A DNA stretch of 64,000 nt from Scyliorhinus canicula (taxonomy: Eukaryota), in the NCBI RefSeq assembly GCF_902713615.1, contig NC_052160.1:137434737-137498736 (forward strand), read 5' to 3'. Both the position numbers and the translations under genes were made by a program. Position 1 is the first letter of the stretch. Each line of letters opens with the position of its first letter. Below are positions 1 through 64,000 of the stretch, in pieces. The notes below the pieces were generated by a model, which worked only from the letters and a program-made list of their open reading frames with translations, made no database searches and was not told the DNA's origin.

Positions 1-2230
1 AGTTACAATGGCAAGCGACAGGAAGGTTGGCGTCATGCTGGCAGGCTGAGCGAAGATCTCCCAATGTAGAGGAGGCGGCTTTGGGGGAAGTGACCAAATT
101 GTAGGAAGTGCAAGTGAAATGCTGCTTAAGCGGAAAGTGAGCATTTGCATCATTGAAGGGTGAGGTCGGAGGGAGATGACAAGAGGCAGGGGAGGAGTGG
201 ACCAAGGTGCCACGAAGGGAGCGGTCCCTGCAGATTGCTGACAGAGTGGGTGAGGGGGGATGTGTTTCGTGGCAGCAGCATTCCGGAGTTGGAGGAGATG
301 GTGGAGGAATGATCCTGTCAATACAGAGGCTACTGGGGTAGAAAGTAAGGACAAGGAGGACCACATCATGGTTCTGGGAGGGAGGGAAAGGGCTGAGGAT
401 AAATGTGCGGGAGATGGGTCAGGCTGGTTTGGCGGGGGACGGGGGGACGGACGTGATTAATGAGAGAGGCACCACCTCCAAAGTTGGCATCATCAGAACA
501 GATGCAATGGAGGTGGAGAAACTGGGAGAATGGGATTGAATCCTTACAGGAAGCAGGGTGTGAGAGGCTGTAGTCGAGGCAGCTGTGGGTGGCTTGCACT
601 GAATATTGGTGGTCAGCCTATCACCAGAAATGAAGACAGAAAGGTCAAGGGTGGGGCGGGAAGTGACGGAGGAGGACCATGAAAGGACCATGAGAGAGGG
701 GTGGAAATTGGCAGCAAAATCAATATATTTTTCCAGGTCCAGGTGAGAGCATGAAGCAGCGCCAATGCAGTCATTGATGCAACAGAAAAGGAGTTGTGGG
801 AGCAGGCCTGAGTAGGACTGGAACAAGAGTGTCTCACATAACCCACAGAAAGACAGACACAACTGGAACCCATAGCGACAGCTCTTATTTACAGGAAGTG
901 AAACAAGTTAAAGGAGAAATGTTTGAGTGACAGAACAAGTTCAGCTACACGGAGGAGAGTGGTGGTGGATGGGGTTTGTCCAGGCGTCAGACACACCAGG
1001 TGGGGGATGGAGGTGTAGAGGGATTGGACATCCATTGTGAAGAGGAGGTGGGTAGGGCCTGCTGCTCATTTTACTGCCTCCGTTTAAAGGCCGTGTGCTT
1101 AACACTACTATGGCTCTGTGTATGTAATTATGCTCAGGAGTCGCCAGGTGCCGTATTTAGACACCTCACAAGTATATCAAGGTCAGGTTCAAAGTAATAA
1201 ATCTGTACACCGATTAGTAAGTCCAAACGATTGATATTTATTATGACAAATATAATAAATACACATGCATACGCTAAAGAGACTAACTTACTTCTAATAC
1301 TAAACAACTAAAATACTTATCTAGACAGGAACAAGCAAGGTCAGGGGACAAGGCCTTCGCCCCGTTCTTGGTCTGCAACTCTCAGGTACTTAAAGTTGTC
1401 AGGATCTAGCAAGGTCTGGATCACGTAGCGATCGTTGTATTGGCACTTACAGTTCGATGGCTGATGCTCAACGGCCGGTGCTAAAACTGGAGTCAGGATG
1501 CGATGTAACAAGTCTGGGCCGGAGTCTGGAAGCAACAGACCGAACCATGTGCGGGGTCTATTCTTATAGTCCCTAGAAGTCCGTGCCCCTTCGGGGCGGG
1601 CCTTTTACCTGCCATGTATCGATTGGGCCTTTCCCAATCGATATCTTCCAAACCCCCCAATCTGAGGGTCGTTTCTCGATGGGTGGGCTGTCCCTATGGT
1701 TCTTTGTGTTGGATACAGTGGTGCCGTTCTGTCTGGGCGTCTACTCAAAAGTATCCATTCATACTTAAATGTTTCTATTGTGTGGGGTCTGGATCTGGAT
1801 CACCTCATTACTATGTAGATCTTGTTGCCATTTACACCTTTGGCTGAAACTCTGCACCTGACCACAAACTGGTTTCTGTACGTGCAGAAAGCTAATTAGT
1901 CTCCTGCAAACTGCTTGTCCTTGCTAAGACTGTTTTTCCCTGCAGCCTTAGCAGTTCTCCATTTTGTAGCCCAGTGTCCATCTTAGGGGAGTGAGGATGG
2001 AATCAGGATTGGGAGAAATGAGTTCCGTGGGGCAGGAAGAGGCTGATATGATGGGTCTACCAGGGCAGACCTGTTTGTGGATTTTGGGAAGGAGGTACAA
2101 GCGGGCTGTGCAGGGTTGGTTGACTATGAGATTGGAAGCTGTGGAGAGAAGATCTCCAGAGATGACGAGGTCAGTGACCATCCTGGAAATAATGGCTTGA
2201 TGTTTGGTGGTGGGATCATGATCCAGGGGG
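1..2230 (-). mobile_element. Penelope-like element RT fragment, copy 1 (frameshifted, interrupted by an LTR)
   Basis: Minus-strand translations ARLYLLPKIHK..PGRPI, CINDCIG (YIDD-like motif) and SHPASCKDSIPFSQFL..ICSDD match PLE reverse transcriptase. Confidence 0.8.
1060..1985 (-). mobile_element. Solo LTR, family C (right end deleted)
   Basis: Starts TGCTGCTC after GGCC. Shares blocks (ggctctgt, gagtcgccaggt, tacacc.attagtaag, catgcatac, tacttatct) with 30704-31588. Absent from the duplicated unit 2. Confidence 0.7.
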
Positions 2231-2571
2231 AGGGAGGAGGAAGTGTCTGAGTTTCAGATTCCAGTATCCATGGTAATTTTATTCGACTGTGAATCAGGTT
2301 TGACAATTAGGTTTGTAAAACTCTTGACGATGTCACTGAATGGCACACTGGAGTTAAACCCCACAATACGAGGCAGAACCCTAATTTCCAGGTTCCCCAT
2401 GCTCTCCCAGTAAATCAAGAAAATACCCCAATTCTTTCAAAAGTAAATCATTGGCTGTGAAATGCTTTGGGACACTGAGGCCATGAAAAGTGTCTATATA
2501 ATAATAATCGCTTATTGTCACAAGTGGGCTTCAATGAAGCTACTGTGAAAAGCCCCAAGTCACCCCATTCC

Positions 2572-3625
2572 TGTCAATACGGAGGCTACTGGGGTATAAA
2601 GTAAGGACAAGGAGGACCGCATCATGGTTCTGGGAGGGAGGGAAAGAGCTGAGGATAAATGTGCGGGAGATGGGTCAGGCTGGTTTGGTGGGGGGAAACG
2701 TGATTAATGAGAGAGGCACCACTTCCAAAGTTGGCATCATCAGAACAGATGCGATGGAGGTGGAGAAACTGGGAGAATGGGATTGAATCCTTACAGGAAG
2801 CAGGGTGTGAGAGGCTGTAGTCGAGGCAGCTGTGGGAGTCGGTGGCTTGCACTGAATATTGGTGGTCAGCCTATCACCAGAAATGAAGACAGAAAGGTCA
2901 AGGGTGGGGCGGGAATTGACGGAGGAAGACCATGAAAGGTGAGAGAGGGGTGGAAATTGGCAGCAAAATCAATATATTTTTCTAGGTCCAGGTGAGAGCA
3001 TGAAGCAGCGCCAATGCAGTCATTGATGCAACAGAAAAGGAGTTGTGGGAGCAGGCCTGAGTAGGACTGGAACAAGAGTGTCCCACATAACCCACAGAAA
3101 GACAGACACAACTGGAACCCATAGCGACAGCTCTTATTTACAGGAAGTGAGACAAGTTAAAGGAGAAATGTTTGAGTGACAAAACAAGTTCAGCTACACG
3201 GAGGAGAGTGGTGGTGGATGGGGTTTGTCCAGGTGACAGACCCACCAGGTGGGGGATGGAGGTGTAGAGGGATTGGACATCCATCGTGAAGAGGAGGTGG
3301 TTGGGGCCAGGGAACTGAAAATTGCTGATGTGACGTAGGGAATCAGATGGGTCACGAATGTAGGTGGGAAGTAGCTGGACAAGGGGAGTGAGGATGGAGT
3401 CAGGATTGGAAGAAATGAGTTCCGTGGGGCAGGAAGAAGCTGATGCAATGGGTCTACCAGGGCAGACCTGTTTGTGGATTTTGGGAAGGAGGTACAAGCG
3501 GGCTGTGCAGGGTTGGTCGACTATGAGATTGGAAGCTGTGGAGAGAAGATCTCCAGAGATGACGAGGTCAGTGGCCATCCTGGAAATAATGGCTTGATGT
3601 TTGGTGGTGGGATCATGATCCAGGG
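2572..3625 (-). mobile_element. Penelope-like element RT fragment, copy 2 (tandem duplicate)
   Basis: ORF 3138..3578: LYLLPKIHK..GRPI..LPTYIRD..LFTMDVQSLYTSIPH. Confidence 0.82.
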
Positions 3626-4180
3626 GGAGGGAGGAGGAAGTGTCTGAGTTTCAGATTCCAGTATCCATGGTAATTTTATTCGACTGTGAATCAGGTTTGA
3701 CAATTAGGTTTGTAAAACTCTTGATGATGTTACTGAATGGCACACTGGAGTTAAACCCCACAATACGAGGCAGAACCCTAATTTCCAGGTTCCCCATGCT
3801 CTCCCAGTAAGTCAAGAAAATACCCCAATTCTTTCAAAAGTAAATCATTGGCTGTGAAATGCTTTGGGACACTGAGGCCATGAAAAGTGTCTATATAATA
3901 ATAATCGCTTATTGTCACAAGTGGGCTTCAATGAAGCTACTGTGAAAAGCCCCTAGTCACCACATTCCGGCGACTGTTCGGGGAGGCTGGTATGGGAATT
4001 GAACCCGCGCTGCTGGCCTTGTTCTACATGACAAGACAGCTTTTTAGCCCACTGTGCTAAACCAGCCCCATATTAATGCTTACTTCCATTACAAACTAGG
4101 TTGGATTTAACTCATTAAAATCTATCTGTTTGAATTAAGTAGTTATTTCCTGATCAATTTCTGAAATGTTGTCTCCTCAG

Positions 4181-4492
4181 TTTCAGATGCATTGTGGGCA
4201 GAAAAGAAAGTGCGTGGAATTGTGGGAAGAGCGATCACAATAAATTGTCACTATGGTGCACGGTACAAGTCATATATTAAATATTGGTGTCACGGCACGA
4301 CTATCACGTGTAAAGTTTTAGCACAAACAAATTGGCAAAATGGAAGAATATCAATCACTGATAACAAGTCACAAACAACATTTGTTGTTACTATGGAGGA
4401 TCTTCGCCCAGCAGATGCAGGATGGTACAGCTGTGGTATTGAAACAGCTGGTCTCGATCCAATGTTTTCTGTGGAGCTTCAAACATCTTACG
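4181..4492 (+). CDS. Gene 1 Ig V-domain exon (CD300/pIgR/TREM-type)
   Basis: ctcctcag|TT TCA GAT GCA TTG TGG ... TCT TAC G|gtacat. Protein has INCHY, KYWCHG-xxxx-C (second C-C' disulfide typical of CD300/pIgR V domains) and DAGWYSCG. A second in-frame acceptor (tttcag) lies 6 nt downstream in both genes. Confidence 0.93.
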
Positions 4493-7400
4493 GTACATTT
4501 CTCAGTTTTATTTTATTACTTTCTATTGAAATGTCTGATCACTGTTCTCTCTGGGAGGAAACACGGCAGCTCCGATATCCCGGGTCTCTGCAGTGGGTGG
4601 GAGGGGAAGGTGTTGACTTGATTGGGGCCAGTGGCACGCCACAAAATGCGCAGGTAGCCAAAGGGGCTGCCAGGACAGTGACAGGCTATTTAAAAGGCCC
4701 ACCTCATGCCTTGGGACTTTGTCCCAGCAACAATCTAAGCACTAAGGACCCCCCATTCCACAGAACCATAGGATCCCTGCATTTGGCCCATCAAGTCTGC
4801 ACCGGCCCTCTGATAGATCACGCTACCTAGGACGACTCCCCCATCCTATCCCCGTAACCCCACCTGACCTGCATATCTTTGCTCACTAAAGGGCAATTTA
4901 GCGTGGCCGATTACCTAACCTGCACATCTTTGGACTGTGGGAGGAAACCGGAGCACTCGGAGGAAACCCACGCAGACACGGGGCGAAGGTGCAAACTCCA
5001 CACAGTCACCCGAGGCTGGAATTAAACTTGGGTCTTTGGTGCTAACCACTGTGCCAACGTGCCGCCCATTTTATTCGTCATCCCTCACAGTCCACAAAGG
5101 GGGTGGGTGATGGGAAGAGCTTGGCATGAGGCCGCATAAAGGGGCATAGATGGTGTGAGGGGAGGAAGGGCAGAGCTTGGCATGCGGGCATGAATGTTCG
5201 TGGGTGAGGGTAATGGGACATTGGGTTCATGACGGGATTGGGGGTGGTGCAAGACTGTGAAGGGGATGAGGAGAACCTGTTGAACTTAGTATAACTTTAA
5301 ACTTAATGAAAATCCAACTCATTATAATCAAGGGCAGACCTCCAGATCAGGATCACAACCATTGTTATTTTCATGGGGCCCTCTTGAGGATTTTCTCAAG
5401 GGTCATTTGAAGGGAACACATTTTGATTTTCAGCCGCTCTTTTTTTATTCTCATTAACGTCTTTATTAGGTGATGCTATTGTAATATTACATTCTGTATT
5501 GATGTTATTTTTTAGGGTTTCTTTCTTGCTTGTGTGTGTGTGTTCCTGTAATTAAATCTTTTGGGCGCGATTCTCCGCACTCACGACGCGTCGGAGAATA
5601 GCAGGCGGCGCAAATTTTTACGGCTACACTGGTCCGACGCCCTCCCGCTATTCTCTCCCCCCCCCCCCCCCCCACGGCCGCCCCCCAACACGAATCGCTG
5701 CTCGCCGTTTTTTTACGGCGAGCAGCGATTCTCCCCTGGCCGATGGGCCGAGTTCCCAGGCCTTTACGGCCGTTTTTACGAACTAAAAACACACCTGCTC
5801 TCACCGTTCGTAAAAACGGCCGTAAAGTGCCATTCTGGGGAACCATGGCACCGATTGGCACGGCCGTGGTGCCCGCGATCGGTGGGCACCGATCGAGGGC
5901 AGTGGGTACTTACCCCGCGCACTCTTTCTTACTCTGCCGCCCCGATGGATCCGTCCGCGGGGCTTCTGAGGGGCATAACGGCCCGCGCATGCGCGGCTGA
6001 CGTCATCATACGCGTCAGCCATCGCTAACTTTGGCGCACGGGCTATCCCCGACCGGGGAGCAGAATCGGTTCCCGGTCGGGGGCGCGGAGGCTGCCGTCA
6101 AACACGGCCGGTTTCACGGCAGCCTTCACGACTCTCCGTATTTGCGGAGAATTGCGCCCTTTGACTTTAAATCTAAAGAAAAGATGATATTACGAATTGA
6201 TTACAGATAAATCTCCCATACTCCATTTCCAAACTGAGAATTCAAATACTTGGCACATGATAACTCAATAGGTATGAGTCTCAATTGTGTTGCCCCTAGG
6301 CAGTGAGAAGGGAGGAGGTTGAAGTGCAGATGTTGTATCTCCTGATCCTGAATGGGAAGTTGCCTTCCTGTATTTTTCTGAAATTAAACGTGCTGGGCAG
6401 CGTTCTCCGTTTCAACGTTGACGCCAGGTCAGAGTCGGTGGACGTCTACAATTGGCGCCGCTCCCAGAACAATTCTGCAACAGTTAATGGACGAGCACCG
6501 ACACCACGTAGAACACCATCGATTCCAATGAGAAACGGTGTTGGATACTCCGGAGTCGGGATTGAGAGGCTGACAAGCTGCAGACACGTTTCAGCACTCC
6601 GCTCCCCACACACACTCATCCCAGCCAACAAGATGGCAGCGCAGAGAGCGGCACCCTGGTTGGCGGATGCGGAGTTGGTGGCCATACTAGATGCCGTGGA
6701 GGAGAGGCGGGTAACCCTGTACCGTAGGGTAGGAAGGAGGTTGCCAACCGCTGCCGTGCACCGGGCCTGGGTGCAGGTGGCAGGCGCTGTGGGCCCACGC
6801 CAGGGACGGACAACAGTGTCGCAAAGAGCTGCACGACTTCCTCAGGGTGGTCAGGTTCAATCGGCAGCACTGTGCCTCTGACAGTAACCCCCGTCCCACA
6901 CACCCATAACCCCCCCCCCCCCCACCCCACCCTGCACCATGTGCCAGCGCCCATACCGGCTGCCACGGCCGAGTGCCCTGGCCATGAAGGTCACCAGCTA
7001 TGCTGCATGCATCCAGCTGTCTAACACTGAGCGTTTACTCTCCCTCCCCCCACTCCAAGGAGAAGGTGGTCCACATCCGGCGGGAGAGGGAACAAACGGA
7101 GGGGGTCCGTCGAACCTGCGGCCCCCTCACCGCAGCGGAGCAGCGGGCACTGGGCTTGGTTGGTGGGCCCGCAGAGAGGGCAATCGCCAAGGCGGAGGTC
7201 ATCATTGAGCGAGTGAGTGAGACCTCGCTGAGTTGCAATTCCCCATGGCACATGTGTCACCACCCCCTCCACCACCCCCACCCTCCCCCACAGCACCACC
7301 ACACACCCCCCCCCTCCACCACCATCCCCCTAACCCCGCACCACCCCAACCCGCAGTCCAGTCATGAGTAATGTATTGTGTTTTACAAGATATCCTGGCG

Positions 7401-10400
7401 ATGAGGCAGGTCCTTCTGATGTCCCCGTGCACCGGCCCCAACCCCAACCCCAACCCCTCGTGGAAAGCAGCAAGGAAGAGGTCACAGGAGCCCTCGAACC
7501 GCAGCCCGGGACACCCCGGAACACCAGTCCTTCCTCAGGTGAATGAAGAGGTTTGTTCCAGAAACATATGTATAGACAAAGTCAAAGATGCCAGACAATG
7601 CTTAGAATGCGAGCATTTGCAGCTAATTAAGTCTTTACAGATCCAGAGAGAGGGGTAACCCCAGGTTAAAGAGGTGTGAATTGTCTCAAGCCAGGATAGT
7701 TGGTAGGATTTCACAAGCCCAGGCCAGATGGTGGGAGGGTGAATGTAATGCGACATGAATCCCAGGCCCCGGTTGAGGCCGTACTCATGTGTGCGGAACT
7801 TGGCTATAAGTTTCTGCTCGGCGATTTTGCGTTGTCGCATGTCCTGAAGGCCGCCTAGGAGAACGCTTACCCGGAGATCAGAGACTGAATGCCCTTGACT
7901 GCTGAAGTGTTCCCCGACTGGAAGGGAACATTCCTGCCTGGCGATTGTCACGCGATGTCCGTTCATTCGTTGTCGCAGCGTCTGCATGGTCTCACCAATG
8001 TACCACGCTTCGGGACATCCTTTCCTGCAGCGTATGAGGTCGACAACGTTGGCCGAGTCGCACGAGTATGTGCCGCGTACCTGGTGGGTGGTGTTCTCAC
8101 GTGTAATGGTGGTACCCATGTTGATGATCTGGCACGTCTTGCAGAGATTGCCATGGCAGGGTTGTGTGGTGTCGTGGTCGCTGTTCCCTATGGTGGCAAA
8201 GGGCAAGATTCACCAACCACAAGGGATTCCACTCATTCAATGTCTAGATCGTGTCTAACTGTGCTATACACATTACGCAGGTGTGTGCCCAATTCCCAGG
8301 GAGTATCCATGACAACTACATTTTGGGGTGCTCACAGATCCTAGGCATTTTCAAGGCAAAGCAGCGGCTGGAGGGATGGCTCCTCGGGGACAACGTGTAC
8401 CCACTCGTGAGGTGGCCTGACTCCAGTGCGTAGGCCCCACACAGCCTCTGAGACTCGCTACACTCCCACAAAGGGCACAGGGCCAGGGACACCCTCATTG
8501 GCTCTGGGTTTGGGGGCGACGGGGACCAGGATGTCAAAACCTCTCCCACCCAGGGGCTCTTCCACCTTCTCCCTGCTGCGGTGCCTGCGGGAGCTTTGAC
8601 AAAGAGTCATCCAGACTCGAAACATTAGCTCCCTTCTCTCTGCAAAGGTGCTGGCAGACCTGAAGAGATGGTCCAGTATTTTCTGTTTCTGTGGCATTTT
8701 GCCTGTGCCGGAGATCGGACCCGGAGGTGCCATGTGGGGTGTGTGGGGGGGAGCTCAAGGACCCCCTTGTAGGTGAGTTGGGGGGGGGGGGGGGGGGAAT
8801 GGGGGTCGAGAGATCGGGGCATCAATTCAAAGTGCAGTAAATGCGACTGAGTGCAGCCTCGGGTGGGGGGGGGGTCCCCAATGTGCAACCAAACAACACG
8901 TAGCTTCTCAGATTCTCACACCCAATTCAGCCACAGATAATTTAAGCTCATCGCCAACTACTTAACGAGTCATTGTTAGTCACGCTTTGCATGTTGCCAC
9001 ATCCTCGGTATTATTCTTGTTGTCCTGATCTGGAGACCTGATATAAAGGCAGACATGGCAACGCAGGCCTCCAGGAGGCTAGTCAGAAATGGGGCTGGGA
9101 TTTTAACAATTACTGTGTTGGGATCAGAAGCGGTGGGCGCACCATTTGGTGCTGCCAGTCTTCATGCCAATTCGCTATTGCAGCCCGTCTCCAACACATT
9201 TTGAGAGCGGCTGGATTGCCGTCAAGTGGTGGACAGTCAATGTGGCAAAGAAATTTACCAATGGCTTCCTACACCAAGTGGAACCATCAGTGGGAAATGC
9301 AGGTTGCCCCTTCAGGATCATGGTCAGGCGGCTGGGGGATTTTCAAGGATAAAGTAAAATAGCACGGGCTTAACCCCTCGCTGTCTCCTTATCCGGACTG
9401 GTAGCCCCCCACCTCAGCCACTGAGGCCTTGTAGCATCTGGAGCCTGCCCACAGTCCCTGACTGGATGGTGAGCCCAGTTACTTGGCCTTGAACTGGTTG
9501 AAGCATTGAAAATGGCGGTGGGTGTTCCTGAAGTTTGACGCGCAGTGTCAGGACTCAGAACTTTTCCCGATGTCCAATTCCCAAGCCCTGATTAAACATC
9601 CACCCTCCCCCCTCCCCCCCCCCCCCCCCCCCCCTCCCCCCATAGGGAGATACATGTCAGATTCCAACATGGCCAACACTGGCTGGAATGCTGAAGGGCA
9701 AAACATTAGAGAGTATTTGATTTTTAGATCCTCAAGTCAGTATCTGAATGTTTGTTTCTTTCCCACAGAATCCGTCTCTGTTCCTGTGTTGAGATTTCTA
9801 TCCCCGCCAAAAGTCTCATGTTCTGGGGGCTCAGTGTCCGTCTCCTGTGAGTCTGCCCGGGGCTCCCTCCCCATTCAGTACACATGGACTGAAAAGACCC
9901 CGTCTGAAGAATCAAAGATCTCCGACACCAATGAACTGGATCTCCGTTGTCGATCCTTCAAACAGCAACAGCAACAATATTACTGCACAGCCTCAAATAC
10001 TCGAGGGAAACAATCCAGTCAAATGGTGAATGTGACAGTCGTCAGTAAAACAGAAAAGAGCTGCAGTTACGTGATACTAAATGGAAGCAGTGGTAAGTGT
10101 TACTGTAAACGAACCATTTAGTGATTGAGTTTTTCGAAACTGGATGCGAGTTAACTTCCTTTAGTCAATCTGAGACACTGCCACTGACAAAATCCATTCT
10201 GTTTGGATCTTGAAACATTTGTGAACAGAACATTAAAAACAGAAACTGTTGGAAGAAAGGTCGCAATGTCATCATTTATATTGGCGGAGGGGCGGGTGGA
10301 GGAGGTGGGGAAGACGAGAAGGTCAGGGATAGGTCGGAGTAAAGGAGTGATTGAAAAGGACATCGTGGACATCAGACAAAGGGGGTGTTAATGGTGCCAT

Positions 10401-13400
10401 TGAGGACTGATAGCACTAATGGTGGTAAAACGTAAGGTTAGAGCAGAATGTGCTCAGAGGGGAACTTCTCATGGAAAGTGGGCAGGATAATAAAATATCC
10501 TGGGGCTGGTTTAGCACTGGGCTAAATAGCTGGCTTTTAAAGCAGAACAAGGCAGGCCAGCAGCACGGTTCAATTCCCATATTAGCCTCCCCGAACAGGC
10601 GCCGGAATGTGGCGACTAGGGGCTTTTCACAGTAACTTCATTTGAAGCCGACTTGTGACAAAAAGCGATTTTCATTTTATTTTCATTAAAAATATCCCCA
10701 AAACCTGTACACATGTTTCAGACTTTAGAAACCAACATGCCAATTCTAGCCAGGTGTGAAACGGAGTGTCATAATATACACCAATATATCATGGTGCAGA
10801 CACACACACTGATGGGCATACAGTAGGACCAATTAACATGCGTAACACCGCAGCCAATCACCAGTTAGAGCACACTCACTATAAAGTCAGAGGGCATCAG
10901 TTTTCCCGCTCATTCGGGATGCAGCCTCTCAGAAGTACAGAGCTCACAGCTTACAGCACAGATCCTCACCATATGCTGAGTGATTAGACTGGTTAGAATA
11001 GGCACAGGTCTTTAGTTAATCTAGCATCGTGTTAACCCACAGTAAGAGTATGTTCAACAGTTTATAGTTTAATAAAATAGTGTTGTACTATTTTAAGTGT
11101 TGGTGGCCTGTATGTGTTCCACGGATCCAGAGCACCCAACACATCACGGAGGGCGCAATTTAGCGGCCTCGTCACGTACGACTTGATGTTGGGACCAGGC
11201 CGCTGAATCTCGCGGGAGGTCTCTCGTGAGATTTAACGGAGTCTCGTGGGACGTTGCAACCTGGATCTCTCCCTCACTGGACGTGACGCAGGTCAGCGTA
11301 TTTAAACGAGCTATTAGTCACAATTAAATATCCGTTTGCAGGATTCTCCCGGATTCTCCCTGTGCCCTGGACCTCACGGACGTGCCTGAGAGACCTCACC
11401 AAGATGCCATTTAGTGCTGGTTTCTACAAACGTGGACCAGTCATAATGGCACCTGGGGTGGGGGGGTGGAGTGTCTCCCAGGCCATAGGAGACCCCCAAG
11501 TGGTTGGGGGCATGGAGGGTGGCGCCCTGGCACTTCCTCTGGCACCCTGGCACCTTGGCACTGCCATCCTGGACGTTGGCAGTGTCACCAGGGCTCCAGC
11601 CACCAAGAAACACCCAGCCAAACTCGTCCAAAACCGGACATAGATGTTTCTGGTTAAATCGCGCCGGGAGCGTTTAACTGTAATACCTGGTTTAGGAAAA
11701 ATGTCATGGAGTAAAGAACAAAGGGAGAAATTAGGATCATTTAATGGATGCAAATCATTATTATAATGTGGAATGCCCAAATGGAATAAGTTGAGAAACA
11801 AATTCAATAATAGCTTATCAAAGGGAAGGAAGCAAATGAATGAGTGTTTGCGGAGAGGACAATGAAAAGCAATTAACCGGGAGCTTTTTCAGTGAACCAA
11901 CATACGAGAGATGGGCCGAATCTCCTCCTTCTGTGCTATAGCATCCTATCATTACAGACAAAATTGCAAATTACCTTGTGCTGAAAATTGAATTCTCCAG
12001 GCCCCATAAAACGATGCCCCTGGTTTTGAAAGAGGGAAGACTTTAGTCAATTTGAATGTGGCAGTTCCATTTTCAGCAGCGGGGGAGAAACACGTGACCT
12101 GATGGTTGCATTGAGAAATACCAAAATGGGCAGAAAACTCAGAGGATAGCATTTCCTCTTGGAGGTTGTGAAAGCTGCCAAATCATAGATTATCATAGAA
12201 TTTACAGTGCAGAAGGAGGCCATTCGGCCCATCGAGTCTGCACCGGCTCTTGGAAAGAGCATCCTACCCAAGGTCAACACCTCCACCCCTATCCCCATAA
12301 CCCAGTAACCCCACCCAACACTAAGGGCAATTTTGGACACTAAGGGCAATTTATCATGGCCAATCCACCTAACCTGCACATCTTTGGAGTGTGGGAGGAA
12401 ACCGGAGCACCCGGAGGAAACCCACGCACACACGGGGAGGACGTGCAGACTCCGCACAGACAGTGACCCAAGCCGGGAATCGAACCTGGGACCGTGGAGC
12501 TGTGGAGCAAATCAACACAATTTATTTCACACATTATGAAGCAAGTAATTTATTGAAGTACTCTCAACCAATTGTCTTTAGTGCACACTGGAGGGTTTGG
12601 GGGTGGGGGTTGGGGGGGGGGGGGGGAGAGCGAGTGTCCCCCAACAGGAACATGGACCATTAGAATTAAATGGTCAGAACATTGCTGGTAGGTTTGAGGA
12701 ATTCATGGCCAGTGGCTAAAGATTCCCAACATTGCTGCAAGCTTAGGGAACTGAACCCAAGTGGCAGGAAATGACCGTTGCCAATATTTAGAAGCGGCAG
12801 TTCAATGCCTCCATGTGAAATTGATGACAAAAAGAGGGATATCTGGATTGTGGTCCACAATCTGAGCCCTGTAACTAGCGCAACAGTAGCTGTGGACCAC
12901 CAACTCTCAGATATAGGAAAGAAATCACCAATGGCCCACTGCCAGCGATCAGCAGCTTCTCAGTTGTTACCAGAGAGGGGGAAATTGCACAGAGATCAAT
13001 GATACCAACCAGGCTTTTCCTCAAGCACTGATGTTCCATTTCACAATGATGCTCTCTCAGTTGACCACAAGTGAAAATGAGGTGAAGCTGAATGTTATTC
13101 CCTTGTTTCAACAGGACCTGAATACTCTTGTGAAGTTTCGACAACAAAATCGCCAACATCGACACATTCCACGAGCAGAAGTTCCACGAGCAAACAAAGT
13201 GAATCTTCAGACTCCGAAAACGATGGAAGGTACGATGTTCTCATTAATGCCGTTATGAATGACACTGCTTCTATGTGAGGGGTCAAATGTCCTTTAACCA
13301 TTGGGACCATAGCAGAAAATGTTGTTCATTACTTCGGAAAGTAGCTCGCCAGAATGGAAATGGTGGCTGGGTTGACATTGTGCTGTTGGGTTCGTTTTCT

Positions 13401-16400
13401 GATGAAGGTGACATTTTTTGTTGTTGGAAAATACAAAGGGAAAATTCTCCTCTCTGGCACTAAAAACCATGGCGGAGGTGGGGAGCAGAGCTTATCCCAG
13501 TGCAGAGGGCAGTGGGAAACCAAGATGTACCTTACCTTCCCAGTGTGATTAATTATGCATCCAGGTGTTTTGCACCATCTTCCTTGGCAAGATGGGCTTG
13601 AGGGCATGTGTCCCACCATCATGCCCGGGTGTCATATTGAAAATACGGCCAACATCACTAACTTACCGCTGGATCAAGATGGTTGACCTCCTGAGGAAAG
13701 AAGGTGGACCTCCAGGGACACCCTGAGGCCTGAAGCTGGACGATTCGCCTGACAGATATTTTCCCCACGCTGTGCTGCAGTGTTCCAGACTCCAGGGTCA
13801 CTCACAGATTCCATGCCCACCTCTGAAGGCAGCCCCAGGCCTTACTCATTTCTGCTTCTGCCCCCCACGTTGGGCCAGGTGTCTTCTGGGCCAGCGTGTT
13901 TTCCCGCTGGCGTTACGAAGGATCGGGCTGGGAGGGGGAACATTCCGGTCAGGCTTTCATTTGCGGGATGCAATTCGCTTTCATCCCAGCCTCCAGCTAG
14001 ATTCCTGGGGGGGGGGGGGGGGGGCGGTCAGAGAATCCCTGGGGGGGGGGGGGCGTGAATCCCACACCGCCGCTCCGACGCCGGCTGCCCCTGGGTTTCG
14101 GGTGGGGGCGGGGATCACGCCACGCCGGTCGGGGGCCGTTGGCCCGACCCCAGAGGGGACCCCCCCCCACCGGTGGCCTGGCCCGCGATTGGGGCCCACC
14201 GATCTGCAGGTGGGCCTGTGTCGTGGAGGCACTCCCTCCTTCCGCGCCAGCCCCTGTAGGGCTCGGCCATGGCCAGTACGGAGAAGGCACCCCCCCCCTG
14301 CACATGCGCCAGAATACACCGGCCGGTCTGCACAAGTGCTGAACCACGCCGGTGGTTCTGCGCGTACGCTAACTTGTGCATTCCCTCCGGCGCCGACCTA
14401 GCCCCCGGAAGTGCGGAGAATTCTGCAGCTTCCGGTCAGCCCGACGCGGGAGTGGTTCACGCCGTTTTTTACGCCGACGTCGGGCCAACCCGCCGATTCG
14501 GGAGAATCCCGTCTCTGATCTGTCATGATGGCCGCGATCGGAGGATCCCGCTGGAAATTCACTCTGGAGTTAAAACAATTTTTATTCCTCCGACTGAATT
14601 CTCCTTCCCCGCAACCCCCCCCCATCCCAAACCTGCCATTGATTCTGCCAAGATTTTCGAATATTTTGTTTTAAAATAAATTGTTTGTTTGTTTATTTAA
14701 TTGTTGTTTGTGGAAACATGCTATTTCCAGATTCAAAGCCACGTCTGTCGCATTATGGACGTGGTTTTCCCACCCGCGTTGCACCGGGAGCATCGTAGGA
14801 AAGGTCCCTGGGTGGTCATGGACAGGGCAGGGCACTGCCAGGGTGCCTGTTGACACTGCCAAGGGGCGGGGACTGAGGGGTCCAGCCATGAAAGGGTGGG
14901 GTGAAGAGCGGGGGGGTGAAGGGAGGGGCCAGAAGGGAGGGGCCTTAAGGGTGGTGCCTTCAGCAACTCCATAGTGGCATATGCTCACTGGGGGGTGGGG
15001 GGGGGGGGGTGATCCGATGCCCACAACTATGGATTGGTGTGGGGCATGGTCAGCCTCATGCCTGGGTGGTAGGAGGGGGGGCTCACATTAATTTTATTGA
15101 TGGGGGGAGGTTGGCCCTCAGGGGTCAAGCGTTGGAGTGTTGCCCATGTCTGCGGGAGGGGGGTGTATTGTCTGTGGGTGGGAGGTGTGAGGGACCCTCA
15201 AGCCCACTTTCAGATTGGGCACCTTTTTAAACCTTTCAAAATGGCGTTGTGATCTCTGAGGAGCTGGCCTTGTTGGTGAGATTAGTTCCCCACTGCAGAA
15301 AACATTTCGAAGTGTGCGGTTATCCGGTGAGAAACTCTCCAAGCCCCAAACGTGCGGCATGGCAGCACAGTGGTTAGCACTGTTGCTTCACCGCCTCAGG
15401 GTCACAGGTTCAATCCTGGCTTGGGCCACCGCCTGTGCAGAGTCTGCACATTCTCCCCGGTGTCTGTGTGGGTTTCCTCCGGTTTCCTCCCACAAGTCCC
15501 GAAAGATGTGCTGTTAGGTAATTTGGACATTCTGAATTCTCCCTCTGTGTACCCGAACGGACGCCGGAATGTAGCGACTAGGGGCTTTTCACAGTAACTT
15601 CATTTCAGTGTGAATGTAAGCCTACTTGTGACAATAAAGATTATTAAAAAGAAATGACTTAAGTGTGGATGAATACAAGTCTGGGGGCGGATTCTCCATC
15701 CCAACAGCTCCGTATTCTGGTCGGCTCGCCCCCCACCGGCAGCGGGATTCGCCGTTCCCGCAGCCAGCCAATGGGGTTCCCCATTGTGGCCACCCCACCC
15801 GTCGGGAAACCCGCGGATATGGGTGTGCTGCCGATGAAGCGGAGGGTCCCGCTGTGGAACTTACTTAATAACTGATGGAACCATCAATTCTACGGACACG
15901 TGCTTGTAGGATTAGAATAGCGGTTTTAATATACTTACAACAGATCCAGCCTGTTAGCCGTTGAACTTTCGGTGAACTGGCTGGCTGACTCTGTGGCACG
16001 GATCTTTATACAGCAGCTCCAGGGGGAGGAGTTCTGGGCGGAGCCAAGGGGGGAGCCCAGTACAAACTCTCGAGTACTCCCAGAGCTACTCCCCCTGGTG
16101 GTCAAGTAGTGCAACTGCACTTACAATATTGATACATATATATACTTGGAACAGAGTGACATTGGTAACTTATAATACCGTGTGAATCTCATTAACCACA
16201 ATAACCAATTCGCCGTAGTGATTTTTTGGATGGATTGTGCCCGACAACAGGTATCAAAAGGATTCAATTGTCTGTAAAGAGCTTTGGGATGGTCCTAAGT
16301 TCATGAAAACCACTTTATAAATGTCTCATCTCTGGACACCCCCTTCATCTTCCTTTAATTATTTCTTTAATCTAATGGGCAAGGATCAATTGTGCACCCA

Positions 16401-19400
16401 CACTGACCCTTTCCTGTTCTCTGTATCACAGCCTGATTTACATTGTGCTCGGTGTGCTGGGCGCCATTCTCATCGTGTTTGTTGTTTCTCTACTTTTGTA
16501 CCTGAGGCAAATCAACAAGGGTGAGTTTCTATTTCTCTTCAGTCATTTCTTTACGTGTCAGCAATTTGTCACAGAATATAATGAATACATAGTTTGTCGG
16601 ATGAATCAACAATCACCTAAGATTGTAGCATCTTAATTCTAGCCTATACAAATTCAAGGTGGAAGAATAATTGAGTTGGATATTGACGAACAAAATGTTT
16701 TTGAAGCAATTACTTCGAAATCAATGTGATGACATTTGGATGTGTTCTCCACAGACGATCTGTTCTATCAGACGGTGAGGGTGAACCCATTTGTCATGAA
16801 TATAATGTATAATAATCTGACCAATTGTTGATTCCATGCTGAGAATCATGGGTGTGATGCAGATGAGTGTATCTACTTCAATATAGGTCAATGGAAGACA
16901 TTTGAAACATTTGAAACTCATGCTCAATTTAGAGACTTTAAACATATTGATCATCCCTGTCGCAGCTCTTTAAACAGCTAAATTGGTTCCAATTTAGGTT
17001 CCAATGGCATCCTGTGTTATCGAAGAGACAAGGCTCTTCATGATGATCAGGTAAGGATAATAAAGTTGAAGATGGACAATGTTTGGAAATTTGAAAAACT
17101 GGGTGACGCAGAATTTATTGAGAATTTACGGCAGGAACGAGCCATTCGGCCCAACTGCTCCATGCAGCCTCCTCCCACCCCTCTTCATATCACCTTATCT
17201 GCATATCCTCCTGCCCCTTTCTCCCTCATGTGATTCCCTGGCTGTCCCTGAAATACAGTAATACTATTTGACCTAATGGGTGGTACGGTAGCACAGTGGG
17301 TAGCATTGCTGCTTCACAGTGTCAAGGTCCTGGGTTCGATTCTCGGCTTGGGTCACTGTCTGCACGTTTGCCCCGTGTCTGCATGGGTTTCCTCTGGGTG
17401 CTCCGGTTTCCCCCCACAAGTCCCAAAGAAATGTTTGTTAGATGAATTGGACATCCTGAATTCTCCCTTTGCGTACCCAAACAGGCGCCTAGGGGATTTT
17501 CACAGTAACATCATTGCCGTGTTAATGTAAGCCTACTTGTGACAATAATAAAGATTATTATTATAATTCCCCCACAGGGAAGGAATAAGGAACTCAGGAG
17601 AAACACCTTCACCCAGAGAGTGTCAGAATACCAAATTCATTGCCATAAAAGATCAGCTGAAGTAAATGTCATAAATACGTTCATGGGATATATTCAAGCT
17701 GGATAAGCAGTTGAGAGGGAAAGGAATAGAAAGATATGTGGAAGAGGTTGGACGAAGAGGGGTAGGATTAGCTGATGACCTCAAAGCTGGGTGGGAGGGT
17801 GAGCTGTGAGGAGGATATGGAGATGCTTCAGTGTGATCTGGACAGGTTGAGTGAGTGGGCAAATGCATGGCAGTTGCTGTGTTAAGTGGATAAATGTGAG
17901 GTTATCCACTTTGGTACCAAAAACAGGAAGGCAGACTGTTATCTGAATGGCTATAGATTGATAGGGGGAATTTGCAACAAGACCAGAGTGCACTTGTCCA
18001 CCAGTCACTGAAGGTAAGCATGCAGGAGCAGCAGGCAGTGACAAAGTCAAATGGTATGTTGGCCTTCATAATGAGAGGATTTGCATACAGGAGCAAGATG
18101 TGTTTTTGCAATTATACAGGGCCTTGGTGAGGCCACACCTGGAGTATTGTGGGCAGTTTTGGTCTCCTTATCTGAGGAAGGATGTTCTTGCTGTAGAGGG
18201 AGTGCAGTGAAGATTTACCAGACTGATTCCTGGTTTGGCGGGACTGATGTATGAGGAGGGATTGAGTCACTTAGGATTATATTCGCTGGATTTTAGAAGA
18301 ATGAGGGGGGTCTCATAGAAACCTATAAAATTCTAACAGGACTGGACGGGTAGATACAGGAAGCTTGTTCCCGATGGTGGGGGATTCCAGAACCAGAGGT
18401 CACAGTCTGAAGATACGGGGTAAACCATTTAACACCAAAATGGAAACATTTCTTTACTCAGAGAGTGGTCAGCTTGTGGCATTCACTACCACAGAAAGCA
18501 GGTGAGGCCAAAACATTGTGACTGGATTCTTCGTTTGGGAAACTATGTTCTCCCAGCACCACATATCACTTCACGCCGCAAATCAGCCCTCAACCCCCTC
18601 CCGTCCCACCATATGGCAACCCGCACCCCCAAGTGCGGGGGTGACAAGACCCTCCCACCAAGCACCCCTGTAATAAGTGGACTCCCCATGGACCCCTGTA
18701 AAAGGCAGATCCCCCACAGGGATCCCTGTTATAGGAGAATCCATCACAGGGACCCCTGTAATAGGGAGACCCCCTACAGGGATCCCTGTAATAGGGGGAC
18801 CCTTAGGAACCACTGTAATAGGGAGACTCCCCACAGGGACCCCTGTAATAGGAGAGTCCATCACAGGGACCCCTGTAATAGGCAGACCCCCCCCCCCTCT
18901 GTCCACAGGGATCCCTACGATAGGAGGGCCTGCACAGGAACCCCTGTAATAGGCAGACCCCCCCCCTCTCCACAGGGATATCTACGACAGGAGGACCTGC
19001 ACAGGGACGCCTGTAATAGGAGAGTCCATCACAGGGACCCCTGTAATAGGCAGACCCCCCCCCCTCTCCACAGGGATATCTACGACAGGAGGACCTGCAC
19101 AGGGACCCCTGTAATAGGAGAGTCCATCACAGGGACCCCTGTAATAGGCAGACCCCCCCCCCCTCCACAGGGATCCCTACGATAGGAGGACCTGCACAGG
19201 GACCCCTGTAATTGAAGAACCCCCTGTCTAATGGAACCCCCTCCACAGATGCCTGCACACAAAGAACAACCCCCGCCTCACACAGACTGCCCCAAGAAAG
19301 GGATCCCAGCCTGGCATCTAAACAGCAGCCCAGCCAGGGACAGCGGGAAGCATTATAGCTGAGATAGTTATCTTGCAGCTCAGGTGTCCATTCCTCAAAG

Positions 19401-20101
19401 GAGGGCAGCTGTGCCTCAATCTGTTTCCCACAGATCCACTATCTGCAAGCCATTCATATCTTTCCAGTACTGGTCTGCGGTTGGCAGGTCTTTAAAAACT
19501 ATCTAAAAACCATCTCCAGCTTTGATCCATTCTTATCCCTTTACACTTCAGTGGCCTAAGTGGTGAATCCCCAATGTTTGTAAAGATTGACCTCATCAAA
19601 GAGAGCGAAGTGCAGTGAAATCACAGGCTTAAGTGATTGGAATGCACTTAGTGCACTTACCTCTCTTTGATGTAAATAATTTGAAATATTTTGCTATACT
19701 TTATGAACTGATTTATAAGGATCGATAAATAGCTTTCTCCTCATAACAGCACAAAGCACCATTCATGCTGTTCAAAAATAAATGCAACCTTCTTGTTATT
19801 TTAGCAATTGGCAGCGGAGGAAGAGAACATTGTGTATGCAAATATAAACCACATTGACAGGAACTCAGCGAGAACACACAGAGAAAGATCTGTCCAGCTG
19901 ACTAATGATGAAATCACATATGCAGCAGTGCAGTTTCAGAAGAAATCGTCCAGAAGGAGCAATGAAATGTCCAGACATTCAGCTTACAACATGGACGGTG
20001 CTATCTACAGTAACATCACCATACAGAGCCAACCACCAAAGGAAAATCCAAAAACTCCACATGAATCCGAAATGTCAACTTACGCTAGTGTTATTTATTA
20101 G
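4181..20101 (+). CDS. Gene 1 (5'-partial, spliced): inhibitory CD300/pIgR-like V + FCRL-like C2 immune receptor (MDIR-like); exons 4181-4492, 9769-10092, 13115-13229, 16432-16520, 16998-17050, 19805-20101
   Basis: Six exons with GT-AG boundaries and compatible phases (1,1,2,1,0) join into one stop-free frame ending TAG 20099-20101. Every exon has a same-length counterpart in gene 2. No leader exon was found in 1-4180. Confidence 0.9.
5563..6159. mobile_element. Harbinger-type MITE
   Basis: TIRs gggcgcgattctccgca / tgcggagaattgcgccc; 3-bp TSD TTT. Confidence 0.8.
6395..8560 (+). mobile_element. Degenerate PIF/Harbinger transposon with Myb/SANT-like gene and DDE transposase remnants
   Basis: 6633 ATG: MAAQRAAPWLADAELVAILDAVEERR..W.QVA (Myb-like); ~7060 EKVVHIRREREQTEG..LTAAEQRAL; 8209 onward FTNHKGFHSFNV*IVSN..QFPGSIHD..GWLLGDNVYPL (Harbinger/HARBI1-type transposase motifs). 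Right boundary uncertain. Confidence 0.8.
7540..8190 (-). mobile_element. Penelope-like element 3' part (GIY-YIG endonuclease) nested in the Harbinger element
   Basis: ORF 7535..8206: C..C..CKTC ... CRKGCPEAWYIGETMQTLRQRMNGH..EQKLI..F.T...GLN. Confidence 0.88.
8591..8700 (+). mobile_element. PLE-derived short repeat with decayed hammerhead motif
   Basis: GAGCT-TTGACAA-AGAGTC-atcca-GACTC-GAAACATT-AGCTC, followed by a gctggcagacctg tail. More decayed relatives at ~51900-51960 (-) and ~52320-52400 (+). Confidence 0.55.
9769..10092 (+). CDS. Gene 1 Ig C2-type exon (FCRL-like)
   Basis: cccacag|AA TCC GTC ... AGC AGT G|gtaagt. ESVSVPVL..VSCESARGSLPIQYTW..YYCTASN..SQMVNVTV resembles the FCRL pattern VSRPVL..LHCE..RGSPPILY..YSCEANN..SE.V.L. 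Confidence 0.92.
10500..10685 (+). mobile_element. tRNA-derived SINE type B (ggggctggtttagcac head, cttgtgacaataagcgattttcatttc tail). Other approximate copies: 3900-4070(-), 27145-27320(-), 37520-37685(-), 43500-43672(-), 44670-44845(-), 51520-51685(-), 59645-59825(+), 63095-63280(-)
   Basis: Near-identical ~180-bp copies with a B box (ggttc.attccc) and (atttc)n tails. Confidence 0.85.
10767..11146 (+). mobile_element. Solo LTR, family A (5-bp TSD, Gypsy/BEL-like)
   Basis: TG...CA ends; TSD CGGAG on both sides; CCAAT boxes, TATAAA 10880, AATAAA 11071. Confidence 0.88.
12185..12510 (-). mobile_element. tRNA-derived SINE, HE1/V-SINE-like (type A). Other approximate copies: 4855-5068(-), 15355-15650(+), 17278-17565(+), 21080-21350(-), 25240-25590(-), 26610-26975(+), 34585-34800(+), 36310-36650(+), 37705-38010(+), 39395-39640(+), 43080-43425(-), 43980-44185(-), 53425-53690(-), 57421-57790(+), 59135-59375(+)
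   Basis: A/B-box head (tagcacagtggttagc..ggttcgattccc), conserved core gggtttcctccgggtgctccggtttcctcccaca, LINE-like 3' tails. Confidence 0.85.
13115..13229 (+). CDS. Gene 1 stalk exon (Cys + Ser/Thr-rich mucin-like)
   Basis: ttcaacag|GA CCT GAA TAC TCT TGT ... GAT GGA AG|gtacga encodes GPEYSCEVSTTKSPTSTHSTSRSSTSKQSESSDSENDG. Its phase 1->2 is what is needed to join C2 to TM. Not an ORF in the supplied track. Confidence 0.88.
14051..14513. mobile_element. Harbinger-type MITE (GC-rich)
   Basis: TIR-like ends gggcgtgaatccc / gggagaatcccgtc; internal blocks shared with the other MITEs. Confidence 0.65.
15873..16200 (-). mobile_element. Solo LTR, family B
   Basis: TG...CA; TSD ATAAC on both sides; GC box gggcggag; TATAAA on minus. 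Confidence 0.8.
16432..16520 (+). CDS. Gene 1 transmembrane exon (no charged residue)
   Basis: tatcacag|C CTG ATT TAC ... AAC AAG G|gtgagt encodes LIYIVLGVLGAILIVFVVSLLLYLRQINK. Confidence 0.92.
16998..17050 (+). CDS. Gene 1 short cytoplasmic exon
   Basis: atttag|GT TCC AAT ... GAT CAG|gtaagg encodes GSNGILCYRRDKALHDDQ. 53 nt, phase 1->0, conserved at 59475-59527. Confidence 0.85.
17800..18510 (+). mobile_element. CR1 LINE 3' fragment (degenerate)
   Basis: Nucleotide blocks gagtgggcaaatgcatggcag, tgtgaggttatccactttgg and gtgaggccacacctggagtattgt parallel the CR1 at 50336-51375. Confidence 0.8.
18663..19230. repeat. GC-rich minisatellite (~30-bp units, ~98-bp higher-order repeat)
   Basis: Repeated core cacagggacccctgtaatagg; higher-order starts at 18970, 19068 and 19165. 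Confidence 0.9.
19805..20101 (+). CDS. Gene 1 terminal cytoplasmic exon with four ITIM/ITIM-like motifs
   Basis: ttttag|CAA TTG GCA; motifs IVYANI, ITYAAV, AIYSNI, STYASV; stop TAG. Confidence 0.92.
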   Translation, partial: QLAAEEENIVYANINHIDRNSARTHRERSVQLTNDEITYAAVQFQKKSSRRSNEMSRHSAYNMDGAIYSNITIQSQPPKENPKTPHESEMSTYASVIY

Positions 20102-21354
20102 AAAATCCATCCAGCTGGTGCACATGTTGCTTATTGCTTCTTACTTTGCTTCTCAGTTACGTTGGGCTGGAATCGCCAGCACCTGCCACCAGTAGCAGAG
20201 TTCCTGATGTGGCAAAGAATCCAGCGGTGGTAAAAAAAATGGGATTGACCCCCAGCGCCGTTCTGTTTCCGATATTCCGATCCCCTGCTGGCGGCAGCAT
20301 CTAGGTTCGTGCTCCGCACCAGCGGCTGGATGCAAATGACACATTTGCCTCCTATTAACAGGCGGGCACCGGATTCTCCAAGCCTCCGTGATTCTTCAAC
20401 CCACTCGGCTGGAATTCACCCTGGCATGGATTGGTGCAAGTATTTCCCAGCGTGGCCCTGACACGGTGAAACTCCCAGTGGCCCGAGGGGCTACGTATTT
20501 CAGGTAGCTGTCCCCAAAGTCTATCGGGGGGGGGGGGGTACCCACTAGCCCACAATGTAATTTGTGCCCACCCTCCTCCACCAGAGCCCCCGCCCCATGA
20601 GACACCCCTACCAGATATCCCACCAATCCTCTTTTTCTCAGAAGAAAGCACTTAGCTGCTTCTGAGGTGGTCTGTCAATAATAGCTAGATATAAAGGGAA
20701 ATGAAAATAATGAATCCAGACATCTGGTTGGCTAGAAGCTGTCAACCACAGACTATTAAAATCTATTTCATCTTCAAATTGAATAGAAGCCTTGCAAATT
20801 AAAGGATCTGAGGGGGTTTAAAGCCTCGTGATGTGGTTTTGGCTTTCTATGAAGTTACAGCTGCTGCTTTCTAAACATCTGTCTGAGGCAGCAGGTATAA
20901 GGCACAGGTTAGTGCGAAAGCAGTATTTTTTTCACTGTTTCTGTCTGGATGGCTTTTTAGCTTCCAGGTATGTGCGATTGATGGGACGAGTGGGAGGTGT
21001 TCCCTGTTATGGGGGTTCTCTGCTATGGGGGGTAGGTTTCCCTGTTATCAAATAATCCCAACCGTGCAGGTGGAGGCCATTTTCCCCCTAAGCTCAACCC
21101 ACTTCCCCGCCCTATCCTCGGAATCCCGGAACTCCACCTAACCTTTGGACACTAAGGGGCAATTTGTCATGACCAATCCACCTAATCTGCATGTATTTGG
21201 ATTGTGGGAGGAAACCGGAGCACCCGGAGGAAACCCAGCCAGACTCGGCGAGAAAATGCAAACTCCACACAGTCACCCAAGGCTGGAATCGAAGCCGGGT
21301 CCCTGGCGTGATGAGGTAGCAGTTCTAACATTGTGCCACCATGCTGCCCTGTTA

Positions 21355-21600
21355 TGGTGAGGGTTCTCCGATATGGGGGGGGTTCCCTATTGTTGGGGGT
21401 GGGCTCTGTTATGGGAGGAGGGTTCCTGATATGGGGGAATTCCCTAATATGAGGGGGTTCCCTGAAATGGGGTTTTCTGATATGGGGGGCTCCCCTGTTA
21501 TGGGCAGTTCCATGATATTTGGGGCATCTCTGCAATGGGTGGTTCCATGATATGGGGTGGGGTCTCTGTTGAGGGTGTCTCTGATGGGAGTTCCTGGTGG
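21355..21600. repeat. Degenerate ~20-bp tandem repeats (ccctgttatggggg-like) inside a MITE-like element
   Basis: Recurrent cct(g/a)(t/a)(t/a)atggggg units; a similar patch at ~21000-21050. Confidence 0.6.
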
Positions 21601-23042
21601 TGGTCTCTGGTGGAGGGGTTGGTGGGCAGACTCATGCGTGCGTTCTGTGTGGGGGTGGGGTGTCTCCAGCAATTTCCATGATGTGGGGGGGGGGGAAGAA
21701 GCTCCTACTTGTCGTGGGGAGCGGGAAGGTTTTCCGTCGCTGGGAATGGGGCCAGGGAGAAGGGGACCAGCCGCTGGACCTCACTATCGAGCAGTTTGCT
21801 GAAAATGGTGGCCCGGTAGCGTGATACATGATGGAATTTCAAGGGACACTGAATCATTTCTGGGCACCTCTCCCAGCCCCAATGCGAGGCAGAAGCGTTT
21901 CAGCTCCAGCGGAAGGACATATGGCGGGATGTACCAGTCACGTTGCGCCCGAAAATCAGCGCAACCGGCAGATGTCAGGAGATCTCACTTCCGGCATTTA
22001 CCTTTCTTGCCACGCCTCACGAGATCTGACCTGATTTCTCGAGACATTGTGATGTGAAACCCGCCCATTGTGGGCGGCAGAACCTTCTGGAAAATCTGCA
22101 TTTTAGAGTGAGATAGCTGGGGAACCTCCTTATAGTGAGTTGGGACATGAGGGGAGGGAGTTCGGGGGTCGTGTCAGGTGCGCGAGAGATTGAGTCACCA
22201 TCTAAAAATGATGTGCCATGAGTGCATGAAACATCGCAGCAGAATTAGGCCACTCGGCCCGTGGAGTCTGCTCCACCATCAATCATGGCTGATATTTTTC
22301 TCATCCCCATTCTCCTGCCTTCTCCCCATAACCCCTGATCCCTTATTAATCAAAAACCTATCTATCTCTGCCTTAAAGACACTCAGTGATTTGGCCTCCA
22401 CAGCCTTCTGCAACAAAGATATCCACAGATGTTTCACTGTAGAAAACGGGGCTAAGTGCGGTCTCATTGGGGAGTTCCCCACTGACTCCCCCGATCTACC
22501 TGGATGGGCGTTAGATAGCGGAGTGTTTGGCGGCACTCTGTGCATCGGGAATCACCTGACTAATCTCGTACGCTATGGGTTCCCATTCAGGTAGATCGTG
22601 CCCATTCATCCACGAATGGAAGATCCTACCCATTGAATTTCTGATGTCATGAGCTGCCCACATGTTTACTTTTGTGGGATTATTCATCTAACTTTGGAAC
22701 TGTCTCCTCCATTCCCACTACTCCTCCCAGTTTGGCATCACCAGCAAATGTCATCAATTTACCTGGGGTTTGAGTCTAGGTTAATCAATGAAATTAGAAT
22801 GGTCCCATAACTAAGGTTTGTCGCTTCCCACTCGCTACTTATCACCTCCCCAGCCCCCAGCATACGATAATTTAACCATTGAATTTCAGTCGTGTCTTTC
22901 TTTGTTGTCCTCTTTCCTCCAATTCATAGGTTCCTGGTTCAAGTCCCATGCCAGGGTTTGCAAAAATCAAATGTTGACTCTCTGGTGAAGGATGGCTGAA
23001 ATGCTGGAGCTGCATGACTGGATTCTCCCAAATGGGACTCAT

Positions 23043-23761
23043 GGGCGAAATTCTCCGACCCCCACGACGGGTCGGAGAATAGCGGGAGGGCCTTCCAACA
23101 TTTTTTCCCACCCTCCCCGCTATTCTCCCCCCACCCCCCCCCCCCCGCCCAACTCCCGACACGAATCGCTGCCGCCGTTTTTTTACGGCCGGGCAGCAGC
23201 GATTCACAGCTGTTCGATGGGCCGAAGTCCAGCCCTTTACGCTGTTTTACGAACGGCAAACAGACCTTGTTGGCAGTTTGTAAAAACGGCGGGGAACAAC
23301 TCGCTTTTTATAACCATGGCACACGATTGGCACGGCAGTACCACGGCCGTGCCAAGGGTCGCCATGGGCCCGCGATCGGTTTGGCACCAATGCGCGGGCA
23401 GCGGGCCCGATGCCCGCGCACTACTGTCCTTCCGCCGCCCCGCAGTATCCATTCGCGGGGCGGCCTGAGGGGCATCCCGGCCCGCGCATGCGCGGGTTTC
23501 GCGCAATACGCGATGACGTCATACGCGCATGCGCGGGTTGGAGTCTTCCAATCCGCGCATGCGCGGCTGACGTCATATGACGCAAGCGGGCTTAACGAAA
23601 TTTGTTAAGCCCGTGATGCCGTGAAGTTTACGGCGTCGGGCTTGCTAGCCCCGACCGGGGACCAGAATCGGTTCCCGGTCGGGAAGGGGCGCGCTGGCAT
23701 CAAACCCGCCGGGTTTTGACGCCAGCCTTACGATTTCTCCCGTTTTGGGAGAATCGCGCAC
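23043..23761. mobile_element. Harbinger-type MITE
   Basis: gggcgaaattctcc ... ggagaatcgcgcac; TSD CAT/TAT; same family as 5563-6159. A related MITE follows to ~24385. Confidence 0.75.
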
Positions 23762-24384
23762 TATGGCTCCACCCCAGCATACAACGCTGGAGTTTTACTA
23801 CACAGAGATTCCTGCAAAATAGATCAGCTAATTCAATGCCCTGCAGAGGGCTGGCAGGGACCTGGAGTAATTCACGCAGCTTTAGCTGCAGATATGGGCC
23901 CCCCGCATTTCCGGTTCGGTGTCCGCACATGCGCACGGCGACAGCCTCCAGCGGCCATGCGAGCTCCATGGCGGACCTCGGACCGCGGAGCCAGACACAA
24001 AAGTTAGACACCCCCGACCAGCCACGCGCCTGAGCACCTAACCGCGTGGATCCAACCCCTGGCCGCTATAACCGGCGTCCAATCCCCCCGCCCCCCACCA
24101 CGGCAGCCGCAGACTGAGTCCGCAGCCGTCACAACCAGCATCCCGACTGGCAATAGGTGGTTAGTTCCACGCCGACAGGAACTCAGCCGGCCGGGAGCGG
24201 ACGATCGCTGGGCCGGCCTCCGTCAATCGGTCCCCAGCCCCGCAGCGTACTCCGTGATCACGCCGATTCTCGGGTCCCGGAGAATCGGCCGACCGGTGCC
24301 GGGCCCGATTTCAGCGTGAAAGTGGATTCTCCGCCCCCGCACCGAATGTGATTTCGGCGCAGGGCTGCGGTGAATCCAACCCGT

Positions 24385-24690
24385 TATCTTTTGGATGAGA
24401 TTAAACTAATCCCCCATCAGTGTGCCTGGGTGAATGTAAATGATCCCATGGCACTGTTTTGAAGAGGAGTAGGGGATTATCCCCAATTACCTGACTATCA
24501 GTTATCCCTCACTCAACACCACATAAACAAACTATCAAACGGGTTATTATCCCATTGCTATTTGTGTTCATTTGTTGCCTGCCTATTGGCTGCTGTATTT
24601 TCTACTTTACCACAGTGACTACACTTCAGAAATACTACATTGACTGTAAAGAGCTTTGAGATGTCTGCTGATCATGAAAAGCACTCTGTA
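24385..24690 (+). mobile_element. Old Deu-domain-type SINE (AmnSINE1/SacSINE1-like); tails also at ~2440-2490, ~3830-3890, ~16230-16320, ~53860-53945
   Basis: tttggatgaga..gatcccatggcactgttttgaagag..cagtgactacacttc..tgtaaagagctttg matches the recalled Deu-domain consensus. Confidence 0.6.
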
Positions 24691-27600
24691 AATGCACAAC
24701 GTTCTTTCTTTTCCTTAACACAAAAGGTTTAAGGGAACAAATTTGACTTTGCACCAAACCCTTGTCTTCAAGTCAGAAGTTTGTGCGCTAACTCTAAGAC
24801 GTGCCATCGAATCCAGGCTGACATTTCAGTGCAGTACTGGGGGAACCGCTGCACCGTTACAACTGCCATTTCTCGGGATGGGACTTTAAAGTAAAATCCC
24901 TTCTGCTATCTTGGGTTAATATGGAAGATGTGGAGGTGCCATTCAATAGTTCTCCCAGTGCCCCAGCCAATAGTTATTCTGCAACTAACATCAATTCAAC
25001 AGATTACCTGGTCGTTCATCGAATTTTCGGGTGTTTTGCTGTGTGGCAATTCGTTTCCGCCTCTCTATTTCAAAAATATTTCAGGGGATGTGAAAGGCAT
25101 TTGTGAATTGCAAATTCCTCTTTCCTTTCTGTTGTAACGGCTTCAATTTGTCACTCAGATAATTTCTTATCAATTCCCAGGCTTCAATGCATAGAACTTT
25201 GGATCTCATTTATTCTTCAGCCAAATATGTTTTAAAATCACAGATCATAGAATTTGCAGTGCAGAAGGAGGCCATTCAGCCCTTCGAGTCTGTACCGGCC
25301 CTTGGAAAGAGCACCCTACCTAAGCCCAAACTTACACCCTACACCCACACCCTATCCTCGTAACCCTCACCTAACCTTTTTTGGACGCTAAGGGCAGTTT
25401 AGCGCGGCCAATCCACCTGACCCGCACGTCTTTGGACTGTTGGAGGAAACCGGAGCACCCGGAGGGAACCCACGCAGACACAGGGAGAACGTGCAGACTC
25501 CGCACAGACAGTGACCCTAGCCGGGAATCGAACCTGGGACCCTGGAGCTGTGAAGCAACTGTGCTAACCACTGTGCTACCGTGCCGCCAGAGTCAACTGG
25601 GGAGATGTTATCACTCAATGACGTCATGGACGTTGCTCAGGCAATGTCTTCCAATGTCACATCTATATTACTATTTATTTTGTTGTTATGCTTGTGTGCA
25701 CCAATGAAACAGGTTCTGCAGTGATTCCGGAGCCTGTCTGCAGGAGTCACACTGGGGAATGGCTGTAAATTCAGTAACAATAAAGAATGGCTGAAATGTT
25801 GAATGCAACGTTTCCTTGGTTTTTATAAAACTTGAGGGTGAGGCTAAAAACAATATTAACCCAGTTGAGGTAGAACAGGAGAAAGATAATTGGCCATGTA
25901 GCAAATGCGAGACAGGATGATGCCATCGGATTTCAGGGCACCCACTCGGGTTGCCAACTCTCCAGGATTGGCCTGGAATCTCCAGAAATTGTTGATCAAC
26001 CTCCAGGGCAGTGCTGTGTGCCACCCTGGAGAAACATCATCAGGGGATATTACGAAGGATCTTTTTCTCTCATTTTCTTTGAGTATTTCTCTTTGCCAGA
26101 GATAAAAACATTGAAAATAACAAACTAAGGCTGACTGATTGAAGTCAAGCATCATCCAATTGGGTATTAAATCTTTTTTTGCTTTCCAATTTCCTTAGGA
26201 AGGCAATACAGAACAAGGGTGGCTGTGTCGCCTGACTAGCAGTGAGAGAATTGGGCAAGTCACGCACTGAAACCTCCCGGGAATCTATTTAATCCCAGTT
26301 GACAACCCTAGTACCCACTGAGAGCTAAGCCCGACCGGCAATGCTTTGCCAATGGCCAGCCTGAGGCATCCATATGATCCCCGGTTCTAACTCCCAACTG
26401 GACCGCAGCCATCAGTGGACCAGAATGTGGCCATTCGGGTGGGGGGGGGGGGGGGGGGGGGGGGGTTATCCCGAGGGCAGCGGGGTATCCCGAGGGCAGC
26501 CTCGGAACAGCGATGACCGTTTATTTTATAAGACCCTCACTGGCATTTTGGGGAGTGCCAATCTCGACTTCCGCACAGGAACAAAGACGCTCCCTGTTTT
26601 CTTCAACCAGGTGCAGCACGGTAGCATGGTGCATGGTGGTTAGCATAAATGCTTCACAGCTCCAGGGTCCCAGGTTCGATTCCCGGCTGGGTCACTGTCT
26701 GTGCGGAGTCTACACGTCCTCCCCGTGTGTGCGTGGGTTTCCTCCGGGTGCTCTGGTTTCCCCCCACAGTCCAAAGATGTGCGGGTTAGGTGGATTGGCC
26801 ATGCTAAATTGCCCGTAGTGTCCTAAAAAGTAAGGTAAAGGGGGGGGGGGGGTTGTTGGGTTACGGGTATAGGGTGGATACGTGGGTTTGAGTAGGGTGA
26901 TCATTGTTCGGCACAACATCGAGGGCCGAAGGGCCTGTTCTGTGCTGTACTGTTCTATGTTCTATGTTCTATCTGCCGCGTGTCCCTCATAGTGGGTGAG
27001 TGGCATTCCCGCGATCAGGGATGTCTCCCTGTTGATGTGGGTGGCATTGTCCTGCACAAACACAGATCGATCGACTGTGAGTGCTGTGGATGAAAGAATC
27101 AATCATTAGCATGTGCGTGCTGAACGTTCCTTATAAGGACTGAAATGAAATGAAATGAAAATCGCTTATTGTCACTAGTAGGCTTCAATGAAGTTACTGT
27201 GAAAAGCCCCTAGTCGCCACATTCCGGCGCCTATCCGGGGAGGCTGGTACGGGAATCGAACCGTGCTGCTGGCCTGCTTGAAAAGCCAGCGATTTAGCCC
27301 AGTGAGCTAAACCAGCCCCTTAAGATGTCGCTAGTGCAGGATCGTACAAGAGATGGTGATATACACGTGTCTGTCAGACAATCAGTGCTGGTGCCCCATC
27401 TGCTGGTGGTACGTGAGATCCTTGTGGACTGTAACCCTTTGAATGCCTGAAGCCCTGATGGGAGTGTTTGCAGTAAGGAGAAGGTTGATTAAACCTGGTG
27501 GAGCAGGTGAGATCATTCATCCTTTTCCTGCACTGCAGGATGGTCCTTTTCCTGTGCCCCACAAGTCACCACATCCCAGGCTGGGAATGGTCAGGTTAGG

Positions 27601-28130
27601 GACCTCCTGCTGCCATCTCTGGGATAGAGCCCCTCCTGCCAGACCAGGTCTGCCTAGAGACGTCTCTCCAAGGATGTGTTACTAAAGCATGGAGTGGAGG
27701 GTTTGGTGCTTCTGGGCGCCATGGACAAGAATTTCCTAACACAGCTGGGTTTCAGTGAGTGAGTGGATGTGTGTGGTTGCAGTGTTAATGTGCCACGTGG
27801 ACCTTCGTGACCCGTCTGCTGCCAGGTCAGGTCCCACTAAGTCAATGGGCATTTGGCTAAGCTGCTGAATCTCCCACAACAAGTCCCACCATGACAGGGC
27901 CAGAAACCCCCGGCATTACTCTCCTATTGTAACCCACCTCCTGGCAGCAATTGTCTACACGTCAGCAAGGAGACAGGTGGAGAGCTGTGCCATCTGTTGC
28001 AAGAATAACAGGACCTAATAAGCAGCAGAAAGCTGGCAGGACCACGGAGAGCAATATTCAGCTGAGGCCTCCATTCTGGAGGACCATGGTGGCGCAAATT
28101 TGAGAGCTCCTGTCACCATTATTAATGATG

Positions 28131-28348
28131 TGGAGATGCCGGCGTTGGACTGGGGTGGGCACGGTAAGAAGTCTTACGACACCTGGTTAAAGTCCAACAG
28201 GTTTGTTTGGAATCACTAGCTTTCGGAGCGCAGCTCCTTCACCAGGTAAGCGTGTTCTAGCTCACCAGATGAAGGAGCTGCGCTCCGAAAGCTAGTGATT
28301 CCAAACTAACCTGTTGGACTTTAACCTGGTGTTGTAAGACTTCTTACC
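28131..28348. mobile_element. Palindromic Penelope-type element with two inverted hammerhead-ribozyme motifs
   Basis: ~85-bp inverted arms 28163-28247 / 28264-28348; each arm contains C-x-G-x-TGA-AGGAGC-TGC-GCTCC-GAAA-GCTA-GTGA; flanked by an accat(t/c)attaatg direct repeat. Confidence 0.75.
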
Positions 28349-30703
28349 ATCATTAATGTTCAGCATCTCCCCATTGAGCAGAAATCCTGGGAAGGTAGGC
28401 TCCTAGGGTGGATCACTGAACCATTCCAGAGCAAATAGGATGTACATCCCACTGGGGGAGGGATTCCACAGCAGAACTTTGCCCAGCATCTATTTATTTT
28501 TTCAAAAATGTTTTTATTCTCCTTTTTCATATTTTATTTTTCACATTATCTTCCAAATGTACACCCACCACCGAACAATAAACAGTAAAAATACATTGTC
28601 AGTCCCCTTATCATAAACAATCCCATCCCCCTCCCAAACCCCCAAACATCAGCCCGCATGTTAACATGAACAAATAACAAAAAGGAATCATGAATCACCC
28701 ACAGTCGCCATTAACACACACAGCCCCCCTCCCCCCAACCCTCCCAACCTCCGCCCCTAATGTTCGGTGTAATCCAATTCTTGAAAGTGCATAATGAATA
28801 ATGCCCATGAATTGTAAAACCCCTCCATCCTTCCCCTCAGCTCGACCGTAACCTTCTCAAGAGTCAAGAATTCCAGCAGGTCTCCCCACCACGCCAGGGC
28901 ACAGGGTGGAGAGGTTGATGTCCATCCCAACACGGTCCTCCTTCAGGCAATCAACGAGGTGAAGGCTATAACATCTGCCTCCGCAATCGTTTCCAACCCC
29001 GGCTGGTCCGATATCCCGAATATGACCTCCCGAGGGCCTGGGGCCAATTTCACGTGCACCACTTTAGAGATTACCCTAAAAACCTCCTTCCAGTAATCCT
29101 CCAGTTTTGGACAGGACCAAAACAAATGAACATGGTTTGCAGGGCCCCCGGGCAACGCTCACACACATCGTCTACCCCCTCAAAGAGCCGGCTTAACCTC
29201 GCCCTTGTGAGGTGTGCTCTATATACTACCTTCAGCTGTATCAGCTCCAACCTCGCGCACGAGGTCTACAATTCATGGGCGTTATTCATTATGCATTTTC
29301 ACTCTCTGGAGCACCTCACACCAGAACCCCTCCTCCATATTCTCTCCCAACTCTTCCTCCCTCTTTGCCTTGATCCCTTCTAATGGCGCCTTCTCCTCCT
29401 CCAAAATAGCCCCGTAAACCGGTGATACTATCCACTTCTCCAGTCCCCCTGTCATCAGCACCTCCTCCAGCAATGTGGAGGCCGGCTCCACCGGGAAGCT
29501 CTGTATCTCCTTCTGAGCAAAGTCTTGAACCTGCATGCATCTAAATATGTCCCCCTGCTCCAGCCCATGTTTCATTTCCAGCTCCTTCAATCCTGCAAAC
29601 CGACCCCCAAAAAAAATTCTTTATTTTCCTAATTCCCTTCTCCTCCCATCTCCAAAAATTTCCATCCCACCTCCCTGGTTCAAAACTGTGGTTCCCCCGA
29701 ATCGTCATTTCCCTCGGTTCTGCCCTCAACCCGAAGTGCTGACGAAACTGCCTCCAAATTCTCAACAAAGCTACCACGACCGGACTCCCTGAGCATTTCC
29801 CGGGGCCATTGGGAGCGGATTCTGTTGCTAGTGCTTTCAATCCCGACCCTCTGCACAAACTCTCCTCCATTCTGACCCACTGGGAATCAACCCCTCTGAC
29901 CCAGCTCTGCACCTTCTCCACATTCGCCGCCCAGTAATAATACATCAGGTTCGGAAGACCCAAACCCCCTGCCTGCCTTCCTCTCTGTAGTAGCACCTTT
30001 CTAACTCTGGCCACCTTCCCTCCCCATATGCACGAGGTAATCATCACTTCAATCTCTCTAAAAAATGCCTTTGGCAGGAAAATCGGTAGGCATTGGAAAA
30101 TAAACAGAAATCGCGGCAACACGTTCATTTTAACTGCCTGTACCCGACCCGCCAGTGACAGAGGGAGACCATCCCACCTCGCCAGATCAGCTTTCACTCT
30201 CCCCACCAAACTAGAAATGTTGTACCTGCGGAACCCCCCCACCCCACTCCCAAACAACCTGCACCCCCAGTTATCTAAAGTGAGTCCCTGCCCTGCGGAA
30301 TGGCAGCCCCCCCATCCCTGCCCCCACCCCCGGCCAAGACACCACAAAATACTCACTGTTGTCTCGATTTAACTTGTACCCCGAGAAAGACCCAAACACC
30401 CGAAGCAGCTTCAATATTCCCCCTGTTGACACACTCGGTTCTGACATGTATAACAACAGGTTATCGCCGTATAAGGACACCCTATACTCTACGTTCCATC
30501 CCCCACCCCCGCACCATCCCTTTCCATAACCCCAAACTTCTTAACCCAATGGTCAATGGCTCAATCGCGATTGCAAACAGCAGTGGGGACATAGGACATC
30601 CCTGCCTTGTGCAGAGAAAAGTATTCCGAGCTGATGTTGTTTGTGTGAACACTCACCCTCGGCTCCTTATATAGTAGCTTTACCCAGTTCACAAATCTTG
30701 GTC

Positions 30704-31588
30704 TGTTGCTCGTTCTGGTGAGTGCGCTTCACACTCAATTGGCTCTGTTTTATTACTTAGCTCTAGAGTCGCCAGGTATCCTTATGATACCACCACGAGG
30801 TTCAAGTTCAAGTTCAGATCAATGACTCAATACACCAATTAGTAAGGTTCAAATCAAAACACGTTTATTAATACACAGTTCATCACTACTCATGCATACA
30901 ATACTAAAAGACTCGGCTATTCCTACCACTAACAGGCCAGTACTTATCTGGATAAGGGAACCCGCTGGGTCAGGGAACAATGGCCTCTTGCTCGATCCTG
31001 AGTCTGCAGGCTTCCAGCTGGTATGGACTATGGGGTCAGGAGTGTCTATCTCGTAGCGTGCGTTGACTGGACACTTACTTGATGGTGCAGCAGTTTTCCA
31101 GGCCTCTCCTTCTTACGGTCAAGTTCTTCGAGAGCTGCTAAGATGTTCTGCTGGGAGGGCCGGCTAAGAGAGCGAACTGACCTTGGGGGCTCTATCTTAT
31201 AGTCCTCAGGGGCTTTGCGCCCTTTTGGGCGGACCCCGAGCGTACTTCCAATCAATTGGATCCCATACCAATCGATTGGTTTGAATTCCCCAATACTGAG
31301 GCTGTTTCCCGATCGCTGGGCGGTCCTTGGGTGCCCGTTTGCTTCTTTTGTCTTGGACTCCTGCTGGCGTCTAGTTTTACTTCGATCACCTTTGATTGTT
31401 ACTACTGTGCCCGGGAATTGCTCATTAATATGCATAGCTGCTGGTTTCAGTGCTGTCTGCTTTCTTTGCAGGCAGAATACACAGGAAAAGTCTGCAAACC
31501 GCTTGTTTCTCTGGGATTGTCCCATTTTCCCTGCATTCCTTGTGTTTCTCCATTTTAACTTGGGAAGTGGCCAACTCAGGTGGCTACA
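30704..31588 (-). mobile_element. Solo LTR, family C (885 bp, 4-bp TSD), nested in the L1 RT region
   Basis: TGTTGC...GCTACA ends; TSD GGTC. Removing it restores L1 RT (minus-strand FGIRPRFVNWVKLLY). Confidence 0.88.
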
Positions 31589-33167
31589 GGTCTAATCCCA
31601 AACTACTCCAGAACTGCCATCAAGTATCCCCACTCTACCCGGTCAAACGCCTTCTCGGCGTCCAATGCCACAACCACCAATTCCCTTCCCCTCTGCCGGT
31701 GCCATAACCACGTTCAATACCCTTCTAATATTAGAAAAGAGCTGCCTCTCCCTCACAAGCCCTGCCTGATCCTCACCTATCACCTTCGGGAGGCACTCCT
31801 CCAGCCTACCCGCCAGTACCTTCACCAATATCTTTGCGTCCACATTTGAAAGTGAAATGGGCCTATATGACCCACACTCCATCGGATCCTTGTCTTTTTT
31901 AAGCAACAGGGAAATCGATGTCTCCCCCAAAGTTTGTGGGAACACCCCCTTCCCTATTGCCTCCTCAAACATCCCCACCATCAGCGGTGCCAGATTATTC
32001 TTAAATTTTTTATAATATTCCACCGGAAACCCATCCGGCCCTGCCATCTTCCCCGACTGCATCCTCCCAATCGCATCTTTTATTTCCTGCTCCACTATCA
32101 CCCCTTCTAATGTAGCCCTGTCCCCCCTCCCCTCGCCTCGGGTTCTCCAGCCCATCTAAATATTCCTGCATTTCCTGCCCTGCCCCAGGTGGCTCTGACC
32201 TGTACAACCTCTCATAGAATTCCTTAAAGAACTTGTTAATCTGATCCGGAGCCACCACCAACTTTCCTGCCCTGTCCCGCCCCTGAACAATTTCCCTTGC
32301 CGCTGTTTCCCTCTGGAACTGACCCGCCAACATACGCCTACTCTCCCTGCTCGTAAACTGCCCTCCTGGCTCGCCTCAGTTGGTGCACCGCCTTCCTGGT
32401 AGATAGTCGGTCAAAGCTCGCCTGTAGTTCCTTCCTCTTTTCCAACTTCACTCGGTCCCCATCTTCTGCATAACTCCCAATCTCCAACATCTCAACTATT
32501 ACCCTCTGCCGCTCCAACCTCTCCTCTTTGTCCACCCTGTCCTTGAACGGGATGCCCTCACCCCTCACCACCGCCTTTAGAGCCTCCCGGACAACTGCCT
32601 TCGACACCTCACCCAGACAGTTGAAACCTACATATTCCTCAATTATTTTTCAATTTTGTCACAGAACCCTCGGTTCCCCAATAGTCCCACATCTGATTTC
32701 CACCATGGCCTCTGCACTACGCCCTTCTCCAATACCATATCCACCCAATGCGGAGCATGATTTGATATTGCAATTGCCGAGTACTCCGACCCCTTAACCC
32801 CAGCCAGCAGAGCCCTCTCCACTACAAAAAATGTTGATCCGCGAATCCACCTTATGGACCGCTAGGAAAAGCGAATACTCCCGATCCCTTGGGTGCCAAA
32901 ACCTCCAAGGGTCCACCCCTCCCATTTCCACCATTAGCCCAGCCAACGCCTTTGCCCCCCCTAACGGGACCAGCGAGCGCGGTTGACCTGTCCAATCTTG
33001 GCTCCTGCACCAGGTTACAGTCCATCCCCACTATCAGTTTGTGTGAATCCAAGAAGCGAATGGCCCTACACACCTTCTTCACAAATTCCAAATTGTCCCA
33101 ATTGGGGCCATATACACTTACCAGCGCCACTAGTCTCCTCTCCAGCGCCCCTATCACAATCACATAC

Positions 33168-33411
33168 TGAGATACCCTCAATTACGACACAGGAGAGAAG
33201 ATTGGTAATTCAAAGGCTTTAATCATCAGAGAACTGAACAGCTGCCGAGAAGTGTGCTCATCACATGCTGCCGAGTGAGCCTCATCTTATATACCGTTTC
33301 CTGGGGGCGGAGCCAGAGGCGGAGTCCCCCAGGGTTCCAAGCCCGGTCTTAAACGGCCAATGTATTAAAGGCAAGGTACATTTACAGCAGCTACTGATAC
33401 CATTCATCACA
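33168..33411 (-). mobile_element. Solo LTR, family B-like, nested in the L1 endonuclease region
   Basis: TG...CA; TSD CATAC; gggcggagcc motif; L1 coding homology resumes on both sides. Confidence 0.82.
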
Positions 33412-35469
33412 CATACCAACCCCCTGATCTGCAACCACCTTCTCCATCTGGAACTGTATCCTTTTGCTGACCATTACTGCTACCCCTTGAGCCCTTCCAT
33501 CAAATGCCCAGCATCTATTTCTCTCGGGGAACAGACATTTATAAAGCTGCCCAGTGCACGTCCAACACAACATAGTTTTGACACAGACCATTTCACTTTA
33601 CAGGATGTTGAATGGTGTGGTCAGATATCCATTTCTGCACTGTGGGAAGGAGCGATGATAAAACTTCCTGCCAAGCTCAACACTTGCACAATTTTTTTTC
33701 AACGTGCGTTCCAGCTCAGGGATTTTTAACATGGGGGAAGTCACTGAGAATGGAATTGACAGAAATAGTCATTTTGACACAGGTTGACACAAACTAAAGC
33801 CGGTGATTAATAACCAAACCAGGATGATGCTGTGACCCAGTGACTCCCCCCAGGATCTGTTGCTGTAAGGATATCACATTGAGCGTAGTTTCCGTCTCTG
33901 GGTCATTCGCTTTAACGGAGTCCCCAAGCTTTCCTCACCCTGAACTCGGACAAGTTCGCAAAGAGATTCTGAAACAACTCCCCTCCAATTGGTGAAATAA
34001 ATGATTGTGTTGGTGAACAAGAGGGGGCAGATTAAACTTTCATCCATATTCATCTATTTAAATTCTCTTTCTCAATGTCACACCTGAAAGTTTCTACATT
34101 TGCTGCAAACTATCCCGCACACAAAGTCGGGAATTACAGATACGAGAGAAAATCTCACTCACGGAGCTGTTCAAGCTCCTGTGCATAATTCCATTGACCA
34201 CTTTGAACCAATATTCAATACACTGTGATCTGATCATAGCCAGAGAAAGGGGACATGTTGAGGGAGAATGAAAGAAAACTCAGTCCTTCTAGGAACTGCG
34301 GTAATGGAAGACACTGAGAGATTAATTTTGAGCCAGAGATGAATGAGGGAGGGGCAACTGCAAGATCAATGGTTCCAGTGAATCAGGGCCAAGAACAAAT
34401 ACAGGGTCATGATACACATTCCAAACTCTACCCACAACACTCATTCTGTTAATATAACTGCAGAGAGTTAATAGAGGCAAGGGCCTTGGATTCCTAAATG
34501 TTGCAGTGGAGTTTACCCAATGTAGCAGACAGGTTTTCCAGTGCCGAGCACTGCGGGTTATCACTGGTTAAGTCTCCAGATAAATGGGGTGGCACAGTGG
34601 TTAGCTCTGCTGCTGCCTCACGACACTGAGGATCCAGGTTTGATCCTGGCTCCGGGTCACTGTCCGTGTGCAGTTTTCACACTTGTCTGCGTGGGTCTCA
34701 CCCCCACAACCCAAAGATGTGCAGGGTAGGTGGATTGGCCATGTTAAATTGCCCTTTAATTGGGGAAAAAAAAAATTATTGGGCACTCTGAATCTATTTT
34801 TGAAAAAGTCTCCAGATAATGACTGCAGTGGGTCAATCTCCTCCCTTGTCTAAGAGTTGTCCATTCAGCCATGGGATGGGGCGATTACCTTCAGCATGGT
34901 GGGCCGTGATACACACCGGCTGCTTGGTGTCAGCCAGCTTGATTTTCTCAATGTTTAAACAAGTGTCATTCACCAGGGTCACTCCCCACCAATTACATCA
35001 TGGGAAATGCACAGCCCCCATGCCACAGAACTACCCTCACCTTGCAACTGAGTCTCCCTCCCAGTTACTCAGTCACAATTTGCTCTGACGCTTTCTGCCT
35101 CATAACGTGTCTGTTGATCTGGTAGATGAAGTAAAGGGTGGTCTTTTAATGCTCGGAGCTCACATCTCCTCTTCCTGACGGAATTGATACTCACGACAAA
35201 GAAGAAGAGTGCGATTAAGCAAATAAAACCAAAAAAATCAATGAACCTCCATAATGTTCAAAAAGGCAAAAAATACTTGTTTTACAGAGGAGTTCGTAGA
35301 ATGTTTATAACATGAGAGGGGCTATAACTAACCTCACAATTCAGTAAAAATATTTAGCTTAGATCACCATTCTCCATGAATTCTAACTTTGACGCATTAC
35401 TGTTTCTTGAATATTATATTATTTTGTTGCAAGTTTGTTTGTTAAATCTAACTGACAGATTGTCACAAC

Positions 35470-35565
35470 CCGGCTTCCTGTTCTCTTCTTCCTCATTTCA
35501 ATTCCTTGTACAATTTATACGAGTCACTTATTTCAGTGTGAGAAAGAGGGGCTGAGTGACTGACG
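35470..35565 (+). promoter_or_regulatory. Putative proximal promoter of gene 2: Ets site, IRF-Ets composite-like site, AP-1-like sites
   Basis: cttcctgt 35474-35481 (ACAGGAAG on minus); ttcctcatttc 35489-35499 (GAAA-TGA-GGAA on minus); cgagtca ~35520; tgagtgactgac 35553-35564. All lie within 125 bp of the ATG and no TATA box is apparent. Motif match only. Confidence 0.45.
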
Positions 35566-35595
35566 GCAAGAACTGATCTGATCTCGAACAAGACC

Positions 35596-35632
35596 ATGCG
35601 GATTCTGATTCTTCTTATTTGTTCCCTGCCCG
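35596..35632 (+). CDS. Gene 2 leader (signal peptide) exon
   Basis: gaccATG CGG ATT CTG ATT CTT CTT ATT TGT TCC CTG CCC G|gtgagt. Phase 1 joins the V exon to give ..SLPVSGALWA. Confidence 0.85.
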
Positions 35633-38600
35633 GTGAGTAACAGCCAGAGCTGAATATTCAGATAATCAGCGTTAGTTGAATTCTAGCCTACAGGTCATAC
35701 GGCAGAGATGTTTAAAATATTTGGAGACAGAAACGACACAAAAGGAGGTTTTGTGGTACAGTGGGTAACGTCTCTGTATCTGAGACTGAAGCTCCAGGTT
35801 CGAGTCCCACTCCTGCTCTCGATGGGAGTGGAAGGTGTGTTCTCACGGGCCAAACAGGTTGATTATCAACCTGCAAATCCTCCCAACACACGGTAGGCAG
35901 TCAGTAAGAGGGGGAGAGGTTCCCAGGCAGTCATGCTCGATGTGGAGTGGTGCCACTCAAGGTTTCAGGTGAGTGACCGGTCCCAGCAAAAGCTAGCTGT
36001 TGAAAACAGACTGCCGTATTTGCTTTGTCTGCCTCATGTCTCTCTAGATTTAGGCAGTCTCCCGGATTTGAAGGCACAAAGTCCTCAGCAAAAATAAATA
36101 AATAATATTTGTGATGTATTGTTTCTCCTTGTGAATCTATAGTCCCACCATGGATATATTTACCAAATAAACCAAACTGCAATATTTATTTCGAAAGGGA
36201 AATTAAGGACAATTTAATTTTTAAAAAGCAACGCAAGCAACATTTTTCAAATAAAAGCCGTTTTTAATTGGTAATTGTTTAAATATAATCTGAAGTACAA
36301 TATACACTGGGGAGCATGGTAGCATGGTGGTTAGCATAAATGCTTCACAGCTCCAGGGTCCCAGGTTCGATTCCCGGCTGGGTCACTGTCTGTGTGGAGT
36401 CTGCACGTCCTCCCCGTGTGTGCGTGGGTTTCCTCCGGGTGCTCCAGTTTCCTCCCACAGTTTCCTCCCAAAGATGTGCGGGTTAGGTGGATTGGCCATG
36501 CTAAATTGCCCGTAGTGTCCTAAAAAGTAAGGGGGGGGGGGGTTGTTGGGTTACGTGGATATGTGGGTTTGAGTAGGGTGATCATGGCTCGGCACAACAT
36601 CGAGGGCCGAAGGGCCTGTTCTGTGCTGTACTGTTCTATGTTCTATACACAGAAGGCTGCAATGGTAATAATCCACAATCAGAATATGTCTCTAGTTTGC
36701 AATTGTTTCTGTTGTTTAAAGTACAGTTGATGAAATATTATTTTTCGAGGCTCAGTCAGTGAGATCCTTCTTCACTGGTAGACGATTGGTCTACTTTATT
36801 CTTCCCATAAGTATCCTTTTTCTTTTAATTCTTTAACTTGGAGCAACTTGATATTGCTTTTCCCTCCTGCCCATTTTAACTTTGTGCATTCCAGGCACTC
36901 AAGCATGTGATTGCAATGCACATACCGCTCTTTTATGTGGTTGATGTTTGTAAACATTGGGGTTTCAGCGCTTAGAGTCACTCATCCATGAAGGGAGATG
37001 AATGAATCAAGGCTGGAGATGTTTTGTGGAAGCTGTCCATCACAGCCCACTACTAGAAATGAATGAATGGCTTGCAGCGACAGGATCTGAGGGGTTCAAA
37101 CACAAGTCACAAAGTGATTCCAGGTAAATGGAATCACCCCAAAGATATACATTCCGATAGCGTCATTGTTGTAATGTAAAAAAAAAAACACATTTCCCTC
37201 AAACAGCAATACCATAATGACCAAATAATCTGTTTTTCAACAATTGTTGTTTGAAGGGCAAATGTTGGTAAGGACACTGCAGAGAATTCATCTGCTCCTC
37301 GTCGAAATACCACCATCGGAAGGTTTATACCCACCTGAGAAGGCATATATTGTCTTGATAGTTGCCTGCCCAACACCCACATGATGTAACACCACTCATC
37401 ACCCTATTCATTCTAATTTGCCACCTGACCCCCCCCCCCTATGGAAACTCCAAAAAAATCTGCCTTCTAATTTTCCACACACCGATCGTTCCTCTGCCAT
37501 CCTTCTGAGCAATCTAATTGAAAATGAAAATCGCTTATTGTCACAAGTAGGCTTCAATGAAGTTACTGTGAAAAGCCCCTAGTCGCCACATTCCCGCGCC
37601 TGTTCAGGGAGGCTGTTACGGGAATCGAACCGTGCTGCTGGCCTGCTTTCAAAGCCAGCGATTTAGCTCTGTGCTAAACAGCCCCTTTCTCCCCAGACCA
37701 CTCATAGCACAGTTGGGCAGCACAATAGCACAGCGGTCAGCACAATTGCTTCACAGCTCCAGGGTCCCAGGTTCGATTCCCGACTTGGGTCACTGTCTGT
37801 GCGGAGTCTGCAGGTTCTCCCCATGTCTGGGTGCTCCGGTTTTGTCCCACAGTCCAAAGATGTGCGGGTTAGGTGGATTGGCCGTGCTAAATTGCCCTTA
37901 GTGTCCAAAAAGGCGAAGTTGGGTTACGGGGTTGCGGGGATAGGGCGGAGGAGTTCTCTTTCCGGGGCCGGTGCAGACACGATGGGCTGAATGGCCTCCT
38001 TCTATGATCGGCCAACCCAAGGCCTCCAATCTCCCTGAATCACCCGTCACCTCCCCCCCCCCCCCCCCCCCCCCTCCCGATTTCCAGTCTCTTCCTCAAC
38101 AGGTATCCTAATTCCTTCCTCAGGCCTCCAGCCGACCTCCTTGCCAACCTCCTGTCACACGCACCACCCCTGAGGTCCGCAAACCTCACCTCCTGACACC
38201 CCAAGCCCACCCACGACCTGAACAGCTCCTCTGCCAGGATCCAATTTGTGCCTCACATCCCACCCCCTCACCATTCCTCTGGTCAGATCAAGGACCTCTC
38301 ATCTCCTCCAGGTTAATTCCCGAGCAAATGCAAGTCCCACTTGCCAATCGAAAAGGTTTCTCAGTGTGAAACCTCCGTGTGATGTCACACAATCACACAC
38401 TGGAGTTAAACCCGACAATGTGGGGCTGGGCCCCGGTTCCCAGGCGCCCCCCCCCCACCCCCCAAACCTTTTCCCAACCTCTGCCAGTGGGTCAGGAAAA
38501 TACACCAAATATTTCAAATGTGAATCAGTGACGACAGAAATGTCATGGGACACCCTGAGACTGTGATGAGACTCTATATTAATGTTTTTCTTTCATCACA

Positions 38601-41600
38601 AACTAAAGGGAATTTACCTCATTAAAATGTATGTGTTTGAATTAAGCAGTTATTTCCTGGTCAATTTCTGAAATGTTGTCTCCTCAGTTTCAGGTGCATT
38701 GTGGGCAAAGCCTACAGTAACGGGAATTCTGGGAAGAGCGATTGCGATAGATTGTCACTATGGTGCAGGGTACCAGAACCATGTGAAGTATTGGTGTCAC
38801 GGCTGGTCTCGCCAGTGTACTGTTATAGCAAAGACAAATTGGCAAAATGGAAGATTTTCAATCACAGATGACAAGACACAAAGAATATTTGTTGTTACGA
38901 TGAAGGATCTTCGTTCAGGAGACACAGGATGGTACAGCTGTGGAATTGAACAGTCCAATCTTGATCAAATGTTTCACGTAAAGCTACAAATATCCGAAGG
39001 TACCTTATTCTGAGTCACTTTCTTCGTTATTCTCGACTGAAATGTCTGGTCAAGGGCCTGAATTTTACACATAAATATCAGGCGTGTGCGCCTGACCGGG
39101 AAATGTGTAAAATGATGCGAGAAGGAGTCGGACCTGCGTCCCGAGGTCATCGTGCTCTTGTGCGATGTTTCTGTCAGTCGGCACTTACATGGGTCAGAAG
39201 CAAACAATCCACAAATCAAGAAGTCAATGTAAATGAATAAAAAGCCGATTGTCCGGGATTGGACGTTGCCAGTCTGCCTGTACTGTTGGCGGGTGGGTCA
39301 ACTGTCTCGGTGGCCTTTATCGTTTAGCTGCAACCACAGTCCAGGGCGGAATGAACAGTCAGGGCTGAACTAACATTAACAAGAGTGTATGGGGATTCAC
39401 AGCGCCAGGGTCCCAGGTTCGATTCCCGGCTTGGGTCACTGTCTGTGTTTCCTCCGGGTGCTCCGGTTTCCTCCCACAAGTCCCGAAAGACGTGCTTGTT
39501 AGGTGAATTGGACATTCTGAATCCTCCCTCTGTGTACCCGAACAGGCGCCGGAGTGTGGTGACTAGGGGCTTTTCACAGTAACTTCATTGCAGTGTTAAT
39601 GTGAGCCTACTTGTGACAATAAGGATTATTATTATTATGTTTGAACCTGAAATTTATTAAAAAAAAGATTATTGTTAATTCATTGTGAATAAATCCCGCA
39701 TACTGCATTTCCAAAATGAAAATTCTAAATACTTGGCGCATAGTAATGTGCAATGAAATGATATCCAGGTGTGCAGCCCCTGGACAGTGAGTGAGGAGGG
39801 AGGAGGTGAAAGTGCAGGTGTTGTATCTCTTGATCGTGAATGAGAAGGAGCCTTCCGTTATATTGCTAAAATTAAACATATTGTAGAGAGTGTCTGTCTG
39901 GCCTGTGGGTTTACAGTGCGACTGACATTCAAATTTTACTATCCACAGATCAACGGACTGTCTGTCTGTGCTGCTTCCCTCTTTCAAAGGCTGGTTTGAA
40001 AATGTACCATTTGACAGGGTTTGCAGCTAATCTCCTGATTGTGATATTAGCCCACCGCCAAACAAAGGCATTTGCTAATATCCTGTGTCCAATGAAATAC
40101 TTTTGGATAAAAAGGCGATCTGTTGCAATCATCAAAGTAGATTGAACACATTCAGCTCTGTTGAAATTAAGTTAACTGGAAGCTGATGGGCGCGATTCTC
40201 TGATCGTGGGACAGAGTGTCCGTACCGTTGTGAACGCCGTCGCGTTTCACGACAGTGCAAAATGGGCACTAGCGATTCTGTCCCCCACAGGGGGCCAGCA
40301 CGGCGCTGGGGTGGTTCATGCCGTTCCAGCCTCACTTCCTGGCACGGACTGGGGACGGCGCGAACCCGCGCACGCGCAGTGGCTTTACGGAACACGTCGG
40401 CCCCGACGCAACATGGCACGGGGGTTCTGGGGCCAGACGCGCAACAAAGTAGGCCCGGGAGGGGGGAGGAAAGGCCGGCCCACCGATTGGTGGGCCCCTA
40501 TCGCGGGCCAGACCCCGTCGGAGGCCTCCCCGGGGATGAAGCCCCCCCCACACAGGCCTCCCCCCGGACCCTGCGCGCAGAGTTCTTGCCGGCTGAGAGC
40601 AGGTGTGGACTTCGCCGGCAGGACTCTGCCGTTTACGCATGGCTGCTTGGCCCATCAAGGCCCGAGAATCGGCGGCCCGGCCACGTAGAGCGGCCCCCAA
40701 CCGGCGCCACGCCGAACACGCCGGCGCAAATGGTGCCGATTCTCCGCACCTCGGAGTATCGTGCTCTGGCGTCAGGATGGTGTGGCGTGCTTGCGGCGAT
40801 TCTCCGACCCGGCGTGGGGCTGTTCTGGGTTTTACACATTGGGAAATGTCCATTACACATATTGGGAAATGTCCATTTCATAAGGTGCCTTGAGATTTGG
40901 TAAGTCGGTGCAGTTGGTTCATTAAATCATAAGGCAAAGCAGTAAAACTCACACAAATCTGGGGCGGGATTCTTCCCCCCTACCCGGCGGGGTGGGGGGG
41001 GTCCCGGCGTAGGGGAGTGGTACCAACCACTCCGGCGTCGGGCCTCTCCAAAGGTGGGGAATTCTCCGCACCTTTGGGGGCTAAGCCCGCGCCGGAGCGG
41101 TTGGCACCACACCTACTGGCGGCAAAACCGGCACCAACGGCCTTTGACGCCCGCCGCCCGGCGCCAGGGCTGGCCGAAAGGCCTTCGCCGGTTCGTGCAT
41201 GCGCCAGTGGTGACGTCAGCGGCAACCACCGGCGCATGCGCGCTGGGGGATTCTCTTCCGCCTCCGCCATGGTGTAGGCCGTGGCAGCGGCGGAAGAGAA
41301 AGAGTGCCCCCACGGCACTGGCCCACCCGCCGATCGGTGGGCCCCGATCGCGGGCCTGGCCACCGTGGGGGCACCCCCAGGGGTCCGATCGCCCCGCGCC
41401 CCCCCTGGACCCCGGGGGCCCGCTCGCGTCGCTGATTCCGCCGCCACCAGAGGTGGTTCAAACCTCGGCGGCGGGAGAGGCCTCCCAGCAGCGGGACTTC
41501 GGCCCATCGCGGGCCGGAGAATCACCGCAGGGGGATCGCCGCTCGACGTGGCGCGATTTCCTCCCCCGCCAATTCCCAGGTGGCGGAGAATTTCTGCCAC

Positions 41601-44600
41601 GGCGGGGGAGGGATTTTCGGCGGCCCCGGGCGATTCTCCGATCCTGCGGGGGCGGTCGGAGAATTTCGCCCCTGATCTTCATTGATTTACATTCTGAACT
41701 CACTGCCTACCTTATAACATCAACTGTGATCAGCTCACTCCAGGGGTTCTATATATTGTCCGTGAGGGTGAAGCAGCAAATAACAATAGTTAAGAATGTA
41801 AATCTGGACAAATGTATCTCAAAATCTCAATTGCCAAATGTATTGAGTAAGTGAGTTAGCCATCCGTGATTGAGCAAATTCCTGTGTTGTGCACATCCCA
41901 ACACTCTTTCAACCCTGAAATCCTGAAATATATGTAAAGAAAATGAGGATTGCTCAGCACAATGGAGACGGTTGCATCTCTCCTTACCAGGCTCCTCCTA
42001 CCATGAAAGCCTCTAGTGTTTTTTTTTTAAACAGGCACATCAGTTCCATTCCAGGAAGGCCCAACTCGTGTCTCATCAGGGTGTTATACAAATATTAATA
42101 GCGCTGTTTTTTTACGGTTACATAAGTAAGGAGAGAAGTACTGGCCCCTATTTCTCAATCCTCAGTTGCTTGCAAGTGGGTTTGAAATGTAAAATGATGA
42201 ATGTACCAATTCAGTGTCTGAGCTTTAAACGTTTTCATGCCGAATTCAAAAAAGCACCTCGGTAAAGATCTCGGTCCGGATTCTCCGTCCCGCCGCGCCA
42301 GATTTCTGGTTCAGCACTACGGCAGGATTCCCCGTTACGCCGGCTGATCAATGGGGTTTCCCATTGTGGGGCAGCCCCACGCCGTCGGGAAACCCCCGGC
42401 TGCCAGTAAAACGGAGAATCCCGCCCAGTACATTTTTTTGACAAAAATAGGTAAAAACAAATCTTGACTAACACATGCATGCAAAAATATATAGTGGGCC
42501 CATTTTAGATTGAACAAGAAAAGGCAAATGGAGAGTTAAGACTAATATAGGAACATAGGACAGGAATAGGCCATTCAGCCCCTCAAGCCTGTTCCCCCAT
42601 CATTTAATGAAATCATGTCTGATCTGTGACCTGTCATAATATACACCAGTATATCATGGTGCAGACACATACTGATGGACATACACGAGGACCAATCAAC
42701 ATGCACAACACCCCGCAGCCAATCACCAGTTAGAACACACGCACTATAAAGGCAGAGGGCATCACTTTTCCCGTTCATTCTGGATGCTGCCTCTCAAAAG
42801 CACAAGAGCTCATCAAGTTTAGTACAGACTCACACCATGTGCTGAGAGATTCAACTGTTTCGGACAGGCACAGGTCTCTAGTTAAACTAGCATTGTGTAA
42901 ACCTACAGTTATAGTATGTCTATTATTTTATAAGAGTTACTAAAATAGTGTTGAACCTTTTTCAGTGTTGGTGGCATATATCTGCTTCACAAGTCCACAG
43001 TGCCCAAAACTTCATGACATAACTCCATATAGCTGCCTTTGGCTCATATCCCTTAATATCTTTGCTCAACATAAATCTATCATAGAATCATAGAATTTAC
43101 AGTGCAGAAGGAGGCAATTCGGCCCATCGACTCTGTACCGGCCCTTACAAAGAGTACCCTACTCAAGTCCATGTCTCAACCCTATCCCCGTAACCCAGTA
43201 ACTTCCACTTAATCTTTTTGAACACTAAGGGCAATTTAGCATGGCCAATCCACTTAGCCCGCACATCTTTGGACTGTGGGAGGAAACCGGAGCACCCGGA
43301 GGAAACCCACGCACACACAGGGAGAATGTGCCGACTCCACACAGACAGTGACCCAAGCCAGGAATCAAACCTGTACCCTGGAGCTGTGAAACAACTGTGC
43401 TAACCACTATGCTACCGTGCTGCCATAAATATTTATTTCATGTTTCACATTTATTAGGGAGAAATATCTACCTCAGGAAAGATGTGAACATTAAGAGGAA
43501 ATGAAAATTGCTTATTGTCACAAGTTGGCTTCAAATGAAGTTACTGTGAAAAGCTCCCAGTTGCCACATTCCGGCGCCTGTTCGGGGAGGCCGGTACGGG
43601 AATTGATCCCGCGCTGCTGGCATCGTTCTGCATTACAAGCCAGCTATTTAGCCCACTGTGCTAAACCAGCCTCTATCTATCGATCTCAGATTTAAAATTA
43701 GCAACTGTTCCAGCTTCAACTGCTGTTTGTGGGAGAGAGTTTCAAAGCTTTACCGCCCTTTGAGTGAAGAAGTTCTTCCTCAGATCTCTCCTGAATGGTC
43801 TAACCCTAACTTTTAGACTATGTCCCCTTGTTCTAGAAACTCCAAGCAGTGGAAACAGTTTATCCTTCTCTACCCTGTCTTTCCCTGTGAATATCTTGAA
43901 AACTTCGATCAGATCACCCTTTAGCCTTCTACATATCAGTGAAAACAGGCTTAATTTGTGTTATCTCTCCTCGTTACTTTTTTAAAATAAATTTAGATTA
44001 CCCAATTATTTTTTCCAATTTAGCGTGGCCAATCCACCTACTCTGCACATTTTTGGGTTATGGGGGCAAAACCCACGCAGAGAATGTGCAAACTCCACAC
44101 GGACAGTGACCAAGAGCCAGGATCGAACCTGGGACCTCAGCGCCGTGTGGCAACTGTGCAACCATTAGGCCACCGTGCTGCCCTCCCTTGTAACTTAACC
44201 CCTGTAAATCCAGGTATCATTTTTGTCAACCTGCATTGCACTCGCTCGAAGGCCAAAAAATTTCCTTCCTAAGATGTGGTTCCCAGAACTGCTGATAGTG
44301 ACTCCAAGTGGGGTCTAATCAGGTAAACACGCTAGAAACCTAGTTGAGGCAGTGAGACTGACCGACCGACATCAACACCTCTCAAAATAAACAGGCGCCG
44401 GAATGTGGCGACTAGGGGCTTTTCACAGTAACGTCATTGAAGCCTACGCATGACAATAAGTGATTATCATTATCATTTTATTGTAAGTCTCCCATTGGAG
44501 GGTGACTTTAACAAAGTAGGTGCCATGGATCTAAAGGTTTGAGACAAAGCCAGAAATATTTCTGTTGTTCATTTTTGAAGTAGTGATCAGATTTAGCCTT

Positions 44601-47600
44601 TCGATAATAATGTTTGTTATAGACAACAGTGTTATTATAGACAAAATCCTGAATATGAAAAATGAAAAATATGAAAATCGCTTTTTTGTCACGAGTAGGC
44701 TTCAATGAAGTTACTGTGAAAAGCCCCTAGTCACCACATTCCGGCGCCTGTTCGGGGAGGCTGGTACGGGAATTAAACCGTGCTGCTGGCCTGATTTGGT
44801 CTGCTTTAAAAGCCAGCGATTTAGCCCAGTGTGCTAAACCAGCCCCTTTATACAGTGGGGTGAGGGAATGAACGATGAGTCATAACCACATAAACTAAGG
44901 GAAAAGAGTACCGATAGCCAGGGAAATCAAGGAAAGGAGTGCGAATGGCATTTCCTTGAGAGAATAAAAGGTGTGAAAAAGGCCAAAGAGCAGAGAAACT
45001 AGGTTGCTCCGAGGTTGGACAGACATGGGGCTGCATTTTTAAAAGATTTGGGTCGGGATTAGGGGCGAGTGGGTTGTACTGATTCCATCAGATTCACTTT
45101 GAAAGTAGGCGGCTCAGAGGCAAGTGGTGGGCAGCTTAATTGGGAAATAACGGGCGTGATTCTCCCAAAGAGAGACAAAGTGCCGACGCCGGAGTGAAAA
45201 CTGGAGTGTTTCACTCCGGCATCGGAGGCCGCTCCTCGCCCCCTATTCTCCCACCCCCAGGGAGCTAGGAGCGGCAGCGCGTCAATCTCGCACGCCGGGC
45301 CTTGGCGCCCGCGTCAAAGCGGCGCCGCCTGAATGACGTGGCTGGCGGCGCCTAAATGACTTCACCCGCGCATGCGCGGTTCCGTTCTCCCCTCCGCTGC
45401 GGAGGATTGATCTCGTGGGGCGGCGGAGGGAAAAGAGTGCGTCTTTCAGAGACGGCGGCCCGACGATCGATGGGCACCGATCGCGGGCCAGACCCCTCCT
45501 GAGCACCCCTTGGTGCTCGATTCTCCCTCCGCCCCCCCCCCCACAGGCCCCACACGCAGCGGTCGCGCGCTGTTCACGCCGGCAGCGACCAGGTGTGGTT
45601 GGCGCCGGCGTGAACCGGTCGGATTAGGCAGGCCGCTCGGCCCATCGGGGCCGGAGAATCGCCGCTCGACCTGAGCGGCGATTCTCTGAGCGGCCTATCG
45701 CAAAACGCGACACGCCGTTTTGGGGGGGGGTGGGAGAATCGCGTGCGGGTGCCAGGGCGGCGTGGCGTGAATCGCCCGGCTCTCCAGCGAATCTCCCACC
45801 CGGCGTGGGGGTCGGAGAATCGCGCCCAACATTTCCCAAAAGGGTCTATTGAGGTCTTGTTCCTGGTCAACAACTGGTCAACAATGTGGGCAGGCCACAC
45901 TGCCCCTCCAGGATCATCGGCAGGCAGCTGTCGACAATGTGGGCAGGCCACACTGCCCCTCCAGGATCATCGGCAGGCAGCTGAAACTTAAAAAAAGTTA
46001 AATAAACGCTCTTGCCCCTTGTTTTCTCCATGCTCAGATCTCCAGCTGGTGGGGGCTCCAATCTGAGTGCTGGAGGGGTAAAAATCACAGAGGATTTAAT
46101 TTTCAGATGCTCAGTCAGTATCTGAATGTTTGTTTGTTTCCCACAGAATCCGTCTCTGTTCCTGTACTCAGATTTCTATCCCTGCCAAAAGTCTCATGTT
46201 CTGGGGGCTCAGTGTCCGTCTCCTGTGAGCCTGCCCGGGGCTCCCTCCCCATTCAGTACACATGGACTGAAAAGACCCCGTCTGAAGAATCAAAGATCTC
46301 CGACACCAATAAACTGGATCTCCGTTGTCAATCCTTCAAACAGCAACAGCAACAATATTACTGCACAGCCTCAAATACTCGAGGGAAACAATCCAGTGAA
46401 ATGGTGAATGTGAAAGTCTTCAATAAAACAGAAAAGAGCTGCAGTTACGTGACACAAATCAGCAGCATTGGTAAGTGTTACTTTGAACAAGTAATGGGAT
46501 TATCAATTTTTATAATTAATGTCTGTCCATCCTGGTTGCTCGCTATGTTCCTTTATCAATCTGAGAAATTGGATCTGATCAAGTTCACTTTGCTAATGTC
46601 ACTCCAGGAATCCAGAGGCCCAGGTTAATGCTCGGAGGATATGGGTTCAAATCCCACCACGGCAGCTGGTAGAATTCAAATTCAGTTAACGAATCTGAAA
46701 TTGAAAGCTGGTATCACTATTGAAAGATGTCATCAACTGTCATAAAAATCCATTGGGTTCACTAATGTCCTTCAGGGAAGGGAATCTGTTGTCCTTACCC
46801 GGTCTGGCCTACATGTGACTCCAGACCCACAGCAATGTGGTGGCCTCTTAACTACCCCCTCTGAAATAGCCGAGCAAGTCATTCAGTTCTAGAGCAATTA
46901 GAGATGGGAAACTTAGCAGCGATGCTCACATTGCATGACAGATGCAATTGTGAAATGTAACCTCTGAGGTGAGACATTTCAGTTACGAGGAGAAAAGCAT
47001 CACAATAGAGATGAAGGTCTGAGTTTGCGAATTTCCCAAGGGAAAACCGGAGTCCTGGGCCGAGATTCTCCCCTACCCGGCGGGGCGGGGGGGGGGTCCC
47101 AGCGGGATGGAGTGGCTTGAACCACTCCGGCGTCGGGCCGCCCCAAAGGTGCGGATTTCTCCGCACCTTTAGGAGCCAGGCCCCAACCTTGGGGCTAGGC
47201 CCGCGCCAGAGTGGTTGGCGCCCCGACGGCTGGCAGGAAAGGCCTTTGGCGCCACGCCAGCCGGGGCCGAAGGGACTTCGCCAGCCGGCGGAAGTCCGCG
47301 CATCATTCCCACGCATGCGCAGGAGAAGGGGTCACTTCCGCGTCCGCCATCGTGAAGGCACAGGCCCGCCTGCCGATCGGTGGGCCCGGATCGCCCCGTG
47401 CCCCCACAGGACCCTGGAGCCCGCCCGCGCCGCCAGGTCCCACTGGTAATGGAGGTGTTTTGATTCACGCTGGCGGGACCGGCATGACAGCAGCGGGACT
47501 TCGGCCCATCGCGTGCCGGAGAATCGCTGGGGGGGGGGGGGGCCCGCCGACAGGCGAGACGCGATTCCCGCCCCTGCTGAATCTCTAGTGCCGGAGACTT

Positions 47601-50600
47601 CGGGAGCCGGGGGGGGCTGGGATTCACGCCGGCCCCCGGCAATTCTCCGACACGGCGGGGGGGGGGGGGGGGGGGGGGGGGGGTCGGAGAATCCTGCCCC
47701 TGATGCTGGAAGTCCAGCCCCGATTCCCAATACCCACCATTCGTACCGGGGGTGGTGGTGAGAGGGCAGCACAGCTGGTTTGTACTTTGCATATCTGTGG
47801 TTCATGGAGGCAGTTTCACATTGAAAAGCAGCAATTTCCATTATTGGGGTTTCCAAATCATGATCCATGGGCTTCCTTCTGCTTGAATTAAAGGAAAAGG
47901 CTGCCTAAACGACCCATGTCCAAAAATCATCCATGGATGTAACGGCAGAAATTATCGAAAGGGGAAATAAAGGAGTAAATAGGGAATAAATAAATAGGAC
48001 CTTATATCATTGACATTTGCACTGGGGTTATAATTATGGGATTAGTGCTCCTTGACTGTTTCTACAACCTATCATTATAATGGGAAGCCTGTAAGTTCAC
48101 AGATTGATTGATAGCTGCAAGCGGTTATAAAGAGAACAGCTGTCCTTGATGTGCGGTCATGAATACATATGTTTGTTTTCAAAATGGATTAATTGCTTGA
48201 GGAAATGTTAGTTTTTATTTTAGATGAAGTACTTGAAGGGATTTTATTGTTGTCGACAAGTGTTTATTCAAATATAGTGAAATCTGCATTGGGCATTTAG
48301 ACCTTTATTTGACCTCATTTCATTATTACCCCTGAGGTCTGCCCATGGTGAAAGTGGGTGAGTTGGCATAGGGCTAAAATGGACCCTGATGATTGTGAGG
48401 GGCATGGGATGATATGAGTTGGCTCTAAGTTGGCATGGGGCAATAATAGGTTACGAGGATGGGTAAGGGGGCATGGAAAGGCACGAAGGTTATTCTGAGT
48501 TTGGGTATACTGCATGTGTTGACATGGGCGTTATGAGGTCCCATGGGGGTTTGGTAGAGGGCATTAAGTGGCATGAGGTGGCATGGGTGGACCATGGGAA
48601 ACGTGTTGGGGGTGAGAAGCTGTGAGGAGTGAGAGGTAGAGGGCTGCTTTTTGTTTCATTGTTTTAATGTAAGTGGGGCAAAGTCCCAGAGCACAGAGGC
48701 AGACCCTTTAAACAACCCATCCCTCTGCACCCAGCATCCTCTCTGGCAACCTGTGCACTGTCGCCAGAGGCTGTCATCCCAACTGCAGACAGCATTCATG
48801 ACCCCCCCACCCCCCCCACCCTTCCAGAACACAAATCTAAAGCTTTTTACATCCAGATCAGGTTTGCGGAGTTGGGAAGTGAATCAAGTAAACGTAAGAG
48901 GAAATTAGGAAAGGATAAGGAAACGGGATTCATTGCGGTGGGGAGGGGGGGATTTCGGAGAATCAGCAACAGGTTTAATTTCTCTCCTCTGAGCTGCAAA
49001 ATTCTAACAGTCCAGTCAAAAGTCTCAAATTGCCTCGTCCCAAAGATTGGAGTGTTTTCTCCTCGCATAACAATGACTCCGGTTCTGAGATAGAGGGGAC
49101 TTCAACCTCTTTGAATTTTCCGCGGAACATGTTCACCAGTGGTTGAGCTGGGATCAGCAAAATGGGCAGAAGACAAGGAGAATTGCATTTTTGTTTTCCT
49201 GAGCCACAGGACGCACATTTACATCTGCAAAAAATCAGTCCGGCCCTCTGCTAATGTGGTCCATTGATTTGGCTGTCAGAGAGGAAGGCTGCCAGCTGTA
49301 GATTGAAATAAAGTTGTTTGCGCTGTGCAGCACTAAGGTACTGCTTTACTGGTACAAACGCTACCGGGTAGCCGAGGAGCCATGTGACCCTGCAGTTAAA
49401 TGTAAAACATCCCAGGGTGTTAGTCACAGATGAGGAAAATCCTGCTGTTGCCTTGGAAGGGTTTATTCCTCAACCATCCCCATCAGTTAAAAGGAAAGAT
49501 AATCTAGTGAATGTTTCAATGGTGTTTGTGGGGTTGTGTTGCATGCAAATTAACTTCTACATTTCCCTCTTTAACAACTGTGGCTTTACTTTAAGAAATT
49601 AGTTCATAGCCTACGAAACATTTTGGGATAGTGGATTGGATTGGATTGGATTTGTTTAGTGTCATGTGTACCGAGGGACAATGAAAAGTATTTTTCTGTG
49701 TGCAGCTCAAACAGATCATTTAGTACATGAAAAGAAAAGAAAATGCTTAACAGGGCAACACAAGGTACACAATGTAAATACTTAGACACCAGCATGGGGT
49801 GAAGCATACAGGAGTGTAGTATCAATCAGGGTCAGTCCATAAGAGGGTGATTTAGGAGTCTGGTAACAGCGGGGAAGAAGCTGTTTTTGAATCTGTTGTT
49901 GGGTGTTCTCAGACTAAGGCTATGAAAGGTGATGAATCAACGCAAGCTATTTCTTACATTTTGATGTTCACGGTAGCTGTGTACCACCAACTCTCAGATA
50001 CAGGAAAGAAAGTTAAATTAGCAATAGCCCATTGCCAGTGATCAGCAGCTTCTCAGTTGTGACCTGAGAGGGGGGAAATTGCACAGAGATCAATGATACC
50101 AACCAGGCTTTTCCTCAAGCACTGACGTTCCATTTCACAATGATACTCTCTCAGTTGACTACAAGTGAAAATGAGGTGAAGCTAAATGTTATTCTCTCGT
50201 TTCAACAGGACCTAAATATTCTTGTGAAGTTTCTTCAACGGAATCACCAGCATCAACACATTCCATGAGCAGAAGTTCCACGAGCAAACAAAGTGAATCT
50301 TCAGACTCCAAAAATGCTGAAAGGTACAATATTCTGGCAGTATGCTTTTCTGATTGGAGGGTTGTGACTAGTGGTGTTCCGCAGGGATCAGTGCTGGGAC
50401 CTTTGCTGTTCGTATTATATATAAATGATTTGGAGGAAAATATAACTGGTCTGATTAGTAAGGTTGCGGACGACACAAAGGTTGGTGGAATTGCGGATAG
50501 TGATGAGGACTGTCAGAGGATACAGCAGGATTTAGATCGTTTGGCGACTTGGGCGGAGAGGTGGCAGATGGAATTTAATCCGGACAAATGTGAGGTAATG

Positions 50601-53600
50601 CATTTTGGAGGGTCTAATGCAGGTAGGGAATATACAGTGAATGGTAGAACCCTCAAGAGTATTGACAGTCAGAGAGATCTTGGTGTACAGGTCCACAGGT
50701 CACTGAAAGGGGCAACACAGGTGGAGAAGGTAGTCAAGAAGGCATACGGCATGCGTGCATTTATTGGCCGGGGTATTGAGTCTAAGAATTGGCAAGTCAT
50801 GTTGCAGCTGTGTAGAACCTTAGTTAGGCCACACTTGGAGTATAGTGTTCAATTCTGGTCGCCACACTACCAGAAGGATGTGGAGGCTTTAGAGAGGGTG
50901 CAGAAGAGCTTTACCAGGATGCTGCCTGGTAGGGAGGGCATTAGCTATGAGGAGAGGTTGAATAAACTTGGTTTGTTCTCACAGCAACGAAGGAGGTTGA
51001 GGGGCGACCTGATAGAGGTCTACAAAATTATGAGGGGCATAGACAGAGAGGATAGTCAGAGGCTTTTTCCCAGGGTGGAGGAGTCAATTACTAGGAGGCA
51101 TAGGTTTAAGGTGCGAGGGGCAAGGTTTAGAGGAGATGTACGAGGCAAATGTTTTACACAGAGGGTACTGGGTGCCTGGAACGCGCTGCCAGAGGAGGTG
51201 GTGGAAGTAGGGACGATAGTGGCGTTTAAGGGGCATCTTGACAAATACATGCATAGGATGGGAATAGAGAGATACGGACCCTGGAAGTGTAGAAGATTTT
51301 AGTTTAGACGGGCAGCACGGTCTTGGAGGGCCGAAGGGCCTGTTCCTGTGCTGACTTTTCTTTGTTCTTTGTTCTCATTACTGCCATTATGAATGACACT
51401 GCTTCTATGTGAGGGGTCAAATGTTCTTTAACCATTTAGACCAAAGCAGAAAATGTTGTTCATTATTTCGGAAAGTAGCTCGCCAGAATTGAAATTCTAG
51501 CTGGGTTTATATGAAATGAAATTAAATGAAAATCGCTTATTGTCACAAGTAGGCTTCAATGAAGTTACTGTGAAAAGCCCCTAGTCGCCACATTCCGGCA
51601 CCTGTTTGGGGAGGCTGGTATAGAATTGAACCGTGCTGCTGGCCTGCCTAGGTCTGCTTTCAAAGCCAGCTAAACCAGCCCCTTATTGTGCCGTTGGATT
51701 AGCTTTTTGATAAAGGTGACATTTTTTGTTGTTGGAAAATACAAATAATGAGTGAGCATTTGTACAGTGTTGGCTCTCAGATGGTGCTTCTTGTATTGTT
51801 CATGTGGTTACTTCACTGCTAACCTATGCAGTGCGATGAGTTCTACTTCCATAGCTTAACTTGTTGGTAACGAAAACAGTGAGTGCTGGACAATGTCAGC
51901 CTCTGTGGAGGGAGAGGGGAGCGAGCGTTTTGAGTCTGCATAACTGCTTGTCAAAGAGTCGATACCTTGTCGTCATCCATGCTGACAGAGTAGTCGCTCT
52001 TCCGCTGGTGACAGGGAGATATTAGAGTGATTTGTCCACAGTCCTTGGAACCACTGGTAAATGAGAGACATCCAGCAGCGTTTTATTCCCCATATTATTG
52101 GGTCGGGTTGTCGACACTAAGCAGCAGAATTATACTTAGATGTGAACACCGAGGAATTGTGCCTGTGAAGTGACAATGGCAATACAGGGAAACCACCAAC
52201 TAAATGTCAAACAGGGACTGTTGGGAATGGATAACGGGCAAATCATCACCTGTGGTGATAATAGACAAATTTATGGTTTGGATGTGGACATTTGTTCGAA
52301 ATCTCTGTCCAATCCCGAACCTACACAGATGCATTCACCCCACACTGACCTGCTGAGTGTTTTCAGGAACCTCTGATTTTCATTCACATCTCTAGTACAT
52401 GCAGTGCACTTATTTCCAACCAGATAGAACGTAGAACAGTACAGCACAGAACAGGCCCTTCGCCCCTCTATGTTGTGCCGAGCCTTGTCCGAAATCAAGA
52501 TCAAGCTATCCCACTCCCTGCCATTCTGGAGTGCTCCATCTGCCTATCCAATAACCACTTGAAAGTTCCTAAAGTGTCCGACTCCACTATCACAGCAGGC
52601 AGTCCATTCCACACCCTAACCACTCTCTGAGTGAAGAACCTACCTCGGACATCCCTCCTATATCTCCCACCCTGAACCTTATAGTTATGCCCCCTTGTAA
52701 CAGCTGCATCCACCCGAGGAAATAGTCTCTGAACGTCCACTCTATCTATTCCCCTCATCATCTTATAAACCTCAATTAAGCCGTCTCTCATCCTCCTCCG
52801 CTTCAAACAGAAAAGCCCTAGCTCCCTCAACCTTTCCTCATAAGACCTATCCTGCAAACCAGGCAGCATCCTGGTAAATCTCCTTTGCACCCTTTCCAAT
52901 GCTTCCACATCCTTCCGATAGTGAGGTGACCAGAACTGCAGATTAACATTAATAATGTGAGAAGTATTCAAAGTGTATGGATTCCACTTTATGACATATC
53001 TCTATGTCTGTTCTGTTGTATAAATTTGACTCTGGCTATCATCTGAATGTAAAATCCATATATTGTATGAAACTGTTGTTGCATCTGTCTTTTTTAGGGG
53101 TGGCCAAATATTTTTCATTCTTTTTTTTAATTTAGTGAAATTTACTGAATTTATTGAGCAGAGCCCAGTGACAGCACACTCACCTGCTGTGTCCGAGGCT
53201 ATGGGCTCACTTCCCCTCCAGAGACTTCAGGTGCTCAGTGGCCAGCACTGACACGATGGGTCAAAGGGCCTCTTTTCCTGCTGTCTATGATGCTGTGCCT
53301 TGAGCACATTAACTCAGCTAACACTCCAGTGTGGTACTGAGGGAGTGCTTTGCTGTTAGAGTGTCCGCTCTTCAAATGTGATAAACCCAGGGCCCATCTA
53401 CTCTCTCACGTGGACGTAACAGATCATAGAATCATAGAATCCCTACAGTGCAGGAGAAAGCCATTCAGCCCATCAGGTCTGCACCGACTCACTGAAAGAG
53501 CACCCACCGAGGCCTACTCCCCCATCCTATCCCCTAATCTTCTGGACACCAAGAGGTAAATTTAGCGTGGCCAATCCGCTGAACCTGCACATCTTTGGGA

Positions 53601-56600
53601 GGAAACCGGAGCACCTATGCAGGCACTGGGAGAAGGTGCAAACTCCACACAGTCACCCAAAGGTGGAATTGAACCAGAGTCCCTGACGCTGAAGATGCTC
53701 AACAAGCCTGACAATCTCTGTGCAGAAAGGACAGAGCTAACGTTTCAAGCCGGGATGCCCCATTGCCGGAGCTTGAGGGAAACTAATTATTTGTTCACTT
53801 ATTTAATTGTAGTTCGTAGGAGCATGCAATGTGCAATTTAAATGCCACGTCTGCCACCTTACAACAGTTACTGTGTGTCAAAGGATTTAATTGTCGGTAA
53901 AGAGCTTCGGGATGTTCCGAGGTCATGAAAGCCACTTTATAAATGTCTTCCTTTAATTATTTCTTTAACCTAATGACCAAGGATCAATTGTGAACCCACA
54001 CTGACCCTTTCCTGTTCTCTGTATCACAGTCTGATTTACATTGTGCTCGGTGTGCTGGCCGCCATTCTCATCGTGTTTGTTGTTTCTCTACTTTTGTACC
54101 TGAAGATAAACAACAAGGGTGAGTTTCTATTTCTCTTCAATCATTTCATTACAGGTCCACAATTTGTCGCAGAATATAAAGAATTTCAAGTTTGTTGGAT
54201 GATTGTAGAATTCTCATTCTAGTTACGCGTATTGAAAATGGAGGCATAATCAAGTTGGGTATTGCTACCAAAAAGAGTCATGGAGCAGGATTCTCCCATC
54301 TGAGACCAAGACTCCTGGTGGGGGTGGGAGTGTTTTCTTCTGCAGAGGCTGACAGGAAACCATGCCACACCTTCCAGCCCCAAGATCGTTAATTATGCAG
54401 CCAGGGGCTTAGAATAATCTGTGGTGTGTGGGCAGGAGAGCCCCAATCCCCCATCAGATCTGAGTGCCATATTTAAATGGGTGCCCAGCATTACTGACCC
54501 GCCACGGAGGAAATAAGACGGACTTCCTGACCAAAGAGGGTAGACGTCCTGAAAAAGGTGGATCTCCGTGATCACTCGGAGGCTGGAAGATGGACCTCTC
54601 CGATGACACTGAAGATCCACCTGGTAGATACTGTGGAGTTACACACTCCGGGACTGCTGAGAATTCCATCCAAAGTTCTGGAGGCAGCCCCGGGCAACCT
54701 TCAGGTAAGTCCTGGTATCTGCGTGCCACATTGTCTCAGATATGTTCTGCACCGGCGTGTTTTGCCATTGGCGTTGTAGAGAATTGGGCATTTGAGGGGA
54801 TTTCAGTTGAGCTTTCATCTACATCCCATTAGCAAGGTACGATTCAGTTTCACATCCGCCGCCAATGCAATTCCCGAGCGGCCATGGCAGACTGCAGCTG
54901 AAGATCCCACAGGAAATTCACGCAAGTGTAAAACAGATTTTTGGGCCGGCTCTTGGAAAGAGCATCCGACCCAAGGTTAACACCTCCACCCTATCCCCAT
55001 AATCCAGTAACCCCACCCAACACTAAGGGCAATTGTGGACACTAAGGGCAATTTATCATGGCCAATCCACCTAACCTGCACATCTTTGGACTGTGGGAGG
55101 AAACCAGAGCACCCGGAGGAAACCCATGCACACACGGGGAGGATGTGCAGACTCCACACAGACAATGACCCAAGCCAGAATCGAACCTGGGACCCTGGAG
55201 CTGTGTAGCAATTGTGCTATCCACAATGCTACCGTGCTGCCCTACCAAACAACCTTTTTTTAAATTTAGAGTACCCAATTCATTTTTTTTCCAATTAAGG
55301 GGCAGTTTAGCATGGGTCAATCCACCTACATAGAACATAGAACAGTACAGCACAGAACAGGCCCTTCGGCCCTCAATGTTGTGCCGAGCCATGATCACCC
55401 TACTCAAACCCACGTATCCACCCTATACCCATAACCCAACAACCCCCCCCTTAACCTTACTTTTTTATTAGGACACTATGGGCAATTTAGCATGGCCAAT
55501 CCACCTAACCCGCACATCTTTGGACTGTGGGAGGAAACCGGAGCACCCGGACGAAACCCACGCACACAGGGGGAGGACGTGCAGACTCCACACAGACAGT
55601 GACGCAGCCGGGAATCGAACCTGGGACCCTGGGACCCTGGAGCTGTGAAGCATTTCTGCACATCTTTGGGTTGTGGGGGCTAAACCCGCACAAACATGGG
55701 GAGAATGTGCAAACTCCACACGGACAGTGACCCAGAGCCGGGATCGAACCTGGGACTTCAGCGCCGTGAGGCCGCAGTGCTAACCCACTGCGCTACCGTG
55801 CTGCCCCGTACCAAACAACTATTAATAATTAAGTTGTTACAGTTTTTGGGTAACAACAAATAAAACCTGAATTGTGTTTAGAATTAGAATGATGGCGGTG
55901 GATGGCAGAAAGTGATTCAGTCAAAATGAGACAAATCGGCTTTAGTCTTTCAACTGTAAGGCTGAAGTTTTGTGACGTGGCCATTTTAATTGGAAGTGTT
56001 GAGGATTTAATGTGCTAACCCGCTCCCATTTAGCCCGTCTGGGACAATGTGGCCTGTAGAAACCAGGACAGAAATTTCGTTTTCAACAGTATTAATTTGT
56101 AAGTCAGATAACCATTGTTGAAATGTTTACTGCTTTCTCAGGCTCTCTAGGTTCTCTCCAGAATTGAACACTGGTTCAGTTTTCCACTGAAACAGGCTCT
56201 GCTGATTTATTTGCTTTGCTGTTTCCTGAGCAAATGAATTTTCTTGCTGTAAAATATACAAGAACTGTCCCATCTCCAACTCCCACCATGGTGTCAACAG
56301 ACACTCTCGACTGAGGGCCCAATTTTAACTCAGTCTTAGTGGGATTTGAGTTGGTAAAAATTGGGTCCCTCATTTCCGTGATCAGGTGTTACTATACCTT
56401 CTAACAGTGGCACAACATAGCAGGAACTCATCTTCAGTCTTTAAGTCATTAAATCCTAAATGCACAGGGAGGTTAATGTTTACCTTCGCAACCTGGGCGT
56501 TAATTTGGCAGAGTGCTGCGTCAAAATCATTGGGATGAATATACGAGCAGCTCTGTCAGACGGTGAGAGTGAGCGTCATATGCTGGTGGTATGGTTGCTG

Positions 56601-59600
56601 CCGTCTAGTATACGTGGTATAGTGACCTATCGGGCGGGATTGTCCGACACCCCGCCAGGTGGGAGAATCGCCGGGGGTCGGCGTGAATCCCGCGCCCGCC
56701 GTCCTCCCAATACTCCCGCCCCCCCTAAAACCGGCATGGTGTGAGTCGCGCCACCTGCCTCGGAGAATGGCGGGGTCCGGCACGACTCAATGGGCCACGG
56801 GGCTGTCTGGATTCTCCGTCCTGCGATGGGCCAAAGTCCCGCCCGTTCTGTGCCAGTCCCACCGGCGTAAATTTGAGTTGGTCCCTTACCGGCGGGACCT
56901 GACAGCACGGGCGGGCTCCAGGGTTCATGGGGGGTCGCGGGGGGATCTGGCCCTGGGAGGTGCCCCCATGGTGGCCTGGCCCGTGGTCGGGGTCCACCGG
57001 CTGCGACGTGGGGGCACTCTATTCCTATGCGACGGCCGCGTAAGCCTCTGCGATGGCCTGCCCCGTAGGTGAACCCCATGTGCATGCGCGGGGATGACAT
57101 CTGCAGACGCTAACGCTCCCGCGCGTGTGCGGACCCCCACCGGTCGGCGGAGTCCCTTCGGCCCCGGCTTGTGTGGCGCGAAAGGCCTTCCACTCCGGCC
57201 GGCGGGGCGCAAACCACTCCGGGGAGGGCCTGGCCCCTGAAGGTGCGGAGGATCCCGCACCTTTGGGGCGCCACTCCGTCCCGCCGGGACCCCCCGCCCC
57301 GCCAGGTACGGGAGAATCCCGCCCATCTTATCGAGCGAGACTATTGTCTTCCTCTGGCACTTGCTTTTGTCAGAATATGGGAATAAAATGAAAATGAAAG
57401 AATTGGATGAAAGGAAAGGAAGGGCAGCACGGTAGCGTTGTGGATAGCACAATCGCTTCACAGCTCCAGGGTCCCAGGTTCGATTCCGGCTTGGGTCACT
57501 GTCTGTGCGGAGTCTGCACATCCTCCCTGTGTGTGTGTGGGTTTCCTCCGGGTGCTCCGGTTTCCTCCCACAGTCCAAAGATGTGCGGGTGAGGTGGATT
57601 GGCCATGATAAATTGCCCTTAGTATCCAAAATTGCCCGTACTGTTGGGTGGGGTTACTGGGTTATGGGGATAGGGTGGAGGTGTTGACCTTGAATAGGGG
57701 GTAGGGTGCTCTTTCCAAGAGCCGGTGCAGACTCGATGGGCCGAATGGCCTCCTTCTGCACTGTAAATTCTATGTAATCTATGTAATCTATGAAACTGAT
57801 GGGGATTCAGCTGCACTGAGGACTTTTGATATGCAGATTAGCCTAGTAGCAGGATATTTACTTAAGCAATGTGGAGAACAAGAGGGTACATAATTACAGG
57901 AGTTAAAGATAAAGAGGGTAGGAATTGAAAAGGAGAAATAAGAATGAATGTTGTACGGACATGCCAAATGCAAGACTTCTAAGACTGGTTGTTGAGATAA
58001 GACAAGATCAAAAGAGATAAACCATATATCAGTGGCAGTGTTAGTCCTATAATCTTTAATAATCTTTATTAGTGTCACAGGTAGGTTTACATTAACACTG
58101 CAATGAAGTCACTGTGAAAAGCCCTCACTCCGGTATACGGTACACAGTCTACAGTACACAGTTGCCGAACAGTTCACAAGTGACGGAGCTCACAGCCACA
58201 GCCACTAGAAGCAGAGTTCTCCCAAGAACAAGCTTTTGACCCGAGACAGCTACTTTAAACCCCAGAGGTTTTACTCTGAACAGGAAGAAAAGTTTCCCAA
58301 AGGAAAGATACAGGTCATGATTGTAACTAATGCTGCATTTGGTTACAGTGTTAAAACCAATGGGATTGTTTTGAGGAAGATATATTCTTGGAGTTTAAGA
58401 AAATAGATTTAGAACTGGAGTAATTCAAGTATACGGTGTGTAGCCATTATAGTAATTAATTGTCATTTTTTTTCTGTATTGTTACCTTTCTTGTTGGATG
58501 TTTTACAGTTTAATAAACATATTTTTATTTGCATGATTACAAGAAGACTGGATTTTTCCTCATTGGTTTTCATCTTGTTTTCCTTCAGGGATTTGGGTTA
58601 CCCTCACATTTAACACCAGTGGGGTTCTTAACATTTTTAATTGATTTATTAACACTATATGTAAGGTAGGTTACAGAGTAGGTATGTGATTTATTCACAC
58701 TATATGTAAGGTAGGTTACAGAGTAGGTATGTGTCTCCTACAGAGTGCAGAGTACAGAGTGTTCCTCCTCTCTCCTGGATTCTCCACTCCGCCCCGCCAC
58801 AATTCTGTTTCACCCTGCCAGCGGGAAGTTTCATTATGCCGGCTAGTCAATGGGGTTTCCCATTATGGGGCAGCTCCATGCTGTCGGGAAATCCCCAGGC
58901 TGCCGGCAAGATGGGGCATCCCTCTAGCGGAGAATCCAGTCCCTGATATCACAGATAAAACATGGCTTACATCACTCATTAGCATAGTTATTCGATTAAC
59001 CCACTACATTACAAACGCAAACTCTATTTGTCACTAATATAATAATCCGACCAATTTGTGATTCCATGTTGGGAATCATGGATGTGATGCAGATGAGTGT
59101 ATCTACATCAATGTAGGTCAATGGAAGATTGATCGATGGGACCTGGGTTCGATTCCTGGCTTGGGTCACTGTCTGTGCGGAGTCTACACATTCTCCACGT
59201 GTCTGCGTGGGTTTCCTCCATAAGTACCAAAAGATGTGCTTGTGAATTGGACATTCTGAATTCTCCCTCAGTGTACCCCAACAGGCGCCAGAGTGTGGCG
59301 ACTCGGGGATTTTCACAGTAACTTCAGCCTAATTGTAAGCCTACTTGTGACACTAATAAAGATAATTATTATAAGACTATTATTATATTTGAAACTCATG
59401 TTTAATTTAGAGATTTCAAACATATTAACCATTCCTGACACAGCTCTTTCAACAGTTACGTTGTCATTTTTCAGGTTCAATTGGCACCTTGTGTCATCGA
59501 AGAGACAAGACTCTTCGTGATGATCAGGTAAGGATAAATCAATTCATCCCCAAGGAAGGAATCAGGAATTCAAGAGAAACATCTTTACCCAGAGAGTGTC

Positions 59601-60758
59601 AGAATGCAAAATGTATTGCCGTGGTTGAATACGTGTCATACATAGGGGCTGGTTTAGCACAGGGCTAAACCGCTGGCTTTTAAAGCAGACCAAGGCAGGC
59701 CAGCAGCACAGTTCAATTCCCTTACCAGCCATCCCCGAACAGGCGCCGGAATGTGGTGACTAGGGGCTTTTCACAGTAACTTCATTTGAAGCCTGCTTGT
59801 GACAATAAGTGATTTTCATTTCATTACGTGCATTCAATGGAAGTTGGATAAGCAGTTGAAGGAGAAAGAAATAGAAAGATATGTGGAAGAGGGGTAGAAT
59901 CAGCAAGAAAAGGAGAACAACAAGAAAAAGACGTTTTCAGATTAATTTTTTTAAAATTTACTCATGTGATGTGGGCCTCACTGGCCCAGAATTTATTGCC
60001 CATCCCTAATTTCCCTCAACTGAGTGATTCATGAGCCATTTCAGAGGCAACCACATTGGTGTAGTCCTTGAGCCCCATATAGGCCAGGCCAGGTTGGGGC
60101 AGCAGATTTCCCCTCCCAAAAGGAAATTAGCGAACCAGATGCACTTTTCTTTTAAATGAAAATTGGTTCATGGTCATCATTAGAATTTTAATTCCAGATT
60201 TTTTATTGAATTCAAATTTCACCATCTGCTGTTGTGAGATTTGAACCCAGGTCCATAGCATTACCCTGGGCCGCTGGATTACCAGGCGAGTGACAATCCC
60301 ACTATGCCACTGCCTCCACTGCGTCTGTGCTGTAAATATATTTAAAATAATTTGCCATGCTTTATAAACTGATCTGTAATCGTTGATAAGTAGCTTTCTC
60401 CTCATATCTGCGCAAAGCACCATTCAGGTTAATCATAAATGCAATCTTTTTGTTATTTTAGCAATTGGCAGCAGAGGAAGAGAACATTGTGTATGCAGAT
60501 GTAAACCGCCTTAACAGGAACTCAGCGAGAACACAGAGAGAGGGAACTGTCCAGCTGACTAATGATGAAATCACATATGCAGCAGTGCAGTTTCAGAAGA
60601 AATCGTCCAGAAGGAGCAATGAAATGTCCAGACATTCAGCTTACAACATGGACGGTGCTATCTACAGTAACATCACCATACAGAGCCAACCACCAAAGGA
60701 AAATCCAAAATCTCCGCAGGAATCCGAAATGTCAACTTACGCAAACGGTACTTATTAG
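35596..60758 (+). CDS. Gene 2 (complete, 408 aa, spliced): paralogous inhibitory CD300/pIgR-like V + FCRL-like C2 receptor (MDIR-like)
   Basis: Exons of 37+312+324+115+89+53+297 = 1227 nt give 408 aa plus stop. All introns GT-AG. Signal peptide MRILILLICSLPVSGA. Confidence 0.92.
38688..38999 (+). CDS. Gene 2 Ig V-domain exon
   Basis: ctcctcag|TT TCA GGT GCA ... TCC GAA G|gtacct; motifs IDCHY, KYWCHGWSRQC, DTGWYSCG. Confidence 0.93.
40188..40820. mobile_element. Harbinger-type MITE, right end missing
   Basis: Left TIR gggcgcgattctc; internal homology to the other MITEs. Confidence 0.65.
40962..41671. mobile_element. Harbinger-type MITE
   Basis: gggcgggattct ... agaatttcgccc; TSD CTG. Confidence 0.82.
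42632..43014 (+). mobile_element. Solo LTR, family A, second copy
   Basis: Same start tgtcataatatacacc; ends aaacttca; TSD TGACC/TGACA (1 mismatch). Confidence 0.85.
45152..45827. mobile_element. Harbinger-type MITE
   Basis: gggcgtgattctcc ... ggagaatcgcgccc; TSD AAC. Confidence 0.82.
45863..45983. repeat. Local tandem duplications (11 bp x2 and 50 bp x2, period 53)
   Basis: ctggtcaacaa at 45863 and 45874; acaatgtgggcagg...gcagctg at 45881-45930 and 45934-45983. Confidence 0.9.
46147..46470 (+). CDS. Gene 2 Ig C2-type exon
   Basis: cccacag|AA TCC ... AGC ATT G|gtaagt; 95/108 aa identical to the gene 1 C2 exon (hand count). Confidence 0.92.
46620..46905 (+). mobile_element. Old tRNA-derived SINE (unnamed here); inverted copy at ~59960-60330
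   Basis: gggttcaaatcccacc B box; ctaatgtccttcagggaagg..tgtgactccagacccacagc core in both copies. Confidence 0.6.
47058..47699. mobile_element. Harbinger-type MITE
   Basis: ggccgagattctcc ... ggagaatcctgccc; TSD CTG. Confidence 0.8.
48850..49200 (-). mobile_element. Decayed APE-endonuclease fragment of a CR1/L2-type LINE
   Basis: Minus translation HVPRKIQRG*SPLYLR..FE..LNLLLI.RNPP resembles H.PR..RGGGVALY..FE..L.L..IYRPP. Confidence 0.45.
50209..50323 (+). CDS. Gene 2 stalk exon
   Basis: ttcaacag|GA CCT AAA TAT TCT TGT ... GCT GAA AG|gtacaa encodes GPKYSCEVSSTESPASTHSMSRSSTSKQSESSDSKNAE. Confidence 0.88.
50336..51375 (+). mobile_element. 5'-truncated CR1 LINE with an uninterrupted RT C-terminal frame, inserted 12 bp into the gene 2 stalk-TM intron
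   Basis: SGVPQGSVLGPLLF.LYINDL..VADDTK..MEFNPDKCEVMH..RPHLEYSVQFWSP; (tgttctt)n tail; the empty site is visible in gene 1 (gtacgatgttct|cattaatgcc). Confidence 0.92.
52422..52940 (-). mobile_element. CR1 LINE 3' fragment
   Basis: ORF 52501..52971: QFWSPHYRKDVEALERVQRRFTRMLPG..FFTQRVV; (tagaa)n-type tail. Confidence 0.88.
54030..54118 (+). CDS. Gene 2 transmembrane exon (uncharged)
   Basis: tatcacag|T CTG ATT TAC ... AAG G|gtgagt encodes LIYIVLGVLAAILIVFVVSLLLYLKINNK. Confidence 0.92.
54945..55810 (-). mobile_element. Stack of three type-A SINEs, one nested inside another
   Basis: The SINE at ~55330-55650 splits another at ccaccta|..ctgcacatc. Confidence 0.75.
56632..57324. mobile_element. 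Harbinger-type MITE
   Basis: gggcgggattgtcc ... ggagaatcccgccc; TSD ATC. Confidence 0.82.
58642..58733. repeat. 45-bp tandem duplication
   Basis: tgatttatt(a/c)acactatatgtaaggtaggttacagagtaggtatgtg occurs twice. Confidence 0.9.
59475..59527 (+). CDS. Gene 2 short cytoplasmic exon
   Basis: tttttcag|GT TCA ATT ... GAT CAG|gtaagg encodes GSIGTLCHRRDKTLRDDQ. Confidence 0.87.
60462..60758 (+). CDS. Gene 2 terminal cytoplasmic exon (three ITIM-like motifs, fourth degenerate)
   Basis: ttttag|CAA TTG GCA; motifs IVYADV, ITYAAV, AIYSNI, then STYANG; stop TAG. Confidence 0.92.
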   Translation, partial: QLAAEEENIVYADVNRLNRNSARTQREGTVQLTNDEITYAAVQFQKKSSRRSNEMSRHSAYNMDGAIYSNITIQSQPPKENPKSPQESEMSTYANGTY

Positions 60759-61619
60759 GAAATCCATTCAGCTGGTGCACATGTTGCTTATTGCTTCTTA
60801 CTTTGCATCTCAGTTACGTTGAATTTCTTCCACCACGAGCTGCCCGCATGTTTGCTTTTGTCTAATTCTTCCCATAACTCTGGAATTGTTCTCTCCATTT
60901 CCACTGCGCCTCCCAGATTGGCAAATCCATTTACCTGGAGTTTCTGAGAACAGGTCATTCACATAAATCAGAGTGGTATCAATATCAAGGCTTGTAGCTC
61001 CCCATTCAGTGGCCACTCCCCCCACTGCCCTGAAATACTCACAGCTGAGGCTAGCTTGACAGCACTCTTCCCTGTCTGATCACAGGTCCCAAGTTCAAGT
61101 TCCATACGAGGGCTTGGTTACAACACTTGCAGTCGTCGCTCCATTATAGTACTGATGAGCTCCTGAAATTGGGAGATGTCTTTTCTTCTGCCATCCTTGC
61201 GGGCGGCGAGTTCAAGCTCAACGCTAATTACTGGGATAAAAAGTTCTTCTTCACATCCTCGCGCCCCCCCCCCCCCCACCCCACCCCACCCTGGACGTCT
61301 CTTACTGAAAACCTTAAATCTGTGTCTCCCAGTTCTTGCACCATCACCCAATGGGAAGAAACCAATTGTAATCTTGTGGACCTCTGCCAAATCTCCCATC
61401 AGCCCACTTTGCTCCATCTTTGACATTTTTTGATACTGAAATACACAAAGGGAAATGGGGTAAGATAAGGGGGCAGGCTTGAAGGGCCTGGTGACTGCGT
61501 CTATTTCTTGTGTTCTAATGGATGGATTTCAACGAAACGTGGCACACATATGAGTTACGCCCCAAGGAAGAGCTGATTAATTTTTGGCGAGGATCCGGAT
61601 CCTGGAATTTTTATTTTAA

Positions 61620-61980
61620 AGGCATTGGGTTGACGTATGAGGAGAGATTAAACAGCTTGGGCCTATGCTCATACGAGTCTGGAAGAATGAGAGGGGATCT
61701 GATCGAGGTGTATAAATGAGATTGATAAAGTAAACATAGACCAAATGTTCCCATTGTGAGGTAATCTAGAACTAGAGGTCACAGATATAGGTTGAGAGGC
61801 GGTAGATTTAGAATTGAGATGAGGAGGAACTACTTCTCGCAGAGGGTGGTGAATTTGTGGAACTCGCTGCCCCATAGAGCGGTGGAGTCTGAATCATTGA
61901 AAATTTTCAAGAAGGAGATAGATATATTTCTGATTTTAAAAACAGGTTAAAGGGATATTGGGGAACAGGTAGGGAAGTGG
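61620..61980 (+). mobile_element. CR1 LINE 3' fragment (a further decayed minus-strand piece at ~61080-61400)
   Basis: LTYEERLNSLGL..RMRGDLIEVYK; ttctcgcagagggtggtgaatttgtggaactc. Confidence 0.8.
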
Positions 61981-61999
61981 ATTTGAGACCAGGAAGACA

Positions 62000-62580
62000 T
62001 TCGGCATGTCCACATTAACCTTTACCAACTTTTACAGATGCACTATAGAAAGCATCCTATCGGGCTGCATCACAGCCTGGTATGCCAACTGCTTGGCACA
62101 GGACCGCAAGGAACTTCAGAGAGTCGTGAATACCGCCCAGTCCATCACACAAACCTGCCTCCCATCCATGGACTCCATCTACACCTCCCGCTGCCTGGGG
62201 AAGACGGGCAGCATAATCAAAGATCCCTCCCACCTGGCTTACTCACTTTTCCAACGGGCAGGAGATACAGAAGTCTGAGAACATGCACGAACAGACTCAA
62301 AAACAGCTTCTTCCCCAACGTTACCAGACTCCTAAATGACCCTCTTAAGGACTGACCTCATTAACACTACACCCTGTATGCTTCATCCGATGCCAGTGCT
62401 TATGTAGTTACAATGTATATCTTATGTTGCCGTATTATGTATTTTCTTGTATTTTCTTGAATTTTGTTTAATTCCCTTTTCTTCCCATGTACTGAATGAT
62501 CTGTTGAGCTGCTTGCAGAAAAATACTTTTCACTGTACCTCGGTACACGTGACAATAAACAAATCCAATCCAATCCAATC
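62000..62580 (+). mobile_element. Rex1/Babar-type LINE 3' end
   Basis: TNFYRCTIESILSGCITAWYANC..DRKELQRVV..KDPSH..RLKNSFFP; (caatc)n tail. The same 3' end occurs inverted at ~49630-49915. Confidence 0.75.
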
Positions 62581-64000
62581 AGCCATGATCTGTGTATGCA
62601 TGTGTGCGCCAGCTCCTAATTCCTATGTTCCTTTTGGGAGATAGGGCGAGTTGACTGTTTTTGAATGTGGTGGGTTGCTTTACTTCGAATGTTGTTGATT
62701 GTTTTGAAATGTTGTGGATTGTCTCAACTGCAATTCGCCACATCAGTCAAAACAGGAGCAGATCAGATCATCCCTGTCCTCCATACTCAAGGGGAGTCCA
62801 AGTCAACTTTACGTAACCCGTCCCCATAATCCAACTCTCTAAACCTTTTAAAGTAATTCCAGTGAAGTTACGCTGTGCCTCTTAACAGTCTGGAGGGACT
62901 TGGAAGGAATAGAACTTCTTGTTGACAATCCTTAAGATGTAACCAGTTCTTGGAGCATGTATAACTTTGCTACAGAGAGAGTTTGAGACAGAGACCATTG
63001 CGTGTTTAGACTAAAGTACAGAAATGTAAGGACCAATGAGGAGGGAGCAGGGAGGTTTGGATCACTCCAGCAAAGAGTTAACTTAGACACAATGAAATGA
63101 AATGAAATGAAAATCACTTATTGTCACGAGTAGGCTTCAAATGAAGTTACTGTGAAAAGCCCCTAGTCGCCACATTCCGGCACCTGTTCGGGGAGACTGT
63201 TACGGGAATCGAACCGTGCTGCTGGCCTGCCTTGGTCTGCTTTCAAAGCCAGCGATTTAGCCCGGTGCTAAACAGCCCCTGGGCCAATTAGCTTCCAACT
63301 GTGCAGTAAACTTAACTGGTTATTGAAAAAAACTTGATCACCCATGACACACGACTTTATAATCGTGAACATCAGAAGGCCTCCACACCATCTAATTGAG
63401 AATTTTGATAAGATAGAGAAAAGCAGAATAAACTGTGGCACCATTTTAAGATTATCACCCAAGGCACATGAGGAGAGGTTATGAGGACTCTTATTGTAAC
63501 ACAGAAATTTGTTACCATGTTGCCCCGACCAAAAGCAATGGTGGCACCATTTTATTTTTTCATTTAAAAGACCACAAGGAAACAGCAATGGGCCGGGACT
63601 AATCAGATAGGTCTTTCAGAGAGCCACCACAAAGAGGTCAAATGTTCATCTTCTATACTGTAAGCAAACAAATCCTGAGGTCACTCAGAGTTGAATTGCT
63701 CCATGAGGAAGAAAAATTGCAAGGTGCTTATACTTCTGGCTCCACATCATAACTATCTTTTTCCTTTTTAAGAAACATGCTTGAAGCAATAAAGTGGTGT
63801 GCGTGTGCACGTGTGTATGTAATTTAAAAAAAAAAATGCTTCAAACTGTATCGGGAGCAATGTTACTGGGCGATAACGTGTCTTCGGATTCAATGTTCAA
63901 TTGTCATTGGATCAGTGGTGGCACATCCTAACCAATGGTCAGATTGTTTTTCGAAAAATCCTTCCATCAAACCTTTCTTAAAACTGTTTTTAAAAATCTC

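Follow-up and report, generated by a model that had tools for sequence, protein, structure and literature searches.

Do the two neighboring genes in this stretch of the Scyliorhinus canicula genome encode receptors in which a V domain of the CD300/pIgR type is joined to a C2 domain of the FCRL type, and if so, to which family do they belong? A sequence-only reading of the 64,000-nt stretch (hereafter, the window) had proposed such a tandem pair. We found this interpretation supported: the pair are, with a probability of about 0.87, tandem MDIR2-type paralogs of the cartilaginous-fish MDIR family, predicted to be type I membrane glycoproteins. The architecture is ordinary for the published skate MDIR family, and both loci, whose annotation status had been left as a question, are already in RefSeq as LOC119978459 (gene 1) and LOC119978458 (gene 2, within a four-Ig model).

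Two Tandem Paralogs with Matching Exons

Comparison of the exon sets by blastn, tblastn and translation confirmed two tandem paralogs on the + strand (Table 1). As the earlier reading had stated, exon lengths and phases are identical in the two copies: the V, C2, stalk, transmembrane (TM), short cytoplasmic and tail exons measure 312, 324, 115, 89, 53 and 297 nt; the exon ends are in phase 1 for leader, V, C2 and TM, in phase 2 for the stalk and in phase 0 for the short cytoplasmic piece. Every splice site is canonical, with AG acceptors and GT donors throughout. Just three of the exons, V, C2 and tail, lie within long open reading frames, which agrees with the remark that most exons are invisible in an ORF track. 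The spliced length of 408 aa predicted there was also recovered, as gene 2 gives 1227 nt (408 aa plus stop) and the RefSeq protein of gene 1 likewise has 408 aa.

Table 1. Features of the two receptor genes and neighboring elements (window coordinates).
Feature	Position	Strand	Evidence
Gene 1 (LOC119978459) V exon, CD300/pIgR type, phase 1 in and out	4181..4492	+	Pfam V-set 6.6e-11; PDB phmmer CLM-1 3e-21; RNA pieces start 4180/4181, end 4491/4492; identical to P0021 (100%)
Gene 1 C2 exon, FCRL-like, including membrane-proximal CSYV cysteine	9769..10092	+	Pfam Ig_3/Ig_2; FCRL5 top PDB match; RNA joint 4491/2 to 9768/9, GT..AG ends; pieces ending 10093
Gene 1 Ser/Thr-rich stalk exon (PEYSCEV...), ends phase 2	13115..13229	+	tblastn to shark homologs; splice sites; matches P0021
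Gene 1 transmembrane exon, without charged residue	16432..16520	+	Translation, splice sites; matches P0021
Gene 1 short cytoplasmic exon	16998..17050	+	Conservation in gene 2; AG/GT splice sites, phases in frame; matches P0021
Gene 1 tail exon: IVYANI, ITYAAV, STYASV (canonical ITIMs) and AIYSNI; stop 20099-20101	19805..20101	+	Motif scan; alignment with MDIR2 and shark orthologs
Gene 2 predicted local leader exon (MRILILLICSLP + G of split codon); NKT-M context before ATG, GTGAGT donor	35596..35632	+	tblastn 12/12 to S. torazame leader
Gene 2 V exon	38688..38999	+	Pfam V-set 7.4e-09; 100% identical to P0071 residues 225-328; 64-88% of sampled words in RNA runs
Gene 2 C2 exon	46147..46470	+	Pfam Ig_3; 100% identical to second C2 of P0071
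Gene 2 stalk exon	50209..50323	+	tblastn, splice sites
LINE reverse-transcriptase fragment, gene 2 intron	50336..51369	+	blastn breakpoints; Pfam RVT_1 3e-12
Gene 2 transmembrane exon, uncharged	54030..54118	+	Translation, splice sites
Gene 2 short cytoplasmic exon	59475..59527	+	AG/GT splice sites, phases
Gene 2 tail exon: IVYADV, ITYAAV (ITIMs), AIYSNI; last motif degraded to STYANG	60462..60758	+	Motif scan
RefSeq LOC119978458 alternative last coding piece (D-A-L-stop), within repeat-derived ORF	62038..62048	+	Splicing 60747 to 62038 gives P0071 C-terminus

Over all 395 residues that the window encodes, the gene 1 model agrees at 100% identity with the independently predicted RefSeq protein of LOC119978459 (P0021, 408 aa). 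In RNA, one contig from one run (X1, depth 85.6; 30 nt on one side) joins the V exon exactly to the C2 exon (4492|9769) with GT..AG ends, which is the junction that the earlier reading had predicted; the other runs give exon-edge ends only. Contig pieces with an end at the 3' edge of the C2 exon occur in four of four runs and pieces with an end at the 5' edges of V and C2 in three of four, and RNA coverage of the introns of this gene is restricted to repeat elements. Because of the identity to P0021 over 395 residues, and because RNA contigs reproduce both the exon edges and the V-C2 joint, chance is excluded as the source of the gene models.

Two other splice sites were considered and rejected. 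These were an acceptor at 4187 for the V exon and an early donor (GTCA|GTAAAA) for the C2 exon. Both were set aside since the phase 1 end of the leader supplies a G, giving V-S-G/D as in the homologs; furthermore, 4181 and 10092 are backed by P0021, by the homologs and by the ends of the RNA contigs. The leader exon of gene 1 was absent from positions 1-4180 of the window by blastn, tblastn and motif scan; the gene spans 28,766 nt in the public assembly, which places the leader ~8.7 kb before the window start.

Elsewhere in the window, the LINE fragment of gene 2 starts 12 nt past the stalk donor, the GT of which is intact, and this insertion is missing from gene 1. An Rfam scan of the window returned nothing at the gathering threshold, and the ARAGORN tRNA matches there are SINE heads.

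A CD300-like V Domain and, by Sequence, an FCRL-like C2 Domain

What kinds of Ig domains do these exons encode? In a profile search of solved structures, the V domain matched CLM-1/CD300f best (7e-29; 103 bits), then CD300a (9e-24; 87 bits), pIgR D1 (~1e-17; 64–69 bits) and, among the lower scores, Fc-mu-R (46 bits). By family, the order of affinity is CD300f/CLM-1, pIgR D1, NKp44 and TREM2. A fold search against Swiss-Prot gave the same picture, as the best 13 matches were all CD300 members, with CLM-1 at 41% identity and a TM-score of 0.93. Furthermore, the V domain carries the KYWC-x6-C extra cysteine pair (C-C' disulfide), conserved in at least 90% of the family. The assignment of this domain to the CD300/pIgR type, made earlier from the KYWC-x(6)-C motif, is thus borne out by the profile search, the fold matches and the conserved cysteines.

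The C2 domain had been called FCRL-like. By sequence this holds: FCRL5 D4-D9 each scored 25–44 bits (best 1.8e-10) and FCRL4 reached 2e-9, ahead of CD22, VSIG4 and CAR. The fold search did not discriminate: the Foldseek matches of the predicted model (pLDDT 85.7) all lie at ~E 1e-3 and are spread over VSIG, FCRL, CD22, SLAM and FcγRI, without singling out FCRL. The domain is therefore FCRL-like by sequence and a generic C2 by fold. An ESM Atlas feature search returned generic Ig clusters only, with scores of 0.86–0.88.

Membership in the MDIR Family

The skate protein named MDIR2 in UniRef (P0036, 416 aa) aligns with both catshark proteins from leader to C-terminus, at 44–45% identity over 404–411 residues (E 1e-108 to 1e-114), and the motifs I[TM]YAAVQF and xIYASV are conserved. 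This end-to-end alignment identifies the genes as catshark members of a known family rather than a new chimera, and it substantiates the link to skate MDIRs that had been drawn beforehand; MDIR3 (P0086) and MDIR5 (P0015) were strong matches as well. An MDIR family with this CD300/pIgR- and FCRL-like design was reportedly described in skate by Cannon and colleagues in 2006 (in Immunogenetics 58:362). The pair has the features of that family: full-length homology, CD300/pIgR/TREM and FcR-like modules, ITIMs with an uncharged membrane segment (the MDIR2/3 type) and a multigene family of both receptor types.

The predicted protein would run, from the outside in, as a leader, a V domain of the CD300/pIgR type that has the additional C-C' disulfide, a C2 domain of the FCRL kind, a stalk rich in Ser/Thr with a cysteine, an uncharged TM and a tail of ~115 residues with two or three canonical ITIMs. 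MDIR2 of the clearnose skate Rostroraja (Raja) eglanteria shares the leader, the V and C2 domains, the CSxV...YSC stalk, the uncharged TM ending in LLLYLR, the ITIM tail and the C-terminal xIYASV. The skate and catshark families are also alike in being multigene, in ranging from two-Ig to six-Ig members and in including both ITIM-bearing and charged-TM members. On the other hand, they belong to different lineages (skate versus shark), and the catshark tails have an extra membrane-proximal ITIM (IVYANI or IVYADV) that is missing in skates.

V-C2 modules were found in two-Ig and four-Ig forms in sharks, rays and chimaera. The same 147-Mb catshark chromosome also carries the first V-C2 pair of P0071 (the RefSeq protein that contains the gene 2 exons), P0073 and P0104. 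With these relatives on one chromosome, and with the two domains joined in RNA in gene 1, the proposal of a multigene cluster that unites both domain types in one ITIM-bearing molecule is supported.

Could the pair instead be placed in one of the better-known receptor families? The mammalian receptors CD300f/CLM-1 and CD300a resemble it in giving the best V match by sequence and fold, in the extra C-C' disulfide and in the paired ITIM/charged-TM logic; CD300 receptors have known lipid ligands. However, the whole Ig ectodomain of CD300 is one V domain carried by a mucin-like stalk, whereas the catshark V is followed by a C2 in the same transcript (gene 1). FCRL4 and FCRL5 (D4-D9) share three stretches with the catshark C2, namely, PVSxPVL at the start, CE..GS.PI.Y in the B-C region and YYC.A.N..G in the F-G region, and they have ITIM-bearing tails. 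Yet their ectodomains, like those of the classical FcRs, consist only of FcR-type C2 domains, whereas the N-terminal domain here is a CD300-type V, and by fold the catshark C2 is inseparable from those of VSIG, CD22 and SLAM. The pIgR and teleost pIgR-like proteins have homologous V domains, and NCBI automatically names many relatives of the pair "polymeric immunoglobulin receptor-like". Nevertheless, pIgR has 2–5 V-type domains, no C2 and a transcytosis tail rather than ITIMs, in contrast to one V, one C2 and an ITIM tail here. The nearest bony-fish match, sturgeon P0114, has V domains only.

Predicted Inhibitory Signaling

The membrane segment is uncharged in both genes, and a motif scan counted three canonical ITIMs in the tail of gene 1 and two in that of gene 2. 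These motifs predict an inhibitory function for both receptors, in line with the earlier reading. By analogy with CD300a/f, FCRL and Fc-gamma-RIIB, binding of a putative ligand by the V domain would lead Src-family kinases to phosphorylate the ITIM tyrosines. As in established ITIM receptors, the phosphorylated motifs would then recruit SHP-1, SHP-2 or SHIP and damp the signaling of ITAM-coupled receptors on the same leukocyte. Among the likely partners would be relatives that have the same V-C2 ectodomain with an Arg-bearing TM and a short tail. P0104, on the same chromosome, is of this activating type: its TM contains VIRW, and its tail has ~20 residues.

Is Gene 2 a Two-Ig Gene or Part of a Four-Ig Gene?

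The two-Ig model of gene 2 is intact at 408 aa and has a local leader and an unspliced C-terminus. RefSeq does not use this leader. Instead, its four-Ig model LOC119978458 (P0071, 620 aa) takes in the gene 2 exons, starts upstream of gene 1 and uses an internal donor after 60747 in the tail exon; residues 13–405 of the two-Ig model are identical to residues 225–617 of P0071. The V-to-tail exons of gene 2 could then form the 3' end of a longer V-C2-V-C2 gene with four Ig domains, the leader, first V and first C2 exons of which would lie upstream of gene 1, with gene 1 inside a very long intron. We regard this as a tentative but serious alternative, somewhat less probable than a separate gene 2, and both forms could coexist. 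P0071 itself consists of a leader, a V and a C2 that are 94% and 85% identical to those of gene 2, and then the gene 2 V-to-tail exons at 100%. The called locus overlaps all of gene 1 and 10 kb on either side, the Ig exons are all phase 1-1 so that in-frame joins are preserved, and real four-Ig relatives exist, namely, MDIR5 of the skate, which has a named database entry, and P0073 of S. canicula.

However, 3 kb before the V exon of gene 2 lies an intact leader exon of its own that has the conserved NKT-M context of the family and a consensus donor, in the layout of the other family genes, and its leader motif is the sole one of its kind in the window. An intron of more than 57 kb that encloses a complete paralog would be unusual. 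Moreover, automatic models in this family fuse neighbors, as in Hemiscyllium P0078, P0080 and P0083, each of which has a 5'UTR and leader inside the model, and at 94% identity between V exons, short reads are easily mis-assigned.

A second possibility is that gene 2 is decaying toward a pseudogene. Its last conserved ITIM is gone (STYASV to STYANG), by a change that also makes the GT donor used by RefSeq, and the LINE fragment lies close to the stalk donor. Against this, the frame is intact across all seven exons, the splice sites are canonical, two canonical ITIMs are kept, the overall dN/dS is below 1 (0.67) and the V exon is present in the RNA runs. We therefore consider decay very unlikely and treat gene 2 as an intact MDIR2-type paralog.

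Mosaic Divergence of the Two Copies

The two copies differ unevenly. Between genes 1 and 2, the V exon has a dS of 0.43, compared with 0.09 from C2 to tail, and the intron flanking the V exon is as diverged as the exon itself. Positive selection on the V exon was considered and rejected, as its dN/dS is 0.55. Since V exon dS and flanking-intron divergence are both raised, the pattern points to mosaic age or gene conversion rather than to dN/dS above 1. Judged from these substitution rates, the copies are mosaic, with an old V exon and flanks and a young or homogenized C2-to-tail part, which fits gene conversion or exon exchange in a multigene cluster.

Implications for Cartilaginous-Fish Receptors

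Might these proteins be true Fc/polymeric-Ig receptors of sharks that bind IgM, IgW or IgNAR, and not receptors that sense lipids or other ligands in the manner of CD300? The V domain falls in the clade of pIgR D1, Fc-alpha/mu-R and Fc-mu-R, and the C2 is most like FCRL5 and FCRL4, which bind IgG and IgA. In addition, a survey of shark genomes reported no PIGR or FcRL homologs (PMC4016189), so that the niche would be unfilled. On the other hand, the nearest V domains are those of CD300f and CD300a, not pIgR D1 or Fc-mu-R, and a single V with an ITIM tail is not the layout of a transport receptor. A large, fast-diversifying paired-receptor family in which the V loops differ among paralogs is also more typical of CD300-, LILR- and KIR-like families. 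On these sequence comparisons, the Ig-receptor reading is improbable. There is a similarly slim chance that MDIR2-type receptors could be Ig-binding inhibitory receptors of cartilaginous fish, the counterpart to Fc-gamma-RIIB/FCRL; Fc-receptor function would then predate the split of cartilaginous and bony fish, against the above survey.

As MDIR2-type paralogs, the pair has a more immediate meaning. Two "uncharacterized" RefSeq loci can now be named as catshark MDIR2-type inhibitory receptors, which is of modest but real practical value; automatic names in the shark and ray family are inconsistent and, besides the pIgR-like name, include "Fc receptor-like 5/6", "CMRF35-like" and "CXADR-like". 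The presence of the architecture in sharks, rays and chimaera shows that the CD300/pIgR-type V and the FCRL-type C2 are both older than the bony-fish split, and this early origin qualifies published statements that sharks have no PIGR/FcRL relatives. In a lineage without an established Fc/polymeric-Ig receptor, the pair are reasonable candidates for Ig or lipid binding, a candidacy that reportedly dates from the skate MDIR work of 2006 (Cannon et al. 2006, as cited in PMC3031540).

Exon Structure and Expression

Self-comparison of the window showed conserved blocks that are collinear between 4–20 kb and 38–61 kb on the + strand, with unrelated repeats in between, and the exon sets of both genes were derived by translating these blocks and reading the splice sites. 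Gene 1 (LOC119978459) and its downstream tandem paralog, gene 2, have the same exon lengths (312/324/115/89/53/297 nt) and the same phases, with GT..AG introns throughout, and spliced gene 2 is 1227 nt long, encoding 408 aa plus a stop. The paired exon sets proposed in the sequence-only reading, including the 408-aa product (gene 2), are thus upheld, except that the leader of gene 1 falls outside: none was found within the window, and the gene span of 28,766 nt in GCA_902713615.2 places this exon ~8.7 kb upstream of the window start.

Positions of exons and repeats in the window
Feature	Position	Strand	Location or periods
Leader exon	gene 1: not in window; gene 2: 35596–35632	+	
V exon	gene 1: 4181–4492; gene 2: 38688–38999	+	
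C2 exon	gene 1: 9769–10092; gene 2: 46147–46470	+	
Stalk exon	gene 1: 13115–13229; gene 2: 50209–50323	+	
TM exon	gene 1: 16432–16520; gene 2: 54030–54118	+	
Cyt exon	gene 1: 16998–17050; gene 2: 59475–59527	+	
Tail exon	gene 1: 19805–20101; gene 2: 60462–60758	+	
Repeat of ~170–190 bp	3897–4069, 10502–10687, 27141–27320, 37523–37685, 43500–43671, 44676–44846, 51525–51645, 59642–59825, 63093–63280	both	
Second high-copy repeat	4747–5144; copies at about 12243–12510, 25379–25588, 26620–26965, 36310–36646, 43079–43425, 54946–55241, 55417–55632, 57423–57783		
Tandem array	18647–19224		gene 1 last intron; ~30, 60, 98 nt
Non-LTR retrotransposon remnants	29541–33181 (− strand)		between genes 1 and 2
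Non-LTR retrotransposon remnants	52501–52971 (− strand)		gene 2 intron
GC-rich repeat blocks	13772–14401, 40132–41854, 47117–47868, 56627–57629		

Both loci are already present in RefSeq. A protein search returned P0021 ("uncharacterized protein LOC119978459", Scyliorhinus canicula, 408 aa), which is 100% identical to the gene 1 model across all 395 window-encoded residues; the NCBI pipeline arrived at the same gene 1 exons. Four S. canicula RNA runs were aligned to window positions 4150–10100. The predicted V-to-C2 joint of gene 1 is present in one contig of run X1 (296 nt, depth 85.6, 30-nt side), which joins 4491/2 to 9768/9 with GT..AG ends, and the exon edges in the other runs agree: contig pieces begin at 4180/1 and at 9767/8 in X1, X2 and X5, and stop at 4491 in X1 and at 10093 in 4/4 runs. 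In these four runs, the V-C2 intron had no RNA cover outside repeat elements. The lack of predicted RNA junctions, which the sequence-only reading had named as refuting it, is thus not seen at this central joint. Among sampled words, 50–81% from the gene 1 C2 exon and 64–88% from the gene 2 V exon were present in same-species RNA runs.

The repeat family of ~170–190 bp, with about ten copies at 84–92% identity, is probably a tRNA-derived SINE; ARAGORN took three of the copies for tRNA-like sequences (Met, Leu, Phe), and in an Rfam scan 0 copies reached the tRNA threshold. The second high-copy repeat carries the ORF motif QLQGPRFDSRLGHCLCGV...SPKMCGLGGLAMLNCP, and its summed RNA contig depth is 26,000–209,000, compared with ~100 for the receptor exons. 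A 227-aa ORF made up of HRDPCNR-like repeats in the tandem array is spurious, and one ORF in the non-LTR remnants matches Pfam RVT_1 (2.4e-07), while the adjoining ORFs have no Pfam match. The GC-rich blocks contain long, overlapping, Pro/Gly/Arg-rich ORFs on both strands; these are not receptor genes and account for many of the large ORFs listed.

Domain Identity

The V exon matches Pfam V-set. When a profile of 67 family sequences was searched against all solved structures, the top matches were CLM-1/CD300f (7e-29, 103 bits) and then CD300a (9e-24), with pIgR D1 (1e-16 to 3e-18), NKp44 (1e-14), TREM2 (6e-12) and Fc-mu-R (6e-11) lower; whole pIgR chains outscore these only because several domains add up. 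In a Swiss-Prot fold search with the AlphaFold model (pLDDT 95.9), the first 13 matches were all CD300, followed by FCAMR and pIgR, the best being mouse CLM-1 (41% identity, TM-score 0.93). Across the family, the second pair of cysteines (KYWC-x6-C) shows conservation of at least 90%. The ranking, the folds and this cysteine pair bear out the original CD300/pIgR-type call.

The C2 exon matches Pfam Ig_3/Ig_2. A profile of 55 sequences scored 25–44 bits against each of FCRL5 domains 4–9 singly (best 1.8e-10) and 2e-9 against FCRL4, both ranking above CD22 d6-7 (3.6e-6), VSIG4 and CAR; the motifs PVSxPVL, CE..GS.PI.Y and YYC.A.N..G are common to C2 and its matches. The C2 model (pLDDT 85.7) has a generic C2 fold, and Foldseek returned FCRL5, FCRL1 and FCRL6 interspersed with VSIG, CD22, SLAM and FcγRI, with E values of about 1e-3 throughout. 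The earlier FCRL-type call therefore holds by sequence, not by fold.

A Known Family of Cartilaginous Fish

Protein searches also returned UniRef "Modular domain immune-type receptor 2, 3 and 5" from clearnose skate (P0036, P0086, P0015). Over its whole length, leader to C-terminus, skate MDIR2 (416 aa) is 44–45% identical to the two catshark proteins and shares their order of parts: V, C2, CSxV...YSC stalk, TM and ITIM tail. At least 15 genomes of sharks, rays and chimaera contain annotated V-C2 or V-C2-V-C2 relatives, which go by varying automatic names (pIgR-like, Fc receptor-like 5/6, CMRF35-like, CXADR-like, A33-like). The nearest bony-fish match, from sturgeon, has three V domains without C2. 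The abstract of the 2006 MDIR study reportedly also names FcR homologs, as well as ITIMs in MDIR2 and MDIR3. The V plus C2 "chimera" is thus how members of a family already published in 2006 are normally built. The sequence-only reading was correct in its observation and its structural interpretation, but the thing itself is of a known kind, as that reading had partly suspected, and not new.

The inhibitory features that it described are found in both genes. The membrane segment, LIYIVLGVLGAILIVFVVSLLLYL, has zero charged residues. The gene 1 tail carries three canonical ITIMs (IVYANI, ITYAAV, STYASV) and an ITIM-like AIYSNI, and the gene 2 tail retains IVYADV, ITYAAV and AIYSNI, its last motif reading STYANG. 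Two motifs, ITYAAVQF and a C-terminal YA[ST]V, have been kept across the range from chimaera-distant sharks to skates. By analogy with established ITIM receptors, the phosphorylated ITIMs would recruit SHP or SHIP phosphatases. On the same chromosome record lies P0104, an S. canicula relative whose V-C2 ectodomain is the same, whose membrane segment contains a conserved arginine (VIRW) and whose tail is ~20 residues long, a combination typical of adaptor-coupled activating partners.

Two-Ig or Four-Ig Form of Gene 2

The V-to-tail exons of gene 2 are 100% identical to residues 225–617 of P0071 ("uncharacterized protein LOC119978458", 620 aa), a RefSeq four-Ig model. P0071 opens with three parts encoded outside the window, namely a leader, a V with 94% identity to that of gene 2, and a C2; its gene range spans the entire gene 1 locus, and it skips the local leader exon of gene 2. 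Its C-terminus, D-A-L-stop, arises by splicing from 60747 to a repeat-derived exon at 62038. Either form keeps the reading frame, every Ig exon being phase 1-1. That the gene 2 exons belong to the four-Ig form, alone or beside a two-Ig form, is possible at somewhat under even odds: four-Ig members are real in the MDIR family, but automatic models in this family also fuse neighbours. The Hemiscyllium ocellatum RefSeq "pIgR-like" proteins P0078, P0080 and P0083 each join two neighbouring family genes by read-through, with an internal 5'UTR and leader (..NKTMWTLILLICSIP..) after a complete TM and tail, and automatic annotation of the family is unreliable. The local leader of gene 2 is intact, with the family-conserved NKT-M context before its ATG and a GTGAGT donor, and we favour the two-Ig form (probability about 0.6).

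At 60745–60750, gene 2 has a substitution cluster relative to gene 1 20088–20093 (STYASV to STYANG), and the same cluster generates the GT donor used in RefSeq for splicing to the terminal exon. One change may thus have both cost gene 2 a signalling motif and given it a new 3' end.

Divergence of the Pair and the Ligand Question

By the Nei–Gojobori method, the V exons of the two genes differ by dS 0.43 and dN 0.23 (ratio 0.55), and the other five exons pooled by dS 0.09 and dN 0.07. The flanking intron has diverged as much as the V exon, except for 60 nt before the acceptor. Gene 2 V shares 94% identity with P0071's upstream V, against just 64% with gene 1 V; between the C2 domains of the two genes, identity is 89%. 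The pattern is a mosaic one, of the kind that gene conversion or exchange of exons within a cluster would produce; dN/dS above 1 is not supported by it.

It is very unlikely that the MDIR2-type pair are Ig receptors, because CD300f/CD300a, and not pIgR D1 or Fc-mu-R, are the nearest relatives of the V and because the family behaves as a diversifying paired-receptor family. A shark survey reported PIGR and FcRL homologs as absent (PMC4016189); this result is to be read as "no orthologs", as the domain lineages are clearly present in sharks.
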